Virus record (IMG/VR): IMGVR_UViG_3300043446_005562
Span: 1-64,000 of that record
Strand: one strand, 5' to 3'
DNA: 64,000 nucleotides
This document shows positions 1-64,000 of this stretch, piece by piece; positions within the stretch are counted from its first letter, which is position 1; each line of letters starts with the position of its first letter. Under the pieces are notes generated by a model that did not search any database, had not been told where the DNA came from, and saw only the letters and a program-made list of their open reading frames with translations. The position numbers and the translations under genes were made by a program.

Positions 1-201
1 CCGGTACTCTTTCCAATCGTATACGGTAAAGACCTCTCCGGTTCGGGTCTCGCAGGTCCAGTCGAAATTGACCTTGTCCTCACCCGTATTATCCGAGTAC
101 TGGGGCGCGCCCAGCATTTCAATGAGGTCGTTTACTGAACACACAAAGACGGTATCGTGAAAGGAAGTGCCGCTTGCTGATTTACTTGATAGTGTTGCCA
201 T
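1..201 (-). CDS. conserved phage hypothetical protein, 3' end cut by window edge
   Basis: Hand translation from ATG at 201: MATLSSKSASGTSFHDTVF...DKVNFDWTC...VFTVYDWKEYR. Open to position 1; early promoter at 227-259. Confidence 0.75.
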   Translation of the reverse strand, partial: MATLSSKSASGTSFHDTVFVCSVNDLIEMLGAPQYSDNTGEDKVNFDWTCETRTGEVFTVYDWKEYR

Positions 202-288
202 GGTCTGATTGTTTTAAGGTTATGGAGTAAATATAAGTATTTTATTTGACACGGAAAAATTTTTATGTCAAAAGTTATTAACAATTGG

Positions 289-582
289 CTAGGCCTTGCG
301 AACCTCAACCCTTTCGATTCGGGTTAGGCTGCCGATCGGCGACCACATGGCCTCCTCAAACGAAGAGTATTTTGACCTGTCCCAGAGCCAGACCCGGCCG
401 TCGCGTTTACAGATTTCTCGAGCAGCGCGCTCGGTCAGGCTAGCCTCGGAAAGCCGGCCTTCAAATAGAGCATGCGCATATACTGTCTTAAAGGTTGCGC
501 TTACGCAGACGGGTCTCTCTGTCTCTCCTGCTCGAGAGGTAAGGAGCCAGACCTGTCTGCTTTTTCGGGTTGGACTAGGCAT
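289..582 (-). CDS. hypothetical protein (97 aa)
   Basis: ATG start, same strand as neighbours. Confidence 0.6.
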   Translation of the reverse strand: MPSPTRKSRQVWLLTSRAGETERPVCVSATFKTVYAHALFEGRLSEASLTERAAREICKRDGRVWLWDRSKYSSFEEAMWSPIGSLTRIERVEVRKA

Positions 583-685
583 TTAACTTATCTTTTTTCT
601 GGATTTAACACGCAGTAGATGCAGAAGCCTATACAGATTAGGGATATTATCGCGCACATAGATATAATTGATTACTGGATTTATA

Positions 686-937
686 TTACCCAAGTTCTTC
701 GCTTAACCTCTTAAGGTCCGCGCATTTCTCGTACTGTTCCTTCTTCTCAAAGTGGGAGATCATGGTCCAGATAGCCTGCTTCTTCTCGTCGATTGGGGCA
801 CCGTCGTGTACAACATCCCGGAATTCTCCGGCCAAGGCTTCGTAAAGCCTGTCCATGAATCCGTCGTAGTCGGTCTCTCGAAGCCGGATAAGCTCCAGCA
901 GAATATCATGGTAGTTGCGATTCTTTTTAGTTGACAT
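686..937 (-). CDS. small protein with C-terminal UvrB/UvrC (UVR)-like motif
   Basis: FEKKEQYEKCADLKR resembles the UVR motif. Confidence 0.65.
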   Translation of the reverse strand: MSTKKNRNYHDILLELIRLRETDYDGFMDRLYEALAGEFRDVVHDGAPIDEKKQAIWTMISHFEKKEQYEKCADLKRLSEELG

Positions 938-1004
938 ATCTTTATTTATACTTTTTATTCTGATTCACCCAGCGTGAATGGTATCCTCTTTATAATATAA
1001 TACT

Positions 1005-1037
1005 AAAAAAGGGGTTTCGGATTACCAAGACCCCTTT
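1005..1037 (-). terminator. intrinsic terminator
   Basis: AAAGGGGT/ACCCCTTT stem with T-run on minus strand, after gene 1056-1382. Confidence 0.6.
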
Positions 1038-1055
1038 AATAATGGATTGCATCCG

Positions 1056-1382
1056 CTATATGAATTGGGTTAGGAATCCCGTCGGCCAGCCCGCTTCGTC
1101 CATCTCAAAGTCCATGTCGATCTGAATCATGTCCGAATAGATGCTTATTTTCTGCCACCCATCCATTAGGCGGAAGCAGTTTGAGATCAATTGATCTACC
1201 GATTCGTCGGGTACAAACTCATCGTCCAGCCTGACGGATCCATCGTCCAACGTTTGGATGTCAACGTTTAGGTACTCTCGCATTATGTCTATTGCATCTT
1301 CAGCTTTAAGCTCGGCTAGATAAGCATCGACCTGGCCGAATGCTTCGGAGATTTCAATTCTGAATAATTCTGGATTTCTCAT
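1056..1382 (-). CDS. acidic hypothetical protein (108 aa)
   Basis: ATG start, followed by terminator. Confidence 0.75.
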   Translation of the reverse strand: MRNPELFRIEISEAFGQVDAYLAELKAEDAIDIMREYLNVDIQTLDDGSVRLDDEFVPDESVDQLISNCFRLMDGWQKISIYSDMIQIDMDFEMDEAGWPTGFLTQFI

Positions 1383-1562
1383 CTTTGTCTGGATTTAGGG
1401 TTTATAAAAGAACAGAATACAGGTCAACACGACCGCGATTGCTATTATCAACAGCGCGCCATTGATGAAGGCGTCTCGCTTAAGCGCTTTAACTTCTTTT
1501 TCTGAAAATTTCTTTTGCATAGTGTATAGAGTTAATTATTATTGATTGTACTATTATTTGGA

Positions 1563-1985
1563 TTAAACGTTCTCGACAAAGGCATAGTCTGCCCATGACT
1601 TGGCCCCTGCTGCACGGTAGTTGGCTTGGCTGTATAGATTAGTATTGCTCCAATCTTGATTTATGTCGCCCACCTTCATGGTTAAGAAGAGTTCAGTATC
1701 CATAAGGATTACCTTATTACCCTTACGCGCGAACACCGTCAGCCAGGAATCCGTGCCTTCGGCCTTGAATTGAATTGTTTGCAGAGCTCCCTTCTTGAAT
1801 CCGCGAAATACATCGATCGCGCGTTTCCATTCCGGCCCGCTTTGCCAATTGGCCTGCACGCCAAGATCGTCGACAACTGTCAAGAAGCCGGCCTGCACCT
1901 TAACGATTGCTCTGAACTCTCCTTTGCTAGAGCCGATGAAATCGACCTGATTGATTCCTTCTAAATTAATGATTTGGTTTTTCAT
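1563..1985 (-). CDS. hypothetical protein (140 aa)
   Basis: ATG directly behind early promoter at 2008. Confidence 0.8.
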   Translation of the reverse strand: MKNQIINLEGINQVDFIGSSKGEFRAIVKVQAGFLTVVDDLGVQANWQSGPEWKRAIDVFRGFKKGALQTIQFKAEGTDSWLTVFARKGNKVILMDTELFLTMKVGDINQDWSNTNLYSQANYRAAGAKSWADYAFVENV

Positions 1986-2060
1986 GGTTTGATTGATTTT
2001 GGTTTAAGTAAATATAATACTTTTTCTTGACACGGAAAAATTTATTTTAAAATATTTTCT

Positions 2061-2369
2061 TTAAATCCACTGTGAACCTAGATGGCTGCAGGTCGGGGAA
2101 TACTTCTCGAGCAGGCTGGCTCCAACCTGCAGCAGAAAGCCGGATGGGGTTATGCTCCTGATCGGGCTGTCCTTATCGATTACGACCGAGCCCAGCTGAT
2201 TGCCACGGCTGTCCAGGGTCAGGACGTAGCTGCCGTCTCGAACAAGCAGAAAATCCGAACAGAATCCCTGTAGCTGGGCGCTTGACGCAATTTGAGTCCA
2301 GCCAATTTCCTGACCGGACTCGTCTAGTATTTGGAGGCTAGTACCTCGCTGTATAACATTACCTATCAT
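2061..2369 (-). CDS. hypothetical protein (102 aa)
   Basis: ATGA overlap with upstream ORF. Confidence 0.7.
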   Translation of the reverse strand: MIGNVIQRGTSLQILDESGQEIGWTQIASSAQLQGFCSDFLLVRDGSYVLTLDSRGNQLGSVVIDKDSPIRSITPSGFLLQVGASLLEKYSPTCSHLGSQWI

Positions 2370-2584
2370 GCTCTTGTTTTTGAATTTTTAATACACTCGT
2401 TAAACTCTTCTTCCGACAGGTCTGGCGTATCTTCCGTAACAAGCTTTAGTAGGGTTGCGGCTTCTATCTGTGTTACTAGGGAGTCCCTATCCACCCGGCC
2501 CGCGAATGGATCGCCTTCGGAAAATAGAATCTCAACTGCGGTCTCGGCCCAGAAGCGGGCTTCAAATTGGGTTGTCATTATCAT
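2366..2584 (-). CDS. hypothetical protein (72 aa)
   Basis: ATGA overlaps on both sides, coupled to sigma gene. Confidence 0.7.
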   Translation of the reverse strand: MIMTTQFEARFWAETAVEILFSEGDPFAGRVDRDSLVTQIEAATLLKLVTEDTPDLSEEEFNECIKNSKTRA

Positions 2585-3300
2585 ACGCCTACCTCCTTTC
2601 TCATTTTAGCGCGGGCAACCTTTAGCGCGCGATTAACTTCGACTGGGGTTTTACCAACGGCTTCCGCAACCTCCTTGGTGGAGAGCCCGTCTCCAACGAG
2701 ACCGTAGAACAGCTCCACGATTTGACGTTCGGTTGGTTTAAGAACGTTAAGTACTCTACGGAGTATTCTGGTTTGGTCCTCACTTTCGAATGGGTCTTGG
2801 AAATCTTCTCTCAACAAGAGATCGCCGACCGTATCCTCACCGTCCTCGCCGATTGGGCGGTCCAATTGGATGTTACGCATGTTGATGCTTTCGCCTGCCA
2901 TCTTGCGTTTGTAAAGATCGTATTCCTGATTTACCGGAATTCGAACGGTACGACCGATCTCGCAAAGAGCAAGGTTTAATCTCTTACGTATCCAGAACTG
3001 GGCGTAGGTAATAAACTTCACGTCTTTATCTGGGGTAAAACGACGAGCGGCTTCGATAAGACCCGCATTACCCTCTTGAATTAGGTCATCGATGGAAAGA
3101 CCCATACCGATAAACTTATTCGCAAGCGTAACAACGAATTTTAGATTTGCTTGTACTAATTGCTGTAGCGCGCGATCGTCTCCCTTTTGGATACGTGCTG
3201 CTAATTGAAGCTCCTCAGCTTTGGTGAGAGGAACTGCTACTGATGCAATATCCTTGAAGTATTGCGGTAGGCTTTCTGATGTTTCGAATCTTTTCGACAT
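2581..3300 (-). CDS. RNA polymerase sigma-70 factor, RpoD-like, lacking region 1.1
   Basis: Region 1.2 (SLPQYFKDI), region 2 (LVQANLKFVV, DDLIQEGNAGLIEAARRF, FITYAQFWIR), region 4 HTH (LKPTERQIVELFYGL...STKEVAEAVG). Confidence 0.93.
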   Translation of the reverse strand: MSKRFETSESLPQYFKDIASVAVPLTKAEELQLAARIQKGDDRALQQLVQANLKFVVTLANKFIGMGLSIDDLIQEGNAGLIEAARRFTPDKDVKFITYAQFWIRKRLNLALCEIGRTVRIPVNQEYDLYKRKMAGESINMRNIQLDRPIGEDGEDTVGDLLLREDFQDPFESEDQTRILRRVLNVLKPTERQIVELFYGLVGDGLSTKEVAEAVGKTPVEVNRALKVARAKMRKEVGV

Positions 3301-3392
3301 GGTTGATTTGGTTTAGTTGATTATTATAATGTAAATATAAACAATATTTTTGACAAGTAAAAACTTTTTGTGAATTATTTTCAAAAAAGTTA

Positions 3393-3611
3393 TTAACGTT
3401 TTTTAGACCATTCGGCAATTACTTCACAACCATAAAATCCATGGGAGCCAAAGCCAAAGGAGTCTCCGGGTTTTGGCGAACAAAGCACAACCATTTGATT
3501 CCACCTAGATTTCTTTTCTTCGCTAAAGGATTCCTTTGCTTGGTCAAGATTGTCAAATAGATTGTAAGAGTCTCCATCCTCGGAGCAAGAAATTAAAAGA
3601 TACATTTTCAT
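3393..3611 (-). CDS. hypothetical protein (72 aa)
   Basis: Own early promoter; stop codon lies inside GTTATTAAC box. Confidence 0.7.
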   Translation of the reverse strand: MKMYLLISCSEDGDSYNLFDNLDQAKESFSEEKKSRWNQMVVLCSPKPGDSFGFGSHGFYGCEVIAEWSKKR

Positions 3612-3701
3612 AGTTTATTAGTTTAATTGATTAATATAAGTAAATATAACAATAATACTTGACAGTAAAAAACTTTTTGTGAATTATTTTCAAAAAAGTT
3701 A

Positions 3702-3941
3702 TTAACATACGAACCACTGTCCGCAGTTACGGCACTCAGAAGCATCGTCGACTCTAAAAGCCCTGATTATCCATGACCACTTGTCCGAGTTAGTTGGTTC
3801 CTGTGGGTCCGCATAGACCTCTCTTGCCTCGCAGTGAGGGCAACATAGACCCTGTGGATTTGGTTCTGAACTACCGGTTCTTTCGATTATTAATCGCTTC
3901 ATTTCCGGATTTTTGATTTCTGATAGGTTTGATGTCTGCAT
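3702..3941 (-). CDS. zinc-ribbon protein
   Basis: CPHC...CRNC; own promoter; stop inside box. Confidence 0.75.
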   Translation of the reverse strand: MQTSNLSEIKNPEMKRLIIERTGSSEPNPQGLCCPHCEAREVYADPQEPTNSDKWSWIIRAFRVDDASECRNCGQWFVC

Positions 3942-4002
3942 GATTGATTTGATTGGTTAGTAAGTAAATATAACAATAATTCTTGACACGAAAAAATTTA
4001 TT

Positions 4003-4353
4003 TTACAGAAAATTATTCAATTTGATTTTACGTTTCTCCGTGTACTTCATACGGCCGAAATTCTTGAAACGAAATAGGAAGTCCATTTCACGAAGCACGT
4101 CCCTACCGTAGGTCTTTGAGAGTCTGGTCTCGATAAGTTCAAGCTTCTTATTCCATTTATGAATTGACTGATTACCTTCAAGCATTGCTTTACGTAGAAC
4201 ATCAACACTAAAGCCAGGCCTCTCGCAGTACATCTCCTCTCTCCAGTCAGAGATGTTGTCTGCCATTGCATCAATTTGGCGAGTCAATTGATATACTTCC
4301 TTTACTTGTACATTGCTTGCGTAGAGAGTTGGTATCTTTTTTCTTTTTCCCAT
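4003..4353 (-). CDS. basic hypothetical protein (116 aa)
   Basis: Own early promoter at 4377. Confidence 0.75.
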   Translation of the reverse strand: MGKRKKIPTLYASNVQVKEVYQLTRQIDAMADNISDWREEMYCERPGFSVDVLRKAMLEGNQSIHKWNKKLELIETRLSKTYGRDVLREMDFLFRFKNFGRMKYTEKRKIKLNNFL

Positions 4354-4445
4354 AGTTTTAGTTTTTTTAGGTTTAAGTAAACATAAACAATTACTTTGAC
4401 ACGGAAAAATTTTTGTGAATTATTTTTCAAAAATTATTAACAGCG

Positions 4446-4469
4446 AAAAGGGGTCCTACCACGGACCCC
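4446..4469 (-). terminator. intrinsic terminator
   Basis: GGGGTCC/GGACCCC 7-bp stem plus T-run on minus strand. Confidence 0.7.
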
Positions 4470-4503
4470 AGTTCTATCAATCAACCAAGTAATATTTTAT
4501 TTT

Positions 4504-4785
4504 CTAATTTAGATGGATACCTGTCTCTCGCAACAGGTTCTCTAACTCTATCTCTGAGTCTGACATGCCCTGTTGACGCTTGACCTGCTTCATGCAGAAC
4601 TGCATTAACAGTTGAGTAAGCTCATGTGTGCTGCGCTCGTCCTGGGTTGCGGACAGGAGGGTTATTAATCCATTTCCGATTAGGATGAGCTCGGGGTCAG
4701 AGGTCTTTAATCCGCCCGCGATTAGGCTGTTGGCTAGGGTTTCGAGCTCGGCTCGGGTTTTCTCTCTTATCTCTTTTCTGTTCAT
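4504..4785 (-). CDS. hypothetical protein (93 aa)
   Basis: ATG, helical composition. Confidence 0.75.
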   Translation of the reverse strand: MNRKEIREKTRAELETLANSLIAGGLKTSDPELILIGNGLITLLSATQDERSTHELTQLLMQFCMKQVKRQQGMSDSEIELENLLRETGIHLN

Positions 4786-4814
4786 GATCGATTGGTTATT
4801 GGTTAGGATTTATA

Positions 4815-5009
4815 TTACTCTTTTCCGATCGTGATGGTCTTGTTCATTGCATAGATTCTTTCCCAGAACTCGTTGTAACCAAGCTCCTGCTCTGGATTAA
4901 CCGTGCTCTGGGCTCTCGCGCCGCCGCCATAGGTTAAGTCAATGGGTTCTCCGATTGATGGATCGAAACCTTGTAGTCTGTCGATTAGGGATTTAAAGAT
5001 TTTCTTCAT
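4815..5009 (-). CDS. hypothetical protein (64 aa)
   Basis: ATG with A-rich leader. Confidence 0.65.
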   Translation of the reverse strand: MKKIFKSLIDRLQGFDPSIGEPIDLTYGGGARAQSTVNPEQELGYNEFWERIYAMNKTITIGKE

Positions 5010-5103
5010 GGTCTATTTGGATTTAATTGGTTACTTGATTAGATGCCAGCCGGGCCCTGTGCTTGGGCCTGGTCCTGGACTTGATGGGCTGTTTGGGTCT
5101 GCT

Positions 5104-5316
5104 TCATTTGGCTTTAGGAATTAAACGAATTAGCGATTGAGTTAATAGACCCGGATCTTCGTCGTACCGGCCGCGAGACCAGCCGTCTACCAGACTCTTT
5201 AGGTCTTTGGAATTCTTGGTTGAGATGCCGGATTCCTCGGCGGACTTGATCGTCTCGGCCGGAATATCCATCCACGTTTTCATTTCTCGGAGCATTGATG
5301 CTAGGGTTGTTGTCAT
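5104..5316 (-). CDS. hypothetical protein (70 aa)
   Basis: Own early promoter at 5339. Confidence 0.7.
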   Translation of the reverse strand: MTTTLASMLREMKTWMDIPAETIKSAEESGISTKNSKDLKSLVDGWSRGRYDEDPGLLTQSLIRLIPKAK

Positions 5317-5369
5317 AGTTTTTGGTTTGATTGATTAGTTAAATATAAGCATTTTAATTGACACGGGAA

Positions 5370-5933
5370 AATAAAGTTATTAACAGTTACTAGGGAGTCC
5401 GGCTAGACCCTTCGCCGCCAAGAACTGGATGCGCTCGATCCGGGCCTGCAATTCCGGCAGGTCCTGTGCCATGCTGTGCAGTATCTTTAGATCGCGTTTG
5501 CTCATGCTTGGCGCGGCCATGGCCAGCGCAACGTCAACTGGATTACCAAGCCGCATGGCCTCGAGAACAGGAGCAGAGCCGGCTGGGGAGATTGATCCTG
5601 GAATCTGGCAGTTTGCGCCGAATTCAAAGCGCCAAAAGCCGGGTCTGTTCCAGCTGTCGATGAGGTTGGCGTCCAGCATCTGACGTACTCGGCTTATGTG
5701 CTTGCTTGTCGTACGGCTGTACTTGCCATTTGTCACGAGCCGCGGTCTGCGGCCGAGCTCCTTTGCAAAGAACTCTACTGTTGCAACATGGGTTTCGTAG
5801 CTTATAACCCTGTCCCCGACTAGGAACAGGTTCTGCGCGATCTTTAGGGTTGGTTTGAGTTTCATGGTTTAAATATAATATTTTTTGTTGAGACCTGACA
5901 ATAAAGTTATTAACAGTTACTAGGGAGTCCGGC
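5370..5933. repeat. perfect 34-bp direct repeat (5370-5403, 5900-5933) flanking one gene-plus-promoter cassette
   Basis: AATAAAGTTATTAACAGTTACTAGGGAGTCCGGC read at both positions. Confidence 0.95.
5380..5865 (-). CDS. hypothetical protein (161 aa)
   Basis: ISYETHVA...YSRTTSKHI motif common in phage early proteins; C-terminus encoded by the direct repeat. Confidence 0.75.
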   Translation of the reverse strand: MKLKPTLKIAQNLFLVGDRVISYETHVATVEFFAKELGRRPRLVTNGKYSRTTSKHISRVRQMLDANLIDSWNRPGFWRFEFGANCQIPGSISPAGSAPVLEAMRLGNPVDVALAMAAPSMSKRDLKILHSMAQDLPELQARIERIQFLAAKGLAGLPSNC

Positions 5934-5938
5934 CGAAT

Positions 5939-6460
5939 CTATACAGATTCAACCGGTGCGAATACTTCATTGACATTAAAATCTCCTGAACGGCTGCTGT
6001 TGAGCATGCGCTCCAGGCAGACAGGCCCGAGAGCGGTGTGGATCGATTCCGGATGGGTAAGCGGTAATCCGCAAGCGCAGCATCTGCCCTCGTGGAATAG
6101 ACCTACACGACCGCGTAGAATCTCTGGATTCTTGATCGCTGACACGACCCAGCCTAGGGCGCGAGCTAAGCGTGAATCCGGTCTGACATTGCGGCCGAGC
6201 TTGACGTGCATTGTCTCGGCAAAGAGAGTGCCGGCGAACTGCGAGCTTTGTCGGCCGTCGTTAAGCAGGGAAATATCAACGTAATAGATCGGCAGCTTGA
6301 TCTTGCGATCCTGCTTGTCGCGCAGCTGCTTGATCTTCACGGTCATGTGGGTGCCTGCCGCAAGGTTACGGAACGTAAGCACCGCACGGCCGGCTAACGC
6401 GAGCTTGGGTAGGGCAAGCGGGTTAAGGTTCGGGCGGGGAATGTTTCTGTGGTTTCTCAT
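5939..6460 (-). CDS. DUF6011-like zinc-binding protein (173 aa)
   Basis: HEGRCCACGLPLTHPESIHTALGPVC; start moved to ATG at 6460 behind promoter 6484. Confidence 0.7.
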   Translation of the reverse strand: MRNHRNIPRPNLNPLALPKLALAGRAVLTFRNLAAGTHMTVKIKQLRDKQDRKIKLPIYYVDISLLNDGRQSSQFAGTLFAETMHVKLGRNVRPDSRLARALGWVVSAIKNPEILRGRVGLFHEGRCCACGLPLTHPESIHTALGPVCLERMLNSSRSGDFNVNEVFAPVESV

Positions 6461-6666
6461 GGTAGATTGGTTTAATTGATTAAGTAAATATAACCAATTA
6501 CTTTCAAATAAAAAAATTTTTTGTGAATTATTTTTCAAAAGTTATTAACAAAGTTATGGACACTGGCGGACTGAAGTGCAGGTCGGAGTATACCCTCTGC
6601 GATCCGGTTGGGGATCGAACCTTAAAAACCGGGCGCTGGGCCCGGTCCTATGGATTATCCGGCTCG

Positions 6667-6810
6667 TTAGAACTCGAAGGCTGAGGTTGAGGAGTAGTTG
6701 CCGGTTACAAGGTTCGCGATTGCGAACAGGATTCCTGATACTGCGATTGCTGCGACGCATACGGTCCAGACTTGCATTACGCGTAGGGCGATGATTTGTG
6801 GTTTGCTCAT
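6667..6810 (-). CDS. small membrane protein (47 aa, not in ORF track)
   Basis: MSKPQIIALRVMQVWTVCVAAIAVSGILFAIANLVTGNYSSTSAFEF; own promoter at 6840. Confidence 0.65.
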   Translation of the reverse strand: MSKPQIIALRVMQVWTVCVAAIAVSGILFAIANLVTGNYSSTSAFEF

Positions 6811-6883
6811 GGTAGATTTGATTGATTGGTTAAACATAGGTAAATATAATAATTATCTTTGAGACCTGAAAACTTTTTGTGAA

Positions 6884-7054
6884 TTATTTTCCAAAAGTTA
6901 TTAACATTTTTGCGGACATGCTGAAGAGCGCGGCGAAGGTAAATGCCAGAATCGGCAAGGTTTCTAGAGGTTGGGGAGTTACGACTAGGGCGATAAGACC
7001 CGCAGCGCTCGCAAAGAACACTGTTGCTAGGGCAAGGATTTCTAGTTTTTTCAT
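6884..7054 (-). CDS. small two-helix membrane protein (56 aa, not in ORF track)
   Basis: MKKLEILALATVFFASAAGLIALVVTPQPLETLPILAFTFAALFSMSAKMLITFGK; own promoter at 7078. Confidence 0.65.
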   Translation of the reverse strand: MKKLEILALATVFFASAAGLIALVVTPQPLETLPILAFTFAALFSMSAKMLITFGK

Positions 7055-7138
7055 GGTGTATAAATTAATTGGTTAAAGCTAATATAACCAAAAAACCCCA
7101 GACTAAAAAATCTGGGGTCATTTATTTTTCAAAAGTTA

Positions 7139-7429
7139 TTAACATTTCTGGCCGCAGTCCCGGCAACGCCAAAGCGTGAGACCGCTTTCGTGACGAACGG
7201 CCGCGTACTGATTCTTGTGCTGACACTCCGCTTCCTGCTCCGCATAGAGCTTTAAGCAGGCCGGACAGCCGATCGTCTCGAGACCGGAGAGCCTGGCCCA
7301 GTTGTTGCTTAGAGCTGGCGTGCCGCACAGGATTCCGTGTCCGCTTTTGTAGATGTGGGCTGTGTTACTCCACACGTTGCCCTTGTTGCCGAAGATGGAG
7401 AAGTTGGGTTTAAGGTCTTTTACTTGCAT
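7139..7429 (-). CDS. Cys/His-rich zinc-finger protein
   Basis: H..CG, CPAC, C.H, CRDC; own promoter; stop inside box. Confidence 0.75.
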   Translation of the reverse strand: MQVKDLKPNFSIFGNKGNVWSNTAHIYKSGHGILCGTPALSNNWARLSGLETIGCPACLKLYAEQEAECQHKNQYAAVRHESGLTLWRCRDCGQKC

Positions 7430-7511
7430 ATCGATCTTTTAATTGGTTAAGTAAATATAACAAAAAAACCCCAAACAAAAAAATCTGGGGTCATTTTCTT
7501 TTAAACTTTTT

Positions 7512-7598
7512 CTAGAGGCAATGCATAAGCAAGCCGTAAAGGCCAATGCCTGCCAAAAAGTAGATCAGGTTATTCAACCACTTTGGATATCTGTCCAT
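7512..7598 (-). CDS. possible 28-aa membrane peptide
   Basis: MDRYPKWLNNLIYFLAGIGLYGLLMHCL after an A-rich leader. Confidence 0.4.
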   Translation of the reverse strand: MDRYPKWLNNLIYFLAGIGLYGLLMHCL

Positions 7599-7626
7599 GC
7601 TTCTCGTGTTAGGTGTTAATAATGTC

Positions 7627-7917
7627 TTATTCAAAGAGACCTTCGGTCAGCTGCATGAAGTAATCGAAATAGAAGCCGTAGCCCGCCGCTCTTAGAGCCT
7701 TGCTTATCTGATGGGCAATGTGGCCTCTTGGCTCAGTATCGAATATCTCGCCGTGCTTCAAGGAGATCTTCTTCATGCCCTGCTTAATGAGATCCTGAAC
7801 CTCAACCCCTGTCACGCGACGTTGGCTCATTATCTTTTTGGTTATCTTGTCTACTAGACTTTGGCAGGCTCTTTCTCCTGCGTCTGAAAACATCTCGTAA
7901 TAGGGTTTCTTTTCCAT
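7627..7917 (-). CDS. hypothetical protein (96 aa)
   Basis: ATG; TATAAT-like element upstream. Confidence 0.75.
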   Translation of the reverse strand: MEKKPYYEMFSDAGERACQSLVDKITKKIMSQRRVTGVEVQDLIKQGMKKISLKHGEIFDTEPRGHIAHQISKALRAAGYGFYFDYFMQLTEGLFE

Positions 7918-7957
7918 GGTCTAATGTGGTTTGGTTAATATTATATTACCATAGGGG

Positions 7958-8119
7958 CTAGGCCTCGGGTCCGATGAGGTCCCAGGCAGTTTCGCCGGTC
8001 GGCTGGCCCCTGAAGGTAATTTCGTAGTTGGGGTCCTGGCCGCTCTCGACGATATCGGCTAAGAGGGCCGGTAGGGTTGGGAATTCCTTTTGGTAGTAGG
8101 CGCAGTCTAATGAATACAT
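7958..8119 (-). CDS. hypothetical protein (53 aa, not in ORF track)
   Basis: MYSLDCAYYQKEFPTLPALLADIVESGQDPNYEITFRGQPTGETAWDLIGPEA; promoter at 8145. Confidence 0.7.
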   Translation of the reverse strand: MYSLDCAYYQKEFPTLPALLADIVESGQDPNYEITFRGQPTGETAWDLIGPEA

Positions 8120-8196
8120 ATAAAAAGATTTAATTGGTTAGGATACAAATATAACCAAAATACTTGACACGGAAAAATTTATTTTAACCAATTTCT

Positions 8197-8724
8197 CTAG
8201 CTGAATACAAGGACCCCATCGTCAGCTGCAAGCTCAAACGCCTTTAGAAAATCAAGGTAAATTTCCAGGAACCAGCCGTTATCCTCGCGTTCAGGATCGC
8301 CGACGTACGCCTCGGCCCTGTGCTTGTATTTAACAAAGTCTTGATAGAGACTCTTTGCAACGGGTCCGCCTATCGCGCCATCGCAGTCCGAATGGTTTAT
8401 TAGACCAAAGAACGGCGCGACCCGCCATTCGGTCTCGTTGTTCCATACCCCTTCGGGCCCGACTCCAAGCATGGTCTGGCTCAGCACCCTACGCCATTGG
8501 TTGTAGCCCGAGTAGGAGCCCGCCCTGAAGGAGAAGCTCTCGCTTTCCGCGGTTGCGTACCAGGTTCCGGGCCTCAAGCCCTTGAATGCCTGCTCATCGA
8601 ACGTTTCGATCGTTATTACCTCTTCGCCGCGTTCGGATAAGCCAAGCTCTTCAAGCCTCTTTTCGCGTGCGCCGAACTCGTGTTCCTCCTTTAGCTTGGA
8701 GTAGGCGTAGATATCTAGTCCCAT
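8197..8724 (-). CDS. conserved phage hypothetical protein (175 aa)
   Basis: MGLDIYAY...GSYSGYNQWRR...LINHSDCDG motifs. Confidence 0.8.
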   Translation of the reverse strand: MGLDIYAYSKLKEEHEFGAREKRLEELGLSERGEEVITIETFDEQAFKGLRPGTWYATAESESFSFRAGSYSGYNQWRRVLSQTMLGVGPEGVWNNETEWRVAPFFGLINHSDCDGAIGGPVAKSLYQDFVKYKHRAEAYVGDPEREDNGWFLEIYLDFLKAFELAADDGVLVFS

Positions 8725-8760
8725 AATAATCTCTTTGTTTCTTCTATTACTTATAATACC

Positions 8761-8795
8761 AAAAAAAGAAAGGGTCTACTCTCGCGGACCCTTTC
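8761..8795 (-). terminator. intrinsic terminator
   Basis: GAAAGGGTC/GACCCTTTC stem plus T7 on minus strand. Confidence 0.7.
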
Positions 8796-8819
8796 AATTG
8801 TGGAGCTTAATCGGTTGGA

Positions 8820-9059
8820 TTAGCCGATCAAGCTCATGTTCGTCTTGCGACCGCGTGTCATGTCGAAAGCCTTGTTTACGATACGATCGTTGCGGTATAA
8901 TCCGTTAAGTACTTCGCTCACGAAGTTAGGGGAGAAGCCCGTGCTCTCCGCAACTCGGGCTACATCGCCCATGCGTTTGCGAGAATTGATTACTGCGATC
9001 TTTGCCGTGATTGGCAACTTGCGATAGGTCATACCTATTTTGCTTTGATTCTTTGTCAT
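8820..9059 (-). CDS. Cro/XRE-like helix-turn-helix DNA-binding protein
   Basis: VARVAESTGFSPNFVSEVLNG. Confidence 0.7.
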   Translation of the reverse strand: MTKNQSKIGMTYRKLPITAKIAVINSRKRMGDVARVAESTGFSPNFVSEVLNGLYRNDRIVNKAFDMTRGRKTNMSLIG

Positions 9060-9126
9060 GTTACTTGAAGTTAAGTTTGTTATAAGGTTATATTACCCAT
9101 TGCTCTAACCGATTGGCCGGCCATCC

Positions 9127-9360
9127 TTAATCTTTTTTCTCCGGCTTGGCTGGATTGGGTTTAAGCAGCAGGCTCGAGAGCATGGATAATCCCCAGGCCT
9201 GGAGCACGGAGATTACAGGTAGTCCAAATATCTCAGGACAGAGCCAGTTCCAGAGCCACTTGACCGGGAAGGCCATTATTATTGATACGATACCAGCAAT
9301 CAGGATTGCGGCGAGAGCAACTCCTATCCGGGTTGCAATTTCTAAGTTGGGTCTTTTCAT
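9127..9360 (-). CDS. membrane protein (77 aa)
   Basis: Two hydrophobic segments; WLWNWL.PEIFGLP motif. Confidence 0.75.
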   Translation of the reverse strand: MKRPNLEIATRIGVALAAILIAGIVSIIMAFPVKWLWNWLCPEIFGLPVISVLQAWGLSMLSSLLLKPNPAKPEKKD

Positions 9361-9383
9361 CTTATTTGGGTTTAAAAATTTAT

Positions 9384-9671
9384 TCAGTTATTTTCCGGTA
9401 GGCTCCATTCGGACAAGAGCTCCTTCTGCCTGACCAGGCTCTCTGCCCATTCAAACTCTTCTCGAGCAACAGCCTCTTCTATGGCGGGGTCCAGCACCCG
9501 ATAGAAGCTTTGTAATAGGTACTCCTTGTATTCCGTTCCCCATTCTTCCCGACCGGCCAGCTGGATAAGATGCTGTTTAAATTCCCAGATTACCCGGTCT
9601 ATCCGAGCCCAGTCCCGGCCTGCCCGCTCGAGAGCAACGATAACCTTGTCTAACATTAAGTCTGCCTGCAT
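9384..9671 (-). CDS. small protein with UVR-like motif
   Basis: IEEAVAREEFEWAESLVRQ. Confidence 0.65.
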   Translation of the reverse strand: MQADLMLDKVIVALERAGRDWARIDRVIWEFKQHLIQLAGREEWGTEYKEYLLQSFYRVLDPAIEEAVAREEFEWAESLVRQKELLSEWSLPENN

Positions 9672-9748
9672 TTTCAGATTTATTTGGATTACAGAATACT
9701 ATACTCTACCGGTCAGATAGGTTTCAAGCAGCGGACCGGGCAGACTGC

Positions 9749-10012
9749 CAATAGACAACTAATAGACAACCCAAACAACCTCCCGCTCTCGAGCAGGCAG
9801 ACCAGACCTGTTACCTGGCAGGTCTATTGGATTACCCGATACGGCTGGCCAGGCTACTGCCAGGTACTGCCCCAGGGGTCAGCCCGGTAGGGTCCAGGTA
9901 CTGCCCCGGGTACAGCCCCAGGGTCACTCCAGGAGGCTGCCCAGGATGACTCCAGGAGCTATACCCAGGTGCCCCGGGGTCACCAAATAGTGACTCCTGG
10001 AGGTGCCCCGGG
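9749..10012. repeat. GC-rich degenerate ~11-12-bp tandem repeat tract at the strand switch
   Basis: CC(A/G/T)GG or CCGG cores at 9849, 9860, 9872, 9884, 9894, 9906, 9918, 9929, 9941, 9952, 9965, 9974, 9996, 10008; AATAGACAAC twice near 9749-9769. Confidence 0.8.
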
Positions 10013-10260
10013 TGCACTTTATGCTGCTATAAAAAAGTATACCGGGAGCAGAAACCATGACTTTTTCCTTTTTTTCCAAAATCCCCTAGCCTCGGGACCC
10101 ATCCCCGGACCAATGCGGCCGGTTCCACGGAGTGCCTGTGTGCGTTTCGAAAAGTCACCGGCCTCGGATTCAAGAATTTCTCCCCGGGCTGGAGAGGCCG
10201 CTGGAACCTTTTCCGGTTTTGCTGTATAATAGACTATATTAATTAAAAACACTACAGCTT

Positions 10261-10470
10261 ATGGAACTTACACCAGTAAAATCCTCTACTGTCGCCAAGG
10301 TAGGATACAATCCAGAAAAATCGGAATTGCTCGTTGAATTCTCTTCGGGCGCCCAATACAGGTATCTCGCCGTTGAGCAAGGGGTCTATGAATCCCTGCT
10401 CTCAGCAGAGTCCGTTGGTAAATTCCTTAACGCTAATATTAAAGAGCAGTATGAGTTCCAAAAGATCTAA
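10261..10470 (+). CDS. KTSC domain protein
   Basis: VKSSTVAKVGYNPEKSELLVEFSSGAQYRY...LLSAESVGKFLNANIK. Confidence 0.9.
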   Translation: MELTPVKSSTVAKVGYNPEKSELLVEFSSGAQYRYLAVEQGVYESLLSAESVGKFLNANIKEQYEFQKI

Positions 10471-10759
10471 TCAGGGGGTTCTACGATTCGGGTTGGGCCA
10501 TCTGGGTCTGACCCTTGTGTTTCGTCATAAATGGGATAGACCCGGCAGCATGTGGACCCAGGAGTTGGAGTACCGTACCAAGACGCTTGGGGTCTTTTTC
10601 AAAACCTGGGAATCAATCGGTACCTACCAGTCGGGTCGGGATCTCTTCTCGCCGGGTAATCTTGGCAGATCATGGATGTTTGGTCTTAACCTGATCGTTG
10701 CGAAGTGTTGGATTGAGGTTTCTTGGCGAGTAAAAATATTTAAAATAACGGACCCATGA
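10451..10759 (+). CDS. aromatic-rich hypothetical protein (102 aa)
   Basis: Start moved to ATG at 10451; ATGA overlap with next ORF. Confidence 0.55.
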   Translation: MSSKRSNQGVLRFGLGHLGLTLVFRHKWDRPGSMWTQELEYRTKTLGVFFKTWESIGTYQSGRDLFSPGNLGRSWMFGLNLIVAKCWIEVSWRVKIFKITDP

Positions 10760-10881
10760 TTGGCCTACTCAAACTCCTGAACCACGAGATCTGGCGTCAC
10801 TGCCGAAACTGTGGACTCCAATTCGATATTAGGGCCTCGGACCACTGCGACGGCTGCGGCCACGGTCCCCAGACCCCCTAG
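10756..10881 (+). CDS. 41-aa zinc-ribbon peptide (not in ORF track)
   Basis: MIGLLKLLNHEIWRHCRNCGLQFDIRASDHCDGCGHGPQTP. Confidence 0.55.
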   Translation: MIGLLKLLNHEIWRHCRNCGLQFDIRASDHCDGCGHGPQTP

Positions 10882-10940
10882 CCGGGCACCGGCCTAGTTA
10901 CCCCCGACGCGCCACCCCAAAAAAAAAAACCACGATAACA

Positions 10941-11162
10941 ATGAAAATCCAGAAAAATACCAAGGCTCCAACCGAGGCCCAGCTCATTGAGCTTGCAAAA
11001 CGCATGCTAGAGCTCTCCACCAAATTTCCCAACAACTACGACCTTGGCGAAAGGGTTCGCAGCCTTCACGAGCTTGCGGTTTCCAACCCCGATCTGCTGA
11101 TAAATAACCAGAAAGACCGCGACACAGATGAGTCGAATAAAACCATTCTTGGCCCACATTAA
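10941..11162 (+). CDS. hypothetical protein (73 aa)
   Basis: FPNNYDLGERVR motif seen in small phage proteins. Confidence 0.65.
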   Translation: MKIQKNTKAPTEAQLIELAKRMLELSTKFPNNYDLGERVRSLHELAVSNPDLLINNQKDRDTDESNKTILGPH

Positions 11163-11763
11163 CGAGAACGATAAGTTCAACCGCCTTAAACAACTGGGCC
11201 TCTCCCAAAACGACACCCCGCAGGAAACTTTCAGCCAGCTATCCGAGGTATTTCAAAATGATCCGCAGCTGAGCTCACTCTTCCAGCAGATCGATGCCCG
11301 CGTTGAAGAGCTCTTTGCTCCAATTCTGGCAAGAGCGGACGAGGAGTCGGATGAATGGCAGGAAATCATGGACGACATGGGCTGGAGCTGGGCCGAGGAT
11401 GCTGGGAACTACTGGATCTGGAACGCGATCTCTGGCTTTGGAGAAGGTGGCGGCATGTACGAATCAGAGGAACACCCAGAGCGTGAGCGCAATGTTGAAA
11501 GATTAAGAGGGCTAGGCCTTGCACCCAAAAAGGAATTCGATGAGCGTTGGGAAGAGATGATGGATGAATGGGGCTCGGATCCCGATATTGATAGGGCAAT
11601 CACAACGCTCAAGGCCAAGACCAACGAGATCATCGACAAGCACATTGACCTAGACGATTATGAGGACGAAGGTGAATGGAATGAGCGTGTTGATTGGATG
11701 TATCAAGCTAGCATTGACGATCTCGGCTTTTTTGAGTACATGGTTGCATCAGGCTCGCTATAA
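11128..11763 (+). CDS. acidic putative virion internal protein
   Basis: N-terminal MSRIKPFLAHINE leader; RLKQLGL and RLRGLGL motifs. Confidence 0.75.
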   Translation: MSRIKPFLAHINENDKFNRLKQLGLSQNDTPQETFSQLSEVFQNDPQLSSLFQQIDARVEELFAPILARADEESDEWQEIMDDMGWSWAEDAGNYWIWNAISGFGEGGGMYESEEHPERERNVERLRGLGLAPKKEFDERWEEMMDEWGSDPDIDRAITTLKAKTNEIIDKHIDLDDYEDEGEWNERVDWMYQASIDDLGFFEYMVASGSL

Positions 11764-11795
11764 TATAAATAATAAGACAAAAATATAAACAAAAA

Positions 11796-12581
11796 ATGAA
11801 ACACACAATCATTAAAGATTTTAAAGGCTGGAACCGCCTGTTTGAAGCTGAAACAGCCGGTACGGCTGGCTCAGCCGGGGTTGCCGGTACAACCGGTACA
11901 GCTGGTACTTCCGGTACTGCCGGTACCGCAGCCGCTGCTCCGCTAACCGCAATCACAGGTGCGGACGGAGCCCTAACCGCTGACGATATTAAAAAGGTGC
12001 AGGCTGTTGTCTACAATGCACCTCTCACCGACACCAAATCATGTGACGGTAAAGTTGGGCCAAACACCATTGCTAAAATCAAGGAGTTTAGAACCGCTAA
12101 CTCAATCACAGACGAAACGCTTGAGCCAACTCAAACCACAATCGGGCCAAAAACCCTTGCCAAAATTGCCGAAAAGATCGCGGCAGGCTTTACGCCCGGC
12201 GCAGCTGCAGGTTCAGCCGGCACTGCAGGTACCGCAGGCACTGTGTTTGATCAACGTAATCAAAACGACGACAAAATTGCAATGGGCATCTGCGATCAGA
12301 TCGTTGCAAAATTCAAGGAAACCGAGTTTTGGAAACCATTTAAGGGTACCTTTAACGATGATGAGTCTGCGGCCGGTATGGCCTACAACAACTGGTACAC
12401 GACCACGATCGTACCGTTGGTTAAGACGCTTAGAGCGGGCGACCCCAACATTGCAAAGCTGGAGGCGGCTGACAAATCGACCCGTGCAAAACTACAGGGC
12501 GGAACCGCAAACGATACTTCATCTTGGAGCATTGATACGCTAAACGGGCCGATGCAGTACACGGTCAACACCGACTTCTAA
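11796..12581 (+). CDS. putative virion protein with AGTAG low-complexity linkers and a peptidoglycan-binding-like segment
   Basis: MKHTIIKDFKGWNRLFE leader; CDGKVGPNT...IGPKTL. Confidence 0.75.
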   Translation: MKHTIIKDFKGWNRLFEAETAGTAGSAGVAGTTGTAGTSGTAGTAAAAPLTAITGADGALTADDIKKVQAVVYNAPLTDTKSCDGKVGPNTIAKIKEFRTANSITDETLEPTQTTIGPKTLAKIAEKIAAGFTPGAAAGSAGTAGTAGTVFDQRNQNDDKIAMGICDQIVAKFKETEFWKPFKGTFNDDESAAGMAYNNWYTTTIVPLVKTLRAGDPNIAKLEAADKSTRAKLQGGTANDTSSWSIDTLNGPMQYTVNTDF

Positions 12582-12605
12582 AAAACTCTTTTTTAAATCT
12601 CTAAC

Positions 12606-14390
12606 ATGAAGCACTCAATCATAAAGGATTTCAAGGGCTGGAACCGTTTAATCGAGTCAACCCAATACATGCGGGAGGCGGCTGATCCAAACACGCCAAT
12701 TGAAACTCTGTTACAGCAGACCGATCTTGAGGGTCTATACCAAAGAATTCTCACCAGCGATGATGCGAATACCAAGGCTCTACCCAACTACGCAGCCATC
12801 ATTGAATGGTGGCACCAGGGCGGACCGGACCTTAACCTATGGAAGACTATTTTCAAGGCGGGCGGCGAGGCCAAGCGTGACAAACAGAATTCAGCCAAGA
12901 GCATGTACTATTGGTTGGGAGGTTTTGCCAAACAAGGCACAGCGGCGACCAGCGCAAGCCAATACAATTACGTCAAGAACGTTGAGGACTTTTGTACTGC
13001 AATAAAGCAGTTTGCACCAAGCATCTCAGCATCAGTTGCAAAGTTCACAAAACCGGCCGAACAAAAACGCTATGAGGGCTGGAAGGATGCGGCTCAAAAG
13101 GCGGATGCAGTACTTGCCCTAATCGCTCAGGTGAAGGCCAAGGGTCTCAATCTAAGTCAACAGTCCGCTAGACTGCTCATACCTGCGGTTGCGGTAGACG
13201 GTTCATTTACAATCTCTCAGCAACGAGTACCTTTTGCAACCTATTTTAAGGAGGTTGACGATGCATTTAAGAAGGGTTCAGATGATGGTATTACAACTAA
13301 TTCTTATGCCTTTAGCTCAGGTAATTGGCAGATTGGCGGCAATACAACCCCACTACAGACGATTCAACAGAACGTCCAAACTTTGACCTCAGCAATGGGG
13401 GATCAGACAAAGTTAAGCCAATACTTTTCAGCAAATAACACCCTAGGCTTTGAGGAAAAGAAGACCATCGCGGACTACATTAATCAACGGGTTCAAAAAT
13501 ACGTTGACCGAAAAAATTCAAATCCAAAACCTGGTCAGGCACAAGTCGATGCGGCGACCGCTATTAAAACGGCGACCGATCTCTATATTGTGCCAGCCGG
13601 CACAAGCCTAACCCTGCCGCCTGAGACAATTCAGCCTAGTCCAGAACCAATTATTATTAACGGTTCATACCCAGAAAATCCAAATGGAGATTGGGCCTCT
13701 GCTGCAATGAACAAAGCAAAACAGTTCTTCGGCGACGATAAGATTCAAATAGAAGCACCCGCACTACAAGAGATGACAACTGGTATTAAAACCTATCTGG
13801 ATCAAATCAAGGCAGACGGCGCCCAAATCACAGGAGTTAAGATCTCCGGTATTTCAAGCACAAGCCGCGTACCAAGTTCCTACGATCCGGGCTCAAAGAC
13901 AGCCAATCCTGCTTCGGGTTATACTGAAGCGCATAACGTGCCCCTAGCTCAAGATCGATTGGCCTCAATTAAGGCTGCGATGAAACAGGTTTTTGCCCAA
14001 AATGGAGTTGCTGATAATCTAATAACTGAAGATACTGCTAGCGATGTTGTAAATGCAAACGCTGGCGATGCATGGACCGATGCAGATAAGACCAAATTCG
14101 CGAATCGCAAACAGCCGGGCCAAGAAGCCCTAATGAAGGAATATGAGGACAAATTCGGTAAATACAAGTACGCCTTTGCCAGATTTGAAATTACCTATAC
14201 CCTGCTAAAACCTGTACAAAAGACCTTTCAAGCGGACCCAATTCCTAACTCTAAGTGGAAAGTTTTCATTAGCTGGAGAGACGAAACCTGGCAACCTCCA
14301 AAAATTGACATACCGCACATCGGTATTGGACCTGGGCCAAGCAAACCGCCAAAGACCAAGGGCAATCCGATGCAGTGTCCAGTTTTTTAA
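12606..14390 (+). CDS. large putative virion protein (594 aa), possible OmpA-C-like segment
   Basis: Leader paralogous to preceding gene (MKHSIIKDFKGWNRLIE); ISGISSTSRVP...LAQDRLASIK. Confidence 0.7.
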   Translation: MKHSIIKDFKGWNRLIESTQYMREAADPNTPIETLLQQTDLEGLYQRILTSDDANTKALPNYAAIIEWWHQGGPDLNLWKTIFKAGGEAKRDKQNSAKSMYYWLGGFAKQGTAATSASQYNYVKNVEDFCTAIKQFAPSISASVAKFTKPAEQKRYEGWKDAAQKADAVLALIAQVKAKGLNLSQQSARLLIPAVAVDGSFTISQQRVPFATYFKEVDDAFKKGSDDGITTNSYAFSSGNWQIGGNTTPLQTIQQNVQTLTSAMGDQTKLSQYFSANNTLGFEEKKTIADYINQRVQKYVDRKNSNPKPGQAQVDAATAIKTATDLYIVPAGTSLTLPPETIQPSPEPIIINGSYPENPNGDWASAAMNKAKQFFGDDKIQIEAPALQEMTTGIKTYLDQIKADGAQITGVKISGISSTSRVPSSYDPGSKTANPASGYTEAHNVPLAQDRLASIKAAMKQVFAQNGVADNLITEDTASDVVNANAGDAWTDADKTKFANRKQPGQEALMKEYEDKFGKYKYAFARFEITYTLLKPVQKTFQADPIPNSKWKVFISWRDETWQPPKIDIPHIGIGPGPSKPPKTKGNPMQCPVF

Positions 14391-14944
14391 TTTATTTTTT
14401 GAGAAACCACACCGGTTCCATAGTAGTACCAGGTTGAAGTTTTTGAGTCGGTCATTAGGCCTATTCCGAAAGCAATGTGAGTAACCTCTGGGTCCATTAG
14501 GATTGATCTATGGCCTGGTGAATTCATCCAGCCCTTAAAGAACTCCTGCACAACCTGGTCCCTAGACCTGATTGGAAATCTTTTAAAATTTGCAACTAGC
14601 GAATCACTCATACCCTCGGCTGCGCAAACTTCGCGGCTTAATCGATATGAGAATTGATCATTAGATAGATTTGCAAATCTCTTAACCCGGTCACGGCCTC
14701 CATAAAAGGTTTGGGTTTCGCCAGGTTGAGGTTCGTATTCAGTATGATCTATTTTATTATGGGAAACCATGTAGCGAGTATGAAACTCGGCAGCGGAGTC
14801 CATTACAATCGAATACTGCAGGGGTTTTAAACCCAATTTCGCTCTTTCCTGATTGGTTAACCTGATCAGGACAGAATCTTCATGATTTTGCGCAACTGCG
14901 GTGCTTGCGAAGAGGATTGCGATGCTGAATACTAAGCTTTTCAT
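14387..14944 (-). CDS. CAP/SCP domain protein with signal peptide
   Basis: LTNQERAKLGLKPL, AAEFHTRYM, WMNSPGHRSILM; cleavable N-terminal signal. Confidence 0.88.
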   Translation of the reverse strand: MKSLVFSIAILFASTAVAQNHEDSVLIRLTNQERAKLGLKPLQYSIVMDSAAEFHTRYMVSHNKIDHTEYEPQPGETQTFYGGRDRVKRFANLSNDQFSYRLSREVCAAEGMSDSLVANFKRFPIRSRDQVVQEFFKGWMNSPGHRSILMDPEVTHIAFGIGLMTDSKTSTWYYYGTGVVSQKIN

Positions 14945-14996
14945 GTAATTAATATACTACCTATTTGGGCAGATTGACCTAAAATAAATAAAGTAT

Positions 14997-15659
14997 ATGA
15001 AAACTTTTAAAATCTGGTTAGTACTTCTAATCGTAATTATCCTGGGTACATCATTTTCGCTGGTTCAACTGCCGAAACCCCCGATCGTTATCCTAAAACA
15101 TGCCGGCTACGTATCTCACTATAATACAACCCTAAAATATCCGGTCGAGGTTGAGTGGTGGGCAACCAAATCTCGACTCGTATGTCCAGACACAAAGGTT
15201 CCACGAAAGGACGAGTTTGCACAGGATCCACTCTTACCCAATGAAACTGATTTAGCTGACGACTATAAAGGTTCAGGCTTTGATAGAGGCCACATGTGCC
15301 CGGCCGCCGACAACCAGTGTAATGCGGACTGGCAACGCGAGTGCTTTTATTTCTCAAATATGTCTCCACAGTATCATTCGCTAAATGCTGGAGTCTGGAA
15401 AACTCTTGAGGTTAGAACCAGAGAACTTGCCTCCCAACTAGACTCGGTTAGAGTTTGGTGCGGTAATGTGGGTAACGTTGCTAAAATTGGAGAGGTCGCA
15501 GTTCCTTCTAAATGTTGGAAAGTGATTTACATAAAGAAAACCAAAGTTTGGGAAGCCTATATCTTTGAGAACACAAAGGATCAAACAAAAAAGCTTGATC
15601 AGCTCGCGGTTAAGGTATCAGACGTTGAAAAATTAACCGGCTTTAAATTTAAACCATGA
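14997..15659 (+). CDS. DNA/RNA non-specific endonuclease (NucA/EndoG family) with N-terminal membrane/signal segment
   Basis: GFDRGHMCPAAD, FYFSNMSPQ, LNAGVWKTLE, VPSKCWKVI. Confidence 0.92.
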   Translation: MKTFKIWLVLLIVIILGTSFSLVQLPKPPIVILKHAGYVSHYNTTLKYPVEVEWWATKSRLVCPDTKVPRKDEFAQDPLLPNETDLADDYKGSGFDRGHMCPAADNQCNADWQRECFYFSNMSPQYHSLNAGVWKTLEVRTRELASQLDSVRVWCGNVGNVAKIGEVAVPSKCWKVIYIKKTKVWEAYIFENTKDQTKKLDQLAVKVSDVEKLTGFKFKP

Positions 15660-16063
15660 AACACCTAAAGCAGTTCTCACAATTCATAAGTGAATCACTA
15701 GATCACAATCAGCTCGTTGAGCTTGAAAAGTACGCGGACGGGCTGTTCAGCGAACTTGGCCTCGATGTAGTATTCACCAAACACTTTAAGGATAGAATCA
15801 ATGATGTTCGCAACGGCAAGCCAATAACCTATAACGAACTTAAAGTCCTCTTTCTAAAGGCATACCTAAATGCGGGCCAAAAAATATCCGAGCTTCCTGC
15901 TGAGACTGAAGCGGTACTAAAGGACTTAAGCTCAAATCTTAACGCCCCGTTCAAGATCCAGGGCGCACCCGATGATGCTGGCCACACCGAACACGACATG
16001 ATAATGAAGACTATTATGAAGAAATCGGGATTCATGTCGACCAACCCAGCGATCGTCGTTTAA
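15656..16063 (+). CDS. conserved T4-like phage protein, possible RelE/BECR-fold nuclease
   Basis: MKHLKQFSQFISE leader; DVVFTKHFKDRIND...IMKTIMKK. Confidence 0.6.
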   Translation: MKHLKQFSQFISESLDHNQLVELEKYADGLFSELGLDVVFTKHFKDRINDVRNGKPITYNELKVLFLKAYLNAGQKISELPAETEAVLKDLSSNLNAPFKIQGAPDDAGHTEHDMIMKTIMKKSGFMSTNPAIVV

Positions 16064-16086
16064 TTTTACGCCCACCCAATTCACAT

Positions 16087-16116
16087 AAAAAAAGCCAGAT
16101 TGATCTGGCTCCTTTT
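16087..16116. terminator. bidirectional terminator between convergent genes
   Basis: AGCCAGAT/ATCTGGCT stem with A-run and T-run flanks. Confidence 0.7.
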
Positions 16117-16135
16117 ATTATTGTCCATCGACGAA

Positions 16136-16702
16136 TTACATTTCGTTTTCAGTGTTTGCGCCCTTTTTCTGAAATCCAAAAGGCTTTGACTGCTTGGCAG
16201 CAGGTTTTTCTGCTTTTTTACCGAAAGGCATTCCTTTTGCAGCAGGTTTTTCTGCTTTTTTACCGAAAGGCATTTCTTTTGCAGCCGGCTTGGCTTTACC
16301 TCCTTTTTTAGGAGCCTCTTCCATCTCTTCCTCTTCTTCAGGCATTGCCTTCTTTTTACCAACCGGTTTTAGGTTAGCGAATTTTTTGTCAACCGCCTTA
16401 AGAGCTTCAATCTGAGCCTTTTTCTTTGCTTCATAAAGCTCATGTGGATCTAGGTGAATTTCCCTAGGCGGAGCGGCTAAATAATTATCAGGATCAGCTT
16501 TATGCTGTCTGTCGTAGTGAGAATATGAATCATCTTGATCAGCGTATTCGCCGCACTCTGTGCAATATCCATCAGTATCAATATCAGAATCACAGCATGG
16601 TGACTTCTCCATTGACATAGAGTCTTCCATGTCGCTTAAGTGATGATTATGCGAGTGATACTCATTAACGAAATCTGTAAATCTTTTTACTTGGTGTTTC
16701 AT
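16136..16702 (-). CDS. putative virion protein with CxxC motifs and a Lys/Pro/Ala-rich tail
   Basis: MKHQVKRFTDFVNE leader; CCDS..YCTECGE; KPAAKxMPFGKKAE repeats. Confidence 0.75.
   Translation of the reverse strand: MKHQVKRFTDFVNEYHSHNHHLSDMEDSMSMEKSPCCDSDIDTDGYCTECGEYADQDDSYSHYDRQHKADPDNYLAAPPREIHLDPHELYEAKKKAQIEALKAVDKKFANLKPVGKKKAMPEEEEEMEEAPKKGGKAKPAAKEMPFGKKAEKPAAKGMPFGKKAEKPAAKQSKPFGFQKKGANTENEM
16197..16284. repeat. 42-bp in-frame tandem repeat (two units plus partial)
   Basis: GCAGCAGGTTTTTCTGCTTTTTTACCGAAAGGCATT(C/T)CTTTT at 16197 and 16239. Confidence 0.9.
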
Positions 16703-16723
16703 TTTTAGTTTTTCTTTTTTTGA

Positions 16724-17164
16724 TTAGGGTTCGATATCTTCATCCCCTTCAGCATTCTCAACGTCAGCTGAAAGACCCAGCATTTCGTCATTGAATTTAT
16801 TGAAAGCGGATTCAGCATCCTTCATTGTTTTATTAAGTGCAATAAGTTCATCCTTTAGGGTTTGAACCTTTTGCTTGTCCTCATCCGATGTAGGATTCTT
16901 ACGAGAGTCCTCAGGCATTTCTAAAAATTCCTTCTGCTTTTCTTTGAATGCTTTAACCGCATCCTTGCGAGCCTGATCTAATTTTTTAAATTTACCAATT
17001 TCGGTTGAATCATCGATTTCCTCAACGCTCTTTGGTTCTGTCTCGTCCATTTCAGCTGGAGGAGCCGGTGCGGCAGAAGGGTCAGCGGCTGGGGCGTCTA
17101 TTGCTGGAACAGTCGCGTCAACCTTTTCAGATTCTTCAAGCCATTGATTATACCTGTAAATCAT
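16724..17164 (-). CDS. acidic coiled-coil protein, possible prohead core component
   Basis: MIYRYNQWLEE leader; ATAAATA upstream. Confidence 0.7.
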   Translation of the reverse strand: MIYRYNQWLEESEKVDATVPAIDAPAADPSAAPAPPAEMDETEPKSVEEIDDSTEIGKFKKLDQARKDAVKAFKEKQKEFLEMPEDSRKNPTSDEDKQKVQTLKDELIALNKTMKDAESAFNKFNDEMLGLSADVENAEGDEDIEP

Positions 17165-17221
17165 TTCTTAGTTAACTATTTTAGTTTATTTATCTGCGGC
17201 CCTTGAATAAATAACTCTATA

Positions 17222-17998
17222 ATGAAACTATTACAATTTAGTACGTGGTTGACTGAGAATTCCCGACCCCTAATCAAGTTAAGTGATTTGGACATTAACC
17301 GAAAGTATAAGCATGAAAGATACGAATATGAGCTCTTTCCAATGTTTAGAAGACTTAAGACCCGAATCAACGAACTTGATAAGATGCCGACTCTTGAGCA
17401 ATGGTTTGCGATGATGCAGAATTCGGATGCCCAGTTCTACACTCTTGTGCAGACTGCGCAGTTGGGTCAGCCAGACGTTAGGGAGCTCTTTAGGGACCTA
17501 ACCGGCCGACGTGCTGCAAAAATGGCAAAGTACAATCTGGAAGAGAGCGCCGATCAGGTTGCGGCATTTCAAAGCAAACTAGATCCTGCGTGGACCGTGA
17601 TTGTGCTGTGGCCGACTGACTCCGGCTATGCTGAACTCTCCAAAGTATTTGATCATCTGGGCATTGCATTCGGCGATCTGCTAAACCAGACAATATACGT
17701 CGATGGAGTTCAGCTTGAGGAGGCCAACCTAACACAGGATCACCTGCTTGCGATTGAGGCCCATGAAATTGCGCACGGCATTCTAGAGCACGCCTCATCC
17801 AATCGTGACTTTGCAGAATACGATGAACGTCAAGAACGTGAAGCTGACTGGTTAGGGATTAGAATTTTGGATGAACTCGGTCATCAGACCGCAGCCCAAA
17901 TCCTAGAAGATCGTTATCTGGATCACTATTCAGAAAGTTCAGAGGATCTGGTTGGGACTGAAAAATTAGAGTCTGCACTACAGAGATATTTTAAATAA
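17222..17998 (+). CDS. HExxH zinc metallopeptidase-like protein
   Basis: IEAHEIAHGILEH...EREADWLGIRIL; MKLLQFSTWLTE leader. Confidence 0.75.
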   Translation: MKLLQFSTWLTENSRPLIKLSDLDINRKYKHERYEYELFPMFRRLKTRINELDKMPTLEQWFAMMQNSDAQFYTLVQTAQLGQPDVRELFRDLTGRRAAKMAKYNLEESADQVAAFQSKLDPAWTVIVLWPTDSGYAELSKVFDHLGIAFGDLLNQTIYVDGVQLEEANLTQDHLLAIEAHEIAHGILEHASSNRDFAEYDERQEREADWLGIRILDELGHQTAAQILEDRYLDHYSESSEDLVGTEKLESALQRYFK

Positions 17999-18021
17999 AT
18001 AACAAAAAAATAAAAACAAAG

Positions 18022-18312
18022 ATGGCTAAAAAATACTTTTTCGGATGGGAGAACATTAAATGGTTGATTAAAGAACTTGGCGCAATGTACAGCGGCAAGG
18101 ACTCCTACTTCTCAAAAAAGAGAGTTGAATCCGGTATTGCATTCGTTGTTGCACAATGGGGCATGATCTTTTTTCTACTTAAAAAATATGAAGGCTTAAG
18201 CATGACCGATTTTTTAATCTGGGCGGGCGTTGAGTTTGCAGTGTCAGGTTATATGATTAACCAGATTCAAAAGGAAAAAGCCGCAACCTCACAAACTGAA
18301 GAGCAGGCTTAA
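18022..18312 (+). CDS. two-helix membrane protein, possible holin
   Basis: FSKKRVESGIAF plus two hydrophobic helices and basic C-terminus. Confidence 0.6.
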   Translation: MAKKYFFGWENIKWLIKELGAMYSGKDSYFSKKRVESGIAFVVAQWGMIFFLLKKYEGLSMTDFLIWAGVEFAVSGYMINQIQKEKAATSQTEEQA

Positions 18313-18328
18313 TCACTAAACTTTACAG

Positions 18329-19387
18329 ATGAAAACTTTTTCTCAATTCATAAATGAAAATTCTCAGCCTTCACATTACACTGATGTGATCTCTAAATTC
18401 GCGGATGGAATGCGTAGAGCAGGATATCACGCAGATATTTCGGTGGAACCTAATGGTTTAATTAAGATTGACTCTAATTGGGAACTTGATACAATGAAGA
18501 TTAGCGGACTTGGTCGAGTTGAGCCCAGCTCCTATTTTACGATGGTGCTGCAGCCCAACTTTACTAAACAGGCTCCAGAAAAGCTGACAAGACTGATTCA
18601 ATTGGGCTTAGGCACAGCTGCCTCTCTGCTTGAAGGATTTACAATAACGACCTCCTTACTCGTTGAAGTCTATGAGGTTGAGGGCTATGAATACGCTGAG
18701 GGTCCAGACACCGACTCTCATTCCCTAAAAGATTTGGGCATTGATCATTATTTTGAGAATGGAGACATTGAGGGAGCCGGTGAATCTTTCATGGAGTGGT
18801 GGGACGAAGCTGGCAATGAATACGCCTATATGCTCTACACCAGCGTTGCGGAAGATCTGGAAGAATACGTTGCAACTCATCAATCCGATGAAGACGATGA
18901 CGAAGAGGAAGAGGAGGAAGATGATGAAGACGATAATATGTTTGAATCATATCATGACAAGTTTAGACGGCTTCACCAATTAGGTCTTGCTGAACCTCAG
19001 ATTAACATTCAAACCCTGGATGGAGATGAAAGTTGGGCCGGCGATCAGGCCAGACAACTATCAATTGAAGCAAAAGAGTGGTCCGATTCAAAGGGCCGTC
19101 AAATTGTCAGAATCGAAGGTCAACTAGGTAGCGAAGTTGCAATGCTGTTAATTGAGTTAAGCGATGGCTCAATCATTCAACTTGATAACTTCTACCATAT
19201 TGGTCCTGGAAGTTCAGCTCGAGATTACTGCAGACTCTTCATTAAGTCAGAGCGTGGCGAATTTGATATTGATGTAAAGAAGGAAGGCCGCGAAGTATAC
19301 TCAGACGATGATCTGTGGATGTACATGCTTGAGCAAACTGGTTCAATCCTCAGATCCGTAATGACGATTGCTAAACCATATCTTTAA
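18329..19387 (+). CDS. two-module acidic putative virion internal protein
   Basis: MKTFSQFINE leader; poly-D/E linker; second leader-like NMFESYHDKFRRLHQLGL. Confidence 0.75.
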   Translation: MKTFSQFINENSQPSHYTDVISKFADGMRRAGYHADISVEPNGLIKIDSNWELDTMKISGLGRVEPSSYFTMVLQPNFTKQAPEKLTRLIQLGLGTAASLLEGFTITTSLLVEVYEVEGYEYAEGPDTDSHSLKDLGIDHYFENGDIEGAGESFMEWWDEAGNEYAYMLYTSVAEDLEEYVATHQSDEDDDEEEEEEDDEDDNMFESYHDKFRRLHQLGLAEPQINIQTLDGDESWAGDQARQLSIEAKEWSDSKGRQIVRIEGQLGSEVAMLLIELSDGSIIQLDNFYHIGPGSSARDYCRLFIKSERGEFDIDVKKEGREVYSDDDLWMYMLEQTGSILRSVMTIAKPYL

Positions 19388-19582
19388 TTAAACAGACGGA
19401 TTTCCCGTCATAGTTTCATAATATTCCCAAAGCTCTTGGCAGGTTTCATACTCCTCAAGATCCTCAAGCCATTTTATAACTATAAGTATTTCTGACCAAT
19501 AGGGAGAAGCAATTCCCCGTTTTTCTAAATCTTTACACTTCTTGCGCATCTCTGCGAATTCGCCGGCCTGATCCAATGGCAT
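19388..19582 (-). CDS. small protein with UVR-like motif
   Basis: WLEDLEEYETCQEL. Confidence 0.55.
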   Translation of the reverse strand: MPLDQAGEFAEMRKKCKDLEKRGIASPYWSEILIVIKWLEDLEEYETCQELWEYYETMTGNPSV

Positions 19583-20543
19583 TTAATTCCCCGTATTTTT
19601 GGCGAGGCTGTACCTCTATAGTATATTTAACGTCGAGGCCAATCGTTTGTCGTATGCACTCAATTAGATCCATTGTGTGTAGGCTCAATACTGAAGTATA
19701 ATCGTCATCTCGGTATCCGCCAAATAGCGCGCAAGATACGGGTAATGGTTTACCTAGAATTAGGTCCATTTCGCTGACCCAGCTCCAGAAAAAATTTGCG
19801 CATTTAACCCACCATTCAGTTGAACACTGATGTCCTAACTGATCGTCTTCGTGAGAGTCTGCGCCATGGCACCAGACAACATAGTCAATTTTACCAGATA
19901 GAATTGCGGGCTCAAGTTGAGTCTTGATAAAATTGACCAAATCTTGATAATATTCTTCGTTTGAAAATTTTGGATTAAAGTTGAAACCCGGCGGCACAGC
20001 TAAGTCCAGCTCAGGTTGAAAGGATCTGGTGTCTTCTATTGAATTACCGAAATGTCCGTCCAAATCTAAGTAACAGCCAACCTTGCCCAGTTCCCTCCAT
20101 ATTTTAACTGAGGCAATCGCCTGACCGCTAAACGTGCAAAAACCGCTACCTCCGCTTGGTCTTGCATGGTGAAAACCACTGGTTGGACTAAAGCTGATCT
20201 CAGCTGGATTTAGGATTGAGTTTTTAATTGCTGCATGCAAAGACGCGTTCGTATAGCGAACCGACTCCGCGAATTGATGATTCCAACTTAAACCGTTTGA
20301 CGAAGCTTTGGGCCCACCCTTAAAAAAGTCGTTGACGTATTTTTTAGTGTGTGCAACTAAAAAGTCAGAATTGCCAAAACGGTCAAAGACTTTAGTTATT
20401 TCAAAATGATCGAGTAAGCCCTTCTTGGCCAGATACTCGATCAAGAGCTTGGGCTTTAGAGGGGACTTACTGTAGTTTGAGTATGAGTCCTTCTCTAGCA
20501 CCTGCTTGGGATTGTAAAATGTCTTTATTTTTAAGCGTCTCAT
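19533..20543 (-). CDS. histone deacetylase family (Zn-dependent) deacetylase
   Basis: HTKKY, GFHHA, GFC, DLDGHFGN, GADSHEDDQLG, GGY all present; start set at ATG 20543. Confidence 0.9.
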   Translation of the reverse strand: MRRLKIKTFYNPKQVLEKDSYSNYSKSPLKPKLLIEYLAKKGLLDHFEITKVFDRFGNSDFLVAHTKKYVNDFFKGGPKASSNGLSWNHQFAESVRYTNASLHAAIKNSILNPAEISFSPTSGFHHARPSGGSGFCTFSGQAIASVKIWRELGKVGCYLDLDGHFGNSIEDTRSFQPELDLAVPPGFNFNPKFSNEEYYQDLVNFIKTQLEPAILSGKIDYVVWCHGADSHEDDQLGHQCSTEWWVKCANFFWSWVSEMDLILGKPLPVSCALFGGYRDDDYTSVLSLHTMDLIECIRQTIGLDVKYTIEVQPRQKYGELNAIGSGRRIRRDAQEV

Positions 20544-20559
20544 ACTCTTAATAATATAC

Positions 20560-20585
20560 AAAAAAAGTCGGCCAAATGGCCGACT
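20560..20585 (-). terminator. intrinsic terminator after hsp20 gene
   Basis: AGTCGGCC/GGCCGACT stem plus T-run on minus strand. Confidence 0.7.
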
Positions 20586-20612
20586 CTATGAGTAACCTGT
20601 TGGGAACAGTTT

Positions 20613-21029
20613 TTATTTTATTTTTAGGGTTTTTGGTTTGGCTTCCTCTGCGAAAGGTACGCAAATTTTCAGTAAACCGTTTTTCATCTCAGCCTCAGCG
20701 TTTTGCAGTGAAAATTTTGAGGCAATTTTATAACCCAAATTAAAGGATCGACGTGCAATCCCACGATGAATAAATTTGGTTTTCGGCTCTGAGCCTTCGT
20801 CTGGTTTTTCGTAAATTACTCTTAAAATATCGCCTTCGATTTGAATGTCGATATCGTCTTTGGCTAGACCAGTTCCAGCGATTTCAAGATGAAGACCCTT
20901 TGTGTCCTCATAAATATCGACAGGATGAGTGATTTTAGCTTCAACTACTGGGGCGAAGAATGAATCGCTGTTGAAGAAATTTTTGAATAAGAGATCAAAT
21001 GTCTCTAGATTTCTGGTTGTGTAAGTCAT
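20613..21029 (-). CDS. small heat shock protein (Hsp20/alpha-crystallin)
   Basis: PVDIYE, LEIAGTGLAKDDIDI, HRGIARRSF, AEMKNGLLKI. Confidence 0.93.
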   Translation of the reverse strand: MTYTTRNLETFDLLFKNFFNSDSFFAPVVEAKITHPVDIYEDTKGLHLEIAGTGLAKDDIDIQIEGDILRVIYEKPDEGSEPKTKFIHRGIARRSFNLGYKIASKFSLQNAEAEMKNGLLKICVPFAEEAKPKTLKIK

Positions 21030-21142
21030 AGTTCTTAAATCTATTTTTTTTGTGCTCCCGATTGGTGAGCGGTTTGGACCCTAAGGTTACTCAATAATTA
21101 ATACAACAAATTGTGTGCCAACCTTGATTTTATGACAAGATG

Positions 21143-21862
21143 TCACTTATTTAGAAAAATTGTGTCAAGATCGTGAAGCCAATCCCAAACATGAGATATT
21201 TCAACTGGGCCGGCCTGAACAGGCTGAACCGTACTATTTTTTGAAACAGCCTGTGTTATCTGCAAAGTAATTGCAGCTTGAGATAGGATGGTTGAAATTA
21301 TTTCGCTGAAAGTCCAGTTAATGACACACTCAAATTTTACAGAAGAGTCTTGAGAATCGACGATCTCCAACCAGTCATCTGCTAGAATAGGCAGATCACA
21401 CCAATTTTCAAAATTAATTTGAGAGAGTGGGTGCAACACGTCTGATTCCGGATCCTCTTCGTTAACTATCTCTAGGCCCATTAAAACTGGATAAATTGAC
21501 AGAAAATCGATCGCCTGATCATTTTGATTGATCTTTTTGAGATCTGCAATTTTAAGTAAAAAAACCTCCTTTGCCGCAATTTCTTGTTTGATAATTTTGG
21601 CCTGGTCAGCGATCATGAAAATTTCTTCAAGCTCAACCCCTCCCAGATTTTGCACAAAATAAAATTTCAAAGCCTCAGCATGAGGCTTTAACTGATCCAA
21701 TATTTCTCTAACTGTCATGCCCATTTCAATCTCAACTGCATAATTCATGAACCAAGTTATAGGTAAATTTGAGTCAGCCAGACTCTTTTCAATCCATTTT
21801 TCAGATTGGTCATCCCAGAATGAAATGTTAATGCCAGTTTTATTGATTGATACTTTTTGCAT
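21143..21862 (-). CDS. hypothetical protein (239 aa)
   Basis: Long ORF behind exact TATAAATA at 21868. Confidence 0.8.
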   Translation of the reverse strand: MQKVSINKTGINISFWDDQSEKWIEKSLADSNLPITWFMNYAVEIEMGMTVREILDQLKPHAEALKFYFVQNLGGVELEEIFMIADQAKIIKQEIAAKEVFLLKIADLKKINQNDQAIDFLSIYPVLMGLEIVNEEDPESDVLHPLSQINFENWCDLPILADDWLEIVDSQDSSVKFECVINWTFSEIISTILSQAAITLQITQAVSKNSTVQPVQAGPVEISHVWDWLHDLDTIFLNK

Positions 21863-21942
21863 ATAGTTATTTATAGTTTAGGTCTTTTACTTCATTTACT
21901 GGTAAGGATCTAACGAATAAATAACCAAAAGAATCTAATTTA

Positions 21943-23937
21943 ATGATTAATTCATTTATACAAATGGTTAACGAGTCAGCTGATCAAGCTCTTGGTCAAG
22001 ACGGGCTGGTTGACGAAATGGGCATAAAAAGACCAGAAAGACTTTCTGGAAGCCAAATGGGTCCAATAAGACAGTCTTCAGTAGACAGGGCTCGTCAATT
22101 ACAGGGTCAGCCGAGGCCCAAAACCTATTTTGAACTTGCAACCGAGCTGGTGCAGAAATTCAAAGAGATTAAATCAACCGATATCTCAATGTTTCAGACA
22201 AGCTCAAGCGAAAGAACCTACTATCCAAAATTTGACGCACAGGTCCGAGAACTTTTAAACAAGACCAGACAGGCTGCGCCGAGCGAAGATAAATTTATTG
22301 CGGATTTTGGTAAATGGAGAGATCTATTTAATTCATCAAGCGCTATTCACTTCAACATTGATTCACCATCCGCCTGGCAACGAAGCCATTTTCCAAATGA
22401 CGGAATTCCAAAAGGCTTGCGAGGCATTGGCTTGGGATATAAACTATATCGTGCTCTGCTTAGACACGTTGGCTATATTTCTTCAAATAGATCGGGAACA
22501 GATGAAAAGGACAAGGCTTGGGGTTCTCTACTTGATCAAAAATTAAATGCTGACGGCTCTGTTTCGGTTGATGATGCACACGCAATCATTGGCCCAGCGA
22601 ATTGGATGGCAATCGATAAGCAATTTCAAGAGAATAAAAAGATTGAGGTTGCGGAAAGTTTCATATCAAATCAAATTGGTCTGAACCGTACTCAGCCTGA
22701 CCGTTTTGACATTGATGATGAACTGCTTGCAATTTTACCAAACGACTTTTTAGTTAAATTAGATCCAGCCTATTTACAATCTCTAGTTAATGATGATCGC
22801 TTAACCGAAAGAAGATTCAACGAAATTGAAAATTCAAGAAGTGAAGCCGATCGCCGTGAAAGAGAGCGTCAAGCTCAAGCCGAGCGCGAGGCTCGTGAAC
22901 GTCGAACCAGGGAAGAGGCCGAGACACGTCGAAGACTTGCAACCAGAATTCAACAGTACGGTGCCGATCCGGATGCAGAGTGGAATGTTGGCGACTTTAT
23001 TGTTGTTAAGGCATACCTGTTTGATGCATCGTATTCAGGTCTTCCTATTCGTCAAGTAGTTACGCGAAGAAACGATGGCTCCTACGTTGCTGTCAAAATA
23101 TCTGAGGCAATTGCGATTGCACAAGGCACACTAAGATTTCAGGACGCTAGGGATACTAGAACAACTTCTCAAAAGGAGACCTGGGTAAAGGTTAATATTG
23201 AAGATATTCCGGATCTTTCTCGAGTTAATTTAGACCCGGCCGAAAGAGCCTTCATTGAGCTTCAAATGAATCCGGAAGCAGCCGAGCGCGCACGAACTCA
23301 ACGTGAGACGGCTGACCGCGAAAGACGCGAAGCTGAACGTCGTGAAAACGAAGAGCGCGCTAGAAATAGAGAAACATTCGGTGAGGTGCCTGAAAACGGT
23401 GATACTCTTAAGCGTTTACAGGCAGCCAGAAATAATGGTTCGAACGCGAATTCAGGTATTTTGAAGATGTTTAGAGACTCTTATTTCATCAATAGAATGC
23501 AGATTATTGTGCTGGGACCTCAACAGAGAGAGTCTCTACGAAATTCATTTGGAGTACCAGTATTCATTCCATGGACAGGGTCTTCAAGACGTCCAACTCC
23601 TGCTACTCTTGAAATGTTAAACACTGACCCACAATCGGTTAAATTGACCGATGCTGTGACCGGCTTTACAATCGATGCCCCGTTTACTGGATTGGGTCTA
23701 ACCGCATATCCGCTAAGCGAAGTAACAGTTGATGATAAATTAAGAGCGCGCGCGGGAACGCATTACTACATCGCAGGCCATAAGAATGCATTTGGTATTC
23801 TTGCAAAAAGCGATTACGGTACAGTTAATACCTCTTCTCAAAAATTTATTTACGTAAAAGCATACGGTTACGGAGAACGTAGCGTATCGGTTCGACTTGA
23901 TCTACTCAGAAAGCTCGGAGAGCCTACTGAAATCTAA
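21943..23937 (+). CDS. large putative virion protein with GNAT acetyltransferase-like domain and charged coiled coils
   Basis: IPKGLRGIGLGYKLYRALL (acetyl-CoA-binding motif A); MINSFIQMVNE leader; late promoter. Confidence 0.65.
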   Translation: MINSFIQMVNESADQALGQDGLVDEMGIKRPERLSGSQMGPIRQSSVDRARQLQGQPRPKTYFELATELVQKFKEIKSTDISMFQTSSSERTYYPKFDAQVRELLNKTRQAAPSEDKFIADFGKWRDLFNSSSAIHFNIDSPSAWQRSHFPNDGIPKGLRGIGLGYKLYRALLRHVGYISSNRSGTDEKDKAWGSLLDQKLNADGSVSVDDAHAIIGPANWMAIDKQFQENKKIEVAESFISNQIGLNRTQPDRFDIDDELLAILPNDFLVKLDPAYLQSLVNDDRLTERRFNEIENSRSEADRRERERQAQAEREARERRTREEAETRRRLATRIQQYGADPDAEWNVGDFIVVKAYLFDASYSGLPIRQVVTRRNDGSYVAVKISEAIAIAQGTLRFQDARDTRTTSQKETWVKVNIEDIPDLSRVNLDPAERAFIELQMNPEAAERARTQRETADRERREAERRENEERARNRETFGEVPENGDTLKRLQAARNNGSNANSGILKMFRDSYFINRMQIIVLGPQQRESLRNSFGVPVFIPWTGSSRRPTPATLEMLNTDPQSVKLTDAVTGFTIDAPFTGLGLTAYPLSEVTVDDKLRARAGTHYYIAGHKNAFGILAKSDYGTVNTSSQKFIYVKAYGYGERSVSVRLDLLRKLGEPTEI

Positions 23938-24702
23938 TTACTTGGCTGAGGTCTGCTCAGCGACTGGATGCATTTCATAAAATTTAGCAAGTCTCTCTCT
24001 AAATTTAAAATAGTATTCCTTCATTTCCGCTGATGTCATTGTGAAGTGTTGCGGCTTGTCGTCCACTTCATTTGAAATCCAAATCTGACAACGCGTTGTT
24101 TTTATCTGCATTCTATCCCAAACTGCAACAGAATAGGCTGCAACCTGGTGCTTATAATCTTCAATCCACTTTTCGTCCTTTGGCTTGCGAGCAGTTTTAA
24201 AATCAACAATCGCGTAGTCGTCTGTGATCAATTGAGAAACATTATCGACAGTGCCGGCATATCCGCCGTCCCTTGGCGTCCATAGAAAACGCTCTTGTGC
24301 AATAACCTTTTTAATCTCATCAAACGACCTGGATTTAATGAAATTATAGAATAGGGTTCCGCCTACTATTTTTGCTCTATTATCAAATTTTTCAATTTCA
24401 TCGTCCAGTCTTGATAGAGATAGAGTTTCCTCCAATCTGTCCTTTGCGCTTAATGATGCTGGCAAATTAAGATAAATTTCGCAAAGTCGATGCATCACAG
24501 TTCCACGATTAGCAGCGTCCTTGCCAATTTGATCTGCTTTCTGATGACCAACTCTGTCTCGCCAGGCATTCAAACCAGCCTTGTCTGATGTCTCTCCGAG
24601 GACAGTTGTCACACTAGGAAAGGTTCCAATTATATGAGTATCATTGCTGACCTGATAATACCTGAAGCCATTAATTTCAACTCTTTTTATTTTCTCGTTC
24701 AT
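23938..24702 (-). CDS. PD-(D/E)XK exonuclease (Cas4/MGME1-like phage family)
   Basis: FPSVTTVL, RGTVMHRLCE, GYAGTVD, IVDFKT, QVAAY. Confidence 0.9.
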   Translation of the reverse strand: MNEKIKRVEINGFRYYQVSNDTHIIGTFPSVTTVLGETSDKAGLNAWRDRVGHQKADQIGKDAANRGTVMHRLCEIYLNLPASLSAKDRLEETLSLSRLDDEIEKFDNRAKIVGGTLFYNFIKSRSFDEIKKVIAQERFLWTPRDGGYAGTVDNVSQLITDDYAIVDFKTARKPKDEKWIEDYKHQVAAYSVAVWDRMQIKTTRCQIWISNEVDDKPQHFTMTSAEMKEYYFKFRERLAKFYEMHPVAEQTSAK

Positions 24703-24757
24703 GTAGATAAATAATTAAACCTATTATATAGTACATAAAATATGATTAAAGTTTAGC

Positions 24758-25132
24758 ATGTTTAAGAAATTTGATGAATTTAATGAAACCTTGAATGAAG
24801 GTTTTTGGGACTGGCTGACCGGCAAATCCGAAAAGGGAGAAAAGAAGGAAAAGTCAACGAGCGCAAAAGAGGGTCCAATCGATTCACAAGTTGAAGCCTA
24901 CTACAAAACGCTGCAAGATTTTGCGGACTCAAATAAATCAATTGAGGTCCAAGCGGCCGGTAGTATGGAATATTCTAAGCTGGTTGAAGACATTCAGCTT
25001 GCGCTGGAATTTTTGGGTTATAAACTTACTAAATACGGAGTCGATGGTTATTTTGGACCAGAAACGGCCGAAGCAATCGTTAAATTTAATGAGGACACCC
25101 TAAAGAAAATACCCGATAGCCAACATGATTAA
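24758..25132 (+). CDS. peptidoglycan-binding domain protein
   Basis: IQLALEFLGY...GVDGYFGPETAEAI; MFKKFDEFNETLNE leader. Confidence 0.8.
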   Translation: MFKKFDEFNETLNEGFWDWLTGKSEKGEKKEKSTSAKEGPIDSQVEAYYKTLQDFADSNKSIEVQAAGSMEYSKLVEDIQLALEFLGYKLTKYGVDGYFGPETAEAIVKFNEDTLKKIPDSQHD

Positions 25133-26372
25133 AGGATTCGACCAATTTGCTGGAAAATTAAATGAGGCAGCCAACGGTAAATTGAATACTGATGATTTGG
25201 TTGCAATTCAACCGTTAGGCAAAAGCGGCGGCAATCATAAATTGAATGCGGAGGCCGCAAAAGCCTATGAAGAAATGAAAGCCGCTGCTGAAGCGGACGG
25301 AATTACCTGGGGAATAACTGATTCCTATCGAGATTATGAAGCCCAAGTTAGTGTTGCTGCACGTAAGGGTCTTTATAAAAATGGCGGACTTGCTGCAGTA
25401 CCCGGAACTTCAAATCACGGTTGGGGTAGCGCGCTAGATCTCAAATTAGATTCAGACGCCCAAGACTGGTTAAAGAAAAACGCTTCAAAATTTGGATTCT
25501 CAACCATTCCCAGAGAGCCTTGGCACTGGGAACACAAAGCAAGCGTAGATTCAGCAAAGGGCGGAAAGGAAGGAACCGATTCATCAGCTAAGGTTGGAGC
25601 AGTTTTAATAGACTCTGATTTAATTAAGCGGTTAATTTCCAAATTAAAGGAAAAGGGTTTTAGCCAAAAGGACCTTGATAAAAAATCCGACCTGCAACCG
25701 GGTAAGGGTGCAAAATTCAAAGGAGGCGGAGGCTTTCCAGCTGAGAACATGAAGGCTCTTGAAAAGGCAATGGACGATCACGGTATAACAAATGAGTACG
25801 CAAGAAAAGCAATTCTTGGAGTTATTTCAAAAGAGTCTCCAAACCTTGCGTCTGAGATAAGCTATTCAACAACAAGTCCTTCCAGAATTAGAGAAGTATT
25901 TCCAAGTAAGTTCGGCAGCATGTCGGACGAAGAGATCAATGATATTAAAAAGGACGATTCTAAATTTTGGGATATTGTTTACGGTGGAAAATACGGTAAT
26001 ACTGAGCCGGGCGATGGTTCAAAATACCGAGGCCGTGGTTTTAACGGTATAACTTTTAAATCAAATTACGAAAATTTACAGAGAATATACGAAAGAGAGG
26101 GTTCTAGACTTGGATCAATTGATATTGTTAAAAATCCTGAGCTACTTGAAAAACCTGAAGTTGCCGCAGAATTCGCGGTTCTGTTTTTTCTAGATTCATT
26201 CAAGCGCAAGGGTAAAAATCCAAACGATTATTCGGACCTTGAATCTGCCGTAACTGATTACGTTCAATCAAATGCAGGTTGGGGTACTTCCCTTGCGGGA
26301 GCAGTCACCTCATCCGGCCTGCAAAAGGCAATGGCATTCGCTCAAACTCTATCTAAAACTCAAACTGCTTAA
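25125..26372 (+). CDS. bifunctional cell-wall hydrolase: M15B (VanY-like) peptidase plus GH19-like lysozyme
   Basis: SYRDYEAQ, AVPGTSNHGWGSALD, EPWHWE; YGGKYGNTEPGDGSKYRGRGFNGIT. Confidence 0.88.
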   Translation: MIKGFDQFAGKLNEAANGKLNTDDLVAIQPLGKSGGNHKLNAEAAKAYEEMKAAAEADGITWGITDSYRDYEAQVSVAARKGLYKNGGLAAVPGTSNHGWGSALDLKLDSDAQDWLKKNASKFGFSTIPREPWHWEHKASVDSAKGGKEGTDSSAKVGAVLIDSDLIKRLISKLKEKGFSQKDLDKKSDLQPGKGAKFKGGGGFPAENMKALEKAMDDHGITNEYARKAILGVISKESPNLASEISYSTTSPSRIREVFPSKFGSMSDEEINDIKKDDSKFWDIVYGGKYGNTEPGDGSKYRGRGFNGITFKSNYENLQRIYEREGSRLGSIDIVKNPELLEKPEVAAEFAVLFFLDSFKRKGKNPNDYSDLESAVTDYVQSNAGWGTSLAGAVTSSGLQKAMAFAQTLSKTQTA

Positions 26373-26373
26373 T

Positions 26374-27288
26374 ATGAAATATTTAATAGAATATCGGCTA
26401 TTCGAATCAGCTGAGGCAATTCTTAAAGCCACTGCCGGTTTTGGCACTGATGAAGAGGCCCTAGTCAAAGCAATCATTGAAATTCAATCGGCTGACGAGC
26501 TTGCAAAAATTGACGCTGAACTTGCTGCAAACGGTTCGGCTGAATACAAAAGCGTGAAGGCGGCAGTTGATGGAGAGCTTGGAATATTCGATAGAGTTTA
26601 CAAGCAAATGATCTCTAAAAAATTTGAAGAGCTTGGACTAACTAGCTATTTGAAAGACGGAATAATTCCGGCGCAGGTTAAAAAATCTCAAGCTGAACCG
26701 GTTAAGAGCCAGTCGACCACCTCTGGTGAAACTAAAAAGCTTTCACAAGGTAAAGTTTCAATCAATTCAAATAAGAGTGCTCCCCTAATCGTTGTATTTG
26801 GAGGAATTGATGTTGGTGGTCGAACCAGCGGAGACTACATGTACGATTATTTCAAAGAGGATACTCTTGGCAAAACCACAACATTTGTTGCAAATTCTTC
26901 AAGGATAGATGGAGTTAAGGCATGGGACGAGATTTCTCAATTGGGTCTCTCGCCATCTAAAAAGATTCTTTACCTGTTCTCAGGTGGATATTTACCAGGT
27001 ATGAGTCTTTTGGCCAAGGTGCCCGCTGAGAATTGGGATAAAATTTATCTAGTTGATATCTGGATCGGTAACAATCAAAATACGCAAAAGATCTATACTG
27101 AACTTGCCGAAGCTCATCCCGATAAAGTCAAATACTATTACACAGGTGGAGAGAATGGAGCCGGCGGCTCAAATAATTTAACAGCTAAAAAAGAGATAAT
27201 TGCTGCAGTAAAAGATTCAAAGGCTGCAAGCTCTCACATGGGTGCAAATGATATTGCGGTAACTGATCTTAAATCTGATATTGCCTAA
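26374..27288 (+). CDS. annexin-like repeat fused to alpha/beta-hydrolase-like domain
   Basis: AILKATAGFGTDEEALVKAII...DGELG; LIVVFGG, YLFSGG, LVD, H; start moved to ATG 26374. Confidence 0.7.
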   Translation: MKYLIEYRLFESAEAILKATAGFGTDEEALVKAIIEIQSADELAKIDAELAANGSAEYKSVKAAVDGELGIFDRVYKQMISKKFEELGLTSYLKDGIIPAQVKKSQAEPVKSQSTTSGETKKLSQGKVSINSNKSAPLIVVFGGIDVGGRTSGDYMYDYFKEDTLGKTTTFVANSSRIDGVKAWDEISQLGLSPSKKILYLFSGGYLPGMSLLAKVPAENWDKIYLVDIWIGNNQNTQKIYTELAEAHPDKVKYYYTGGENGAGGSNNLTAKKEIIAAVKDSKAASSHMGANDIAVTDLKSDIA

Positions 27289-27929
27289 ACTTCTTTACCG
27301 GATTTATCTGATCCAAATTTGGATAGAAAAATATCAGCAGTTGTTTCAAGAACTTTATTGAAGGCTGTGTCCTTTGCTGCTCTAATCTCCTTAAAGTAGT
27401 CAACAAATCCTACCATATCGCTAATTCGATAAGTGTTCATCTTAACTCGATCAGACGAATTTCCATCGATTGAGTTGAAAGTTCCGTTGGAGTTGACCTT
27501 TAGTACAATACCGGTATGACCCTTGCCTGAAGAAATTCCACCCCTTGATTTGATGAAAATTTGACCTGGTTGAACTTGTGATGGATCAAACTTTGAAGAG
27601 TTCACGGTGATTTTGTTTTCGGGGTCAGCCTGTGACCAGTGAACCATGACCCCAGCCGTCTTGGGTAGAGGATTTGATATTCCAAGATTTGAACAAAGCT
27701 CATCAAATACTGAGTAGACAAATGCCATACACCAGGGATTACCTACGCCTAAGCCCAATTTACCAAGAAATTTCTTGACCATTGGCCCGGCATTATTACC
27801 TTCTTCTTTTTTACCAACATAGTCAGCAAGCACATGGCCGAATGTTTCTGCAGCCTTGGTAGCGCTATCTGGTTGTATTGCCAAGTCGGATTCGTTTAGG
27901 AATCCTTTAAAATCCTTGATGAATTTCAT
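27285..27929 (-). CDS. CHAP-domain amidase/peptidase
   Basis: GNPWCMAFV, GHTGIV, SIDGNS; MKFIKDFKGFLNE leader. Confidence 0.88.
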   Translation of the reverse strand: MKFIKDFKGFLNESDLAIQPDSATKAAETFGHVLADYVGKKEEGNNAGPMVKKFLGKLGLGVGNPWCMAFVYSVFDELCSNLGISNPLPKTAGVMVHWSQADPENKITVNSSKFDPSQVQPGQIFIKSRGGISSGKGHTGIVLKVNSNGTFNSIDGNSSDRVKMNTYRISDMVGFVDYFKEIRAAKDTAFNKVLETTADIFLSKFGSDKSGKEV

Positions 27930-27953
27930 AACCCAATTAACTCTTTTGGTTAT

Positions 27954-28181
27954 TTATTCTGGCCTTATCTCCAGGTCTCGATAGAACTGAAGACCAATGT
28001 CCCAAATCAAAAATCCAAACCCGATTACAAATAGATCAGTATGAACCCCCTGTTCAATGAACCAGCCATAGGGATTATGGCAAATTGTCAAGCTTGGAAT
28101 TGGTGTGACCTGTTTAAATTCTCCTTTTTTCCAAGTTTTGTGACAGTACGGTTTTACTACTAGTTTCATTCTTGCATTCAT
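27954..28181 (-). CDS. hypothetical protein (75 aa)
   Basis: ATG, coupled to thyA. Confidence 0.6.
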   Translation of the reverse strand: MNARMKLVVKPYCHKTWKKGEFKQVTPIPSLTICHNPYGWFIEQGVHTDLFVIGFGFLIWDIGLQFYRDLEIRPE

Positions 28182-28183
28182 AA

Positions 28184-29389
28184 TTAATTACTTAGTGGGG
28201 CTTTAATTGTTGGGTGTGATTGATAATCTCTAATCTCAAAATCAGATATCTCAATATGTTCTATTTGTTCAATTAAACCAACATCAGGGTTCCAAAACTC
28301 ATCGTTAATAACTAATTTCGGTAACTTGAAAGGCTCTCTGGTTCTATACGGTATTTTATAACTAGCGTAGTACTCAGATAGCCCTCCGCCAAATGGCATT
28401 AGCTCGCTAACTGCAGTCGAATACGCATCTTCGCCCATTGCTTCCTTTAACAATTGGGCTCTTTCGTCAGGTGAATAGTATCTTCCTAACTGTTCTTCTA
28501 CTGCGTCTGCGTGGTTCAAATAGAGATGAGTGTCTCCAAGATTGCCAATCAATTGATCAGGAACCATATTAACTGCTTTGGCAATGATTTCAAGTAGTAA
28601 ACCATAAGAAGCAATGTTAAATGGTAAACCTAAGAATGTATCTACTGAACGTTGATTCCACATTAAAGAGATTGCTCTGGTTGGGATATTAAGTTTATCA
28701 CACTCTTTCATAAATTCTTTCATTTTAGTCTTTCCATCTCCGTAGTCTAAAAAGAAAAGAGGCCTATTAGTTAATTCAACTAATTTAACATACCTTTCAT
28801 TTTCACTCAACTCTCTTGTATAAACTTGAAATCCATAATGACAAGGTGGGAGTACCATTTGGTCTAATTCACCTACATTCCAAGCTGAAACCATTAGTCG
28901 TCTTGAGTCTGGATTTGTTTTAAGGTCGTTGATTAGGTTTTGGATTTGGTCTATTGGGTTGGTTAAATAATCTGATGGGTAAGTTGACCAACTTCTCCAT
29001 TGCTTACCATAAATTGGTCCTAGATCACCCCATTCCTCAGCAAACGCTTTATCCATTTTAATCCATTGGATAAATTCTGCTTGTGGCATTCCTTTATAAT
29101 CTGCATTTTGTAGGTAATTCTTATAAGCATCACCATTCCAAATATTACAACCATTATCAACTAAATACTTGATATTAGTATCACCTCTTAAGAACCATAG
29201 TAGCTCAATTACGATTGACTTCCAGTGCATTTTCTTTGTTGTAAGCAAAGGAAACCCATCTTTCATGTTGTGACGGATCGTATATCCAAATATTGACCGT
29301 GTGCCGGTTCCTGTGCGATCCTTTTTTACCACTCCATACTCATTAATTGCATGAAGTAGGTCAATGTACTGCTTATCGAGAGTGTTCAT
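28184..29389 (-). CDS. thyA: thymidylate synthase with two insertions
   Basis: DRTGTGT, FPLLTTK, ELLWFLRG, LGPIYGKQW, LPPCH, QRSVD..LGLPFNIASY. Confidence 0.97.
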   Translation of the reverse strand: MNTLDKQYIDLLHAINEYGVVKKDRTGTGTRSIFGYTIRHNMKDGFPLLTTKKMHWKSIVIELLWFLRGDTNIKYLVDNGCNIWNGDAYKNYLQNADYKGMPQAEFIQWIKMDKAFAEEWGDLGPIYGKQWRSWSTYPSDYLTNPIDQIQNLINDLKTNPDSRRLMVSAWNVGELDQMVLPPCHYGFQVYTRELSENERYVKLVELTNRPLFFLDYGDGKTKMKEFMKECDKLNIPTRAISLMWNQRSVDTFLGLPFNIASYGLLLEIIAKAVNMVPDQLIGNLGDTHLYLNHADAVEEQLGRYYSPDERAQLLKEAMGEDAYSTAVSELMPFGGGLSEYYASYKIPYRTREPFKLPKLVINDEFWNPDVGLIEQIEHIEISDFEIRDYQSHPTIKAPLSN

Positions 29390-29531
29390 TTATTAAACTT
29401 TTTAATCTTTTTATTTCTTCAATTACATCATCGCCAAGTTCAATCTTTGACATCAGCGTTAGGTCAACGATTTGTCCTTCGTAAATGTTGATAAGTTCTT
29501 GTTGAACTTTTATTAAGTCAGAGTCATTCAT
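29373..29531 (-). CDS. hypothetical protein (52 aa, not in ORF track)
   Basis: MNDSDLIKVQQELINIYEGQIVDLTLMSKIELGDDVIEEIKRLKSLINEHSR fills gap with overlaps. Confidence 0.6.
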   Translation of the reverse strand: MNDSDLIKVQQELINIYEGQIVDLTLMSKIELGDDVIEEIKRLKSLINEHSR

Positions 29532-29904
29532 CTTCGTTTATTTTGTTTAATAATTGATTGTCCGTTATTGCTCCAGCCGTCATTAGCAATTTAAGTAGAG
29601 CTTCTAGATCCGTAAAGTGCAAGCTTATTTGATCCTTACTATGGGATCGCTCAATCGTAATGTCCCAACCTTCGCCGTTGGCCCATTCGGTAACCTCGTA
29701 GAAATCACCTTTTTTACTCCAAGTATCATCTGTGTTTACGCATAGAGCCCATGACTTTCTCTGATTATTTTCAATTTTGTATTCTCCCAAAAATGAAGGT
29801 TTGAAATTATCGCAAATCGGATCATTGCTGGTCTTTAAATGATCGGCCTCGCGCTGAAGCCTTTCAATTTCTTTAGATATTTGTGTTAGTCTGTCCATCT
29901 TCAT
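29524..29904 (-). CDS. hypothetical protein (126 aa)
   Basis: FYEVTEWANGEGWDITI motif; tight packing. Confidence 0.75.
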   Translation of the reverse strand: MKMDRLTQISKEIERLQREADHLKTSNDPICDNFKPSFLGEYKIENNQRKSWALCVNTDDTWSKKGDFYEVTEWANGEGWDITIERSHSKDQISLHFTDLEALLKLLMTAGAITDNQLLNKINEDE

Positions 29905-30106
29905 TATATTTTACGTAAAATTCTCGATTTGGGTCGCATGATCCATCTATTGAGTACCAATCCTTTTCAATAGCTGATTTGATCCATTGCGCATCGCGTT
30001 CAGTCTCAGCATAGGCAATCGTCCCAGTCTGTGATCTCTCGCCGCTATCCGGATCAATGTCAACAAATATTACTTTCCAGTTTAAATTATTCATTTTATG
30101 AGTCAT
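29873..30106 (-). CDS. hypothetical protein (77 aa)
   Basis: ATGA overlap with upstream ORF. Confidence 0.65.
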   Translation of the reverse strand: MTHKMNNLNWKVIFVDIDPDSGERSQTGTIAYAETERDAQWIKSAIEKDWYSIDGSCDPNREFYVKYNEDGQTNTNI

Positions 30107-30246
30107 GGCGTTTTATCGTGAATGATGTGTTGATTGAACCATTTTGAAAATCCCCAGTTAGGAAATTTTCTTTTGCAGAATTCGCCAAATGCCATAAACG
30201 AATAGGCAATGACTGCTGCTGAAAAATAGGTAATTAAGGCTTTCAT
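30103..30246 (-). CDS. small membrane protein (47 aa, not in ORF track)
   Basis: MKALITYFSAAVIAYSFMAFGEFCKRKFPNWGFSKWFNQHIIHDKTP. Confidence 0.55.
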   Translation of the reverse strand: MKALITYFSAAVIAYSFMAFGEFCKRKFPNWGFSKWFNQHIIHDKTP

Positions 30247-30249
30247 TTT

Positions 30250-30609
30250 TTAAAATTTAATTTCCCTGAATGAACCTGAGTCAGACCAAAATTCAAATGT
30301 GTCGCCTGCTTTGGGTTGAGGCCTGTCGTATTCAGCTCGGGCTTTTGCTAATTTCAAATCAATTGCAGCTTTATCAAATTGCAATTTTAAATTCTTCCAT
30401 TCCGAATCTAGCGATTCTAGCACCGAATCTGTAAAGTTTTTGCTCAAGCCGCTGGGCTCTATCAAAATCCACTTATTTGAGTTTATGACGCTCCATTTGG
30501 TTGATGTAGTCACACCATACAAAAAGAGTAATCTGGACTCTTCAATTTCGTGATGTTCTTTAATTAGATGGTTGAACACCAGATTCCCCAAGTCTATCAA
30601 GTCCTTCAT
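30250..30609 (-). CDS. hypothetical protein (119 aa)
   Basis: Start set at ATG 30609. Confidence 0.65.
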   Translation of the reverse strand: MKDLIDLGNLVFNHLIKEHHEIEESRLLFLYGVTTSTKWSVINSNKWILIEPSGLSKNFTDSVLESLDSEWKNLKLQFDKAAIDLKLAKARAEYDRPQPKAGDTFEFWSDSGSFREIKF

Positions 30610-31201
30610 TGTGTTTTTGTATTGTTTGTTTAACCCATTCAAAATTAACCGGTGTGTAATCTGTTAAGCACGCGCATACCGAATAGGCATTCTTGATTGG
30701 GTGCAAAACTTGATGTGAGTGGCCATATAGGTGGTATGATCCGTGAAATTTGCCGTTAAACTCCAAGATTGGATAGTGAAACAACACAACTCGACGGAAT
30801 CCTATTTTCTGTTCAGGATCAGGAAAGAAAATCTCTTCGTAATCTTTGAACTCTACGATCTTTGCAACTTCACTTAGTTCCCTGAACCAGTGAGAGTCAA
30901 TATGAGTATCGTGGTTGCCCTTTAGCCAAACGATATTTCCTTTTAATTGGCTGAATATCCATTTAAGGTAACTTAATTTTATTCGATGCATTGAGGCATC
31001 CCCCAGGAAAAAAACAGTATCATCCTCTTGCACAACTGAATTCCAGCGAGAAATTATCTCATTATCATGTTCTTCAATTGATTGGAAATTATGAAAGCCT
31101 TCTTCAAAACGCAGCACGTTATTGTGATCGAAATGCGGATCACTTATGAACCAGGTTTTTGCTGGATCGTAAATTTTGTTTTGTGGAATTTGAACACTCA
31201 C
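30560..31201 (-). CDS. calcineurin-like metallophosphoesterase
   Basis: FISDPHFDH, FFLGD, KGNHD, LFHYP, GHSH; GTG start. Confidence 0.92.
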   Translation of the reverse strand: MSVQIPQNKIYDPAKTWFISDPHFDHNNVLRFEEGFHNFQSIEEHDNEIISRWNSVVQEDDTVFFLGDASMHRIKLSYLKWIFSQLKGNIVWLKGNHDTHIDSHWFRELSEVAKIVEFKDYEEIFFPDPEQKIGFRRVVLFHYPILEFNGKFHGSYHLYGHSHQVLHPIKNAYSVCACLTDYTPVNFEWVKQTIQKHNEGLDRLGESGVQPSN

Positions 31202-32265
31202 GTTAGTAATTTTGTACTAACATACCCAAAAGCGGTTTCAGCGTCACTCATTACTTTGGATCTTTGTTGAAAGGCTAGATCAGTTTGGGCTTTATCGTAT
31301 TTGGAAGAAGACGTGTGTTTGTCTATTTTCGTCTTGTATATTTTAACCACTTCCTGTAAGAATTCGGTTGAGTTACGATATTTTGACCTAGCTAGATCGA
31401 ATGTTCCGTTCTGCTCCAAGGTTCTGGCAAATCCCAAGATTCCATTACAAATCTGTTCAAGACTTAAGCTGGTCACGTCAATGCCGGGGTGCTGTTCGAG
31501 ATATTGATCGAGCTGTACTGCCTTCTTCTCACCACGAGTAAATTCATCCGTGAATTCCGCAAGTTGAGCCAGAAATCGGTTGAAATCCCGAGTAACAACA
31601 CGCTCCTCAACGTCTTTACGAAATGCCGGGCTTACAAGTTCGCCGGCTTTTATTTTTGCTACGACTCCGCGGTCGGTCACTGAAACGCCCAGCGCATTAC
31701 CGAATGCCTGATACAGAAATCCTACCACGAAACCTTTAATACCTCTAATTGGCGTATAACGAGCCTTTGCCCAATCCGCCGAGTAGGTGAACGTTGGAAT
31801 GACGTCGACCTGCACCGGCCCAGTTTTTAAATTTATGACCAATTTGAGATTGCCTTCAGAGATGGCATCAGTTTCTTCTTTGTCTAGGTCCGGGCGATTG
31901 GCCTCGGCTGCCCACTGTAAAAAAAGACTATTGTACTTTTTAAGAGTATCGATCTCAACTCGACGACCCTGTGGCTCGTCAAGCGGATACATTACCAAAA
32001 TATCAACATCACCATAAGTTTTTTCAGGAGCCTCCTCAAGGTCCTTTTTGAAATAGACACCAGATCCGCCTGGACCAATCACCTTGACTGGTGCAAATCC
32101 GTGTGCTGAGCTCCAACGATTGAATTCTGCAAAAATTGACTCAAGGGTCTCTATTGCCTCCTGTAAAACAGCTGGCGTTATTTTAGTGCCCTGTGTCTTG
32201 GTTGTTGCCCAGCCTCCCATCTCATTGATATCGGTAAAATCAGTAAATGATTTAATGTTCTTCAA
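31198..32265 (-). CDS. DNA polymerase beta-superfamily nucleotidyltransferase
   Basis: GGSG...YGDVDILV (GS + DxD) and QVDVIP third Asp; MKNIKSFTDFTDINE leader; TTG start. Confidence 0.75.
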   Translation of the reverse strand: MKNIKSFTDFTDINEMGGWATTKTQGTKITPAVLQEAIETLESIFAEFNRWSSAHGFAPVKVIGPGGSGVYFKKDLEEAPEKTYGDVDILVMYPLDEPQGRRVEIDTLKKYNSLFLQWAAEANRPDLDKEETDAISEGNLKLVINLKTGPVQVDVIPTFTYSADWAKARYTPIRGIKGFVVGFLYQAFGNALGVSVTDRGVVAKIKAGELVSPAFRKDVEERVVTRDFNRFLAQLAEFTDEFTRGEKKAVQLDQYLEQHPGIDVTSLSLEQICNGILGFARTLEQNGTFDLARSKYRNSTEFLQEVVKIYKTKIDKHTSSSKYDKAQTDLAFQQRSKVMSDAETAFGYVSTKLLT

Positions 32266-32289
32266 AATTAAAAATCGTCTTTAGAGTAT

Positions 32290-33093
32290 TTATCGCTGAA
32301 CTTCAGGTACCCAATGCGTGGTCCGACCGTCCAATGTCTCTTCACGAATAACGGTATTTCCCTTGGAATCAAGCGGTTGAGCATACACTTCAAACTCAAA
32401 TACAAACTCTCCAAGGCCTCCGCCGACTCTTTGATAATTGCGAATGCTCGCTCCGCCCTGGTCGTATGAGGTCTGCATGATCTTTTTGATCCAGCCAAAG
32501 AGCACAGTCGACTCAACCGGGTCAATGTCCTTAACTAGCCGGTGGGGTGAAATTCCAGATCGATAGAGCACTTCGCACTTGATGTAATTGCCTATGCCTG
32601 CGCACACTCTCTGATCCATCAGCACCTCTGTAATGGTTTTGTTTGGGTACTTATTGATTCTCTGATTAAATTCAATAGGGGTGAAATCTGCATCATTCAG
32701 AGGATCTCGACCAAGGCTCTTAATCTTCTTATCGAGCTCAGCCCGGTCATGAGAAAATTTAATGGTGCCGAACCTACGCTGATCCACAAAATACAGGGCC
32801 CTGGAGTTCTCGATACCTATTCCAAAATGAGAATGCGTACCGCTTTCTTCTGACCAGTATCCGCTCATGCCCAAAGTTATCCACATGGTTGCACCAGTTT
32901 CAAACTCAAGCCACATGAACTTGCCACGAACTCCACCGTCTATTACCCGGCTCGGCAAAATCACCTGGTCCAGCCCAATTGGGCGCTTCTTGAGAAACCT
33001 GCCGCTAAATACCTGTAATTGGGTTACTCTGGATTCGCCGATCTCTTTTCTAAGATCCTCGTACACACGTCTGACTTCCGGTCCTTCTGGCAT
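32290..33093 (-). CDS. nei: Fpg/Nei DNA glycosylase/AP lyase, zincless-finger type
   Basis: N-terminal PEGPEV, RGKFMW, LGMSG, DQRRFG, H2TH GIGNY; no four-Cys finger; GRTTHW. Confidence 0.9.
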   Translation of the reverse strand: MPEGPEVRRVYEDLRKEIGESRVTQLQVFSGRFLKKRPIGLDQVILPSRVIDGGVRGKFMWLEFETGATMWITLGMSGYWSEESGTHSHFGIGIENSRALYFVDQRRFGTIKFSHDRAELDKKIKSLGRDPLNDADFTPIEFNQRINKYPNKTITEVLMDQRVCAGIGNYIKCEVLYRSGISPHRLVKDIDPVESTVLFGWIKKIMQTSYDQGGASIRNYQRVGGGLGEFVFEFEVYAQPLDSKGNTVIREETLDGRTTHWVPEVQR

Positions 33094-33130
33094 AAGATAA
33101 ATAATTTAAGAAAAAAATACCAAATACTAT

Positions 33131-33586
33131 ATGAAAAGGCATGTTCAAGGTTTTGAGTCATTTGAGAGAATCTATGAATACACTCTAAACGAGAAGAAAA
33201 AGATTGACCAAGACGGCGATGGTGATACTGACTTCGTTGATGCAAAAATTGCTCAATACACAAAGGGTGGTATCAAAAAGGACAAGGCAATCGCTAAGGC
33301 AAAAATGTTTGCAAAAAAGAACAATATCAAGGATTCAGCCAAGGCCGTAAAAGAGGGTTTCTGGAACAGATGGACCAAACCTACAGTCGACGATGCGGCT
33401 CACGATTCGCTACGTGGCCAGGGTCATAGTCACCGCGGCAAAGAGGATTCAGAGGAATACATCATGTTTGACGGCCAACGTTTTAGCCAAGATCAAATTG
33501 AATACGCAGATCTTCATGACACTGGCCGAATTCCAAGAATCGAAGGCGGCAAGCTGATCATTGCAAATCCTAACTGGAGTCTGTAA
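33131..33586 (+). CDS. putative head/core protein
   Basis: MKRHVQGFESFERIYE..LNE leader; DQDGDGDTDF Ca-loop-like motif; late promoter. Confidence 0.7.
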   Translation: MKRHVQGFESFERIYEYTLNEKKKIDQDGDGDTDFVDAKIAQYTKGGIKKDKAIAKAKMFAKKNNIKDSAKAVKEGFWNRWTKPTVDDAAHDSLRGQGHSHRGKEDSEEYIMFDGQRFSQDQIEYADLHDTGRIPRIEGGKLIIANPNWSL

Positions 33587-33589
33587 CCA

Positions 33590-34069
33590 ATGTTTAAATA
33601 TCTTTCCAATATACTATCAACAATAACGCCGGGGCAGCGCTTGATTGCGCTGTGCGTGCTCCTGCTCTCAATCGTAATCATTACGCTTGGCCCAAATTTA
33701 ATTGATGCAACGACTAAAGATACTGAAGAACTAACAACAAAAATTAATTTGCAAAGAGTTGAGATCAAGGACCTCTCCGACCAGATTAAAAAGTTGAATG
33801 ATCAACTGGTTTCAAACGAGAGCGAGTGCACCAATCGCTTGATTGACAAAGAGCGCCGAATTTTGACCGTGATAGACGAACTAGAAAGGGATCTTGCGCC
33901 GAAGCCAACCGTTAGACATCAGGCGAACTATCGTATGATTCAGGATTCAACTATGGCCATGATGATGCCTCCTCCACCAGAGCAGGCACAGCCCCAAGAT
34001 AATTCTAGGGCAATCAAGAAGTTGAAAAACCTCAAGCTTGATTTGATTAAAGACGTAAAGAAGCCTTAA
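33590..34069 (+). CDS. membrane-anchored coiled-coil protein, possible spanin-like
   Basis: N-terminal TM helix followed by long coiled coil. Confidence 0.65.
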   Translation: MFKYLSNILSTITPGQRLIALCVLLLSIVIITLGPNLIDATTKDTEELTTKINLQRVEIKDLSDQIKKLNDQLVSNESECTNRLIDKERRILTVIDELERDLAPKPTVRHQANYRMIQDSTMAMMMPPPPEQAQPQDNSRAIKKLKNLKLDLIKDVKKP

Positions 34070-34118
34070 AACTGGTTTAGTTTCTTAAGTAGAATAGGCT
34101 AAATCAAAACTTAAAAAC

Positions 34119-34316
34119 ATGTATTATTTAGCAAAATTACGCTTTGAGTCAGAGGACGACAACGGCAAAACCAAAAAGATTAGAGAACAGTACTTGGTAC
34201 AGGCATCTTCGGTAGGAGAAGCTGAGCAAAAGCTAATGGATCGATTTGGTCAAGGCATTTCGCCTTGCCAGTTAGAAGCAGTTCAAGAATCAAAAATCTT
34301 AGGCCTTATTGACTAA
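34119..34316 (+). CDS. DUF4494-like protein (Bacteroidota-type)
   Basis: YYLAKLRFE...GKTKKIREQYLVQASSVGEAE. Confidence 0.75.
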   Translation: MYYLAKLRFESEDDNGKTKKIREQYLVQASSVGEAEQKLMDRFGQGISPCQLEAVQESKILGLID

Positions 34317-34331
34317 AAGTTGACCGAGACT

Positions 34332-34364
34332 AAAAAAGAAAAGGAGCTTAGCGCTCCTTTTTTT
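34332..34364. terminator. bidirectional terminator
   Basis: AAAAGGAGC/GCTCCTTTT between convergent genes. Confidence 0.75.
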
Positions 34365-34584
34365 ATGTGAAATAGATTGGAAATTTCTCGACTAGACTCT
34401 TGAGTATAATTGAATCCTTTTCGCCTTTACTGAACATATCGTGTGCGTGTTCAAACATTTGAATGCTGGTTTCGTTACCTATGATTGCATCAATTTTTCG
34501 ATTGACAACTGCTGATGCACCGTTTTTTAATATCGATTGGGCCAGATCAGTTGGTTCAGGAATATAGTACTTGTTGAAACTCAT
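34363..34584 (-). CDS. hypothetical protein (73 aa)
   Basis: MSFNKYYIPE; AGTATAAT upstream. Confidence 0.75.
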   Translation of the reverse strand: MSFNKYYIPEPTDLAQSILKNGASAVVNRKIDAIIGNETSIQMFEHAHDMFSKGEKDSIILKSLVEKFPIYFT

Positions 34585-34607
34585 AATAATATTATACTTT
34601 ACTAAAC

Positions 34608-34639
34608 AAAAAAAGGTTAGCTTTTTAGGGCTAACCTTT
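34608..34639 (-). terminator. intrinsic terminator closing the putative ncRNA
   Basis: AAAGGTTAGC/GCTAACCTTT 10-bp stem plus T-run on minus strand. Confidence 0.8.
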
Positions 34640-35020
34640 GGTATCGTGGGGAAAACGTATGGAAGGATTAGGGTTCACCTTCAATTTGATGCTAAGCTTG
34701 CGTGTTTAAGCGACAACCTTCATACCCTCCTGTCAGAGGCGACTCAAAGCAAGTTGGATCCGCTTGAATCACTATCGTGTTTACCACAACAGTATGAGTG
34801 CTTTATCCCACCTAGCGAAGGATTATTCAGCCATTTAACGGGATTCTTGTATACCCGTATGCCGATCGCAAAATACCATTATATGTATATCAAAACCATA
34901 GATTCCAGTGGTTAGCTGGTTCAAGTTGACCGTTTGGTCTGCCGTTTACAGTCGGCCCTTGCGGAGCATCCTCCTAATCTACACCATTACCTGTTTTGCA
35001 AGCAGGTTGTTCTGGCACAT
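34640..35020 (-). ncRNA. candidate large structured non-coding RNA (~380 nt), family unknown
   Basis: No credible ORF; at least 10 hairpins and long-range helices seen by eye; ends at a strong terminator. Confidence 0.55.
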
Positions 35021-35022
35021 AC

Positions 35023-35301
35023 TCAGCTGAAGCTCATGACTTCTTCAACTGTTTCCCCTCGTAATTTTAAAGAACTTATGTTACTATTATACCAATACAA
35101 TTGAGAAGGTTTTGGTACAAATCCACTTTTTTTCAAAAATTTTTCAAATGAATCGTAAGGATAGTTTACTGTTGTAGAGCTGTCAACCTTTGCAATCTTG
35201 ATATAGGTTGACATTAACGGCGTCAAAAAAAATCCAGCAACCCTGTGCTCGATTCCGTCTTTTATTAAAATAAGTTCTTCTAATTGTACAGAATCTTGCA
35301 T
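35023..35301 (-). CDS. hypothetical protein (92 aa)
   Basis: ATG, tight packing. Confidence 0.7.
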   Translation of the reverse strand: MQDSVQLEELILIKDGIEHRVAGFFLTPLMSTYIKIAKVDSSTTVNYPYDSFEKFLKKSGFVPKPSQLYWYNSNISSLKLRGETVEEVMSFS

Positions 35302-35304
35302 CTT

Positions 35305-35523
35305 TTACTGTTTTTTATAACGCCAACGAAAGAAGATAGAGAGTCCAAAGAAAAATGCCGCTATAAAATACAACACGACATTCGCTCGCAACAAACTCCC
35401 AGTTACTTGGATTAGCCAGTACTGGACCACGTCGAACCCGAACGGATTGAAGAACAGCGCTATCATCATGCACCAAGTCGCTAGGTTGCCCAGCAAAATT
35501 TTTCTCCAAGTATCTACTATCAC
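35305..35523 (-). CDS. membrane protein (72 aa)
   Basis: LATWCMMIALFFNPFGFD plus second TM helix; GTG start. Confidence 0.65.
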   Translation of the reverse strand: MIVDTWRKILLGNLATWCMMIALFFNPFGFDVVQYWLIQVTGSLLRANVVLYFIAAFFFGLSIFFRWRYKKQ

Positions 35524-35610
35524 CGTCCATAGGATTTTGTTTTTTCATGAGTCTTAATCTAATTTAAGAGTCAAGGAAATTTTTGAAACTTCAAGATTTA
35601 TTTATTAGGC

Positions 35611-35877
35611 CTACCACTTCGCTTCTTGACCAATATCCGGTAATGCGCAATGAAATGCCTGCAGTCTAGTTTTAGCCTCTAGAAAACAGCCACAAATTTT
35701 ACACTGAATAAATGTTGGATTGAAGTGCTCACACTCCCTACACAGGTTCATGCGACGAGTCTTTTCAATATCGGACACAAACACCTTGTTCATGATCCTT
35801 GATAGAACGGTGGGTCGAGTCTGTTGTTGATTTGAACCGCAGCCGCAATCTTCAGTAGTCTGAGTGGTTTCTGACAT
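35611..35877 (-). CDS. Cys-rich DUF6171-like protein
   Basis: RMNLCRECEHF...CKICGCFLEAKTRL...CALP. Confidence 0.75.
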   Translation of the reverse strand: MSETTQTTEDCGCGSNQQQTRPTVLSRIMNKVFVSDIEKTRRMNLCRECEHFNPTFIQCKICGCFLEAKTRLQAFHCALPDIGQEAKW

Positions 35878-35878
35878 T

Positions 35879-36853
35879 TTAAACTAGAGTATTTTCAAAA
35901 GCTCTTTTATCATCAAATTCCAGGTAGTTTTCAAGTAGACTATTGGAATTTTGACGATACTTAAGTACAGCTAGATCCTTGGCCTTTGCCTCGACCTCGA
36001 TGTCAAAAGTGAGTCCATAAGTATTTATTTGCTCATAGACATAATCGGCATGGGACCTAGCAATAACACTTGGATCCTCGAAAGTTTTTCGACAGCTTGA
36101 GTAATGAGTGAGAGGAGTTCGACCGTGCCAAGTGGTTGAGGCAAGGCGCAGAGCAGCCTCCTCGGTAAGATCGCCGGTATTGAAGCGATGATGATGAAAG
36201 TCAAAGGTAATGGGTGTACCGATTTTAAGATAGACCATTGAATAGAGATCGGCCACCGAGTACTGGGCAGCCTTGTCATCGTTTTCGACAACTAGCCTGG
36301 CACGTGTACTGTGCTTAAGCAGATTGAAATTTTCGCAGAACCTGGCCGCAGCAGCTTCCTTGTCGCCATAGGATCCACCTAGATGAATATTGATTGGAAA
36401 TTGATAGTCAATCGGCAAGCCCATTAGGGTCATGATTTCTGCATGCTGATCAAGATCCTTGACTGTTTTGCGAACAACCGCTGGATTTGGAGAACACAAA
36501 ACATCGAACTGGCCCGGGTGCATTGAGATACGCATGTTGTGTTTTAGCACAAACTCGCCAATCGCCTGCATGTCCTGTAAAATAAAGTCAAAGTTGGGCA
36601 GCTCGGTGATTTCGTATTCGGACATCCACGGAAAAATATCGCTGGACATGCGATACACCATAATGTTGTTTGCAAGATTCCACTCAAGTATCTTGAGAAT
36701 GTCACGTACGTTTTGATGGGCAAGCTCGCCGCAGTAGGCTGGGCCCTTTTCTTGAAAGGTACGCTTGATCATACCACGATTGGCAGTGATGCGTTGGTCG
36801 GCTAGAGACAGATTAATACAGCAATAGCCAAGTCTGACGTTAGAATTTTGCAT
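35879..36853 (-). CDS. uvsE: UV-damage endonuclease (UvsE/UvdE)
   Basis: RLGYCCIN, RMSSDIFP, SMHPGQF, LVVENDD, FDFHHH, HAD, EAKAKD; start at ATG 36853. Confidence 0.95.
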   Translation of the reverse strand: MQNSNVRLGYCCINLSLADQRITANRGMIKRTFQEKGPAYCGELAHQNVRDILKILEWNLANNIMVYRMSSDIFPWMSEYEITELPNFDFILQDMQAIGEFVLKHNMRISMHPGQFDVLCSPNPAVVRKTVKDLDQHAEIMTLMGLPIDYQFPINIHLGGSYGDKEAAAARFCENFNLLKHSTRARLVVENDDKAAQYSVADLYSMVYLKIGTPITFDFHHHRFNTGDLTEEAALRLASTTWHGRTPLTHYSSCRKTFEDPSVIARSHADYVYEQINTYGLTFDIEVEAKAKDLAVLKYRQNSNSLLENYLEFDDKRAFENTLV

Positions 36854-36866
36854 AGGTTTAATATAC

Positions 36867-36891
36867 AAAAAAGAGGACGCTAAGGTCCTCT
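36867..36891 (-). terminator. intrinsic terminator
   Basis: AGAGGAC/GTCCTCT stem plus T-run on minus strand. Confidence 0.65.
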
Positions 36892-36896
36892 CTAGC

Positions 36897-37109
36897 TTAT
36901 TTTATTATCCAGTGCCAGAATTTCTTGTGCAGAGCTGGAATAGCTGTGCCCATTAAAGGAACCAAAATCATGGTAAAAACCAGAGTTCTGAGTAATGGAT
37001 GAAAGTTCTGAATCAATGGAAATAGCGTTATGAACATGATGTTTATGACAGGATATACGAATAGCCAGCTAATCAACATCATTTTCCAAATTTTTGGACG
37101 TTTTTGCAT
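36897..37109 (-). CDS. two-helix membrane protein (70 aa)
   Basis: PKIWKMMLISWLFVYP...LRTLVFTMILVPLM. Confidence 0.7.
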   Translation of the reverse strand: MQKRPKIWKMMLISWLFVYPVINIMFITLFPLIQNFHPLLRTLVFTMILVPLMGTAIPALHKKFWHWIIK

Positions 37110-37111
37110 TG

Positions 37112-37741
37112 TCAAAAGGTTATTTTTGTGTAATCAACGGTTACTGATCTCATTACTCTAATCACGTCAATTGCGTCCTGTAGAGCATCGTGAGTTACCT
37201 CACCTTCGACTCCAGCGCGTTTCATGCACTCGGCTAAATTAGGCAAGCCCTTATCGTTGGCCCAATCCATACACAGAATTGCTGGATCAATCATGCGCTG
37301 TCTGATTTGAATAGACGACGACCAGCCGGTTAGCTTCTGTAAGAACAGCTTGTCAAAGGTTGCAAAGTTTTTACCAGCAACGGTGATTCTAACTTGGCCA
37401 GTTTTTGACTCTGGGTCTCCCAAGCCGTGGGCCTGTAACCACATGCCCAAAGACTTTGCGACAAGACCCTCGGGCAAAATATTGTACTTTTTGCGAAGCT
37501 CAGCGCGTTCTTCTTTATTGGCGCGCTCCAACTCGCCAAGCTGAGCAAGAATATCCTTGTTCATGACTAGCGCAAATGGACTGCCTGTGTACTGTGGGTG
37601 TTCAACAAGGCATTTGAATCTAGGCAGATCATTAATCGGCACAAGATTTTCAGTATCCTCAATGACTGCCCCAATCTGAATGGTTTGGCAGGTTTCCGGA
37701 TCTAGCCCAGTTGTTTCAATGTCTATTGATACGTATTTCAT
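37112..37741 (-). CDS. DEDDh 3'-5' exonuclease
   Basis: IDIETTGLD, GKNFATFD, MID, HDALQDA. Confidence 0.92.
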   Translation of the reverse strand: MKYVSIDIETTGLDPETCQTIQIGAVIEDTENLVPINDLPRFKCLVEHPQYTGSPFALVMNKDILAQLGELERANKEERAELRKKYNILPEGLVAKSLGMWLQAHGLGDPESKTGQVRITVAGKNFATFDKLFLQKLTGWSSSIQIRQRMIDPAILCMDWANDKGLPNLAECMKRAGVEGEVTHDALQDAIDVIRVMRSVTVDYTKITF

Positions 37742-37754
37742 ACTTAATATTATA

Positions 37755-39179
37755 CTAATGTTTTACAGTAATGGTCTCAATCTGCAAATCGCCGAGGTGT
37801 TGACCGTTGTGCTTGTAGACAAAGACTTCGTACTTTTCGCTGGCCGGCACTGTGTATTCAAATGTGAATAGAGGTCGACCGTTCTTTAGTGGACGACAGC
37901 ACCCCTTTTCGCAAGATTCGCCCTGGACCTTGTGATCGCTACCAAAGAAAGTCATGTAGCCAGCAAAGCCCTCTGACGTAAGCATTGGCCAATCCTTGTC
38001 GGCATTGACATAGACCTCATAAACTCCTCTTGGTACCTTTGTGAATGATACAGTAATTTCAATTATTGCCTTATTGACAGTCGGCGCTGACTTGGCAGGC
38101 CTAATCGTTACGGCATCAGTTATTTGATCGTTTACTCGTATTGGGCGAGTTGACTGTCCAACCACTTGAGCTTTATGAAATTTTGCAAGCTGATGATTCT
38201 CACAAGGTCTGACCTCAGTGTCGTCGTAATCATAGTCCATTTCATACAGAATATCAATGATCTGTTCTGGCGTGTACTCAACTTTAGCGCCGTTTTCATC
38301 AAAGAAAACATAGGGCCACGGTGCAGATTTCAACTCTTCAAGAGTAACCTGCTGTCCATTTCTGGAATTGGTCCATTGCTGCCAGATTCTGTCAATATTG
38401 GAATGGTGCATCCAAAAGATGGGGTCAAAACCGGCGGTCGGCACCCAACCCATCAGTCCAGTGTTTGTGACTGTGCCGGTAATTGGATTATTAAAATGTA
38501 AATTACCCGTTACGTCGTTGCCCGCTCCTATGTAGTCGTGCATTGCACCGTGAGGAGCCGCATTGATTTGCAGATTGAATGATCGATAATCCGTGCACTC
38601 AAATAGTTTACCAAGGTATAGCGCTCTCTCAATTTCGCCAGAGATTGGATAGCCTCGATTCAAAGAGTCGAACCGACAGGCCTCATACAGGCTTGAATGA
38701 GGATCTCTAAAAGTTGCCTCTAGTCGTTTATGATCTTTCAGCCCACCCGTATAACCCCAATATGGTAACGCAAAATCTTTGTAACCGGAAAGGGTTCTGA
38801 CAATTTTTTCAAAATGATGAATGTAGAGTCGGTGCCAAACTAGAAAATGAATCTTCTCCTGTCCGCCTGGCGTGTGAGTGCAATTGTCCCAAGCCTCCTT
38901 TAAATCAGCTGGAGTTTGATAGGCATCGCATAGCGGATTGGGTTGAATTGTGTCCGGTATCCAATGAATCGCGCCCTGATAGTACCAACTTACGGGATCA
39001 ATGCAATTTTTGTTACGCATTATTCGTAATGCTTTTTCCATTGCCTGAATGTGGGGCACCGCCTCTGGCGAGTGCATTTCGTGTCGAACGTATCTCTTGT
39101 TATTAGAGGTCGGCCATTGACACGAGTGTAGGGCTGCAATTAGTACAACAATCCCAAATTTAATTAACGAATTTTTCAT
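37755..39179 (-). CDS. tyrosinase / polyphenol oxidase (type-3 copper), predicted lipoprotein
   Basis: CuA NCTH...HFLVWHRLY; CuB PHGAMHDYIG...FDPIFWMHHSNIDRIW; signal MKNSLIKFGIVVLIAALHS-C; start at ATG 39179. Confidence 0.9.
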   Translation of the reverse strand: MKNSLIKFGIVVLIAALHSCQWPTSNNKRYVRHEMHSPEAVPHIQAMEKALRIMRNKNCIDPVSWYYQGAIHWIPDTIQPNPLCDAYQTPADLKEAWDNCTHTPGGQEKIHFLVWHRLYIHHFEKIVRTLSGYKDFALPYWGYTGGLKDHKRLEATFRDPHSSLYEACRFDSLNRGYPISGEIERALYLGKLFECTDYRSFNLQINAAPHGAMHDYIGAGNDVTGNLHFNNPITGTVTNTGLMGWVPTAGFDPIFWMHHSNIDRIWQQWTNSRNGQQVTLEELKSAPWPYVFFDENGAKVEYTPEQIIDILYEMDYDYDDTEVRPCENHQLAKFHKAQVVGQSTRPIRVNDQITDAVTIRPAKSAPTVNKAIIEITVSFTKVPRGVYEVYVNADKDWPMLTSEGFAGYMTFFGSDHKVQGESCEKGCCRPLKNGRPLFTFEYTVPASEKYEVFVYKHNGQHLGDLQIETITVKH

Positions 39180-39192
39180 ACTGTGATATTTT

Positions 39193-39606
39193 TTAAAAAG
39201 GTAGATCATCATTGCTCCAGTCGAAATTGGTCTCGGCTTGAGGTTTTGTTTTTGTGTCAAGATCACCGAATGCGTCATCGTCAAAGTCGCCAGCATCAGC
39301 CGTTACGTTGATGTTTGAGTTCTTTTTCTGACCGCTGATTCGCCAAGCTTCAAGCGTCGTGAAGTACTTTACCGAACCTAATTTGTCGGTCCAGTCACGG
39401 CCCTTTATGTCAAATGAAACGGTTACGGTGTCGCCAACTGAGTAAGATTCCAACATATCACATTTTTCTTGCACAAGTTGGAATAGAATTTTTTGTGGGT
39501 ACTTATCTCCCACCTCAATTACGAATTCACGTTTACGGAATCCCTTATTGAAAGTTTGCGATGGAAAAATCTCAATGATGATTCCGGTTAAATCAAATTT
39601 GCTCAT
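39193..39606 (-). CDS. DUF3127 OB-fold protein (SSB-like, Bacteroidota-type)
   Basis: GFRKREFVIE..KYPQ.I.FQL, VSFDIKGRDW, YFTTLEAWRI, C-terminal DDLPF. Confidence 0.88.
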   Translation of the reverse strand: MSKFDLTGIIIEIFPSQTFNKGFRKREFVIEVGDKYPQKILFQLVQEKCDMLESYSVGDTVTVSFDIKGRDWTDKLGSVKYFTTLEAWRISGQKKNSNINVTADAGDFDDDAFGDLDTKTKPQAETNFDWSNDDLPF

Positions 39607-39607
39607 G

Positions 39608-40090
39608 TTAAAAGTCTGGATTTGTTATTTTTATGTCGTAGTTTTGAAAGTTTGCGAAATCAAGTTCGTCTGCCTCTATGCGACGCTCGACCGAGTCACC
39701 TGGCATGTTACGGTCCAGCATACGCTGGCGTCGAATGGACTGATCAATATCCAAGAACATCACGAAACTTGAACGGCGATCCTCTTCCGAAAGATGGCTC
39801 AAGCCCTTTGGGGTCATGATGAAAACGTCGTCGTTATAGAACTGCTTAACTGTGGTTCCATAAATCCAGCCGTTGAAGTTGACCCATTCATAAAAATCTC
39901 CACTGTCTATCATGTCCTGAGCAGAGGCCGGCGTAATAAAAATGTAGTCGTGCCCGTCAACCTCACCCGGTCTTGGCGGTCTGGTTGTATAGCTTACGGC
40001 GTACTTGTAACCCCTTTTTTCTAGGGTTTTGCGCATGTGATCCTTGCCGCTTGCGCCTCGGCCAACTAAGATGATTCTGCTCTTTTTCAT
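39608..40090 (-). CDS. gmk: guanylate kinase-like nucleotide kinase
   Basis: GRGASGKD P-loop, SYTTRPPRPGEVDGHDYIF, YGT. Confidence 0.88.
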   Translation of the reverse strand: MKKSRIILVGRGASGKDHMRKTLEKRGYKYAVSYTTRPPRPGEVDGHDYIFITPASAQDMIDSGDFYEWVNFNGWIYGTTVKQFYNDDVFIMTPKGLSHLSEEDRRSSFVMFLDIDQSIRRQRMLDRNMPGDSVERRIEADELDFANFQNYDIKITNPDF

Positions 40091-41383
40091 TTAAAATTCG
40101 CGATGTGTTTCATATACTGTTTTTATAACTGGAAATCTGAGTGAATGATTTCCGTGTTGATCTGTTGTCTCTTCAAAGAATTGCACGGTAATTGTTTTAC
40201 CTAGAATATCATTTGGGTTTTGAAAATAGTGTCGACGCTGTTCAAGCGAAAAGCCTGAACCCACTCTAACCTGATTGCCCCTGTGCTGCACAAAAACGGC
40301 CTTTAGCATTTCCTCCTCCTCTTCGCGCTCGTTTACGATAACCCTGTGAGTTCCCATCTCCAAGCCAGTCACCTCATACTCGGCATCGTGCATTTTTTTG
40401 ACCTTGAGTAGATTCTTTGAGCGCTTGCCCTCATAACCCACATCCTTACGAATCATGATGCCTTCATAGCCCATTTCGGTTGCATCAGCCGCGACCTTTT
40501 CAAAATGCTCGCGATCGACTAATTTGAACTGTGGCAACGGCTCAGCAAACTGTAGGCCAGATTCAATTAAGAAACCGTTTAGCATTATCAGTCTAGCCGA
40601 AAGAGTTATCTCACTTGAGCCAGCGGTAAATTCGTCAAGCTCTAATAGATCAAACACATAGTACTTTGGGGTTTCGATTGTGTGATCCTTTTTGCCGATC
40701 TCCTTGATTATTCCCTGGAAATCTTCAAGGCCGGACTCTCGCATGATACAAACCTCGCCGTCTAAAACCTTGGATCGAAGCCCTAATTTCATGAGATCCT
40801 GACGTAAGTTATCTAGGGTTAAGAATTCCTTGCCCTGTCTAGAAAAGAACTTGATCTGACCTGCCTCATCAATTACTGTGATGCAGCGAACTCCATCCAG
40901 CTTGCGGCTTGCCCACCACATACCCGAATCAAAGTCCACCTTCTTCTCGGCAGATTCAAACTTTTCAGCTAGGGCAACTTCAAATGTTGGTACCGTGCCC
41001 GGCAGAACTGAATTGATTAGTGTAGAAGTTGCTCTAGTTTTTATGTTGCGATCTATCACATCATAGATGATGTCTGCAAATTCCTGATATTTTAAGATAA
41101 AACCATTAACTGCCTGTATTGCAGTGTGGCCAGTCACACGACGTTCATTCAGATCATCGAGCATTTCAAACAGATCTAAATAATTATCAGAAATTAGATC
41201 GGATCTCTTTTTAAGATTGGCTGAAGTAACGTGGTACTGCTTAAACGGCGTGTACGTGTACTTAAATATTTTTCGTAGAAACGGAGAATCGTATTTTAAT
41301 AAAATCTCTTTTTTGGCATTCGTCGAAGACGTTGCCTTCATCTCTTCAATGAATTCTCTAAGTTTAATAAAATCAGTTTGCAT
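40091..41383 (-). CDS. ATP-dependent DNA ligase
   Basis: SRKLDGVRC, LDGEV, VFD, EGIMIR, LLKVK, RFP. Confidence 0.95.
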   Translation of the reverse strand: MQTDFIKLREFIEEMKATSSTNAKKEILLKYDSPFLRKIFKYTYTPFKQYHVTSANLKKRSDLISDNYLDLFEMLDDLNERRVTGHTAIQAVNGFILKYQEFADIIYDVIDRNIKTRATSTLINSVLPGTVPTFEVALAEKFESAEKKVDFDSGMWWASRKLDGVRCITVIDEAGQIKFFSRQGKEFLTLDNLRQDLMKLGLRSKVLDGEVCIMRESGLEDFQGIIKEIGKKDHTIETPKYYVFDLLELDEFTAGSSEITLSARLIMLNGFLIESGLQFAEPLPQFKLVDREHFEKVAADATEMGYEGIMIRKDVGYEGKRSKNLLKVKKMHDAEYEVTGLEMGTHRVIVNEREEEEEMLKAVFVQHRGNQVRVGSGFSLEQRRHYFQNPNDILGKTITVQFFEETTDQHGNHSLRFPVIKTVYETHREF

Positions 41384-41406
41384 AGAATTATTATACTATC
41401 TAAAAT

Positions 41407-41436
41407 AAAAAAAGTCGACACAGGGCCGACTTTTTT
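41407..41436 (-). terminator. intrinsic terminator
   Basis: AAAAGTCG/CGACTTTT stem. Confidence 0.7.
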
Positions 41437-41455
41437 ATAAAAAATATGGTATTAA

Positions 41456-43162
41456 TTATCTAGCTTTCAAGAAATCCGCAAACGATGTGATTACGGCCTG
41501 TTCCTTAACCGGTTGAGCTTCTGCTGCTGGAACTGCGCCCTTTTCCAAATTATTCTTTATTGTTTGAACGCTGTTCGCTAATGGACCAACTCCACCAATA
41601 CCTCCAAGATAACCGTCAACCAACACTGCAAGATCACCGCTTAATTCGGAACTAACACAATAATCATATAGCGTACCTTCCTCGCCGTAATTTTTATTCC
41701 AGATAGCATTTAGCTTTTGCCAAACGTCTGGGGTTAAACTAAGCATTGCAAATGCAATCTTAAGTTCTCCGTCCCCGCCGGTATAGCCTTTAGCCTCTTT
41801 GTGCAATTCATCACACATTTCAGTTAATTTTTTATCGTCCATTTGACCAGAAGCACCCGCTGATAACGGTTCTCCACCTTTCATTGCTGCAACTGCGTCT
41901 GGGATTGCGTCGACCGCTAAACTAGCACCGCCGACAATTAGAGCAGCAGTTTTTGGATCAAGCTGAGATAAACCTTGTTTAACTGCTTGTGGCGCAACTC
42001 TTGCAACCTCTTTTAGGGATTGAAAGAATGTTGATGAATCTTTTGCCATTTCAGCTGCCATACGTTCTCCGTTTAGGCTCATTGCGCCGCCTTTTGTTGC
42101 AGTCAAGAATCTTTCAATTGATGAGAAATTTTTGACGCCCTTTAGTACATTAACCTCTTCTGCGCTTAATGAAATTGCAGTTCCTAGGTTTTTTAATTTA
42201 CTAGCGGATTGGATTACTTCACCGGTTTTTGCTGCCTGATAGGTAAGTTTAGCTGCAGTTAATGCCTCTTCGCCGGCTGTAACCGCAGTATTTAGATTTC
42301 TAACTTCCGCTCCAGCTCTGCCTAATGTTGCGATATTTTTAAAGGCTGATCCGACCCTAGCTGTTGAAGCGACCGCTGTTGGCGCTGCTCCGCCTGCAGT
42401 AAATGCAGTCAATGCATAAGTACCAGCCATGATTGTTAGGTCAACTAATAAACTCTGCATTGCATCAACCCCTAGCGCGGTTGAAATATCGCTTTGTGTT
42501 AATTCAGCTCCAAACAGGCCTCGTGCAAATACGTCAGGCGAACCTGTGAATTCTCCGTCCACCATATTGAGTAAAGAGGTTCCGAATCTCTCTTGGTATC
42601 TAGCTCCAATCGCCAACAGTACCTCTTTTGCTGGGGCTTTTTTGTCGTAACAATACGCGTATATTGCACCAGCAACAGATGCCATTTTTTCTTCGTCTGT
42701 TCCAAAATCAATTCCCAAGAAAGTTTTATCGGCTGATTTGTTAAGTTGCGTTGTGATGTAGTCTAGATCTAATCCTTCAATTAATTTAGCAGTTGAGTCA
42801 AAATCGATCCAGATTCCAATTTTACTATCTGGAGTATTGGTCTTATTGATGACTACCTTGTAATCAGTCTCTCCAATTTTTACTGAAAATTTAGCTTGAG
42901 TTTTTGAAGCATCCCCCGCTAGAATGTTAGCCTGAGAATCAATTGCATCAAATGCCTCCTTTGGAGTTTTACTAATAATGACGTTTTTTAAGGCCTTAAC
43001 CTCTTCTGAGTCGGTCGGCAAAATCGAAATTGTTGAACCCTCAGGTTTTGCGCCGACGCTCGTTGATGCAGGTTTTGCTGCATCCTTTTCGATTAATGAA
43101 TAGTAGCCCAAAGATTTATTTTCATTAAGTAGAGCGTAATTCGTTATATTGATATTTCTCAT
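41456..43162 (-). CDS. large putative virion protein with two annexin-like repeats and a hydrophobic central segment
   Basis: FGTDEEKM...YQERFGTSLLNMVDGEF; LHKEAKGYTGGDGE...YGEEGTLYDYCVSSELSGDL. Confidence 0.65.
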   Translation of the reverse strand: MRNINITNYALLNENKSLGYYSLIEKDAAKPASTSVGAKPEGSTISILPTDSEEVKALKNVIISKTPKEAFDAIDSQANILAGDASKTQAKFSVKIGETDYKVVINKTNTPDSKIGIWIDFDSTAKLIEGLDLDYITTQLNKSADKTFLGIDFGTDEEKMASVAGAIYAYCYDKKAPAKEVLLAIGARYQERFGTSLLNMVDGEFTGSPDVFARGLFGAELTQSDISTALGVDAMQSLLVDLTIMAGTYALTAFTAGGAAPTAVASTARVGSAFKNIATLGRAGAEVRNLNTAVTAGEEALTAAKLTYQAAKTGEVIQSASKLKNLGTAISLSAEEVNVLKGVKNFSSIERFLTATKGGAMSLNGERMAAEMAKDSSTFFQSLKEVARVAPQAVKQGLSQLDPKTAALIVGGASLAVDAIPDAVAAMKGGEPLSAGASGQMDDKKLTEMCDELHKEAKGYTGGDGELKIAFAMLSLTPDVWQKLNAIWNKNYGEEGTLYDYCVSSELSGDLAVLVDGYLGGIGGVGPLANSVQTIKNNLEKGAVPAAEAQPVKEQAVITSFADFLKAR

Positions 43163-43190
43163 TATTTTATTGAGATTTTTTTAAGTGTTT

Positions 43191-44342
43191 TTATTTTCCA
43201 GTAGTAACAGTTCCGCCAGTCGGTGCGGCTAAAGGAGCAGCTGTTGTTGTATTAGTCGTCTCACCAGGTGCAGATTGAGTCACGGTAGCAGAGGTTGCTC
43301 CTTCTGGCTTGTTAATGTAGATGAAGCCGCCTTGACCGGAAGTTCCGCCTGTTCCGCCTGTTCCACCGGTACCGCTTGTGCCTGAACTACCGGACGTACC
43401 TTTGCCTGAAAGATCCCAAAGCTGTTTTAGTCGATCTAGGGTAATTCCTACTTTTTTACAGAATTTTGCAAGATAGGTAGTATCTGCTTCAGTCACAGCA
43501 TTGTGTTCTGCATCCTTACCGTCAAAGAACATTCCAAAGGCAACCGCTGTATTTGCACCGAAATCGCCGTCTGCTGCTCCAAGCTTATCCTGAACCTTTT
43601 TTGCAGGATCACCGTATCTGTCAACGAATACTTTTTCTTTAAGAATTAACTGTGCAAATTTTACCTCTCTGGCCTTGGTGCCTCTATTGACCTTGGTACC
43701 ACTAACTGTACCATTGGTCATGGAAAGAAGTTTTTCCTGTAGAAATTGAAGTATTGCATCCGGGCTGTCCAACTTGACATCATTCCAATCCCATGGATAG
43801 GTACCGCTGGTACCACTTTGACCACCTGAGCCTGAATTGTCCTGAACTTTAACCTCCTCACTCTTGTCCTTTACTGGCTGTGTGCCCATTTTTTGAGCGT
43901 CCTTTACGTCATAAAGTTTAAGCTTGCCGTCTTTGCTTGTTAATATCGGTTGGGCTTTAGTCGTATCAAAGTCCTTTGCATTCCTAACTGATAAAATTCC
44001 CTTGAATATGTGTTGCCCGGTTAATTTTCTTTCGCGGTCTTTTGTTACCGCAATGAATACGATATTTTGACCGACAGCGTTCATTACTGTGCTACTTGCC
44101 GCAAGCTGATTGGCTGCTTCTTGCTTGGCTAGATTTTCGTCTTCGGTTTCCATTTTCATTACAAAATGAAATGCTGCGATTTCTCCAGAGTTAGTGTCAG
44201 GCTTATCGGTATCAACTTTAAATTTTTGGTCTGGTGTTAGAAATGAGAACAGAGCCTCATTTATTGGCATTGTGCCCTTTTCTCCAGTAGTTTTTCCGTA
44301 ACTTTCATTAACGAAGTCATCAAATGATTTGAAACTTTTCAT
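43191..44342 (-). CDS. putative virion protein with GTSG linkers and PG-binding-like segment
   Basis: MKSFKSFDDFVNE leader; VKFAQLIL...ADGDFGANT. Confidence 0.7.
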   Translation of the reverse strand: MKSFKSFDDFVNESYGKTTGEKGTMPINEALFSFLTPDQKFKVDTDKPDTNSGEIAAFHFVMKMETEDENLAKQEAANQLAASSTVMNAVGQNIVFIAVTKDRERKLTGQHIFKGILSVRNAKDFDTTKAQPILTSKDGKLKLYDVKDAQKMGTQPVKDKSEEVKVQDNSGSGGQSGTSGTYPWDWNDVKLDSPDAILQFLQEKLLSMTNGTVSGTKVNRGTKAREVKFAQLILKEKVFVDRYGDPAKKVQDKLGAADGDFGANTAVAFGMFFDGKDAEHNAVTEADTTYLAKFCKKVGITLDRLKQLWDLSGKGTSGSSGTSGTGGTGGTGGTSGQGGFIYINKPEGATSATVTQSAPGETTNTTTAAPLAAPTGGTVTTGK

Positions 44343-44449
44343 CTATATAGATTTGTTTTTTGTGTATACCTTTTCATTCGGTAAGATTATTTATTAGGGT
44401 AAAGCCATCACTTTATTATTGGGCCACTCTCTAATAAATAATAAAGTAA

Positions 44450-45574
44450 ATGAAATATCTATTTGAATTTGCTCAGTATTCGTCAACTGGTTCGACCGAG
44501 TCCTCATTTGGTGTGCTTGGTGATTTGGGCAAAGACTCAAAGTTTGGCGAGCAGACCGGCTATTTCAAGAGCCTAATGCAGGAGGCCCAGGCCAGGGGAA
44601 TGGATGCGTTTGTCTTTACCGAATTTAGCCCAACCGGCGTGACTGCCTGGCAACTAAACGGCGATGATTGGGCCGAGTCTACTCGAGCAATACCTGGAGT
44701 ATTTTACGATCGAAGTTTCCGAAAAAAGAATGGAGCTGGCAAAACCTCAAATACTCGGGCCCTGTGCTCGCTTGGCTCAACTCCAATCAATTCACCGGAT
44801 TTTAGAAAACTTGCGCTCGACAAACACCTGATGTACGAGAATCTTAAGAATCACGAAATTGACGGCATGGGCTTGCCACATACTCAAAAGTTTAGTGAGG
44901 ACTCGACCATTGGCTTTTTAGAAAAGTGGCCGACTGCCATTTTAAAACCCAGGTTTGGGTCAGGCGGTCAAGGCATCATAAAGATCGCAAAGACCGGCAC
45001 CGATTATTCTCTTAACTACAAGGATCATTCATTAAGCTGTCAGGCTCATGAATTGAAAAACAAGATCAATGAGATTCGTCAAAAGATGAATTCCGATAAG
45101 CGACTCTATATTATTCAGGAGTGCATTGACCTGCCCAAATACAATAACGGGGTTTTTGACGTTAGGGTGATTTATCAGAAAGGCAAGGGTGGCAGCCCGC
45201 TTAGAACGGGCATGGCGGTCAGGCTCGCAGCACCAAATAAAGTAACAGCAAATCTGCACCAAGGCGGCAGCAGAGAAACTCTTGGCACAGTATTGGGCGA
45301 GCTGTTCAATCAGGACATGAACGGCCAGATAGCTGAGTCGATTCGCAAATACTCAAAACAGATATTTGAAATTCTAGACGATCGAGTTGGTCCAATTGGC
45401 GAAGTCGGTATTGACTTTTTGATTGATCAAACTGGCAAGGTGCACCTTATTGAGGTTAATTCCGTGCCCGGCCGAAATCTATTTCATATTTTGCCGGACA
45501 TTCGCCAGACCGCAATAAAGAGACCTGTTGAATACGCACAACACCTACTTGAAAAACAAAAAAAGTCGCACTAG
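44450..45574 (+). CDS. ATP-grasp ligase, YheC/YheD-like
   Basis: DKHLMY, ILKPRFGSGGQGI, IIQECI, FDVRV, NLHQGG, GIDFLID, IEVNSVPG. Confidence 0.88.
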   Translation: MKYLFEFAQYSSTGSTESSFGVLGDLGKDSKFGEQTGYFKSLMQEAQARGMDAFVFTEFSPTGVTAWQLNGDDWAESTRAIPGVFYDRSFRKKNGAGKTSNTRALCSLGSTPINSPDFRKLALDKHLMYENLKNHEIDGMGLPHTQKFSEDSTIGFLEKWPTAILKPRFGSGGQGIIKIAKTGTDYSLNYKDHSLSCQAHELKNKINEIRQKMNSDKRLYIIQECIDLPKYNNGVFDVRVIYQKGKGGSPLRTGMAVRLAAPNKVTANLHQGGSRETLGTVLGELFNQDMNGQIAESIRKYSKQIFEILDDRVGPIGEVGIDFLIDQTGKVHLIEVNSVPGRNLFHILPDIRQTAIKRPVEYAQHLLEKQKKSH

Positions 45575-45588
45575 GCGACTTTTCTTTT
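45558..45588. terminator. bidirectional terminator
   Basis: AAAAGTCGC/GCGACTTTT between convergent genes. Confidence 0.7.
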
Positions 45589-45604
45589 GATTATTAGTTA
45601 ATAA

Positions 45605-46165
45605 TTAGGGATTTGCCTCTTTCTCTTCTTCAGCCTTTAATTTAGCAATCTGATCGTCTAACACCTTCATTTCCATAATTGGTCCGTTCAAGGCAACCGC
45701 GATTCTAAATAGACGCTGTGCTGCATCCAAACCTGAAGCCTTATGGCGATTTAGCATTAGCGCACAAGCTTCAATCGCTGAGGCCTGTAGTGCAGGAGCT
45801 GGTGGATTTTCAATTTTCATTTTTGCAACCTGTTCTTCGCGAGCAACGGTCGCGGCAAAGCCAAGATAACAATTCATTAGCATGAATGCCTCATTTGGAC
45901 CGGTGAATTCAAATTTGTTGTTGCACTGATTTTTAACCCATTTAAGGTCGCTCAGATCCAAATCAACTTGCCAGTAACCTGTGCGTTTATTGATCAATTT
46001 TTGAACTTCGCTTAATTCTGCAGTTGGTTCGGGAATGTTTTCTTCTTGTGGAAATTCCGGACCGGCTTCCATTACCTCCTGGTCAGGAGCCTGTTCCATT
46101 TCAATAGTTACTGAGTCGGCTGCTTCCATTAAAGCATCTGTAACAAGTGTGTTTTGTTCTGTCAT
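45605..46165 (-). CDS. hypothetical protein (186 aa)
   Basis: ATG, acidic N-terminus. Confidence 0.75.
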   Translation of the reverse strand: MTEQNTLVTDALMEAADSVTIEMEQAPDQEVMEAGPEFPQEENIPEPTAELSEVQKLINKRTGYWQVDLDLSDLKWVKNQCNNKFEFTGPNEAFMLMNCYLGFAATVAREEQVAKMKIENPPAPALQASAIEACALMLNRHKASGLDAAQRLFRIAVALNGPIMEMKVLDDQIAKLKAEEEKEANP

Positions 46166-46213
46166 GTGTATAAGAATTGTTTAGTAAATTCTACTCAAAA
46201 ATCTGAGCAAGTT

Positions 46214-46693
46214 TTAACGAAGTCTATCTAAAATTATTCGTTGAGATGCTGCAACATTTGCATAGGCCTGATCAATATCAACAAAACCGGCCCAATCCAA
46301 CTCTTCCTCTTGTAGATTCTGCTTTGGCACTCGAAGTCCATCGAGACCAATTTCCGCTGGATCAGATATTCTACACACAAGATAATGAATGTTATTTCTG
46401 AACTTTTTACCGCTCCAAACCTCAGCAGTTTGAATTGCCGGCTCTACCTGATCGGGTCTAATTTTTAATCCGGTCTCTTCAAAAGTTTCCCGGAAAGCGG
46501 CCGCCTCCGGCGATTCGCCCTCTTCCATTTTACCCTTGGGAATTCCCATTACGGGCTTGACCCAGCTTGAATTGGTTGGATGAACCAGCAAAATCATTTT
46601 TTTACCAGTGTCGACTTGAGTATAGACAATTGCAATGCCAGCTGAATCGCTTCTCTTTTTTGGAGCCGCGAAATTTTCAAAATCTTTAATCAT
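46214..46693 (-). CDS. Nudix hydrolase
   Basis: GKMEEGESPEAAAFRETFEETG Nudix box. Confidence 0.93.
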   Translation of the reverse strand: MIKDFENFAAPKKRSDSAGIAIVYTQVDTGKKMILLVHPTNSSWVKPVMGIPKGKMEEGESPEAAAFRETFEETGLKIRPDQVEPAIQTAEVWSGKKFRNNIHYLVCRISDPAEIGLDGLRVPKQNLQEEELDWAGFVDIDQAYANVAASQRIILDRLR

Positions 46694-46883
46694 TAGAGTT
46701 TGAACTATTAAGTGATTGACGGTATTTCGCCTTTTTGATTTCGTCTCGACGCTGCACGCTAGGTTTTTTAAATTCTCGACGTTCGCGTAATTCAGAAAGA
46801 GTCTTGGTCTTGTCGAATTTCTTCTTTAGGACCTTTAGCGCCCTATCAATTGAACCAATTTCCTTAACGTTGACTATTAGCAT
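46686..46883 (-). CDS. rpsU: 30S ribosomal protein bS21
   Basis: MLIVNVKEIGSIDRALKVLKKKFDKTKTLSELRERREFKKPSVQRR..IKKAKY; Bacteroidota-like. Confidence 0.93.
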   Translation of the reverse strand: MLIVNVKEIGSIDRALKVLKKKFDKTKTLSELRERREFKKPSVQRRDEIKKAKYRQSLNSSNSND

Positions 46884-46886
46884 AAT

Positions 46887-47618
46887 TTATAAAATGTATG
46901 GACACTTTTTCAAAACTTCTTCTCTATTAATATACTCATTTAGATAGGTTTTGAGCATGTTATTTTGGACTTTGTGCTTGTACCATGCAGGCAACTTTCC
47001 AAGATAGGATTCATGAATTTTAAAATAGAGATTTACAAGTTCAGGTCGGTTTAACCTAAAGTTTTCCATTGCAAGCAGCACAGGTGCTTCCTCATCCAGA
47101 CCCAATCTAAATCTCATGAATTCTGAATCCAGCTTTGAGTGTAGAGTCTCGGTCAAATTGACCAATTGTTCGCGATAAGGTAGTCTGGTTAGATCTAAAT
47201 ACACGGGCTTACCGTCTATGATTTGACGAGCTCCAAATATTTGACCGTTGTGGGCCGCAATCTGCACCTGATTTTCAAATTTTGGTTTGGTAAAATACAG
47301 GGAACCCTTTTGAATTGGCGTAACGTTTAAGTGCCTGAAGGTCGGATAGGTTTTTATCTCAGACATTGGCGATACCACCGTGATAGGTGTTTTAAGTTTT
47401 CTTGCTCCAAATTTGCCAGTTGTGGAATTTGGAATGAATGCTGAGCCGGCAAGTCTATTGAAAACTTGATACGTTGAAAATTGATTTGGAATAATAGTTA
47501 ACAGTATCTCAGAATCCTGATCTCCATACAGATCCGGCATGTCATGATTTTCGCCGATCAGGCCAATTTTTTTAGAGTAGGTATCGTATACCTGAAAATC
47601 GTCAAACCTTTTTAGCAT
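46887..47618 (-). CDS. hypothetical protein, possibly a degenerate ATP-grasp fold
   Basis: AFIPNSTT...LKTPI and a spacing of later motifs reminiscent of ATP-grasp, but catalytic residues are not evident. Confidence 0.5.
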   Translation of the reverse strand: MLKRFDDFQVYDTYSKKIGLIGENHDMPDLYGDQDSEILLTIIPNQFSTYQVFNRLAGSAFIPNSTTGKFGARKLKTPITVVSPMSEIKTYPTFRHLNVTPIQKGSLYFTKPKFENQVQIAAHNGQIFGARQIIDGKPVYLDLTRLPYREQLVNLTETLHSKLDSEFMRFRLGLDEEAPVLLAMENFRLNRPELVNLYFKIHESYLGKLPAWYKHKVQNNMLKTYLNEYINREEVLKKCPYIL

Positions 47619-49960
47619 TAGCGTAGTGTTGATAATTTTCCTATTCTAAAAAATGACTCTTTAATTATATCGGTTGTCTGCAATTCATTTGGCAATTGAT
47701 TGGTTTCCCAAAGATGCAAAGTTTCGGTCTTTAATTGAGTCTTGTCGTCAGCTTTAATTTTGCCAGCCTTTTCAAGATCTTCAAGCACCTTGTCTATTCT
47801 AGACTGACTAGATTCGTTTGGCGAATAGGTTTTTAGATCATCGTCCCATATATCTGAAAAATAGGCTTTAACTCGTGGGCTCTGCTCAGATAATGGGTGT
47901 TGAGCATCAATGTTTGCATCTTGGCCTAGCTGCTTGAGAATTCCCTTTGTGTATTCGTTTAAGCCAGACTCTTCCCATTCCTTTTCCGTTCTTAAATCAG
48001 TTTGTCTGCGGTGTGGATCAATACCCTTTGGCATTTTTATCACGCAGCCAGTCGCTGCTTCAGCAACAGTCGCCTCACCAATACATGGATTTATTGATTT
48101 GGTTTTTTCAACTAATTTTGCCTTGGCCTCTTTTCCAGCATTCACCTGTTTCATTAATTCAGAGTAGCCTTCTGGGTTTGAGGTTTTGAATTTTTCAAGA
48201 TCATCGGGTGTAATATCAAGGCTTGTCTCTTCGTCTTTTTCAAAAACTATCTTGTTTAAAATTTGCTTGGTCTCCTTGATATTCAGAGAGACTGCACTCA
48301 TTGTGCCAGCCGCAGTTGCTTTAACCTTGTCCAAAGCTTCGTCTGGCGTACCGTTTACGAGGTACTTGGCACAATCACTACCTTTCAAAAAGGCTTTGAT
48401 TATGAAAACAATAAAGGCGCGACCGCTAATTCCACGATACGCCATTTTTCCCGTGAATTTGGCAAGATCCGCCTGTATTTTACCTAAATTTTGAGTGCTC
48501 TTTATTAAGAGCTCAGGGGATTCCTTGAATATTGCGGCAGTTTTAGCAACATTTGGAGATATTAACTTGCTAACAGCCGGATTCGTGATTACTTCATCCA
48601 TTAATTTGGAAACCGCTGCACTATCACCGGCTTTGATTGCATCGGCTAGTGCCTTATCTCCAAGTTTTGAACCTGATTTTCCAAGTTCAGCAATTAATTC
48701 TGGAGATTTTAGCAATTCATTTAGGCTCTTACCTGTTATTTGGCCTTCTTTTGCTAAAATATTACCAACAAGCTTTTCGGTCATTGCACCTTGAATGTAC
48801 ATTTTCTGGATTGAATCGGACGCGCCGTTTTTCATAATTGCTTTGAACCCATCTGACGTAATTATCTCAGCCTGCATTGCTTTATTGAAGCCTGGAATGT
48901 CTGCGAATTTTGCACCAATTTTTTCAGCATCTGCTGTTGCAATGCCGGCCGCCTTTGCTGCATCAGTTGATGCAATTGCAGCCTTTTCGCCGCTTGCAAC
49001 AAGCTTGGCGTCCTCTTTCATCAAGAGCTCTCCAGCCTCAGTTGCGCCTTTACCAAAGCTTGTCATTTTTAGAGCAAGCTCATCGATCCATTTAATAAGA
49101 CCGGTTGGTTTTGGGATGAGACCAAATGATACTTTATTGATTGCAAATCCAATAAATTCAGCAATTCCCTTGATTACCTTAAGAGCAGCGGTCGCAATAA
49201 ATTCGCCAATACCCTTTAAGGCTTTACCCATCGTTTCAATGATTCCGCCTGATGCCTTTGCTCCGGCTTCAATCTCCAGTGCGCCAGTTTTAAAAGCCAT
49301 GGTCTCAGCTTTGATTGCAGCACTTTCTCCCTTCCAGATAACGGCGAATAACTTTTCGCTAATTTTAGCAAAAGGCTTAATGATTCCCTTTAGGGCTCCA
49401 CCGATTACTTGACCTGTACCTGGAATTGCAACGACTAGATTAAGGCAGCCCATTAGATAATTTCCACGATAAAAAGAGATTGCAGCATTTAATAAATTGG
49501 CAACAGTATCAACTGGAATACCTGCCCAAGAAAAAGGAATAAGACCAATAATATCAAGCACAAATTGTAGGATTCCAATCGCAGATCCGCCCTCAGTCAT
49601 CATCGAGACAAAGTTCTTAACTGCATCTAGCAAACCCTCATTTATTGACTGTAGATTGTTAAGCGTATCAAGATAAGCTCCCTCCAGAGTCAAGAACACT
49701 GGATTATAACCGTGCTTGATTAAGTAATTTTCAGTTGCATTGATTTCATCAATTGTATCAAATGATTCTAGCAGTCCAAGTTGATGATCTAGGATCGCTG
49801 CTGCCTCCTGTTGGGTTGCAGGCTCATATTGGGTTAAGGTTAGAGAATCAAGATTTTGCCACATTTCGGCCGGAACGGCCATAATGGTTTCGCGTATTGA
49901 AGCTAGTTGAGAATCTTTGTCATAATTAAAGAATTCTTCAGCAGAAGATACATATTTCAT
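47618..49960 (-). CDS. large putative virion protein with pre-toxin TG (PT-TG)-like domain
   Basis: LDIIGLIPFSWAGIPVDTVANLLNAAISFYRGNYLMGCLNLVVAIPG; late promoter. Confidence 0.65.
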   Translation of the reverse strand: MKYVSSAEEFFNYDKDSQLASIRETIMAVPAEMWQNLDSLTLTQYEPATQQEAAAILDHQLGLLESFDTIDEINATENYLIKHGYNPVFLTLEGAYLDTLNNLQSINEGLLDAVKNFVSMMTEGGSAIGILQFVLDIIGLIPFSWAGIPVDTVANLLNAAISFYRGNYLMGCLNLVVAIPGTGQVIGGALKGIIKPFAKISEKLFAVIWKGESAAIKAETMAFKTGALEIEAGAKASGGIIETMGKALKGIGEFIATAALKVIKGIAEFIGFAINKVSFGLIPKPTGLIKWIDELALKMTSFGKGATEAGELLMKEDAKLVASGEKAAIASTDAAKAAGIATADAEKIGAKFADIPGFNKAMQAEIITSDGFKAIMKNGASDSIQKMYIQGAMTEKLVGNILAKEGQITGKSLNELLKSPELIAELGKSGSKLGDKALADAIKAGDSAAVSKLMDEVITNPAVSKLISPNVAKTAAIFKESPELLIKSTQNLGKIQADLAKFTGKMAYRGISGRAFIVFIIKAFLKGSDCAKYLVNGTPDEALDKVKATAAGTMSAVSLNIKETKQILNKIVFEKDEETSLDITPDDLEKFKTSNPEGYSELMKQVNAGKEAKAKLVEKTKSINPCIGEATVAEAATGCVIKMPKGIDPHRRQTDLRTEKEWEESGLNEYTKGILKQLGQDANIDAQHPLSEQSPRVKAYFSDIWDDDLKTYSPNESSQSRIDKVLEDLEKAGKIKADDKTQLKTETLHLWETNQLPNELQTTDIIKESFFRIGKLSTLR

Positions 49961-49986
49961 TAAAACTAGTCACTTTTTGTTATTTA

Positions 49987-51048
49987 TTAGAGGTGACTAG
50001 CTATTTGGGTCAGGATTTTAAAGTAGTCTGAGCTCGAACAGTCAGACAAAAACTTGCTGATTTCAAAAAAGTCTTCTACTGTATCGAATGACATGGCCGG
50101 ATGAAATCTCGGATCTCGATATGAAACTGGAATTGTACCAAAGATGACAGATTCATAAACTCTCGCTGGTGTGAACTTCTGTTCAAGATAAAGATCCTTG
50201 CTCACATTTACTGATACTTGAGCAAGTTGCATACTTTGCCAAATGGTGGCCCTGTCTGCTCGTGAGCACAAGGCAACACGCTTCATACCAGCAAGCCACG
50301 ATTCAAGAGCGGGGTCCTGCTTTGCAGCAAGTAACATTGAGAATGGAGTGCCATCAAATTTTGAAGTTTCATCAACTGCTGAAATAATGTCCCTAATTAT
50401 CGGATTCTTTGAATGACCCTCTTTGTAATTAACAAATGAAAGATTGCCGTAATACACTAGATAATTTGGCACCTTGTTTGCGGATTTTTCATGAACCGCC
50501 AGACATTCATTAATGAATTGCTGACTGCAGCCTGGCATCGTAATTGATGGAATTTGTCTGGTGATTCCCAACTTGGAGATTGTATCTACGAAGGTTTGAG
50601 GTAGAGAAAGATCCGTATCTAGAATAACAATATCGGCCGGGTTATAACCGGTTTGAAGTGCAAGCTCAATAATTCTTTCAAAGTAGGCTGCGTCCTTTAA
50701 TTTTTTTTGCAGAGTTGAAAGATTTCTAAATCTGGCTTTTAAAAATATTTTTGAGTAGCGCTTATTTCTAATATTTTCAATTACTTGACCTGAGCCTATT
50801 TGATATTCATCAATCAAGCTGTCTGAAAATTTGGTGAAGACCTTTCCTAACGGATCCCTTGGAAAGACTGGTTTAGAGGTTGAGTCGCCTATTGGATTAA
50901 CATAATTCAAAAAGTCAAACTTTTCAACTCCATACATTTTTGAAAGTTCATCAATCAGACCCAATTGATAAAATGTGTGGCCTGGAATATCATCATTGAA
51001 TAATCCTAATTGGCCAAAGTAGGCGTAGAGTGCTTTGTTCGTTTCCAT
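49987..51048 (-). CDS. GT-B glycosyltransferase resembling T4 DNA beta-glucosyltransferase
   Basis: ILDTDLSLP, LVYYGNLSF and FTPARVYESV align by eye with recalled T4 BGT YLFTDIRLP, VIYGGSFR and ITLRVWETM; similar length (353 aa). Confidence 0.6.
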   Translation of the reverse strand: METNKALYAYFGQLGLFNDDIPGHTFYQLGLIDELSKMYGVEKFDFLNYVNPIGDSTSKPVFPRDPLGKVFTKFSDSLIDEYQIGSGQVIENIRNKRYSKIFLKARFRNLSTLQKKLKDAAYFERIIELALQTGYNPADIVILDTDLSLPQTFVDTISKLGITRQIPSITMPGCSQQFINECLAVHEKSANKVPNYLVYYGNLSFVNYKEGHSKNPIIRDIISAVDETSKFDGTPFSMLLAAKQDPALESWLAGMKRVALCSRADRATIWQSMQLAQVSVNVSKDLYLEQKFTPARVYESVIFGTIPVSYRDPRFHPAMSFDTVEDFFEISKFLSDCSSSDYFKILTQIASHL

Positions 51049-51425
51049 AATACGTATTTTACTAGGACTCCATCATTTGGTTCTATATCAAGTCGATTAT
51101 TGTAGAAAATATCCCAAGAGTCTGCCGCGTATTGACCAATTCCATAGAGCTCACGCGGGTGAGTCCACGGTCTTTCAAGCCACTCGGTGCTAAACCTAAT
51201 TAGGGATTTAGCTCGACGATTATAGAAACCCAGAGGTCTCAGTATTTCAGACAATTGAGCCGAGTCCGCCTGTGACATTGCTTGCGCGCTAGGATACTTG
51301 GTGAAAAGCTCATCCCTAATTCGATCCACTTGAACTCTTCTGGTGCAATTCAATAAAATACAACAGACCTGAGATTTCCAAGGATCCTTATGATAGATTT
51401 CTTGAAGTAATTGAAATGGACTCAT
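51006..51425 (-). CDS. MBD4-like HhH-GPD DNA glycosylase (T/U:G mismatch type)
   Basis: DPWK..VCCILLN.T, KYPSA, LRPLGFYNRRAK, ELYGIGQYAADSWDIF with catalytic Asp retained. Confidence 0.88.
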   Translation of the reverse strand: MSPFQLLQEIYHKDPWKSQVCCILLNCTRRVQVDRIRDELFTKYPSAQAMSQADSAQLSEILRPLGFYNRRAKSLIRFSTEWLERPWTHPRELYGIGQYAADSWDIFYNNRLDIEPNDGVLVKYVLWKRTKHSTPTLAN

Positions 51426-52226
51426 TTACACGTTTTTAAAACCGGCAAAGTGAGTAATAAAATGTTTGTTCGTGGCAGCGCTGCGATTAACAAAGATTCT
51501 GTCAAAATTATTCTCCATAATTGACATTACTTCATTAAATTTAGCTAGTCGATTTTCAAGCAACCAGCTATAGTGAAAATGATACTCGACAATGAATAGT
51601 TTAATGTGACTCCAATCAGTAATTGACTTAATCATTTCATATTCCATGCCCTCAATGTCCATCTTTACACAGTTAACCTTTTTAAGCACGTCATTGATAT
51701 TTTCAGCTGGGACATGTACGACTTTACGGCCCTTCACTGGATGAACTGAGTGTTTACCTGAATCCTGTGATAAAAAGAATTCAACCTCAGATTCGTGGCC
51801 AGGTACAATTGCCTTTTCAATAATTTCACAACGATCCTGCACACCATTCATTTCCAAATTCTGTTGAGCAAATTCAACATTATTATGGAAAGGTTCATAG
51901 GAGTACACCTTCTTGATTCGTGGAAATTGGGTCAATAGTCTAGTTGCAAAAATACCGATGTGTGCACCAGCGTCTAACCAAGTATCCTCCTGATTGAGAT
52001 CTTCTAGGGTCAGCGGATTGCCGTCCTGTGCATAATGCGGTAAAAATAGGGGTTTAAAATACTCTCCACCGGTTGGCTTCATCGAGATATTTTGAGACAC
52101 GTTAAATTTTATTTCGTCTTCTGAGCGAACTAAAAATTGATATTCGTGGTATTTAGTTTTCTTTTCAAAAACTTGAAGGGTTCCTGCTTCACGAGCTTCC
52201 TCAATCGAGCATAATACGTCTGCCAT
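51426..52226 (-). CDS. FkbM-family SAM-dependent methyltransferase
   Basis: WLDAGAHIG, YEP, KMDIEGME, VEYH. Confidence 0.9.
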   Translation of the reverse strand: MADVLCSIEEAREAGTLQVFEKKTKYHEYQFLVRSEDEIKFNVSQNISMKPTGGEYFKPLFLPHYAQDGNPLTLEDLNQEDTWLDAGAHIGIFATRLLTQFPRIKKVYSYEPFHNNVEFAQQNLEMNGVQDRCEIIEKAIVPGHESEVEFFLSQDSGKHSVHPVKGRKVVHVPAENINDVLKKVNCVKMDIEGMEYEMIKSITDWSHIKLFIVEYHFHYSWLLENRLAKFNEVMSIMENNFDRIFVNRSAATNKHFITHFAGFKNV

Positions 52227-52259
52227 TATCTAAGTAGTGTTTAGACTATTATACTACAA

Positions 52260-52556
52260 TTACTTATCTTGGTCTAGATTGAATGGAGTATCTTTGATTG
52301 AAAGTTTGCTCTGGTCGTCTTTGTTTACTCCAGATATTTGATAATCAGAATCTTTTGGCTTCTCTAATTTTTCAATATCTGTTGCTTTTACTCTGAGCAT
52401 ACGGTTGTCTGAAGTCATTATTTGATAGACACCGTTGGTTGGATCGGTTCCGACAATTCTACCGGTACGGCCATCATTAAGGACGATTCGATTACCGGCT
52501 TTGTACTTAGATGAGGTTGGAGAGACTAGTGTAATGTCCTCAGCCTCATTTAGGCT
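52260..52556 (-). CDS. start-less 98-aa reading frame continuing gene 52550-54088 in the -1 frame (SH3/KOW-like)
   Basis: SLNEAEDITLVSPTSSKYKAGNRIVLNDGRTGRIVGTDPTNGVYQIMTSDNRMLRVKATDIEKLE...; begins at an A9 run. Confidence 0.55.
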   Translation of the reverse strand, partial: SLNEAEDITLVSPTSSKYKAGNRIVLNDGRTGRIVGTDPTNGVYQIMTSDNRMLRVKATDIEKLEKPKDSDYQISGVNKDDQSKLSIKDTPFNLDQDK

Positions 52557-54088
52557 TTTTTTTTGGACTGGTCCAATGAAATGTAATGATTACGTAGAGA
52601 GTTTACGTTTTTCTCAATTGAGATTTTTAAATCATTTAATTGAGTTTGATATTCTTCAGAAAGAGATTGATCCTTTAGGGCTTCTTCAATTTGACTAATT
52701 GATTTTTCCAATTTAGTTAGATCGCTTTCAACAAGTTTTTTCTCTTCATCGATTTGACGCAATTGCTTTTCGCGCTCTTCCAATTCAATCTCATAAAGAT
52801 CGCTAACGTCATAGTTGAAATTTTCCATAACGTAATTATGGAATGTTAAACCTTCCATTTTCTTAATGATTCTGCTTTGGCCGTACTTCTCAAAAACATA
52901 AAGAGTTTCGCCCATTGTAAAAACGATTGAATCAGCGTTTAATCTTTCGTTAACTAATTTCTTAGCAAATTCTAAATTAACTATCATGTCTAATCCTCTG
53001 AATAGAGTTGTTAATTTAGAACGAGTTTCCAACTGTTCCATTAAGAAGATTTCAGATAATTCAATTTTAGTTAAATCTTCAACAACTGAACCGTTTATCT
53101 TTAGGTAAAGAGTATTGTCTTCGTTTACTGCAAATACAACCTCTAGCCCACGACCACGTGATACGATTTCGTTTTCACGATCTTGGAAGTTTAGACCAGC
53201 AAAGGCTTCGCAAACTTCAAAAAATTCTGGATACTCTTCAAGCTCTTGTGCAGTTACTTGAACTGGATCTTGATCTTCTTCTAATTTTATGAATTTATTA
53301 TCAACAAAAACGATTGCAGCGGATTCAGATATTTTACAGAAAGGAGCGATCATTGACTTAACTTTAGCATCTCCATTACCGATTCCAATATTGAATTTAC
53401 CAGCAACCTTTGCCTCAAACATGCTCAAAGAATTAATTAATCGATTGATGATTGGCATTGCTGGCTTATTACGCATTTTCATCTTTACAGTATCAGCTGT
53501 AAAAGTATTCTCAAGAAGACAATTTTCCAATTCTGCGATTGCTTCACGGTATAAAATTGCACCAGTTTGTCTCATTTCAAAAATAGCATTGATTACCTCT
53601 AATTTTGAACGATTTTCATTAACATAATCAGTTACTTCTTGAATTGTAGCAGCAACAGTTGAATCATACGAGTATGGAGTCAACGCCTCTAGTAGATGGC
53701 CGATTGCTCTAAATTCAGGTTGAGCAGCTATGCGCTGTTCAACTAGAGAAATTGAGTATTTAAAAGTAGGATCCTTGTAGATTTTTGACTCTTTAAGGGC
53801 TTTGATTTTTAAAGATATGCCAGCCTCTCTTGCCATGTTCTGCAAACGCTGGGTTGGTTTTTCTGCTAATTTCTTGAATTTAGCAACAATCTCTTTAAGA
53901 TTTTCATTTAAAGTAGCTGTTGCAAGCTCAGATAGGGTAGACAGAGTATTCTCTAGGATTTGATCAGATGGAACTCCTAGTAATACTGAATTATTTATGG
54001 ATTCAAGCATAACTTTTACAGCAACGCTATCTTTAACGCTTGGATTGGATTTTAACTCTAGTGTTAATTCTTGTATGAGACTGTTCAT
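52550..54088 (-). CDS. acidic coiled-coil structural protein, possible prohead scaffold
   Basis: Many (L/I/V)xE sites; late promoter at 54111. Confidence 0.7.
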   Translation of the reverse strand: MNSLIQELTLELKSNPSVKDSVAVKVMLESINNSVLLGVPSDQILENTLSTLSELATATLNENLKEIVAKFKKLAEKPTQRLQNMAREAGISLKIKALKESKIYKDPTFKYSISLVEQRIAAQPEFRAIGHLLEALTPYSYDSTVAATIQEVTDYVNENRSKLEVINAIFEMRQTGAILYREAIAELENCLLENTFTADTVKMKMRNKPAMPIINRLINSLSMFEAKVAGKFNIGIGNGDAKVKSMIAPFCKISESAAIVFVDNKFIKLEEDQDPVQVTAQELEEYPEFFEVCEAFAGLNFQDRENEIVSRGRGLEVVFAVNEDNTLYLKINGSVVEDLTKIELSEIFLMEQLETRSKLTTLFRGLDMIVNLEFAKKLVNERLNADSIVFTMGETLYVFEKYGQSRIIKKMEGLTFHNYVMENFNYDVSDLYEIELEEREKQLRQIDEEKKLVESDLTKLEKSISQIEEALKDQSLSEEYQTQLNDLKISIEKNVNSLRNHYISLDQSKKKA

Positions 54089-54175
54089 TGAACCGGGTGT
54101 CTTTTTTTGTTATTTATTTGGCACGTTCGCTAACTTTATTTATCTGTGAACGCCGATTGTTATTTTGGTATTGGG

Positions 54176-56119
54176 TTAAACCCCGAAAGCTGAGCCTGAA
54201 TTTATATTAGCAGCATCTTCCCTTTTTGTTTGAGTGGCCCGTACATTACCACGAAGTTGTGATCTCAATTGGGTATTTGCCTCGGTCAGGGCTGCAACTT
54301 GTGAATTAAGTTGAGCAATTAGCACCTCGTTACTGATTGCCGTGGCTGCGTCCTCGCCTGCTGAAATTACACTGGCATACTCGGTTGATGAAACCCATTG
54401 CCCGGTGTAGAGTAGACTCTCTGTACCGTCTGTTTTTGACACTAGCGTAATTGTAAACGTATTATCAGTTGAATCCAATATCATTTTAGCCTTTTCTTTG
54501 GGAATTCTAAATGCAATTTGGCCGTTACTAGGTCGGGTCAAATTTGAATCAGTTAGTGCGGCAAATACTAGATCAACGTTATCGCTAAAATTAAGATTGA
54601 ATTGTGAATTGTTGTTCAGATCAAGGGCTTTGTAGGTTGCATCAGTTTTGGTTGAACTTGCTTCGTAAACCGTAAACATGATCACATTGTCTACTGGATC
54701 AATTGGCACAGTTAGTCTGCCCTGACCGTAAATAACCGCATCTCCGCCTGCACTGGCTTGGGATAGTACGTTTTTTTGGCTTAGTCTAATTAGGGGCTGT
54801 TTGATTGGCAGGTACTCGGGTACCTTGACTTGAATGGTTGTGCTTGTGCCGGCCGAGCTTGCTAGATTTGAGGTGCTGGCTATCACCTGTGCTGATTTTG
54901 GAGAAAAGATTGAGCTTGTCTCAAAGTTTTTCTGAACTATTTTATTGTAGACTTTCATTGATTGCGGAGCCTCAGCAAAAGAAATTTTTGCTAAAGTCTT
55001 ACCGTACTTATTGGGATTAATCACGCTCAAAGAACCTGTCCGAATAACTTGGTCTCCGTTCTTTCGATTTATAAGACGTAGCGTATAGTCAATCGACATT
55101 GAAACGGCAAAGCCTGCCTCTTTTAGAATTGGACGATACGTCAATACTTCGTCGAAGTTATTCTCTTGATACACAATCATGTTGCCGGACGGCACCAGGG
55201 TTGAGCCAATTTGTTCATAAATTTGTAATTGGTGAGATATTATCCAGTCCTGATCAGGTCCGCTGTCGTTTAGGGTATCGATTAGGGAATCCGGGAATCC
55301 GCCGTTCCAGGTTCCAAAGAATTCTAGATAATCGCCATCCGCTGCCTCAGCTAAATGGCAGCCAAGTCCATCAAATTTATTGATTTGAGAAACTGCCCCT
55401 TCGTAATAGTTGACGATTTGATAGCGGTCGTACGTCACGTTATTTGGAGCATTGTACTCTTCATAATTTGCCTCCGCTAAAAATACTGAGATTGGCGCGC
55501 CTTTGATAAAACCTAGTCCTCCAGTAATTGCCCATTCAAATGAAGCGCTGCCGAACTGTGAAAAATCTTCGTCAAGCCAAGGAATTGATGGAATCAAAAT
55601 ATCAACGTATCTATCGTATATTGTATTCGCTAAGAATAGGGGTCTAGTGTTATATGTGAATATGTCTTGGGCGGTTTGGGCATCCAACAAAACATTGGCA
55701 AGCTGAATTTGACTTAGATTGTTTAGTTTATGCTTGACTCCGATTATTATGTTTTGAACTTCTGTAAAATTAAAACCTGAAGCAAAATGTACCCTAACCG
55801 TGTCCATTACTAAATTTGAACTTAGGTTAGCATCAAGTTCAGTTTCAGTAATATTTACGTCATATTGGGAATAAATTGGAATTAGTGTAGTATCATTGTA
55901 AATTGCTTTAGATCCACCGACCGAGATTACGCTGAGGTTTCTGGAATTATGAGTTTCATCAGCATAACCATCTGTGTTATAAATCTGAAGAGTGTCTATG
56001 TTTTTGTTATCAACTAGATAGTACGAAGACGACAGCAATGGCGGATTGATTTCGCCAAGTGGAGTTGCTCTGTATTCTAAAACGCAATAGTCGGATAAAT
56101 TTACAAAACTTGAATTCAT
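54176..56119 (-). CDS. putative structural protein (647 aa)
   Basis: Beta-rich long ORF in structural cluster. Confidence 0.7.
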   Translation of the reverse strand: MNSSFVNLSDYCVLEYRATPLGEINPPLLSSSYYLVDNKNIDTLQIYNTDGYADETHNSRNLSVISVGGSKAIYNDTTLIPIYSQYDVNITETELDANLSSNLVMDTVRVHFASGFNFTEVQNIIIGVKHKLNNLSQIQLANVLLDAQTAQDIFTYNTRPLFLANTIYDRYVDILIPSIPWLDEDFSQFGSASFEWAITGGLGFIKGAPISVFLAEANYEEYNAPNNVTYDRYQIVNYYEGAVSQINKFDGLGCHLAEAADGDYLEFFGTWNGGFPDSLIDTLNDSGPDQDWIISHQLQIYEQIGSTLVPSGNMIVYQENNFDEVLTYRPILKEAGFAVSMSIDYTLRLINRKNGDQVIRTGSLSVINPNKYGKTLAKISFAEAPQSMKVYNKIVQKNFETSSIFSPKSAQVIASTSNLASSAGTSTTIQVKVPEYLPIKQPLIRLSQKNVLSQASAGGDAVIYGQGRLTVPIDPVDNVIMFTVYEASSTKTDATYKALDLNNNSQFNLNFSDNVDLVFAALTDSNLTRPSNGQIAFRIPKEKAKMILDSTDNTFTITLVSKTDGTESLLYTGQWVSSTEYASVISAGEDAATAISNEVLIAQLNSQVAALTEANTQLRSQLRGNVRATQTKREDAANINSGSAFGV

Positions 56120-56120
56120 T

Positions 56121-56945
56121 TTATCGATTGTTTAATTTAATTGTCAACCATCTAGGCGAGTAATAGACTCCAACTCCAACCATTGGTGATAGGATTACCG
56201 GACTTTGCATCACTGCACCATAGCCACCAAATAGAGCTAGTCCCAAATAGCCGCTTGGCTTTTTATTTAATTCATGTTCAATTTGAGTTATTCCGCTTAA
56301 ATCAATTTTTGCTGGAAAAGCGGTTTTTGTTGTAATATTTGCAATTTTCGTCTTGGGATCGCGTGCAATTCCAAGTTCTATTCCCATGCCGACGGTCGTC
56401 GTTAAGTCAATGTTACCGGTTTGGATTTTATTGTCCCGAATCTTTGCAAAAACTGATCCCGCAATTTTATAATAATTTAAAGTATCATAGTGCTTGGCAA
56501 TATCAATTAAAATAGTTGAATCATTTATAATACGGCTGCCCTTATCTGCTGATGAATTTTTAAGACCGCTAATTTCTCGATCCTTGAATTCGATTTTTGT
56601 GTTTAAATAGGCGATCATTTCGCCGTCCTTTGAATGATCTTTAACTAGATCCTTAAATTTGGAGTTAAGTTCACGATACTCAGAGTTGAGCATGTCCTTG
56701 TCAGCAGAGAGTAATTTTATTTCAGATAGAGTGTTACCCTGTTTGTCTTGCCAGTATTCCATTGAATCTTTCATGACTTCAACGTTACCGGCGGTTACAA
56801 TTGCTTTTTGTTTCAATAGGGCATTTTCTCTAGCCAAATCATCGGCTTTGCTGCACTGTCTTAATGATAATAAAACAAATAGTGCAATTGCGACAAGCGC
56901 AATGTACTTTAAATTAGAATTAACCAATGACACCAGATTCTTCAT
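56121..56945 (-). CDS. membrane-anchored coiled-coil protein, possible inner-membrane spanin
   Basis: N-terminal TM, coiled coil, C-terminal GLALFGGYG..VGVGVYY. Confidence 0.6.
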   Translation of the reverse strand: MKNLVSLVNSNLKYIALVAIALFVLLSLRQCSKADDLARENALLKQKAIVTAGNVEVMKDSMEYWQDKQGNTLSEIKLLSADKDMLNSEYRELNSKFKDLVKDHSKDGEMIAYLNTKIEFKDREISGLKNSSADKGSRIINDSTILIDIAKHYDTLNYYKIAGSVFAKIRDNKIQTGNIDLTTTVGMGIELGIARDPKTKIANITTKTAFPAKIDLSGITQIEHELNKKPSGYLGLALFGGYGAVMQSPVILSPMVGVGVYYSPRWLTIKLNNR

Positions 56946-57165
56946 TTAGTTCTTGTATAATTTTATAAAAGTCTGGAGACTGTCCAGTCTCTGACTTTAT
57001 TTTATCTATTAGGAGAGTCTCAGCTTCTCTAAGTTTGACAAGTTCCAGTTCAACTTGATTTTTCTGCAAAGTCAACAATCTGGTCTGCTCTTCAATTATG
57101 GATAGAGATTTACGGATTCTATTGTAATCCGAGATGATCTTTTTTATTTCTTCAAGGTGTCTCAT
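56920..57165 (-). CDS. coiled-coil protein (81 aa)
   Basis: ATG, heptad pattern. Confidence 0.7.
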   Translation of the reverse strand: MRHLEEIKKIISDYNRIRKSLSIIEEQTRLLTLQKNQVELELVKLREAETLLIDKIKSETGQSPDFYKIIQELNEESGVIG

Positions 57166-57167
57166 TT

Positions 57168-59246
57168 TTATATGCTTTTGATTTTTATACCCTGGCTCAC
57201 TAGTACATCGTATATTGCGTGTAGATAAAAGTCCGATAGACTTGTCTCAGATTTAGGCTCCTCTTCCTTGTCTTTCTTGGAGTCCTCTGACTTTTGAGAC
57301 TGCTCGGTTTTACTAATATTTGTCGTATTATTTGAAACATTTGAGGTGTTTGAAACAGATGATTCGGCGGGTCGATTGACCGTGCTGGTTATTGCCTTAT
57401 TGATTTGAGTTGAGGTTTCCTGGCTGGTATTTTGAATTGTTTGACTTACCCCCTTTAGACTCTCAACCACTGGATTTGGTGGATTAAGAACTTGGCTTGC
57501 CTGATAAGGCCTGATCTGTTTATTCGATTCAAGTCTCGACAGATCCATACGTTTAGACTCTTCGGTTGTGCTGGCAACATCTTCTGCCGGATTTTCGGAC
57601 TCTGATTTTTGGTCGGCTGCTCCCAATAAGGTCGAGGCCGCGCTCTTTCCAAGGGTGGTTTGAGTCTCTTTTGTTTTTGAATCACTAACCGATTTTCTAT
57701 CAACCATTAGCGAATTAATCTCCTTTTGAAAGTCCTTTTGCGTGACATTTGAAGCTGAGGTAGTATTGGTTGTCTCAGCCAATATTGTTGAAATAATTTG
57801 TGGTAAATTACCGGGATTTTTTACATACTGTTGAGCAAATTCTTGCTGCTTTCCCTGATCTAAAGTTAAAAATAACTTTCTTAACTTATAGCTATTTTTC
57901 ATGCCTGGCACCTTTAAGTCCGCATAAAATTTTGCAGTAATAGCGTCCGGCGAAAGGCTATATGTTTGTTGTATTATTGAACCTGTTGTAATGTTTGAGA
58001 GAGAATTAGTAATTGAACTAATTAAATTGTTTGCAGTATTAGTAACTGTCTCCAATTGAGTTGAATTGGAATTGGTCGTGGACTGAGCTGCCTCCTCTTG
58101 GGTCTTTGTTGGAGTTTCCGCAGATTTGGTACCAGTTTCATCAGCCGTCTCTTGCGCTTTTTCGACCGGGGCCGCGCCGGGTACAGTCGGTTGATTTGTT
58201 TTTACCTCAGCTTTTGCAGTCGAAGAGACTGGAGCCTGAGCCTGTTTAGACAGCAGGTCTTTGCTAGTGGCCGGTTCGCCAGTGGAGGCAGATCCTCCAC
58301 CCGCTATACTGGTCAACAGACTACTTGGTTTTAGTGAGTCTTCAACGCCAGGCGATTCAAATGAAAATTTTTCAAAAAAGTATTTAATGAAAATCGGTAT
58401 ATTAAAGTACTTTGCTTTGAATCTAGTGTAAATTGCAGAATTGTCGAGACCCGTCTTATCAACGGTTCCCCTATCTAAAATCTTTCTTACTATTTTTTCA
58501 ATAGTGCCGTTTGGGCCAATGAGCTTTGATACTTTCGCAATGGTCGCCCCATTTTTTTCGTATATTCCATTGGGCTCTTTTTCTTTTTTATAGAGTTCCA
58601 TCAACTCTCCAATGAGTTGAGAATACATTGAATTAAAATCAGATCTTAAAATTTCATCGGTAACTTCGGTTTCCTTGGTATGAGCAATATTCCATTTTGC
58701 AAAAGAGGTCGATAGGAGAGTTTTAAGTCGTGGTTTTATTCCAGGATAGGCTGCTATTAGTTTTAGCATATCCGTGCCTAACTCATTAAACTGATCCTTT
58801 GATATTACGCTGGACCCGCCTTGACGAAATGTGTCATTAACTAACTTGAAGTATCCAGATAGATTTGTATCGTCAACTTTTCTAACCGAATAGGGTTTTT
58901 TGGCGTCCTGCCATTTTATTAAATTCGCCTGGCCGATATCAAGCAGAATTGGACGATCCTTTGTATCAACTAACCAAAAACCTCCATTTTTTCTATCAAA
59001 AAATAATTCTACTAATTTGATCCATGGAGCGGCCTCTTCTGGAGTCTCACCCAAGAATGGAAAAATGAATTGGTCTAGTTCAGAATATGCGGAGTCATAG
59101 GCATCAGCCGCTGTTTTAAAACCGGAATTGATTCCAGGATCAGCTTCTGTGTTGAATCGTTCAAGCCCGACTACCTTTTCACTTCCAGGATTTCTGGAGT
59201 CTTTAATTTCTTGAAAATAGGTATCGTATAGTATGTATTCTGCCAA
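57168..59246 (-). CDS. large low-complexity structural protein (baseplate hub / tape-measure-like position)
   Basis: S/T/Q-rich C-terminal half; follows gp26/gp51-like pair; TTG start. Confidence 0.6.
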   Translation of the reverse strand: MAEYILYDTYFQEIKDSRNPGSEKVVGLERFNTEADPGINSGFKTAADAYDSAYSELDQFIFPFLGETPEEAAPWIKLVELFFDRKNGGFWLVDTKDRPILLDIGQANLIKWQDAKKPYSVRKVDDTNLSGYFKLVNDTFRQGGSSVISKDQFNELGTDMLKLIAAYPGIKPRLKTLLSTSFAKWNIAHTKETEVTDEILRSDFNSMYSQLIGELMELYKKEKEPNGIYEKNGATIAKVSKLIGPNGTIEKIVRKILDRGTVDKTGLDNSAIYTRFKAKYFNIPIFIKYFFEKFSFESPGVEDSLKPSSLLTSIAGGGSASTGEPATSKDLLSKQAQAPVSSTAKAEVKTNQPTVPGAAPVEKAQETADETGTKSAETPTKTQEEAAQSTTNSNSTQLETVTNTANNLISSITNSLSNITTGSIIQQTYSLSPDAITAKFYADLKVPGMKNSYKLRKLFLTLDQGKQQEFAQQYVKNPGNLPQIISTILAETTNTTSASNVTQKDFQKEINSLMVDRKSVSDSKTKETQTTLGKSAASTLLGAADQKSESENPAEDVASTTEESKRMDLSRLESNKQIRPYQASQVLNPPNPVVESLKGVSQTIQNTSQETSTQINKAITSTVNRPAESSVSNTSNVSNNTTNISKTEQSQKSEDSKKDKEEEPKSETSLSDFYLHAIYDVLVSQGIKIKSI

Positions 59247-59291
59247 GACCTTTAACTTTTTTGTTATTTATTAAGAAGATTGCACGGTCGA

Positions 59292-59465
59292 TTACTTTGG
59301 ACCGCTCGGCTCAATCTCAAAAGTTTCATTCTGATTCGAGCCAGTCTCTTCAATCAGAAATTTAAGATATTGACTGTATTCATAATACGGCAGCTCATAG
59401 AGAGTCGTAAATGATTGGTTAAGCTTCACGGCAAGAATTCGGTTAATCTCAAATAAGTTCGTCAA
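59292..59465 (-). CDS. T4 gp51-like baseplate hub assembly protein (57 aa, not in ORF track)
   Basis: MTNLFEINRILAVKLNQSFTTLYELPYYEYSQYLKFLIEE...; overlaps end of gp26-like gene. Confidence 0.55.
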   Translation of the reverse strand: MTNLFEINRILAVKLNQSFTTLYELPYYEYSQYLKFLIEETGSNQNETFEIEPSGPK

Positions 59466-60459
59466 GTCCGCCTGAAATAAGGAAAAGATCTTTGACCGTG
59501 AAGCCGGACTGCGAAAAAAGAGGCGATGATACCTTATTTCCGCATTTTGGGCATTGAGTATTAACCATTGATGATCGAGCGTCTTCGATCATTTCTGTGA
59601 ATTTCTTAATGAATGTGAATTTGTTGATATGCCAACCGAATGAACCCTTAGCCAACTCGTTGTACTCCTGTAAATTTAGAGTAGACCAATCTTGAACAAG
59701 ATACGGCGCAACTCCAATAAAGGCTCTATCTGGATTTTTGCCAGTTTTCTTGACGTCTGTGATCCTTGCACGAAGTCGCTCAATTGCACCGATCGTTGGC
59801 ATATAGAGATAGAATGTCTCATTTAATTTTTTGGAATTGATTTCAAAGCACTTGTACTGTGGCGAATAATATTTCATTACCTCTTCAGGTAAATCAATAA
59901 AGCTTAACATCGGGCTCTTGATTTTAACATCATCTGCCCATTTGGTATCGTCTTCGCAGCCAGTTGTACATTCGAATCTTACGTATAGCGAATTTTGATC
60001 AGCTGGAAAGGTCAATTCCTGAATCATGAAGATTAGCGAAAGACGATCTAATTCGGAAATATCTCGCCAAGACAACCAGGATTGGCCGCCCTTGATTTTG
60101 AAACGGCAGCATTTTTCAATTATGTAATTCAGTTTATCATCAACGTCCAACATATCAGCGTCATCGATTGTAGACCACTGTCTAATTTCAGAAACGGTTG
60201 CCGATTTAATTGTGATTTCCGAATTTTCCGGATAGAATAGCCCCTTTGATGGAAGATTCTCCAGAGGTACGTTCTTCCAAAAGAGATCGTTTGGACCGCC
60301 GACCGTTGATTCAAGCATTGGTGTTCGGGCCTGGCCTAGTGAAGTAGGCTGAGTTTCTGCGGGGTTCGGCTGCTTGATGTCCGAATTTAATCCGTACGTT
60401 TTGTCCTGCTTTTCCAAAAAAGCCGACGCTTCGTCCAGAAGATCATCCTTCTCTGTCAT
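59449..60459 (-). CDS. T4 gp26-like baseplate hub assembly protein
   Basis: LPSKGLFY, ITIKSATVSE, DRLSLIFMIQELT, CPKCG, C-terminal KDLF. Confidence 0.7.
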   Translation of the reverse strand: MTEKDDLLDEASAFLEKQDKTYGLNSDIKQPNPAETQPTSLGQARTPMLESTVGGPNDLFWKNVPLENLPSKGLFYPENSEITIKSATVSEIRQWSTIDDADMLDVDDKLNYIIEKCCRFKIKGGQSWLSWRDISELDRLSLIFMIQELTFPADQNSLYVRFECTTGCEDDTKWADDVKIKSPMLSFIDLPEEVMKYYSPQYKCFEINSKKLNETFYLYMPTIGAIERLRARITDVKKTGKNPDRAFIGVAPYLVQDWSTLNLQEYNELAKGSFGWHINKFTFIKKFTEMIEDARSSMVNTQCPKCGNKVSSPLFSQSGFTVKDLFLISGGLDELI

Positions 60460-60482
60460 TTGTACTAGATTTGTTTAAGTAA

Positions 60483-60935
60483 TTATATCACGAATTCCAG
60501 GAAGGTTTTCGCTACATGGGATCTAGATTCGTTTAGGCGATCTAGGGTTTCAGGATACACTTCAATTACCTTTGAAGTTTTTGGATCCCGAATAAAGGCT
60601 CTGATTGTTTTGGTTGCCTTGTCTATTTTTAAGGATTCAAATTTGCCAATTACAATTTGTGGATTTTTATCCTTATTTGAGAATGTTGAATTTACCTTTA
60701 CTCCGCTAATTCTAGAGCCCTTTTTGAATTGTTGGCTCATTGCCTTAATTTCATTTTCAAACTCGTCAGTTTCAACTTGAGCCGGTCTAGATAGGTCGGA
60801 TAGTGGTAACAATTTAATTGCAATCCCGTTACTAAATGGGGACTTTGACGCAACAAAATTAAAATCGGCCTTGCCGTAAAACGGTAGGCCCTGCATTGCT
60901 TGCTGTCTCTGTCCAAATGTTAGTACTGGTGTCAT
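60483..60935 (-). CDS. hypothetical late protein (150 aa)
   Basis: ATG, tight packing. Confidence 0.75.
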   Translation of the reverse strand: MTPVLTFGQRQQAMQGLPFYGKADFNFVASKSPFSNGIAIKLLPLSDLSRPAQVETDEFENEIKAMSQQFKKGSRISGVKVNSTFSNKDKNPQIVIGKFESLKIDKATKTIRAFIRDPKTSKVIEVYPETLDRLNESRSHVAKTFLEFVI

Positions 60936-60936
60936 A

Positions 60937-61254
60937 TTAAACTATACCCGGCGTATTTGTTGTACCCAATAGAGTTACGTTACCTGTAACCTGAATTTTT
61001 GCAATTCTTGCATAAAAGGTTGAACCCTTAAGTAGATGAACGGTTGCACCGGAACCTGATGTTCCCTGTTCAACTGTCCATATTGTAACGTCTTGTGCAG
61101 CGCTTGGATTGTGAACTCCAAAATAGTTAGGAGTCCAGGTTCCAAGAGAACCTGTCGCGGAGCCAAATCCAGATCCATCGGTGAAGGTTGGAGTGTAATC
61201 AGTTGAGGTGTCGCTACTTGTGTGAGTCTTTAAGTATCTTGCGGTTGGTGTCAT
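60937..61254 (-). CDS. Thr/Gly-rich putative structural protein
   Basis: ATG, beta-rich composition. Confidence 0.7.
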   Translation of the reverse strand: MTPTARYLKTHTSSDTSTDYTPTFTDGSGFGSATGSLGTWTPNYFGVHNPSAAQDVTIWTVEQGTSGSGATVHLLKGSTFYARIAKIQVTGNVTLLGTTNTPGIV

Positions 61255-61269
61255 TTGTGTTTATGTTTT

Positions 61270-61986
61270 TTAACAAGCACAGTCGCTTGGATCAGTATTG
61301 CTTTTTGTATAGATCACCAATCCTGTAACTTTAATGCTAAACTTAGAGTTTGGATTGTATATCTCTAGCTTATTTATTAAACTGTCAGCGCCACGAGTTT
61401 CTGGATTCGCGAAGTGAGCAAAAAATTGGTGTAGAGGAACTTCAAAGGTTTCAAATAGCCGATTGGTGAATTTTATCTTGCATTCATAATCAGCCGGTAA
61501 AATATCATCCCCGTTTTTATCCTTGGTTGGATACTTGACGTAGAGAATACAGCCTCTAACGTAATTACGGTCGTTTGCGATTACGTAATAGATTGGAGTA
61601 TTTGAAGGATCTAGCGTATAATCAATGTATTCTTCAATTCCTTCGCTAGTTAATGGATAATTAGACGGAGCTCCTGGATAACTGCTTGGGGTAACGTTGT
61701 AAACTGAGTCAGAGGTGTCCGTTGTATTGTCGTCGGTGTGATTGTCAAAAACAACTAGAGTTTCGCCGGCACAAACTTCAAAATCGATCGACAGGCTACT
61801 GTCTACTGGATAGATGAAATTTTCAAGTTCGCAAAAGCTTGCCTCTTTTTTTGAGCCGTTAAAGATGCTGAAACAACGATCAAGTAGCTTGAGAATCTTT
61901 TTCTTTGGATCGGTTGCACATAGATTTGCAAAAGCTGCACTCGTTCTTTTGGCTAATGGATCATCATTAAATTTAATGTACGACAT
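61270..61986 (-). CDS. putative structural protein (238 aa)
   Basis: Long ORF in structural cluster. Confidence 0.75.
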   Translation of the reverse strand: MSYIKFNDDPLAKRTSAAFANLCATDPKKKILKLLDRCFSIFNGSKKEASFCELENFIYPVDSSLSIDFEVCAGETLVVFDNHTDDNTTDTSDSVYNVTPSSYPGAPSNYPLTSEGIEEYIDYTLDPSNTPIYYVIANDRNYVRGCILYVKYPTKDKNGDDILPADYECKIKFTNRLFETFEVPLHQFFAHFANPETRGADSLINKLEIYNPNSKFSIKVTGLVIYTKSNTDPSDCAC

Positions 61987-62001
61987 TCATACTAGACTTT
62001 T

Positions 62002-62709
62002 TTAACGATCAAACGGTTTCTTTAAAGTATTGGTTCCGGCAAGCGGAAGGCCTCTAGCAATAATATCATCAATTGATCTAGTCTTATCTATTCGAGGGTT
62101 TGGAGTAGTTGTTTCAGAAGTCGGTACTGGTTCTTCTTCAATTTGGGAGTCAGCTGGTTCCACCTCGTTGGCCGGGTGTTCATACGGAACCTCAACCGGT
62201 TCAGTCTTGGCCTCAACCTGCTCGGCTTGAGGCTCATCAGCCTTGGAAAGGGTCGATTCAGCCTCTACTGCAATCTCGCTGGGTTTAATGTAGTCAACTA
62301 AAGATTTAATAAAGCCAAGCGCAACAACTGGTAAAATTGCACCGCTGACTATTGAGAGCATTCTCTTTTGATAGATTAACTCCTCATCAACTAGCCCAAA
62401 CAATTCAATCCAGCCCTGAAAATCATGCAGGTGAGTGAATGCATAGTAAGTATTACCCATGGCCTGCATTGCGGTTAAGATTATGAAAAGTCCCCAAACA
62501 ATGCCCTTGTTCATTTTTTCAAGGGTTATGAGAGACGCAAGAGATGCGGCTGCTCCAACTTCAAATGCAATCGCTAGACTTATGGCCAACCAGGTTGGAT
62601 TGGACAACATAAAGAAGTCAATTACGTGAATTGTTGAAATTACTGAAACTAGTAGATAAAGGGTAACAAATGTACCGATTATGAAATAGCCAGTTGCCTT
62701 TTTTCCCAT
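62002..62709 (-). CDS. multi-pass membrane protein with acidic tail
   Basis: Four hydrophobic helices; AIAFEVGAAASL. Confidence 0.75.
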   Translation of the reverse strand: MGKKATGYFIIGTFVTLYLLVSVISTIHVIDFFMLSNPTWLAISLAIAFEVGAAASLASLITLEKMNKGIVWGLFIILTAMQAMGNTYYAFTHLHDFQGWIELFGLVDEELIYQKRMLSIVSGAILPVVALGFIKSLVDYIKPSEIAVEAESTLSKADEPQAEQVEAKTEPVEVPYEHPANEVEPADSQIEEEPVPTSETTTPNPRIDKTRSIDDIIARGLPLAGTNTLKKPFDR

Positions 62710-63002
62710 TATTTACTTGATTCTAATTTTTTGATCTCGTTATCGATTTCAGTTTGACGATTTACATCAAGAATCTTACGATCGGTCGATTGAATCATAC
62801 GCTTCTCGGCCTTTAGTCCCTCAATCTCAAGAAACTTGTTAAGCTCTTTGGTTGTGCATAGCGAATCCAGGTGAGAATTTGTAATTTTTTCCTGTTTTTC
62901 AATTTTAGAGATTCGGCTTGAATTGCCGCATTGTTGTACGAATAGGATCAATAACAGACCCAATACAATCTTGTTGAAATGCTTATTTAAGAAATTCATC
63001 AT
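62709..63002 (-). CDS. membrane-anchored protein (97 aa)
   Basis: TM helix ending in QQC; late promoter. Confidence 0.7.
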   Translation of the reverse strand: MMNFLNKHFNKIVLGLLLILFVQQCGNSSRISKIEKQEKITNSHLDSLCTTKELNKFLEIEGLKAEKRMIQSTDRKILDVNRQTEIDNEIKKLESSK

Positions 63003-63028
63003 TTTTAAAAAGACTTTTTGTTATTTAT

Positions 63029-63535
63029 TTATTTTCGGTTAAAGAAGTTAGTGATAGCCTCTCCGATCTCACGATAGTGTAGTGCACCCTGAGTGATCCA
63101 ATAAATTAAAAAGGCTGCTGCTGTTAACCAAGTAAGAACATAAAAATAGTCCCTAAATTTAGCAGATGGTCGATACTTGATTTGAATGAGATAGGCGTAA
63201 TAGTCTTCGGTTTTGATTCGCTCGGTCTTGGCCTCAATCAATTCACCAAGCTCAGCCTTTTCAAAAATTGGTTTTCTTAGACCCAGTGACTCAAAAACTC
63301 GGCTTCTTTCCAACTCTAAAGCATCAGCTCCGGCCATTAGGGTCTCGGGCTCTAAATTGAGAATGTAATAGGCTCGGGATCTCATATCGAGTCTCATGCT
63401 AAGCTGTTTTAGAGAACCGTCATTTTTTAATTTTTTGACCTGCGATTTATAAAATCTGTGATTAACAATATTTCTTACGCACCTGACTAGGGTCTCGTAA
63501 AACGTAATGGGATTAAGTAGATTAAGTATTTCCAT
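63029..63535 (-). CDS. protein with C-terminal TM helix (168 aa)
   Basis: LRMDMRSRAYYILNL-like segment; C-terminal hydrophobic helix. Confidence 0.75.
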   Translation of the reverse strand: MEILNLLNPITFYETLVRCVRNIVNHRFYKSQVKKLKNDGSLKQLSMRLDMRSRAYYILNLEPETLMAGADALELERSRVFESLGLRKPIFEKAELGELIEAKTERIKTEDYYAYLIQIKYRPSAKFRDYFYVLTWLTAAAFLIYWITQGALHYREIGEAITNFFNRK

Positions 63536-63537
63536 AA

Positions 63538-64000
63538 TTAAAAGTATTGTTCTAAATTATCTTTCATTTGCGGATTTTTCTCCAGCACCCGGTCCCTAAC
63601 CATTTTTCTGGCTTTGCGAATTTTGGTCTTGACTGTATTGAGATTCATGCTGTATTTTTCAGCAATTTCATTGCCTTTCATTGAATGAATCTCCTTGTCA
63701 ATTAGGATGGACTTTTCAATGCACTCAGGTAAATCAGCCATCTCCATTTGAGTCATTGTGTAGAGAGAATCAAGATAGAGTTCCTTTTCAAAATTAAAGG
63801 CTGAATCATCCTCAATCGCAGGCGGTGTCAACATATTATCCAAACGAACTGCCCATTGTTTTTGAAGCTTATGTTTGTGTAGTAGAGATTCGTTCTTGGC
63901 AATCGTATAGATCCAGGTCGTGAATCTAAAGTTGTCGTTGTACGATGAGATTCCCTTGAATATTTTAAAAAGAGTGTTGTGTAGCACCTCGTCAGTCTCG
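63538..64000 (-). CDS. ECF-like sigma-70 factor, 5' end outside window
   Basis: EVLHNTLFKIF...FRFTTWIYTIAKN (region 2); MKGNEIAEKYSMNLNTVKTKIRKAR (region 4 HTH). Confidence 0.85.
   Translation of the reverse strand, partial: ETDEVLHNTLFKIFKGISSYNDNFRFTTWIYTIAKNESLLHKHKLQKQWAVRLDNMLTPPAIEDDSAFNFEKELYLDSLYTMTQMEMADLPECIEKSILIDKEIHSMKGNEIAEKYSMNLNTVKTKIRKARKMVRDRVLEKNPQMKDNLEQYF

What the first reader, a model, noticed from the sequence alone, without database searches (positions are those of the whole stretch)
11128..49960. About 20 proteins, including enzymes, share a T4 capsid-targeting-like N-terminus and late promoters
Seen: leaders of the form MK-x(1-4)-F-x-x-F-x(1-4)-(N/F/L)E on genes starting at 11128, 11796, 12606, 15656, 16702, 17164, 17222, 18329, 21943, 24758, 25125, 26374, 27929, 32265, 33131, 43162 and 44342, with truncated forms at 44450, 46693 and 47618. 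Most follow ATAAATA. Known: T4 internal proteins use MKTYQEFIAE to enter the head and are cleaved after (I/L)xE. Inference: a large injected toolkit (GNAT-like, nucleotidyltransferase, metallopeptidase, possible RNase, wall hydrolases) acts before any phage gene is expressed.
Basis: partly seen in the sequence, partly recalled or inferred. Interest (0 to 1): 0.7.

Follow-up and report, generated by a model that had tools for sequence, protein, structure and literature searches.

The report
Capsid-targeting leaders on thirty phage proteins
A 253-kb freshwater jumbo phage puts the short N-terminal peptide that phage T4 uses to load proteins into its head on about 30 unrelated late proteins, several of them enzymes, so it probably delivers a large protein toolkit together with its DNA.

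Summary
All 20 listed genes start as described, and an unbiased comparison of N-termini recovers the same family. Genome-wide there are 17 canonical and about 38 candidate leader genes, where chance predicts fewer than one canonical case.

The consensus is K-x-F-x-x-F-[LIV]-x-E. It matches T4 IPII/IPIII (MKTYQEFIAE) in the same register and ends in the T4 prohead-protease site [LIV]xE.

The genome encodes a gp21-family (S77) protease fused to a scaffold, a gp55-type late sigma factor, and an ATAAATAA late promoter that heads every unit containing a leader gene. The mature proteins are unrelated to each other. Selection acts on the peptide, not on the DNA.

In one cargo family (a nucleotidyltransferase), 54 of 56 homologs have E directly before the conserved mature start.

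In the cultured cyanophage S-CREM2, the enzymes found in virions by published mass spectrometry carry this same leader.

Confirmed cargo domains are VanY plus a lysozyme-like domain, CHAP, peptidoglycan-binding domains, a pol-beta nucleotidyltransferase, a gluzincin-like metallopeptidase, an ATP-grasp ligase and a NUDIX hydrolase. GNAT and RNase were not found.

This is a T4-type capsid-targeting system expanded about tenfold. Packaging is well supported. Injection and early action are inferred.

The parts
11128..11763 (+). Leader gene, degenerate form MSRIKPFLAHINE|N. 211 aa, very acidic (net -31), no known domain.
   Evidence: Leader kept in the G001 ortholog as MSKIKPFLKHINE|S. ATAAATA at 11100.
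11796..12581 (+). Leader gene, gapped form MKHTIIKDFKGWNRLFE|A. Gly/Thr/Ala collagen-like repeats; a peptidoglycan-binding-like segment was seen by eye only.
   Evidence: ATAAATA at 11765.
12606..14390 (+). Leader gene, gapped form MKHSIIKDFKGWNRLIE|S. 594 aa, no known domain. Co-transcribed with 11796.
15656..16063 (+). Canonical leader MKHLKQFSQFISE|S. 135 aa; matches phrog_23027 (function unknown).
16136..16702 (-). Canonical leader MKHQVKRFTDFVNE|Y. 188 aa, Lys/Ala-rich repeats.
16724..17164 (-). Canonical leader MIYRYNQWLEE|S. 146 aa, acidic, coiled-coil-like.
   Evidence: ATAAATA (minus strand) at 17187.
17222..17998 (+). Canonical leader MKLLQFSTWLTE|N on a two-domain protein whose C-terminal domain is a gluzincin-type Zn metallopeptidase (HEIAH..H, QEREADW).
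   Evidence: Weak Pfam M78 hit. In 25 homologs M1, W9 and E12 are invariant and the HExxH motif is conserved. AF2 model pLDDT 78; best folds are minigluzincins and M48 peptidases. ATAAATA at 17207.
18329..19387 (+). Best-scoring leader MKTFSQFINE|N. 352 aa, net charge -46, no known domain.
   Evidence: In 14 homologs down to 26% identity, M1 K2 F4 Q6 F7 I8 N9 E10 are invariant..
21943..23937 (+). Canonical leader MINSFIQMVNE|S. 664 aa, no known domain.
   Evidence: ATAAATA at 21917.
24758..25132 (+). Gapped leader MFKKFDEFNETLNE|G on a small PG_binding_1 protein.
   Evidence: Pfam PF01471, E 2.8e-6. PHROG endolysin-type hits. ATAAATA at 24707.
25125..26372 (+). Gapped leader MIKGFDQFAGKLNE|A on a two-domain wall hydrolase: VanY/M15 peptidase plus a lysozyme/chitinase-like domain.
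   Evidence: Pfam VanY, E 4e-13. phrog_181 endolysin, E 4.9e-22, on residues 206-356.
26374..27288 (+). Degenerate leader MKYLIEYRLFE|S. 304 aa, no known domain.
   Evidence: Ortholog starts MKHLLEYKIFE|S.
27285..27929 (-). Canonical leader MKFIKDFKGFLNE|S on a CHAP-domain wall hydrolase.
   Evidence: Pfam CHAP, E 2.8e-9.. ATAAATA (minus strand) at 27951.
31198..32265 (-). TTG-initiated gapped leader MKNIKSFTDFTDINE|MGGW on a pol-beta-fold nucleotidyltransferase.
   Evidence: G67 S68 D86 D88 D154 are invariant in 51 sequences. AF2 pLDDT 93, with a detached leader helix and a disordered linker at residues 14-17. Folds found: Pol beta/lambda, cGAS, CD-NTases. E precedes GGW in 54 of 56 homologs. 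ATAAATA (minus strand) at 32287.
33131..33586 (+). Gapped leader MKRHVQGFESFERIYE|Y. 151 aa, no known domain.
   Evidence: ATAAATA at 33097.
41456..43162 (-). Degenerate leader MRNINITNYALLNE|N. 568 aa with long Ala/Gly-rich hydrophobic stretches; possibly a membrane-active ejection protein (inference).
   Evidence: Ortholog starts MRHINIGNYAILNE|S.
43191..44342 (-). Canonical leader MKSFKSFDDFVNE|S. 383 aa; Gly/Ser/Thr repeats and a peptidoglycan-binding-like segment, both seen by eye only.
   Evidence: ATAAATA (minus strand) at 44388.
44450..45574 (+). Short form MKYLFE|F on a YheC/D-type ATP-grasp ligase. About 20 aa of N-terminal extension is conserved in 46 homologs. Whether it is a capsid-targeting sequence (CTS) is uncertain.
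   Evidence: Pfam PF14398, E 1.5e-55. The extension is absent from the distant homolog P0211. ATAAATA at 44434.
46214..46693 (-). Truncated form MIKDFENF with no [LIV]xE, on a NUDIX hydrolase. If targeted, it is probably not cleaved. Weak member.
   Evidence: Pfam NUDIX, E 1.8e-13..
46887..47618 (-). Truncated or gapped form MLKRFDDFQVYDTYSKKIGLIGE|N. 243 aa, no known domain.
47618..49960 (-). Weak candidate MKYVSSAEEFFNY...SIRE|T. 780 aa with hydrophobic Gly/Ala-rich segments. It heads the late unit that contains 47618 and 46693.
   Evidence: ATAAATA (minus strand) at 49981.
17187..17213 (.). Divergent pair of late-promoter motifs (ATAAATA on each strand) between leader genes 17164 (-) and 17222 (+). 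It is an example of the (A/G)ATAAATAA motif that heads every leader-gene unit.

Best explanation
The leaders are T4-type capsid-targeting sequences (CTS).

Proposed pathway:
1. The genes are transcribed late from (A/G)ATAAATAA promoters read by a gp55-type sigma factor.
2. The 10-20-residue N-terminal peptide forms a short amphipathic helix with two aromatic residues three apart. This helix docks the protein onto the scaffold core while the prohead is built.
3. The gp21-family (S77) prohead protease, here fused to the scaffold, cuts after the Glu of [LIV]-x-E. This releases the mature protein inside the head.
4. The cargo then leaves through the tail with the DNA at the next infection.

About 30 unrelated proteins use this address, roughly 12% of the coding capacity. 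They include wall hydrolases, peptidoglycan-binding proteins, a nucleotidyltransferase, a metallopeptidase and probably an ATP-grasp ligase and a NUDIX hydrolase.

Shown here: the shared leader, its T4 register, the protease, scaffold, sigma factor and promoter, purifying selection on the peptide, and the E| junction in cargo families.

Shown elsewhere: in T4 this leader is sufficient for packaging, and the virion enzymes of the cyanophage S-CREM2 carry this same leader.

Inferred: packaging and cleavage in this particular phage, ejection, and early action in the host.
For: 1. The register is identical to T4 IPII/IPIII (MKTYQEFIAE|A). T4 IPI (MKTFKEFTSTTTPVSTITE|A) is a gapped form like 11796 and 25125. 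Both were read from NC_000866.

2. Enrichment at N-termini is 17 found vs 0.3-0.5 expected, and the family is recovered without any prior motif.

3. The 38 mature parts share no similarity at E<1e-3, so the leader is a module and not shared ancestry.

4. Synonymous sites in the leader vary freely: third-position identity is 0.51. Between G000 and G001 orthologs, identity is 84% in the leader, 70% in the next 15 residues and 66% in the rest. [LIV]xE is kept while x changes.

5. The machinery is present: Peptidase_S77 at E 2.6e-10 and phrog_207 at E 3.9e-38, in frame with a coiled-coil scaffold; a gp23-like capsid protein with a conserved SLNE|A/S site; and a gp55-like sigma factor at E 1.6e-18.

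6. ATAAATA lies within 80 nt upstream of 22 of 38 leader genes vs 32 of 245 others (p 7e-9). All 38 lie in units headed by it, vs 128 of 245 others. The same motif precedes the sheath, tube and baseplate wedge genes.

7. In the nucleotidyltransferase family, 54 of 56 N-terminal extensions end in E directly before the conserved GGW, with L/I/V at -3 from GGW. About 17 multidomain relatives have [LIVT]xE|GG[WL] in front of the internal domain. In the AF2 model the leader is a detached helix joined by a disordered linker at the junction.

8. The exact leader MKxFxQFINE occurs at 119 or more places in IMG/VR (the viral-contig collection). 118 of 122 matches are at the first ATG of an ORF, on 39 unrelated protein clusters. 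7 of 9 large contigs carrying it encode S77.

9. In S-CREM2, published virion mass spectrometry (PMC10665884) lists a SAM hydrolase, a kinase and a cytidylyltransferase. Their N-termini are MKDFDSFLEE, (V)KRFDAFLTE and MKNFSSFLTE. ORF12, ORF13 and ORF15 are leader-like.

10. A leaderless PG_binding_1+GH19 endolysin candidate exists elsewhere in the genome, so the leader-bearing wall hydrolases are extra copies.
Against: There are no virion data for this uncultured phage.

The protease-substrate complex prediction gave no answer.

The cultured or named phages closest by capsid protein (Tenacibaculum PTm1 and pT24, Prevotella Lak-C1) show no such leader family, so the system is patchy and cannot be transferred by kinship.

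Three 'truncated' members and several degenerate ones do not meet the full motif.

A few strong motif matches are internal, for example residues 105-113 of the gene at 156331-156975.

Head-packaged wall hydrolases are unusual for T4-like phages.

The S-CREM2 authors themselves note that abundant non-structural proteins might co-purify with virions.

Ejection into the cell has not been shown for any non-T-even cargo.
Confidence: 0.78

Rival explanations
1. The leaders do target the prohead, but many of the proteins are assembly components of an enlarged scaffold core, like T4 gp67/gp68. These would be degraded or retained in the head, rather than being effectors delivered to the host.
For: 159054-159413 lies directly beside the capsid gene and is small, basic and repetitive. 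Several leader proteins are low-complexity, acidic or coiled-coil with no enzyme domain. 25 of the 38 have no Pfam match below E 0.001. The T4 core proteins are also cut at [LIV]xE (PMC5694885).
Against: At least seven carry catalytic or wall-binding domains that have no role in assembly. The set turns over between G000 and G001 like accessory genes. In T4 the short MK..F..F leader marks the dispensable injected internal proteins, not gp67/gp68.
Confidence: 0.15
2. The shared N-terminus serves some other purpose: an export or sorting signal for the wall-active proteins, a chaperone or degradation tag, or a translation-initiation element.
For: Four to six of the proteins act on or bind peptidoglycan and must reach the periplasm. 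A second codon of AAA is common in highly expressed genes.
Against: The leader has no hydrophobic core and carries an acidic end. The same genome uses ordinary signal peptides and a T9SS sorting domain for its secreted proteins. Cytoplasmic-type enzymes carry the same leader. Synonymous sites are free, so it is not an RNA element. The identical peptide is an experimentally proven capsid address in T4 (PMC5694885, PMC12373910).
Confidence: 0.05
3. The resemblance is chance, or is left over from duplication of one ancestral gene.
For: 11796 and 12606 share 16 N-terminal residues and are adjacent, which suggests a local duplication of the 5' end.
Against: 17 canonical cases were found where fewer than 1 is expected. 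No similarity exists beyond residue 25 in any pair. The leader is the best-conserved part of otherwise divergent families.
Confidence: 0.02

Closest known systems
Phage T4 internal proteins IPI, IPII, IPIII and their capsid-targeting sequence (Mullaney and Black 1996, as cited in PMC5694885)
   Same: Same leader register (K x F/Y x x F [LIV] x E). Same [LIV]xE cleavage site. Same family of prohead protease. Late promoter of the TATAAATA type with a gp55-type sigma factor. The leader is shared by otherwise unrelated proteins.
   Different: T4 has three such proteins, all small inhibitors of restriction enzymes. This phage has about 30, up to 780 aa, including enzymes. The phage is very distant (capsid protein 25% identical) and probably infects Bacteroidota. 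The protease is fused to the scaffold.
Polymorphic Ip loci of T-even phages (Repoila et al. 1994; at least 10 Ip families recognised by the signal sequence, per PMC12373910)
   Same: Accessory genes recognised only by the shared leader. They are clustered and vary between related phages.
   Different: That set is spread over many phages of one genus. Here a comparable or larger set sits in a single genome, and the cargo includes catalytic domains.
Virion-associated enzymes of T4-like cyanophages, e.g. S-CREM2 SAM hydrolase, kinase and cytidylyltransferase (PMC10665884)
   Same: Enzymes are detected in purified virions of a non-T-even T4-like phage. I find the same leader on them.
   Different: There are four to six such proteins per genome. 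That paper does not mention the leader or a targeting sequence. The enzyme types differ.
Ejection proteins of giant phages phiKZ, 201phi2-1 and SPN3US
   Same: Many internal head proteins are processed by a related protease after Glu and enter the cell with the DNA.
   Different: The motif there is S/A/G-x-E or A-x-E. The propeptides are mostly longer than 100 residues and have no short common leader. In SPN3US, 8 of about 50 head proteins are processed (PMC5694885).
T7 gp16 and the P22 ejection proteins
   Same: They are a precedent for a wall-degrading or channel-forming protein that is stored in the head and ejected into the periplasm.
   Different: They have no cleavable short leader, a different assembly route, and belong to different phage families. 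This comparison rests on general knowledge and was not tested here.
Polyvalent injected proteins of phages (Iyer et al., cited in PMC7824862)
   Same: The nucleotidyltransferase domain found here also occurs inside 430-1650-aa multidomain proteins.
   Different: Here each domain is a separate gene with its own leader. In the multidomain relatives the domain is preceded by [LIVT]xE, which suggests that they are cut into pieces.

Membership tests
T4-type CTS-bearing internal head proteins | N-terminal peptide of 10-20 residues resembling MKTYQEFIAE, shared by otherwise unrelated proteins | tested here: met
   The consensus is in the same register as T4 IPII/IPIII. The mature parts are unrelated to each other. 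The family is recovered without a prior motif.
T4-type CTS-bearing internal head proteins | Leader ends in the gp21 cleavage motif (L/I)-x-E | tested here: met
   All 28 aligned leaders have L, I or V at -2 and E at 0. The E| junction is conserved in the nucleotidyltransferase family. The three truncated forms fail this in part.
T4-type CTS-bearing internal head proteins | Genome encodes a gp21-family prohead protease and a scaffold core | tested here: met
   PF03420 at E 2.6e-10 and phrog_207 at E 3.9e-38, in frame with a 425-aa coiled-coil scaffold.
T4-type CTS-bearing internal head proteins | Late expression from a T4-type late promoter | tested here: met
   This holds at the sequence level only. 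(A/G)ATAAATAA heads all 38 units and also the structural genes, and a gp55-like sigma factor is present. No timed transcript data exist.
T4-type CTS-bearing internal head proteins | Physical presence in the head, removal of the leader, and ejection with the DNA | not testable with these tools
   The phage is uncultured. The only indirect support is virion mass spectrometry of S-CREM2 proteins that carry the same leader.
phiKZ/SPN3US-type ejection proteins | Processing at S/A/G-x-E or A-x-E, with mostly long propeptides | tested here: not met
   Position -2 is L, I or V in 28 of 28 leaders, and the leaders are 6-20 residues long. The literature motif comes from PMC5694885.
Sec or lipoprotein signal peptides | Positively charged start followed by a hydrophobic core of 10 or more residues | tested here: not met
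   The leaders contain 3-4 hydrophobic residues separated by polar ones and end in Glu. True signal peptides occur on other genes of the same genome.
Pol-beta superfamily nucleotidyltransferase (gene 31198-32265) | G[GS] motif, the DxD pair and a third acidic residue; alpha/beta palm fold | tested here: met
   G67 S68 D86 D88 D154 are invariant in 51 sequences. AF2 pLDDT is 93, and Foldseek finds Pol beta/lambda, cGAS and CD-NTases at TM about 0.3. Substrate and product are unknown.
Gluzincin metallopeptidase (gene 17222-17998) | HExxH plus a downstream Glu ligand; metallopeptidase fold | tested here: inconclusive
   HEIAH and QEREADW are conserved. The Pfam M78 hit is below threshold. The best folds are minigluzincins and M48 peptidases, but only at E 0.1-0.5.

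The most novel reading that the evidence does not exclude
The T4 capsid-targeting peptide may be a general, sequence-readable address label across the whole T4 superfamily, from coliphages to cyanophages, freshwater Bacteroidota phages and 636-kb huge phages. If so, the injected proteome of any such phage could be read from its genome.

This lineage has scaled the system up to about 30 cargo proteins, about 12% of its coding capacity. That would make the head a bulk protein-delivery device. It would bring in wall-degrading enzymes, a nucleotidyltransferase, a protease, a ligase and many strongly acidic proteins that may act against host defence before any phage gene is read.
Probability: 0.5. 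Interest if true: 0.78.

Novelty: new variant of a known kind. Interest (0 to 1): 0.62.

Why it matters
If the leader reliably marks packaged proteins, it gives a simple sequence rule for finding injected proteins in thousands of uncultured T4-like and huge phages. This class is currently known from only a handful of model phages and is rich in counter-defence functions.

The present genome is an extreme case, with about ten times the T4 number. It suggests that large capsids are used to carry enzymes as well as DNA.

The rule also explains why 'non-structural' enzymes keep turning up in cyanophage virion proteomes. Those papers report the enzymes without naming a mechanism.

The leader could also widen the T4 protein-packaging toolbox to other hosts.

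Tried and rejected
1. Complex prediction of the protease domain (residues 1-240) with the leader protein 15656 gave 'no answer', score 0.00. It is not evidence either way.

2. A DNA search of 38-44 kb against GenBank phages found no match.

3. Cultured phages related by capsid protein were checked. PTm1 (whole genome scanned), pT24 and Lak-C1 show no leader family. They therefore cannot serve as test systems.

4. The S-BM3 cyanophage homolog of the largest IMG/VR leader cluster lacks the leader.

5. GNAT and RNase domains among the leader genes were not found by Pfam or PHROGs.

6. PDB sequence searches of 31198, 17222 and 21943 found nothing. The protein atlas found nothing for 21943 and only unnamed viral clusters for 15656. 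tblastn of the nucleotidyltransferase against GenBank phages found no match.

7. River metatranscriptome contigs match the leader genes exactly. However, assembled contigs from RNA libraries cannot show timing or exclude DNA carry-over, so they are not used as evidence of late expression.

8. Paralogy, chance and an RNA-level signal were tested and rejected.

Full report
WHAT THE WINDOW IS

The window is the first 64 kb of a single 252,618-bp virus record: 41% G+C, 93% complete by CheckV, and about 283 genes by a simple ORF call.

It is a T4-superfamily myovirus. Its major capsid protein matches phrog_138 and is 25% identical to T4 gp23. The best matches are huge phages from metagenomes (36%), Prevotella Lak megaphages (31%) and Tenacibaculum jumbo phages (30-32%).

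The genome has a tail sheath, a baseplate wedge and a tube, 19 tRNAs and a gp55-type late sigma factor (phrog_234, E 1.6e-18).

It comes from freshwater lake and river metagenomes. A phage protein with a cohesin domain ends in a type IX secretion sorting domain. Together with the kinship of the capsid protein, this points to a Bacteroidota host. That host assignment is an inference.

CHECKING THE OBSERVATION

When the leaders are aligned on the Glu, the columns read:
- K at -8 (12 of 28)
- F or Y at -6 (20 of 28)
- F, W or Y at -3 (16 of 28)
- L, I or V at -2 (28 of 28)
- N at -1 (12 of 28)
- E at 0
- S, N, A or G at +1

A weight matrix built from the 17 ungapped cases finds them at N-termini, while the same score occurs at only 5-8 of 71,264 internal positions. 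That predicts 0.3-0.5 N-terminal cases by chance. 14 of the 17 still pass when left out of the matrix.

With no motif supplied, a BLOSUM comparison of all N-terminal 8-mers gives clusters of 19 and 5 genes. All of them are leader genes. The same procedure on phage PTm1 gives nothing.

Counting gapped and short forms, I list 38 candidates genome-wide. 21 of them lie in the window between 11 and 50 kb. Together they make up 10,619 residues.

Regex hits on thymidylate synthase, Fpg/Nei, DNA ligase and the capsid protein are chance matches and were dropped.

THE SAME LEADER IN T4

I read the T4 genes from NC_000866 rather than relying on memory. IPII and IPIII begin MKTYQEFIAE|A, and IPI begins MKTFKEFTSTTTPVSTITE|A.

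The phage consensus has the same register as IPII/IPIII: K, aromatic two residues later, aromatic three after that, then [LIV]-x-E. The phage's gapped leaders (11796, 12606, 24758, 25125, 32265, 33131) resemble IPI.

The literature held here states that all T4 internal head proteins reach the scaffold core through this capsid-targeting sequence, that gp21 removes it, and that it can package foreign proteins (PMC5694885; PMC3012670). At least ten Ip families in T-even phages were recognised by the signal sequence alone (PMC12373910).

THE MACHINERY IS PRESENT

A Peptidase_S77 domain (E 2.6e-10; phrog_207, E 3.9e-38) lies at genome 162804-163145. It starts at a TTG and runs without a stop into a 425-aa repetitive coiled-coil protein that looks like a scaffold.

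The capsid protein has SLNE|A at residue 53. The relative G001 keeps SLNE but has an indel directly after it, as expected at a maturation cut.

THE PROMOTER

ATAAATAA occurs 68 times in the genome, and 50 copies lie within 60 nt upstream of a gene start, mostly 24-33 nt before it. The extended consensus is (A/G)ATAAATAA followed by an A-rich stretch, close to T4's TATAAATA.

The motif precedes the sheath, tube and baseplate wedge genes.

It lies directly upstream of 22 of 38 leader genes, against 32 of 245 others (odds ratio 9.2, p 7e-9). All 38 leader genes lie in same-strand units headed by it, against 128 of 245 others (p 3e-10).

WHAT KIND OF SELECTION ACTS ON THE LEADER

No two of the 38 proteins resemble each other beyond residue 25, so the leader is a module and not shared ancestry.

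Codons within the leader vary freely: third-position identity is 0.51 at identical residues, and codon use is like that of the whole genome. Selection is therefore on the peptide.

A 253,137-bp relative, G001 (capsid protein 81% identical), keeps the leader in nearly all orthologs. The middle residue of [LIV]xE changes (FLNE to FITE, FISE to FVNE, KLNE to KINE). Identity is 84% in the leader, 70% in the next 15 residues and 66% in the rest.

G001 also has leader genes that G000 lacks, so the set turns over.

In the family of gene 18329, M1 K2 F4 Q6 F7 I8 N9 E10 are invariant down to 26% overall identity. In the family of 17222, M1, W9 and E12 are invariant.

THE CLEAVAGE JUNCTION SEEN IN A CARGO FAMILY

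Gene 31198-32265 has 180 relatives among 1.8 billion representative proteins. The conserved domain begins GGW..TQ.T.TP.

Of 56 relatives with an N-terminal extension, 54 have Glu as the last residue before GGW, with L, I or V three residues before the first Gly. The extensions are 6-34 residues long.

In about 17 multidomain relatives of 430-1650 aa, the internal copy of the domain is again preceded by [LIVT]xE.

The AlphaFold model (pLDDT 93.2) shows residues 7-14 as a separate low-confidence helix. Residues 14-17 are disordered, exactly at INE|MGGW.

This is what a removable address peptide should look like. It is the strongest internal evidence for the cut.

THE CARGO

Confirmed domains:
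- PG_binding_1 (24758)
- VanY plus a lysozyme/chitinase-like domain (25125)
- CHAP (27929)
- YheC/D ATP-grasp (44450)
- NUDIX (46693)
- A pol-beta-fold nucleotidyltransferase (32265). The G-S and D-x-D-...-D residues are invariant, and the folds matched are Pol beta/lambda, cGAS and CD-NTases at low TM, so it has no close solved relative.

Probable: a gluzincin metallopeptidase (17222). It has HExxH and a downstream EREADW, and its best folds are minigluzincins and M48 peptidases at weak E-values.

By eye only: peptidoglycan-binding-like segments in 11796 and 43191, long hydrophobic Ala/Gly-rich stretches in 41456 and 47618-49960, and a DxDG motif in the out-of-window gene 140126.

Twenty-five of the 38 have no Pfam match below E 0.001; two of these have weak matches above it. 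Several are extremely acidic.

No GNAT or RNase was found.

A normal endolysin candidate without a leader (PG_binding_1 plus GH19) exists at genome 236827-237657. The leader-bearing wall enzymes are therefore additional. The simplest role for them is local wall digestion at entry, as general knowledge holds for the T7 internal core protein gp16. That role is inference.

HOW WIDESPREAD THE LEADER IS

118 of 122 matches are at the first ATG of an ORF. The ORFs are 27-446 aa long and fall into 39 unrelated clusters.

Of nine large contigs among these, seven encode S77, six of them at E 1e-33 to 1e-40.

Two complete T4-like genomes of 160 and 214 kb carry only 2 and 4 leader genes. That is similar to T4's three. 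The roughly 30 here are therefore about a tenfold expansion.

The 636-kb huge phage LR756504 has at least seven canonical leaders at ORF starts.

LR756500 has one or two. Lak-C1, pT24 and PTm1 have none that I can detect.

EXPERIMENTAL SUPPORT FROM A CULTURED PHAGE

A leader-bearing IMG/VR family matches the 'cytidyltransferase' of cultured cyanomyoviruses from residue 1. P-SSM2 PSSM2_194 begins MKSFSQFLTE|T.

The S-CREM2 paper (PMC10665884) reports six non-structural proteins in purified virions by mass spectrometry. It remarks that kinases and cytidyltransferases are often found in cyanophage virions.

Reading their genes from OR473000 gives these N-termini:
- SAM hydrolase: MKDFDSFLEE|F
- Kinase: (V)KRFDAFLTE|E
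- Cytidylyltransferase: MKNFSSFLTE|A
- Cas9-like nuclease: RFASFMAE|A at residues 18-25
- Virion proteins ORF13 and ORF15: MKDLHSFLTE|Q and MNFSEFNE|S

That paper does not mention an N-terminal signal.

So in a T4-like phage far from the T-evens, the proteins that carry this leader are the enzymes found in virions. The caveat is the authors' own: abundant proteins might co-purify with virions.

VERDICT

This is a T4-type capsid-targeting and processing system, not a new mechanism.

Three things are new:
- the scale, about 30 proteins and about 12% of the coding capacity
- the enzymatic cargo
- the demonstration that the same peptide is used across very distant branches of the T4 superfamily

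Packaging and cleavage in this phage are likely (0.78). Ejection and early action are plausible, but untested.

Noticed in passing
L004:5269-7251 (-), genome 161268-163250: The prohead protease (S77) and a 425-aa coiled-coil scaffold share one open frame with a TTG start. An ATAAATA motif lies 45 nt before the internal ATG of the scaffold part, which suggests nested expression like lambda C/Nu3. PTm1 has a gene annotated 'prohead core scaffolding protein and protease' of similar size.
   Followed up: partly
window 37755-39296 (-): A 513-aa phage protein has a tyrosinase central domain (Pfam PF00264, E 1.8e-25). This is an unusual enzyme for a phage.
   Followed up: no
window 14387-14944 (-) and 14997-15659 (+): A CAP-family protein and a DNA/RNA non-specific endonuclease (E 2.8e-41) lie among the leader genes. 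Both have ordinary signal or membrane-anchor N-termini. The endonuclease has the late promoter 13 nt upstream and heads the unit that contains leader gene 15656.
   Followed up: no
window 19533-20561 (-), 20613-21029 (-): A histone-deacetylase-family protein and an Hsp20 small heat-shock protein lie between leader genes on the opposite strand.
   Followed up: no
L199:1673-3601 (+), genome 237672-239600: A phage protein has a signal peptide, a cohesin domain and a type IX secretion C-terminal sorting domain. It sits in a block of signal-peptide genes (237-247 kb). This points to a Bacteroidota host and to phage proteins displayed on the host surface.
   Followed up: partly
L004:332-976 (-), genome 156331-156975: A strong leader-like motif, ARYEEFVNE|NYG, sits at residues 105-113 of a 214-aa acidic protein next to the tail tube and head genes. 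It may be an internal cleavage site.
   Followed up: no
P0034, P0066, P0102, P0104 and others: In multidomain proteins of 430-1650 aa from other viruses, the nucleotidyltransferase domain is preceded by [LIVT]xE|GGW. It looks as if these polyproteins are cut into pieces by a gp21-type protease.
   Followed up: partly
window 18329-19387, 11128-11763; genome 190802-191587, 226743-227396: Several leader proteins are extremely acidic (net charge -46, -31, -34, -28). DNA mimicry against restriction or other defence is a possible role.
   Followed up: no
window 17162-17164: Contigs from three river metatranscriptome libraries that match genes 16136-17164 exactly all end within 2 nt of the start codon at 17164. 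One of them runs into adapter sequence there. This may be a transcript end or an assembly break in the AT-rich divergent promoter region.
   Followed up: no
P0245, P0246 (alignment A3): Two relatives of gene 17222 keep the leader and the first 110 residues but carry an unrelated C-terminal domain in place of the metallopeptidase. This is a domain swap behind a constant targeting and N-terminal module.
   Followed up: no
L202 and L201 (S-CREM2, OR473000): The enzymes reported as virion-associated in S-CREM2 carry the T4-type leader. This link is not made in the paper that reported them.
   Followed up: yes
window 2581-3300 (-): A second sigma factor, of the sigma-70 type (phrog_351, E 8.5e-46), lies in the block of small minus-strand genes at the left end. 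That block is probably the early or middle region.
   Followed up: no

What the first reader, a model, noticed from the sequence alone, without database searches (positions are those of the whole stretch)
19533..23937. Phage-encoded acetylation writer/eraser pair (GNAT-like plus HDAC-family)
Seen: a deacetylase with all metal and catalytic motifs, and 1.4 kb away a 664-aa leader-bearing protein with GNAT motif A. Known: HDAC-family enzymes remove acetyl groups from lysines or polyamines, T4 injects a protein-modifying enzyme (Alt), and some toxin GNATs acetylate tRNA. Inference: the phage may inject an acetyltransferase to reprogramme host machinery and later reverse it, or use the deacetylase against acetylation-based defence.
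Basis: partly seen in the sequence, partly recalled or inferred. Interest (0 to 1): 0.7.

Follow-up and report, generated by a model that had tools for sequence, protein, structure and literature searches.

The report
Packaged GNAT-like protein beside phage deacylase
A 253-kb freshwater jumbo phage encodes an intact HDAC11-type zinc deacylase and, 1.4 kb away, a 664-residue protein with a T4-style capsid-targeting leader and a very divergent GNAT-like domain, but nothing shows that the two act as a writer/eraser pair.

Summary
Both objects are real. ORF 19533-20543(-) is an HDAC-family enzyme (Pfam PF00850, 3.7e-18). Its His-His dyad, Asp/His/Asp metal ligands and GGY tyrosine are invariant in 26 homologs. 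Its nearest solved relatives are class IV/HDAC11-type fatty-acyl deacylases, not acetylpolyamine amidohydrolases.

ORF 21943-23937(+) has no Pfam or PHROG match. Residues 58-292 fold confidently (pLDDT 91.5). Every structure library returns GNAT acetyltransferases as nearest neighbours, but weakly (best Z 5.3; one significant Foldseek hit, E 1.8e-4). An invariant R-G-x-G-x-G loop lies where GNAT motif A lies.

The N-terminus fits a T4-type capsid-targeting propeptide. The only two family-wide (L/I/V/M)-x-E sites are at residues 11 and 25. The genome has a gp23-type capsid protein and a gp21-type prohead protease, and a late-promoter-like ATAAATAA sits 18 nt upstream. So "packaged, probably ejected acyltransferase" is a reasonable inference.

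The pairing is not supported. The genes lie on opposite strands in separate transcription units. They are neighbours only within one syntenic clade. Complete phages carry the deacylase without the GNAT-like family. The deacylase looks like a fatty-acyl rather than an acetyl eraser. Verdict: partly supported; a new variant of known kinds.

The parts
19533..20543 (-). Class IV (HDAC11/VcHdaH-like) Zn-dependent deacylase, 336 aa from ATG 20543. The mechanical ORF extends to TTG 20561. No capsid-targeting leader.
   Evidence: Pfam PF00850 3.7e-18. Best PDB matches are VcHdaH 9GKV at 1.3e-11, then 9RJE and 9RJD/9GZ5. Catalytic residues are invariant and the start is fixed by alignment A4. More than 1070 homologs.
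20564..20587 (-). Intrinsic-terminator-like hairpin (10-bp stem, 6 G-C pairs, T-run) between Hsp20 and the deacylase gene.
   Evidence: Metatranscriptome contigs over Hsp20 stop at 20603-20630 and none bridges into the deacylase gene.
20613..21029 (-). Hsp20/alpha-crystallin gene, an insertion specific to this phage.
   Evidence: Pfam HSP20 4.8e-11 and PHROG 432. Absent from all 31 related loci. Highest depth in 4 RNA libraries.
21143..21862 (-). Conserved acidic 239-aa protein of unknown function, divergently transcribed from the 664-aa gene.
   Evidence: Adjacent in 28 of 31 related loci. No Pfam, PHROG, PADLOC or Atlas match.
21867..21874 (-). ATAAATAA late-promoter-like motif, 4 nt upstream of the 239-aa gene.
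21917..21924 (+). ATAAATAA late-promoter-like motif, 18 nt upstream of the 664-aa gene.
   Evidence: 68 copies in the genome against about 29 expected. 49 lie within 60 nt upstream of a same-strand ORF start, including the sheath and protease/scaffold genes. Enriched before leader-bearing ORFs, p 9e-5.
21943..23937 (+). 664-aa multidomain protein: propeptide, GNAT-like domain, ER/K helix, SH3/KOW/Tudor-like barrel, ER/K helix, C-terminal beta-rich domain.
   Evidence: Translation. At least 144 full-length homologs. AF2 model pLDDT 82.9.
21943..22017 (+). Propeptide-like leader, residues 1-25, with candidate prohead-protease sites after E11 (V-N-E|S) and E25 (V-D-E|M).
   Evidence: E11, S12, E25, M26 and G27 are invariant. 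These are the only two (L/I/V/M)-x-E sites conserved across the family. pLDDT is below 50 for residues 1-26. T4 CTS rules are from PMC9026906.
22114..22818 (+). GNAT-like domain, residues 58-292 (fold core about 75-230).
   Evidence: Domain model pLDDT 91.5, pTM 0.88. All 50 top rows of the PDB second look are GNAT-superfamily entries, best Z 5.3 for RimL. BFVD NAT_SF protein E 1.8e-4. ESM Atlas rows 4-10 are GNAT clusters. Named AFDB hits are GNAT.
22381..22458 (+). Conserved core, residues 147-172: R-S-H-F-P, then G-I-P-x-x-L-R-G-x-G-L-G-x-K-L-Y-R-x-L. This is a motif-A-like pyrophosphate loop between a beta strand and a helix.
   Evidence: Invariant columns. The only hhalign match to a canonical GNAT family lands here, but is not significant (E 0.038). 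Secondary structure.
22975..23202 (+). SH3/KOW/Tudor-like beta-barrel, residues about 345-420, flanked by ER/K-rich single helices (289-331 and 444-474).
   Evidence: Weak matches only: KOW, MBT, CarD, Mfd and TraI domains at Z 3.5-4.3.
23491..23922 (+). C-terminal beta-rich domain, residues about 517-660, tandem-Tudor/SAWADEE-like.
   Evidence: Weak matches at Z 3.9-4.4. pLDDT about 88-92.
23938..24702 (-). PD-(D/E)XK (Cas4-like) nuclease, convergent with the 664-aa gene. The most conserved gene of the block.
   Evidence: Pfam PDDEXK_1 1.4e-6. PADLOC Cas4 1.1e-4. Present in 29 of 31 loci at 62-96% identity.

Best explanation
There are two separate accessory functions that are neighbours by synteny.

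(1) The 664-aa protein is made late. A T4-CTS-like N-terminal propeptide directs it into the prohead. The phage's gp21-type protease trims it after E11 and/or E25. It is carried in the head and probably ejected with the DNA, as T4 Alt and the internal proteins are. Its N-terminal domain is a very divergent GNAT-fold enzyme that keeps the acyl-CoA pyrophosphate-binding loop. On that basis it most likely transfers an acyl group from acyl-CoA to a host target at the start of infection. The ER/K helices and SH3/Tudor-like barrels would serve as spacers and target-binding modules.

(2) The deacylase is an intact class IV (HDAC11/VcHdaH-like) zinc hydrolase without a leader. It is made inside the infected cell from its own transcription unit. 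It most likely removes medium- or long-chain acyl groups, or hydrolyses a small-molecule amide, rather than acting as a dedicated deacetylase.

Shown: the ORFs, the motifs, the predicted folds, the genomic distribution, and the capsid and protease types. Inferred: packaging, cleavage, ejection, catalysis and substrates.
For: Deacylase:
- Pfam PF00850. All catalytic residues are invariant.
- The three best PDB matches are class IV enzymes. They are identified in PMC11532494 (VcHdaH, a de-decanoylase) and PMC13325672 (HDAC11 clades).
- A Phe before the His-His dyad is invariant.
- No APAH or class II entry appears among the 53 PDB hits at E <= 1e-3.

GNAT-like domain:
- Confident model.
- GNATs dominate every structural search: about 33 of the top 50 in the PDB-wide VIA search, all 50 rows of the second look with best Z 5.3, a BFVD NAT_SF protein at E 1.8e-4, Atlas GNAT clusters with TM by row up to 0.67, and AFDB hits with probability up to 0.94.
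- The R160-G161-x-G163-x-G165 loop and R147-S148-H149 are invariant. They persist in distant members of a family of 238 clusters.

Packaging:
- The leader is enriched at N-termini.
- Only two conserved (L/I/V/M)-x-E sites exist, both N-terminal and in a low-confidence segment.
- Gp23-type MCP at 1.5e-40 and an S77/S80 protease.
- A late-type motif lies upstream.
- Precedents: T4 rules (PMC9026906); the Rac GNAT and injected polyvalent GNATs (PMC7824862).

Independence of the two genes.
Against: - No sequence-profile method places the 664-aa protein in the GNAT superfamily.
- Structural scores are below the usual confidence level: Z below 8, and TM by query at most 0.43 for GNAT rows.
- The structure is a prediction.
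- No virion proteome exists, so packaging and cleavage are untested.
- A leader of about 11 residues is a short pattern.
- The deacylase's acyl preference is read from one gatekeeper position and from nearest neighbours at only about 25-30% identity.
- The two genes are adjacent in 24 of 31 relatives, so a functional link cannot be excluded.
Confidence: 0.5

Rival explanations
1. True writer/eraser pair. The ejected GNAT-like enzyme acylates a host protein at the start of infection. The phage-expressed deacylase later removes the same mark, or protects phage proteins from it.
For: The two genes lie within 1-3 kb of each other in 24 of 31 related loci. The 664-aa gene looks late and packaged, and the deacylase gene lacks the late motif, so the timing is feasible. 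Both genes appear in river RNA libraries.
Against: The genes are on opposite strands with separate units and a terminator. Adjacency does not exceed that of the other genes in the syntenic block. The deacylase occurs without the GNAT-like family in complete 482-kb and 95-kb phages, and 50 kb away from it in a megaphage. The deacylase family (more than 1070 clusters) is far wider than the 664-aa family.
Confidence: 0.12
2. The 664-aa protein is a non-catalytic head-core, scaffold-associated or DNA-binding internal protein. The GNAT-like fold is a relic used for binding only.
For: It has long ER/K-rich helices and several small beta-barrels, as elongated structural proteins do. No GNAT sequence profile matches it. 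Structural scores are weak.
Against: A block of polar residues is invariant around the putative cofactor loop and the adjacent strands: R147, S148, H149, R160, K167, Y169, Y178, S181. They stay conserved across 31 homologs down to 39% identity and in distant family members. That pattern is typical of an active site.
Confidence: 0.2
3. The deacylase is an acetylpolyamine amidohydrolase. It frees spermidine or putrescine for packaging a 253-kb genome and is unrelated to the 664-aa protein.
For: HDAC-fold APAHs exist, and giant viruses encode active ones. Phages encode spermidine acetyltransferases (PMC9992855).
Against: No APAH or HDAC10-type entry is among the PDB hits at E <= 1e-3. The nearest relatives are class IV enzymes. 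That study found viral APAH homologs only in Imitervirales.
Confidence: 0.1
4. The GNAT-like domain modifies nucleic acid rather than protein, like Mom (adenine acylation) or NAT10/TmcA (cytidine acetylation).
For: Phage Mu Mom (8bv8, Z 4.4, 120 aligned residues) and the Kre33/NAT10 GNAT domain (5wlc_LY, Z 4.6, 155 aligned) are among the longest structural alignments. Tudor/KOW-like barrels can bind nucleic acids.
Against: Their scores are no better than those of protein and small-molecule GNATs. [quoted passage not shown]
Confidence: 0.08

Closest known systems
T4 Alt and internal proteins IPI-III (capsid-targeted, gp21-processed, ejected proteins)
   Same: A short N-terminal propeptide with hydrophobic or aromatic residues three apart, followed by (I/V/L)-x-E. 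The genome has a gp23-type capsid protein and a gp21-type protease. A late-type promoter motif is present. An enzyme rides in the head.
   Different: The cargo is a GNAT-like domain, not an ADP-ribosyltransferase. There are two candidate cleavage sites (E11, E25). Packaging, cleavage and ejection are inferred, not measured. About 19-28 ORFs of this phage carry the leader, far more than in T4.
Phage GNATs that modify host machinery (phiKMV-like Rac; GNAT modules of injected polyvalent proteins)
   Same: A phage-encoded GNAT-fold enzyme proposed to act on host proteins early in infection, possibly delivered with the DNA (PMC7824862).
   Different: There is no detectable sequence-profile relationship to the Pfam GNAT families. 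The domain has extra N- and C-terminal helices and is fused to ER/K helices and SH3/Tudor-like barrels. It is a separate family of 238 clusters at 50% identity.
Class IV HDACs: human HDAC11, Vibrio cholerae HdaH (cluster 5b)
   Same: Best sequence matches. About 310-340 aa single-domain size. The (S/G)-G-(F/Y)-H-H and G-G-Y motifs. An aromatic foot-pocket gatekeeper.
   Different: A phage-borne family with its own invariant blocks (S-K-S-P-x-K-P near the N-terminus; F-G-N-S-I-E-D after the metal site). Only about 25-30% identity to solved enzymes. The substrate is unknown.
Viral acetylpolyamine amidohydrolases of Imitervirales and phage SpeG-like spermidine acetyltransferases
   Same: A precedent for viruses carrying an HDAC-fold amidohydrolase and GNATs that act on the same class of small molecule (PMC9992855).
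   Different: The phage deacylase is not APAH-like by sequence. The GNAT-like protein is a 664-aa leader-bearing multidomain protein, not a SpeG-like enzyme.

Membership tests
GNAT superfamily | Mixed alpha/beta GNAT fold (beta1-alpha1-alpha2-beta2-4-alpha3-beta5-alpha4-beta6/7) | tested here: met
   The predicted domain (pLDDT 91.5) aligns over about 100 of 150-180 residues to GNATs. All 50 top rows of the PDB second look are GNAT-superfamily entries, best Z 5.3. BFVD NAT_SF protein E 1.8e-4, TM by target 0.55. Atlas and AFDB neighbours are GNATs. Scores are weak and the model is a prediction.
GNAT superfamily | Motif A, Q/R-x-x-G-x-G/A, in the beta4-alpha3 loop (pyrophosphate binding) | tested here: met
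   R160-G161-I-G163-L-G165 lies directly before helix 164-176. R160, G161 and G165 are invariant; G163 is present in 28 of 31.
GNAT superfamily | Recognition by sequence profiles of the clan (Pfam Acetyltransf_*) | tested here: not met
   No Pfam hit for the protein. Acetyltransf_CG matches 3 of 31 homologs, best E 0.16. PF00583 finds nothing in the genome. hhalign against a canonical phage GNAT family gives probability 1.35%. One JGI name 'RimI-like' exists for homolog P0107.
GNAT superfamily | Acyl-CoA binding and acyl transfer | not testable with these tools
   The complex-prediction job with CoA was not folded and gives no evidence.
Classical Zn-dependent HDAC/deacylase family (PF00850) | Domain match above the curated threshold | tested here: met
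   66.3 bits against a cut-off of 27.9. 53 PDB relatives.
Classical Zn-dependent HDAC/deacylase family (PF00850) | His-His dyad, Asp-His-Asp metal ligands, catalytic Tyr in G-G-Y | tested here: met
   H131, H132, D168, H170, D235 and Y283 (numbering from the TTG start) are invariant in 26 homologs and align to VcHdaH.
Class IV HDAC (HDAC11 / bacterial cluster 5) | Closest relatives are class IV; aromatic foot-pocket gatekeeper before the His-His dyad | tested here: inconclusive
   The top three PDB sequences are VcHdaH 5b and two HDAC11 homologs. F130 is invariant. No phylogeny with clades A and B was built and no foot pocket was modelled.
T4-type capsid-targeted, protease-processed head proteins | N-terminal propeptide ending in (L/I)-x-E, in a phage with a gp21-type protease and a gp23-type capsid | tested here: met
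   V-N-E11|S and V-D-E25|M are invariant and are the only conserved sites of this kind. PF03420/PF20034 protease and PF07068 MCP. The rule is from PMC9026906. Val replaces Leu/Ile at P3.
T4-type capsid-targeted, protease-processed head proteins | Presence in the virion with a processed N-terminus; ejection into the host | not testable with these tools
   The phage is known only from metagenomes.
Writer/eraser pair (functionally coupled genes) | Co-occurrence beyond shared synteny, or co-transcription | tested here: not met
   26 of 75 deacylase loci have the partner, and all are close relatives. Complete genomes G007 and G010 lack it. Opposite strands and a terminator.
Writer/eraser pair (functionally coupled genes) | Same substrate and same acyl group | not testable with these tools
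   This needs biochemistry.

The most novel reading that the evidence does not exclude
The phage runs a lysine fatty-acylation switch. An ejected, highly divergent GNAT-fold N-acyltransferase is guided by its SH3/Tudor-like (CarD/Mfd-RID-like) barrels to a host protein such as RNA polymerase, and marks it with a medium-chain acyl group on entry. The class IV deacylase expressed from the genome later erases or confines that mark. This would be a bacterial-virus counterpart of eukaryotic acyl-lysine signalling.
Probability: 0.06. Interest if true: 0.85.

Novelty: new variant of a known kind. Interest (0 to 1): 0.5.

Why it matters
If packaging and activity are confirmed, this would be a large uncharacterised family of head-delivered acyltransferases: 238 clusters at 50% identity, in jumbo and megaphages with T4-type capsids. 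That would extend the Alt paradigm (ADP-ribosylation) to acylation. It would also supply a ready set of natural capsid-targeting leaders outside the T-even phages.

The deacylase defines a phage-borne branch of the poorly understood class IV HDACs, with more than 1000 members at 90% clustering, including phages of 480-735 kb. Its substrate could show what acyl marks or amides matter during infection of freshwater hosts, which are probably Bacteroidota.

Showing that the two are not an obligate pair keeps a tidy but unsupported 'epigenetic-style' story out of the record.

Tried and rejected
- blastn of the region against 50,697 phage records: no match.
- PHROGs for both proteins: nothing.
- PADLOC for seven neighbourhood proteins: only a weak Cas4-like hit on the nuclease.
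- PDB profile search with the full-length family: only low-complexity ER-rich matches, E > 2.
- Foldseek with the full 664-aa model against PDB and AFDB: no GNAT, only weak KOW/Tudor-like hits to the C-terminal half. Folding the domain alone was needed.
- ESM Atlas feature search for the domain and for the 239-aa neighbour: no usable hit.
- Pfam scan of 66 distant family members: no GNAT model matched.
- hhalign of the domain family against a canonical phage GNAT family: a 21-column match at motif A only, not significant.
- Complex prediction of the domain with CoA: not folded, no verdict. It is not evidence either way.
- Metatranscriptome contigs from four river RNA libraries cover parts of all five genes at low depth, highest over Hsp20. 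There is no strand or time information, and DNA carry-over cannot be excluded, so this gives only weak support for transcription.
- Considered and rejected: the deacylase as a packaged protein. It has no leader, and its N-terminus is the first strand of the HDAC fold.
- Considered and rejected: the TTG at 20561 as the start.

Full report
**Context.** The window is the first 64 kb of a 252,618-bp IMG/VR virus record, 93% complete by CheckV. It has no nucleotide match in 50,697 deposited phage genomes. It is a myovirus-type jumbo phage with a T4-type head module:
- a Gp23-family major capsid protein (Pfam 1.5e-40);
- a prohead protease matching Peptidase_S77 (T4 gp21) and S80;
- a sheath C-terminal domain match below Pfam's cut-off (19.7 against 26.9 bits) and a baseplate-spike OB-domain match just below its cut-off (23.0 against 23.8 bits).

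The capsid protein is closest to metagenomic huge phages and to the Prevotella Lak megaphages at 31-37% identity. The same sequence occurs in freshwater, reservoir, estuary and river samples.

**The deacylase.** The ORF at 19533-20561(-) matches Pfam Hist_deacetyl at 3.7e-18, 66 bits against a cut-off of 27.9.
- In an alignment with 25 homologs of 52-94% identity, all canonical residues are invariant: the His-His dyad (S-G-F-H-H), the D-L-D-G-H metal site, the G-A-D-S-H aspartate and the G-G-Y tyrosine.
- The same alignment puts the true start at ATG 20543. The TTG at 20561 lies in the T-tail of a strong terminator-like hairpin at 20587-20564 that follows the Hsp20 gene.
- The three best solved relatives are all class IV enzymes. 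They are Vibrio cholerae HdaH (9GKV/9GKY, 1.3e-11), a lysine de-decanoylase of bacterial cluster 5b, and two HDAC11 homologs (9RJE; 9RJD/9GZ5) (PMC11532494; PMC13325672).
- No acetylpolyamine amidohydrolase and no class II enzyme appears among the 53 PDB sequences matched at E <= 0.001.
- The residue before the His-His dyad is an invariant Phe. In class IV enzymes an aromatic residue there is the foot-pocket gatekeeper of the active, fatty-acyl-preferring clade B. Mapping the phage residue onto that position is my inference from the motif.
- The family is large, with more than 1070 clusters at 90% identity, almost all from metagenomes. It reaches phages of 480-735 kb. Among cultured phages there are only weak matches (28-30% identity, partial) in two actinobacterial phages, Rhodococcus phage E3 and Microbacterium phage Magritte.
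- The protein has no leader. Its N-terminus is the first strand of the fold.

**The 664-aa protein: sequence searches.** ORF 21943-23937(+) has no Pfam or PHROG match. It has at least 144 full-length homologs down to 39% identity, all unnamed. The exceptions are one JGI label, 'RimI-like', and one MAG labelled Bacilli. A profile of the family finds nothing in the PDB by sequence.

**The 664-aa protein: predicted architecture.** AlphaFold2 with 31 sequences gives pLDDT 82.9. The parts are:
- a low-confidence N-terminus (residues 1-26);
- an alpha/beta domain;
- a long ER/K-rich helix (289-331);
- a small beta-barrel (about 345-420);
- a second ER/K helix (444-474);
- a beta-rich C-terminal domain (about 517-660).

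The C-terminal parts give only weak KOW/SH3/Tudor-like matches.

**Is it a GNAT?** Folded alone, residues 58-292 give pLDDT 91.5 and pTM 0.88. No single match is strong, but every library gives the same answer.
- PDB-wide VIA search: about 33 of the top 50 are GNATs, Z 3.9-4.7, about 100 aligned residues covering whole GNAT domains.
- Second look at Foldseek's candidates: all 50 rows are GNAT-superfamily entries, best RimL at Z 5.3.
- Foldseek on PDB: the top of the list is GNATs, but E >= 0.087.
- AFDB clusters: the named hits are GNATs, E from 0.03, probability up to 0.94.
- ESM Atlas: rows 4-10 are GNAT clusters, and a 121-aa viral GNAT reaches TM 0.67 by target.
- BFVD: one significant hit, a 144-aa 'NAT_SF domain' phage protein at E 1.8e-4, probability 1.00, TM 0.55 by target.

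In the model, R160-G161-I-G163-L-G165 lies between a strand and helix 164-176, which is where GNAT motif A binds the CoA pyrophosphate. R160, G161, G165, K167 and Y169, together with the preceding strand R147-S148-H149-F150-P151, are invariant. They persist in distant members of a domain family of 238 clusters at 50% identity.

Against this, Pfam GNAT models do not see the family. hhalign against a canonical phage GNAT family aligns only 21 columns. Those columns fall exactly on motif A, but at probability 1.35%.

I therefore treat it as a GNAT-fold derivative (about 0.8) and as an active acyl-CoA-dependent transferase with less confidence (about 0.5).

**The leader.** Many ORFs of this genome begin M-K-x-x-x-F-x-x-F-(I/V/L)-(N/S/T)-E-(S/N).
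- A loose pattern matches 19 of 242 ORF starts against 16 of 1167 internal Met positions (p 4.6e-7). A strict pattern matches 7 against 1.
- In T4, the first 10 residues of IPIII are the capsid-targeting sequence. Residues 4 and 7 matter for targeting and residues 8 and 10 for processing. gp21 cuts after L/I-x-E (PMC9026906).
- The phage's leaders have the same spacing. One example is M-K-T-F-S-Q-F-I-N-E at ORF 18329.
- The 664-aa protein is shifted by one residue: F5, M/L8, V9, E11.
- Across 31 homologs, the only two conserved (L/I/V/M)-x-E sites in all 664 residues are at E11 and E25. E11-S12 and E25-M26-G27 are invariant. Both lie in the low-confidence N-terminal segment.
- Distant family members keep an (I/V)-K-E-M-G-I motif near their N-termini.

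**Promoter motif.** An octamer ATAAATAA, close to T4's late TATAAATA (the T4 consensus is quoted from memory), occurs 68 times against about 29 expected.
- 49 copies lie within 60 nt upstream of a same-strand ORF start. These include the sheath, the protease/scaffold and several large tail genes.
- It sits 18 nt before the 664-aa gene and is enriched before leader-bearing ORFs: 11 of 19 against 35 of 223, p 9e-5.
- None precedes the deacylase gene.

Together these observations support late expression, head targeting and trimming. All of that remains inference without a virion proteome.

**Are the two genes a pair?** They face away from each other.
- The leftward set is the 239-aa unknown, Hsp20 and the deacylase. 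A terminator interrupts it directly upstream of the deacylase gene.
- RNA-library contigs from four river samples cover Hsp20 as a discrete block (about 20603-21072) and never bridge into the deacylase gene.
- Hsp20 is unique to this phage, absent from all 31 related loci.
- Among 31 viral loci with a homolog of the 664-aa protein, 24 have the deacylase 1-3 kb upstream. The same block also keeps the 239-aa gene (28), the PD-(D/E)XK nuclease (29), an M78-like protein (27) and PG-binding and VanY genes (24-25). This is therefore plain synteny.
- Three of the loci without an adjacent deacylase carry one about 10-30 kb away.
- From the deacylase side, 26 of 75 viral loci have the partner within 10 kb, and all 26 have at least 60% deacylase identity. 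The 11 loci at 46-53% identity and all the more distant ones (25-31% identity) do not.
- Complete genomes of 482 kb and 95 kb carry the deacylase but no member of the GNAT-like family. A 289-kb genome has two distant members far from the deacylase. In the 636-kb megaphage LR756504 the two lie 50 kb apart.

So co-occurrence does not exceed shared ancestry. The likely acyl preference of the deacylase also weakens an acetyl writer/eraser reading.

**Comparison with what is known.** Head-delivered host-modifying enzymes (T4 Alt), phage GNATs acting on host RNA polymerase (Rac) and GNAT modules in injected polyvalent proteins are all described. HDAC-fold amidohydrolases are known in giant eukaryotic viruses, and SpeG-like acetyltransferases in phages.

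Three things are new here:
- a very divergent GNAT-like family attached to a T4-type leader;
- the scale of leader use in this phage, which includes CHAP, VanY and PG-binding proteins;
- a phage-borne branch of class IV deacylases.

I classify the finding as a new variant of known kinds. It is of moderate interest, and the 'pair' claim is unsupported.

Noticed in passing
window 15656-16063, 16136-16702, 16724-17164, 17222-17998, 18329-19387, 24758-25132, 25125-26372, 27285-27929, 31198-32265, 33131-33586, 43191-44342; also G000 176204-176659, 179032-179637, 226110-227396 and others: About 19-28 ORFs start with a T4-CTS-like leader, M-K-x-x-x-F-x-x-F-(I/V/L)-N-E-(S/N). Several are cell-wall enzymes: CHAP peptidase, VanY/M15 carboxypeptidase and a PG-binding protein. 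This suggests an unusually large set of head-packaged and ejected proteins. Enrichment against internal Met is p 4.6e-7.
   Followed up: partly
genome-wide, e.g. window 21917-21924(+), 21867-21874(-), 27950(-), 44387(-), 44434(+): The octamer ATAAATAA occurs 68 times against about 29 expected. 49 copies lie within 60 nt upstream of same-strand ORF starts, mostly 17-25 nt away, including the sheath, protease/scaffold and tail genes. It is a candidate late promoter resembling T4's TATAAATA.
   Followed up: partly
window 20613-21029(-): The Hsp20/alpha-crystallin gene is absent from all 31 related phage loci and has its own terminator. It is the best-covered part of the region in four river RNA libraries. 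Contig ends cluster at about 21051-21072 and 20603-20630, as expected for a monocistronic message.
   Followed up: partly
window 28184-29389(-): The thymidylate-synthase homolog has 401 aa, and its Pfam match is split into two stretches (residues 6-307 on profile positions 1-228). It is much longer than usual. It may carry an insertion or be a pyrimidine hydroxymethylase-type enzyme, which would hint at modified DNA.
   Followed up: no
window 11796-12581 and 12606-14390 (+): Two adjacent ORFs share a nearly identical N-terminus, M-K-H-(T/S)-I-I-K-D-F-K-G-W-N-R-L. The first continues into an A/G/T-rich low-complexity stretch. They are probably paralogous leader-bearing proteins.
   Followed up: no
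window 23938-24702(-): The PD-(D/E)XK (Cas4-like) nuclease is the most conserved gene of the block. It is 96% identical in a relative whose neighbouring genes are 55-89% identical.
   Followed up: no
window 2581-3300(-): A 239-aa ORF whose N-terminal text looks like sigma-70 region 2. It may be a phage sigma factor. This comes from reading the sequence only.
   Followed up: no
window 8000-12000: G+C rises to 0.50 here, against about 0.40 for most of the window.
   Followed up: no
G000 75657-84089 and 84122-91666 (-), outside the window: Two giant ORFs of 2810 and 2514 aa lie next to other large tail-fibre-like genes.
   Followed up: no
L215/L221-type homologs (proteins P0215, P0218, P0221): Some phage deacylase homologs carry a Fibrobacter-type PF09603 domain. 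In alignment A4 it appears as a C-terminal extension, not an N-terminal one. This hints at Fibrobacterota/Bacteroidota-type hosts or surface targeting.
   Followed up: no

What the first reader, a model, noticed from the sequence alone, without database searches (positions are those of the whole stretch)
34640..35020. Unannotated ~380-nt densely structured RNA candidate
Seen (plus coordinates, minus-strand RNA): helix 34899-34904/34976-34981 encloses four hairpins (34905-19, 34928-39, 34941-56 and a GCAA-capped one). Further stems lie at 34989-35007, 34838-58, 34771-93 (9 bp with three G-U pairs), 34742-46/34795-99, 34726-39 and 34657-66/34717-25. A 10-bp terminator follows immediately. Gaps elsewhere are mostly under 100 bp. 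It lacks the hallmark motifs of tmRNA, RNase P and group II introns. Inference: a stand-alone large ncRNA, possibly of a new class.
Basis: partly seen in the sequence, partly recalled or inferred. Interest (0 to 1): 0.7.

Follow-up and report, generated by a model that had tools for sequence, protein, structure and literature searches.

The report
Double manA-type phage RNA, highly expressed
The region encodes a real, very abundant RNA of about 411 nucleotides from a large freshwater phage, built from two interlocked copies of the known "manA" RNA fold, which was recently reported to self-assemble into RNA cages, so it is a new double-sized variant of a known RNA kind and not a new class.

Summary
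The finding is real. On the minus strand, 34648-35060 encodes a discrete RNA of about 411 nt. In seven freshwater or riverine metatranscriptomes it is covered about 100 to 1000 times more deeply than its flanking genes. Adapter-flanked contig ends fall at 34648/34650 and 35054-35060. Ten distinct homologues from related large phages support a 126-pair structure. Of these pairs, 98.5% of cells are canonical and 49 show compensatory changes, against 3-10 in slid controls.

It is not a new class. Rfam manA (RF01745) matches twice, at 50.5 and 44-45 bits (E 2e-12 and 5e-10). Both scores are under the 55.2-bit cut-off.

The two copies are not independent tandem domains. Covariation shows long-range helices that interlock them. 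An outer manA core is complete, and a circularly permuted inner core is inserted through its P8 stem. A 10-bp helix joining the 5' and 3' ends closes the whole RNA.

The RNA has its own terminator. In four of ten relatives no same-strand gene follows it, so a riboswitch role is unlikely.

A 2026 preprint reports that manA RNAs self-assemble into RNA cages. I therefore infer an architectural, self-assembling phage RNA. I judge it a new variant of a known kind.

The parts
34648..35060 (-). Mature, abundant RNA of about 411 nt (5' end about 35054-35060, 3' end 34648-34650)
   Evidence: Metatranscriptome contigs: X5 34650-35060, X3 and X7 34650-35047, X12 34653-35039, X19 34648-35054. Illumina adapter sequence abuts both ends in X19 and the 34650 end in X7. 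Depth is 100-7600 against 0-12 on the flanks. The DNA-like run X1 is flat at 2-4.5.
35052..35061 (-). H0, 5' strand of the terminal closing helix (CG.AGGGGAAA); pairs with 34645-34654
   Evidence: RNAalifold on A3 and A4; 99% canonical with 4 compensatory pairs.
34645..34654 (-). H0, 3' strand (UUUCCCC.ACG); the mature 3' end lies at its edge
35024..35051 (-). P1 hairpin. The 9-bp stem covaries at 7 pairs. The 10-nt loop contains the palindrome UCAUGA in all ten homologues.
35018..35022 (-). H1 (manA P2), 5' strand GUAUG; pairs with CAUAC 34657-34661 across the whole molecule
   Evidence: 100% canonical, with UA:5 and CG:5 at one pair. The local alternative GUAUG/UAAAU is only 80% canonical.
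34983..35016 (-). Outer core P3 hairpin (GCCAGAACAA ... GUAAUGG) with the loop palindrome UUGCAA
   Evidence: Aligned to manA model positions 30-66; covariation; loop.
34898..34982 (-). Outer core P4 junction. It encloses hairpins 34963-74, 34941-56 (variable), 34928-39 and 34905-19. The last carries the conserved loop CUAACCA.
   Evidence: 6 of 7 closing pairs are compensatory, and the hairpins have 2-3 compensatory pairs each. ACCA loop.
34889..34894 (-). H2 (outer P8), 5' strand UUUGAU; pairs with AUCAAA 34685-34690
   Evidence: 100% canonical with 2 compensatory pairs.
34865..34888 (-). Variable hairpin 34873-88, then the linker UUUGCGAU. The linker is complementary to 34691-34710 (candidate helix H2b).
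   Evidence: Per-sequence folds and duplex search give 5-7 bp in all ten. The register differs between subgroups, so this part is tentative.
34860..34864 (-). H3 (inner P8), 5' strand CGGCA; pairs with UGUCG 34711-34715 and closes the inner core
   Evidence: 100% canonical; one pair is AU:5, GC:4, UA:1.
34838..34858 (-). Inner core P9-type hairpin (stem ACGGG/CCCGU, loop UAUACAAGAAU). Both Rfam hits share it. It is invariant.
   Evidence: The loop resembles the canonical manA P9 loop UAYACAGGAAU.
34800..34831 (-). Inner core P3 hairpin with the exact manA signature GCUGAAUAAU ... AUAAAGC
34718..34798 (-). Inner core P4 junction. It encloses hairpins 34773-91 (invariant GUGGU), 34740-71 and 34726-39.
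   Evidence: 6 of 7 closing pairs are compensatory. GUGGU loop.
34662..34682 (-). Outer core P9 hairpin (stem GAAGG/CCUUC, loop UGAACCCUAAU)
   Evidence: Aligned to manA model positions 166-182; one-sided changes only.
34605..34647 (-). 3' trailer with the conserved ACGAUAYYAA, then an intrinsic terminator (stem 34639-34612 and a U tract). Absent from the accumulated RNA.
   Evidence: Terminator scan. The stem covaries and sits at a fixed distance in all ten homologues. It has no RNA-seq coverage.
35062..35091 (-). Upstream conserved box GUUCUUUAA (35067-35075) and TATAAT (35086-35091). This is a promoter or a removed leader; unresolved.
   Evidence: The GTTCTT box is conserved in all ten. A TATAAT-like hexamer is seen in win, L008, L004 and L091. 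The sigma-70 scan did not call it.

Best explanation
SHOWN. The minus strand of 34648-35060 produces a discrete, very abundant, non-coding RNA of about 411 nt. It is encoded by a roughly 253-kb phage with a T4-type capsid protein, from fresh water.

The RNA is made of two manA-type (RF01745) cores that are interlocked, not simply tandem:
- A terminal helix (H0) joins the 5' and 3' ends.
- After a P1 hairpin, helix H1 (= manA P2) closes an outer five-way junction. This junction carries P3, the P4 three-hairpin sub-junction, P8 and P9 in the canonical order.
- The outer P8 (H2) does not end in a loop. It runs on, through H3, into a second junction.
- The second junction carries P9', P3' and P4' in the same cyclic order. 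It is a circularly permuted manA core that lacks P2.

The gene has its own intrinsic terminator. The accumulated RNA ends 8 nt before the terminator stem, at the edge of H0, so the trailer is removed.

INFERRED. The RNA acts in trans as an architectural RNA and does not regulate a neighbouring gene. Single-core manA RNAs are reported to self-assemble in vitro into pentamer-based decamers and a 60-mer cage through loop-loop contacts. I therefore propose that this double-core RNA is a covalently fused two-core protomer of a similar RNA-only assembly.

Three features are candidate contact surfaces:
- The outer core keeps only the ACCA loop and the inner core keeps only the GUGGU loop. Canonical manA has both in each unit. 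The two loops are complementary over 4-7 bp in all ten homologues.
- The P1 loop carries the palindrome UCAUGA in all ten.
- The P3 loop carries UUGCAA in five sequences and UUGUAA (self-pairing with G-U) in the other five.

What the assembly does during infection is unknown.
For: Transcript:
- Depth on the RNA is 100-7600 against 0-12 on the flanks in seven metatranscriptomes.
- Contig ends are reproducible, and adapters abut 34648/34650 and 35054.
- The DNA-like run is flat.

Structure:
- 126 consensus pairs, 98.5% canonical, 49 compensatory, against 3-10 in slid controls.
- The opposite strand folds far worse.

Interlocking:
- H0, H1, H2 and H3 are 99-100% canonical, with 4, 1, 2 and 1 compensatory pairs.
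- The local alternatives are 74-100% canonical, with 0-1 compensatory pairs.

Homology to manA:
- Two full-length RF01745 matches occur in the window and in every relative.
- One match is over the cut-off.

Not cis-regulatory:
- In L089, L096, L095 and L097 the RNA and its terminator are followed directly by a convergent gene.
- The 73-aa gene occurs without the RNA in L005, L006 and L007.
- No contig links the RNA to the downstream gene.

Assembly precedent: bioRxiv 10.64898/2026.07.01.735769.

Loop complementarity. Canonical manA units carry both loops.
Against: - No direct evidence of multimerisation exists for this RNA. The cage result for manA is an in-vitro preprint on RNAs under 200 nt.
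- My mapping of the preprint's L5 and L7 onto the GUGGUG and ACCA loops is inferred from the consensus. I did not read it from their figures.
- The GUG of the GUGGU segment can also pair locally with an invariant CAC.
- The loop complementarities are short and mostly invariant, so covariation cannot confirm them.
- Logan contigs carry no strand information and are a poor measure of exact ends.
- The alignment has only ten distinct sequences from one phage lineage. The shuffle-free controls I could run do not correct for phylogeny.
Confidence: 0.55

Rival explanations
1. It is a stand-alone manA-type RNA that works as a monomer. It might bind and sequester a host or phage protein or a small molecule, or act as a ribozyme, with no higher-order self-assembly. 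The double core would simply give two binding sites.
For: All the evidence for a discrete, abundant, structured, trans-acting RNA applies equally. Many invariant single-stranded segments (GCAAG, the P1 loop, the P9 loops, ACGAUA) could be ligand or protein sites. Weinberg et al. rated manA a riboswitch candidate because of its complexity.
Against: The family's only experimental characterisation shows self-assembly. The two self-complementary loops and the reciprocal ACCA/GUGGU loop retention are what an RNA-RNA interface would look like.
Confidence: 0.3
2. It is a tandem riboswitch. Two manA aptamers would sense a metabolite and control the downstream 73-aa gene (34363-34584) through the terminator at 34612-34639.
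For: Rfam classes manA as cis-regulatory, and the original paper rated it a riboswitch candidate. In the window and in five relatives the order is RNA, terminator, 73-aa gene on the same strand.
Against: - Four relatives have the RNA and terminator but no same-strand downstream gene.
- Three contigs have the 73-aa gene without the RNA.
- The terminator is separated from the last structured element by a conserved spacer. The 5'-3' closing helix H0 leaves no obvious alternative pairing.
- The RNA accumulates 100 to 1000 times above the downstream gene, as a species trimmed of its terminator.
- The two 'aptamers' are interlocked, not independent.
Confidence: 0.1
3. It is not a functional RNA: chance structure in an intergenic spacer, a degraded gene, or a coding region.
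For: The single-sequence z-score is only -2.29. A mechanical 114-aa ORF lies on the plus strand.
Against: There are 49 compensatory pairs. No ORF is conserved in length or frame among homologues, and the indels are of 1, 2 and 14 nt. Expression is extreme. The CM matches have E values down to 2e-15.
Confidence: 0.02

Closest known systems
manA RNA motif (Rfam RF01745; Weinberg et al. 2010, PMC2864571)
   Same: Both halves align to the whole 192-position model at E 1e-9 to 1e-15. They share the same helices (P3 with the GAAUAA/UAA signature, the P4 three-hairpin junction, the P9 GGUA...AAUCC hairpin, the ACCA and GUGGU loops) in the same cyclic order around the junction. Both are carried by phages with a T4-type capsid protein.
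   Different: - Scores are 35-57 bits, against 160-197 bits for 20 canonical marine examples.
- There are two cores in one 411-nt molecule, where canonical manA has one core of about 190 nt.
- P2 and P8 are formed between the repeats.
- The inner core is circularly permuted and lacks P1 and P2.
- An extra terminal helix H0 is present, and the P1 loop is larger and invariant.
- Each core keeps only one of the ACCA/GUGGU loops.
- The source is freshwater large phages without psbA, not marine cyanophages or gamma-proteobacteria.
- It is not in a 5' UTR.
manA RNA cages and decamers (bioRxiv 10.64898/2026.07.01.735769)
   Same: Same RNA family. The loop-loop complementarities in the window RNA involve loops of the same kind that I infer form the reported L5-L7' and L3-L8' kissing contacts.
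   Different: Those are single-core RNAs under 200 nt, assembled in vitro. Nothing is known about assembly of a fused double core, whose P8 loops no longer exist.
GOLLD and ROOL large phage-associated RNAs
   Same: All are large, elaborately structured, abundant, phage-encoded RNAs of unknown biological role. From my own knowledge, GOLLD and ROOL form RNA-only multimeric cages.
   Different: There is no sequence or structure match: Rfam scans returned only manA. This RNA is smaller than those. The window RNA is not next to tRNA genes, although canonical manA often is.
Tandem riboswitches (for example the glycine riboswitch; own knowledge)
   Same: Two homologous structured domains lie in one transcript and are followed by a terminator.
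   Different: The domains here exchange strands. The downstream gene is dispensable. The RNA accumulates as a trimmed, stable species.

Membership tests
manA RNA (RF01745) | Covariance-model score at or above the curated gathering score (55.2 bits) | tested here: not met
   The window scores 50.5 bits (34828-35050) and 44.1-44.9 bits (34654-34859). Among relatives, only the 5' core of G010 passes, at 56.9 bits.
manA RNA (RF01745) | Statistically significant full-length match to the model (homology) | tested here: met
   E values are 2.3e-12 and 4.7e-10, over model positions 1-192, in the window. The same pair of matches occurs in all 11 related records searched.
manA RNA (RF01745) | Conserved helices P3, P4 with three hairpins, P8 and P9 around a junction closed by P2, supported by covariation | tested here: met
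   All are present, with compensatory changes. However, P2 and P8 are formed between the two repeats, and the inner core lacks P2.
manA RNA (RF01745) | Each unit carries both the GUGGUG (P5) loop and the ACCA (P7) loop | tested here: not met
   All 19 distinct canonical sequences have both loops. Here the outer core has only ACCA and the inner core has only GUGGU.
manA RNA (RF01745) | Single domain of about 190 nt | tested here: not met
   The transcript is 411 nt with two cores. Twenty canonical loci each hold one copy of 187-201 nt.
manA RNA (RF01745) | Position in a 5' UTR (Rfam type Cis-reg) | tested here: not met
   Four relatives have no same-strand downstream gene. The RNA has its own terminator and accumulates separately. 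Several canonical manA copies abut tRNA genes, so this feature is doubtful for the family itself.
manA RNA (RF01745) | Self-assembly into pentamer-based closed oligomers | not testable with these tools
   Reported for five manA RNAs in vitro. Testing needs SEC or cryo-EM of this RNA.
Tandem riboswitch with a terminator expression platform | Always upstream of a regulated gene; the terminator competes with the aptamer; the aptamers fold independently | tested here: not met
   RNA-seq.
Other large structured RNAs in Rfam 15 (RNase P, tmRNA, 6S, group I/II introns, GOLLD, ROOL, HEARO, OLE and others) | A match to the family's covariance model | tested here: not met
   There was no hit at gathering thresholds in the whole window. 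At E<=10 on 34500-35150, only manA plus chance-level hits appeared. ARAGORN found no tRNA or tmRNA.

The most novel reading that the evidence does not exclude
The RNA is a natural, covalently fused two-core protomer of an RNA-only shell. It would be the RNA counterpart of a double-jelly-roll capsid protein. A tandem duplication of the manA cage subunit, followed by strand exchange, would have turned former inter-subunit contacts (P8 and the ACCA/GUGGU kissing loops) into intramolecular or directional ones. That would give a cage or lattice of new geometry, which a large phage makes in very large amounts during infection to enclose or organise something.
Probability: 0.25. Interest if true: 0.85.

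Novelty: new variant of a known kind. Interest (0 to 1): 0.66.

Why it matters
manA has been an orphan 'riboswitch candidate' since 2010. Only in 2026 was it reported to form RNA cages in vitro, and its biology remains unknown.

This locus adds four points:
1. A manA-type RNA is a stand-alone, processed and extremely abundant transcript in natural communities. This argues that the family is a class of structural RNA genes and not a class of 5' UTR regulators.
2. The family extends beyond marine cyanophages, into large freshwater phages that lack psbA.
3. A double-core, strand-exchanged architecture exists. It shows how an RNA assembly subunit can evolve by duplication and domain swapping, and it is an obvious cryo-EM target.
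4. There is a set of ten covarying homologues and defined RNA ends from which constructs can be designed.

Tried and rejected
- Rfam at gathering thresholds over the whole window gave nothing. The manA relation appeared only with E-value thresholds.
- blastn of the region against 50,697 GenBank phage records found no match.
- I first read the locus as two independent tandem manA domains, and as a tandem riboswitch for the 73-aa gene. I rejected this after the covariation results, the gene-context results and the RNA-seq results.
- I first argued that the RNA (92% nt identity to L008) is far better conserved than its neighbours (48-53% aa identity). I withdrew this because the DUF4494 neighbour is 97% identical. 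The flanks evolve at very different rates.
- Pfam, PHROGs and PDB sequence searches of the flanking 73-aa and 92-aa proteins gave nothing useful. DUF4494 gave no functional lead.
- The motif AGAGTATAAT before the 73-aa gene is not enriched in the window.
- Sixteen-mer scans of viral contigs were mostly chance hits.
- The metagenome and genome scans added only L097, L104 and L106. The Holophagaceae MAG contig is 2.4 kb and is not credible host evidence.
- One paper search was swamped by unrelated 'management' hits.
- I did not run the count of structure pairs or build a covariance model. The alignment exceeds 400 columns, and I avoided typing a 538-character structure string. I computed equivalent counts in Python instead.

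Full report
**Observation**

The interval 34585-35022 lies between two minus-strand ORFs, of 73 aa (34363-34584) and 92 aa (35023-35301). As RNA, the minus strand folds better than shuffles (z -2.29). The plus strand does not (z -0.57). An intrinsic terminator sits at 34639-34612 on the minus strand, with 10 pairs and a T run. No tRNA or tmRNA is present. No Rfam family reaches its gathering score anywhere in the window.

**Identity**

With E-value thresholds, Rfam manA (RF01745) matches the minus strand twice, each time over the whole 192-position model:
- 34828-35050: 50.5 bits, E 2.3e-12.
- 34654-34859: 44.1-44.9 bits, E 4.7e-10.

Both are below the 55.2-bit cut-off. They overlap in the hairpin 34838-34858.

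manA is a candidate structured RNA from marine metagenomes, T4-like cyanophages and two gamma-proteobacteria. It was rated a possible riboswitch (PMC2864571).

**Relatives**

Protein-anchored and DNA-pattern searches found homologues of the whole element on about a dozen IMG/VR and JGI contigs, and on one 2.4-kb MAG contig. They give ten distinct sequences at 70-94% identity to the window. Every related record searched shows the same pair of overlapping manA matches. The 5' core of one of them passes the cut-off at 56.9 bits.

Twenty canonical manA loci from marine viral contigs score 160-197 bits. Each holds a single copy, and several sit next to tRNA genes. One abuts a tRNA gene directly. 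The window element is therefore a distant, double-sized relative.

**Structure**

RNAalifold on nine and on ten sequences gives 123-126 pairs. In the ten-sequence alignment:
- 98.5% of pair cells are canonical.
- 49 pairs have changes on both sides.
- Sliding the 3' partners by 1-3 columns gives 39-46% canonical cells and 3-10 such pairs.
- The opposite strand gives -63.9 kcal/mol, against -119.6 kcal/mol.

The fold is not two independent domains. Four long-range helices tie the halves together:

| Helix | Coordinates | Canonical | Compensatory pairs |
|---|---|---|---|
| H0 | 35052-61 with 34645-54 | 99% | 4 |
| H1 | GUAUG 35018-22 with CAUAC 34657-61 | 100% | 1 (UA:5, CG:5) |
| H2 | UUUGAU 34889-94 with AUCAAA 34685-90 | 100% | 2 |
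| H3 | CGGCA 34860-64 with UGUCG 34711-15 | 100% | 1 (AU:5, GC:4, UA:1) |

The local pairings that a simple tandem model needs are 74-100% canonical, with 0-1 compensatory pairs.

Read against the manA consensus:
- H1 corresponds to P2. It closes an outer junction that carries P3, P4, P8 (= H2) and P9 in the canonical order.
- P8 does not end in a loop. It continues into H3.
- H3 closes an inner junction that carries a P9-type hairpin, P3' and P4' in the same cyclic order.

The inner unit is therefore a circularly permuted core without P1 or P2, joined to the outer core through a continuous P8 stem. This reading is inference from covariation. It has not been tested by probing.

Two (34742-46/34795-99 and 34657-66/34717-25) are displaced by covarying alternatives. 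The 'GCAA cap' is a single-stranded junction segment.

**Expression**

Twenty-four RNA-type runs hold about 0.3-0.6 of the sampled words of a 1.1-kb stretch around the locus. I laid the contigs of eight runs on the window:
- In seven metatranscriptomes the interval 34648-35060 has word depths of about 37 to 7600. The flanking genes have 0-12.
- Contigs end reproducibly: 34650-35060 (411 nt), 34650-35047 (twice), 34653-35039 and 34648-35054.
- Illumina adapter sequence abuts 34648, 34650 and 35054. Many cDNA molecules therefore ended there.
- A DNA-like library is flat at 2-4.5 across the region.
- Nothing covers the terminator hairpin.

So the accumulated RNA is trimmed back to the edge of H0. 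Logan contigs carry no strand and smooth local depth, so the ends are good to a few nucleotides at best.

**Context**

- In the window and in five relatives the order is RNA, terminator, then the 73-aa gene.
- In L089, L096, L095 and L097 the RNA has its own terminator and is followed directly by a convergent DUF4494 gene and its terminator.
- Three contigs carry the 73-aa gene with no manA-like RNA.
- The only constant neighbour is the convergent DUF4494 gene.
- No reading frame is conserved across the element. It has indels of 1, 2 and 14 nt, and the mechanical ORFs differ between homologues.

These facts, together with the expression data, argue against a 5' UTR regulator.

**The phage**

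The record is a 252.6-kb IMG/VR virus, estimated 93% complete, with 41% G+C.
- It encodes a T4-type Gp23 capsid protein. The nearest database relatives of that protein are uncultured huge phages and Lak phages, at 31-37% identity.
- It has no psbA.
- Its 19 tRNA genes lie at 211-229 kb, far from the RNA.
- The runs that hold the RNA are riverine, freshwater and aquatic.
- The host is unknown.

**Mechanism**

A 2026 preprint (bioRxiv 10.64898/2026.07.01.735769) reports that manA RNAs under 200 nt self-assemble in vitro. They form pentamer-based decamers, octamers and a 60-subunit icosahedral-like cage. The assemblies are held by intermolecular kissing loops (L5-L7', L8-L9', L3-L8') and a GNRA-receptor contact.

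In the 19 distinct canonical sequences I collected, every unit has both a GUGGUG loop on P5 and an ACCA loop on P7. These two loops are mutually complementary. I infer that they are the L5-L7' pair.

In the double RNA:
- The outer core keeps only the ACCA loop (CUAACCA, 34909-15).
- The inner core keeps only the GUGGU segment (34781-85).
- The two are complementary over 4 bp in five sequences and over 6-7 bp in the other five.
- The P1 loop holds the palindrome UCAUGA in all ten.
- The P3 loop holds UUGCAA or UUGUAA. Two further copies of this motif lie in the P8 connector.

These are the kinds of surface that would mediate RNA-RNA contacts, but none is verified.

My best explanation is a trans-acting, self-assembling architectural RNA in which two former subunits are fused. 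I hold the 'stand-alone manA-type ncRNA with an interlocked double core' part with high confidence. I hold the self-assembly part with modest confidence.

**Novelty**

Rfam 15 has no model that reaches threshold here. GenBank phages have no blastn match. The papers I could search describe only single-core manA. I classify the element as a new variant of a known kind.

Noticed in passing
L161:1120-1384; L115:3525-3834; L135:5685-5991; L123:2401-2959: Canonical marine manA RNAs (160-197 bits) lie beside tRNA genes. In L161 the tRNA ends at 1191 and manA starts at 1192. This suggests that canonical manA is also a stable RNA gene co-processed with tRNAs, and not a 5' UTR element.
   Followed up: partly
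window 34119-34316 (+) and homologues in all ten loci: A 65-aa DUF4494 (PF14902) gene, convergent with the RNA, is its only constant neighbour. It is 97% identical in L008 and 58% in L091. Atlas clusters of it are almost all viral. I found no functional lead.
   Followed up: partly
window 35023-35060 (-): The last ~38 nt of the 92-aa ORF (35023-35301) overlap the 5' end of the RNA (H0 and P1). In L008 the homologous ORF stops earlier, at 71 aa. The C-terminal extension in the window may therefore be an accident of reading into the RNA gene.
   Followed up: partly
window 32290-33093 (-), 35879-36868 (-), 37112-37741 (-): A cluster of DNA-repair-type genes surrounds the locus: an Fpg/Nei-type glycosylase, a UvdE UV endonuclease (best relative in a 642-kb uncultured phage, 52% identity) and an RNase T-like exonuclease.
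   Followed up: partly
window 34879: In several metatranscriptomes part or all of the RNA population reads G in place of T at 34879, and one contig has an inserted G at 34878. Both lie in the variable hairpin 34873-88. These look like strain variants.
   Followed up: no
window 33590-34069 (+): A 159-aa ORF with an N-terminal membrane segment and a coiled-coil-like middle gives a weak PHROG match to an Rz-like spanin (E 1.4e-4).
   Followed up: no
window 35067-35075 (-) and homologous positions: The box GUUCUUUAA, just upstream of the mature 5' end, is conserved in all ten homologues although it is absent from the accumulated RNA. It could be a promoter element or a processing signal.
   Followed up: partly
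L106 (CAWULW010000156.1, 2395 bp): A copy 94% identical to the window RNA lies on a 2.4-kb contig binned into an uncultured Holophagaceae MAG. This is probably a mis-binned phage fragment and is not reliable host evidence.
   Followed up: partly
G000:C1:211168-228787: The phage carries 19 tRNA genes in a cluster far outside the window.
   Followed up: no
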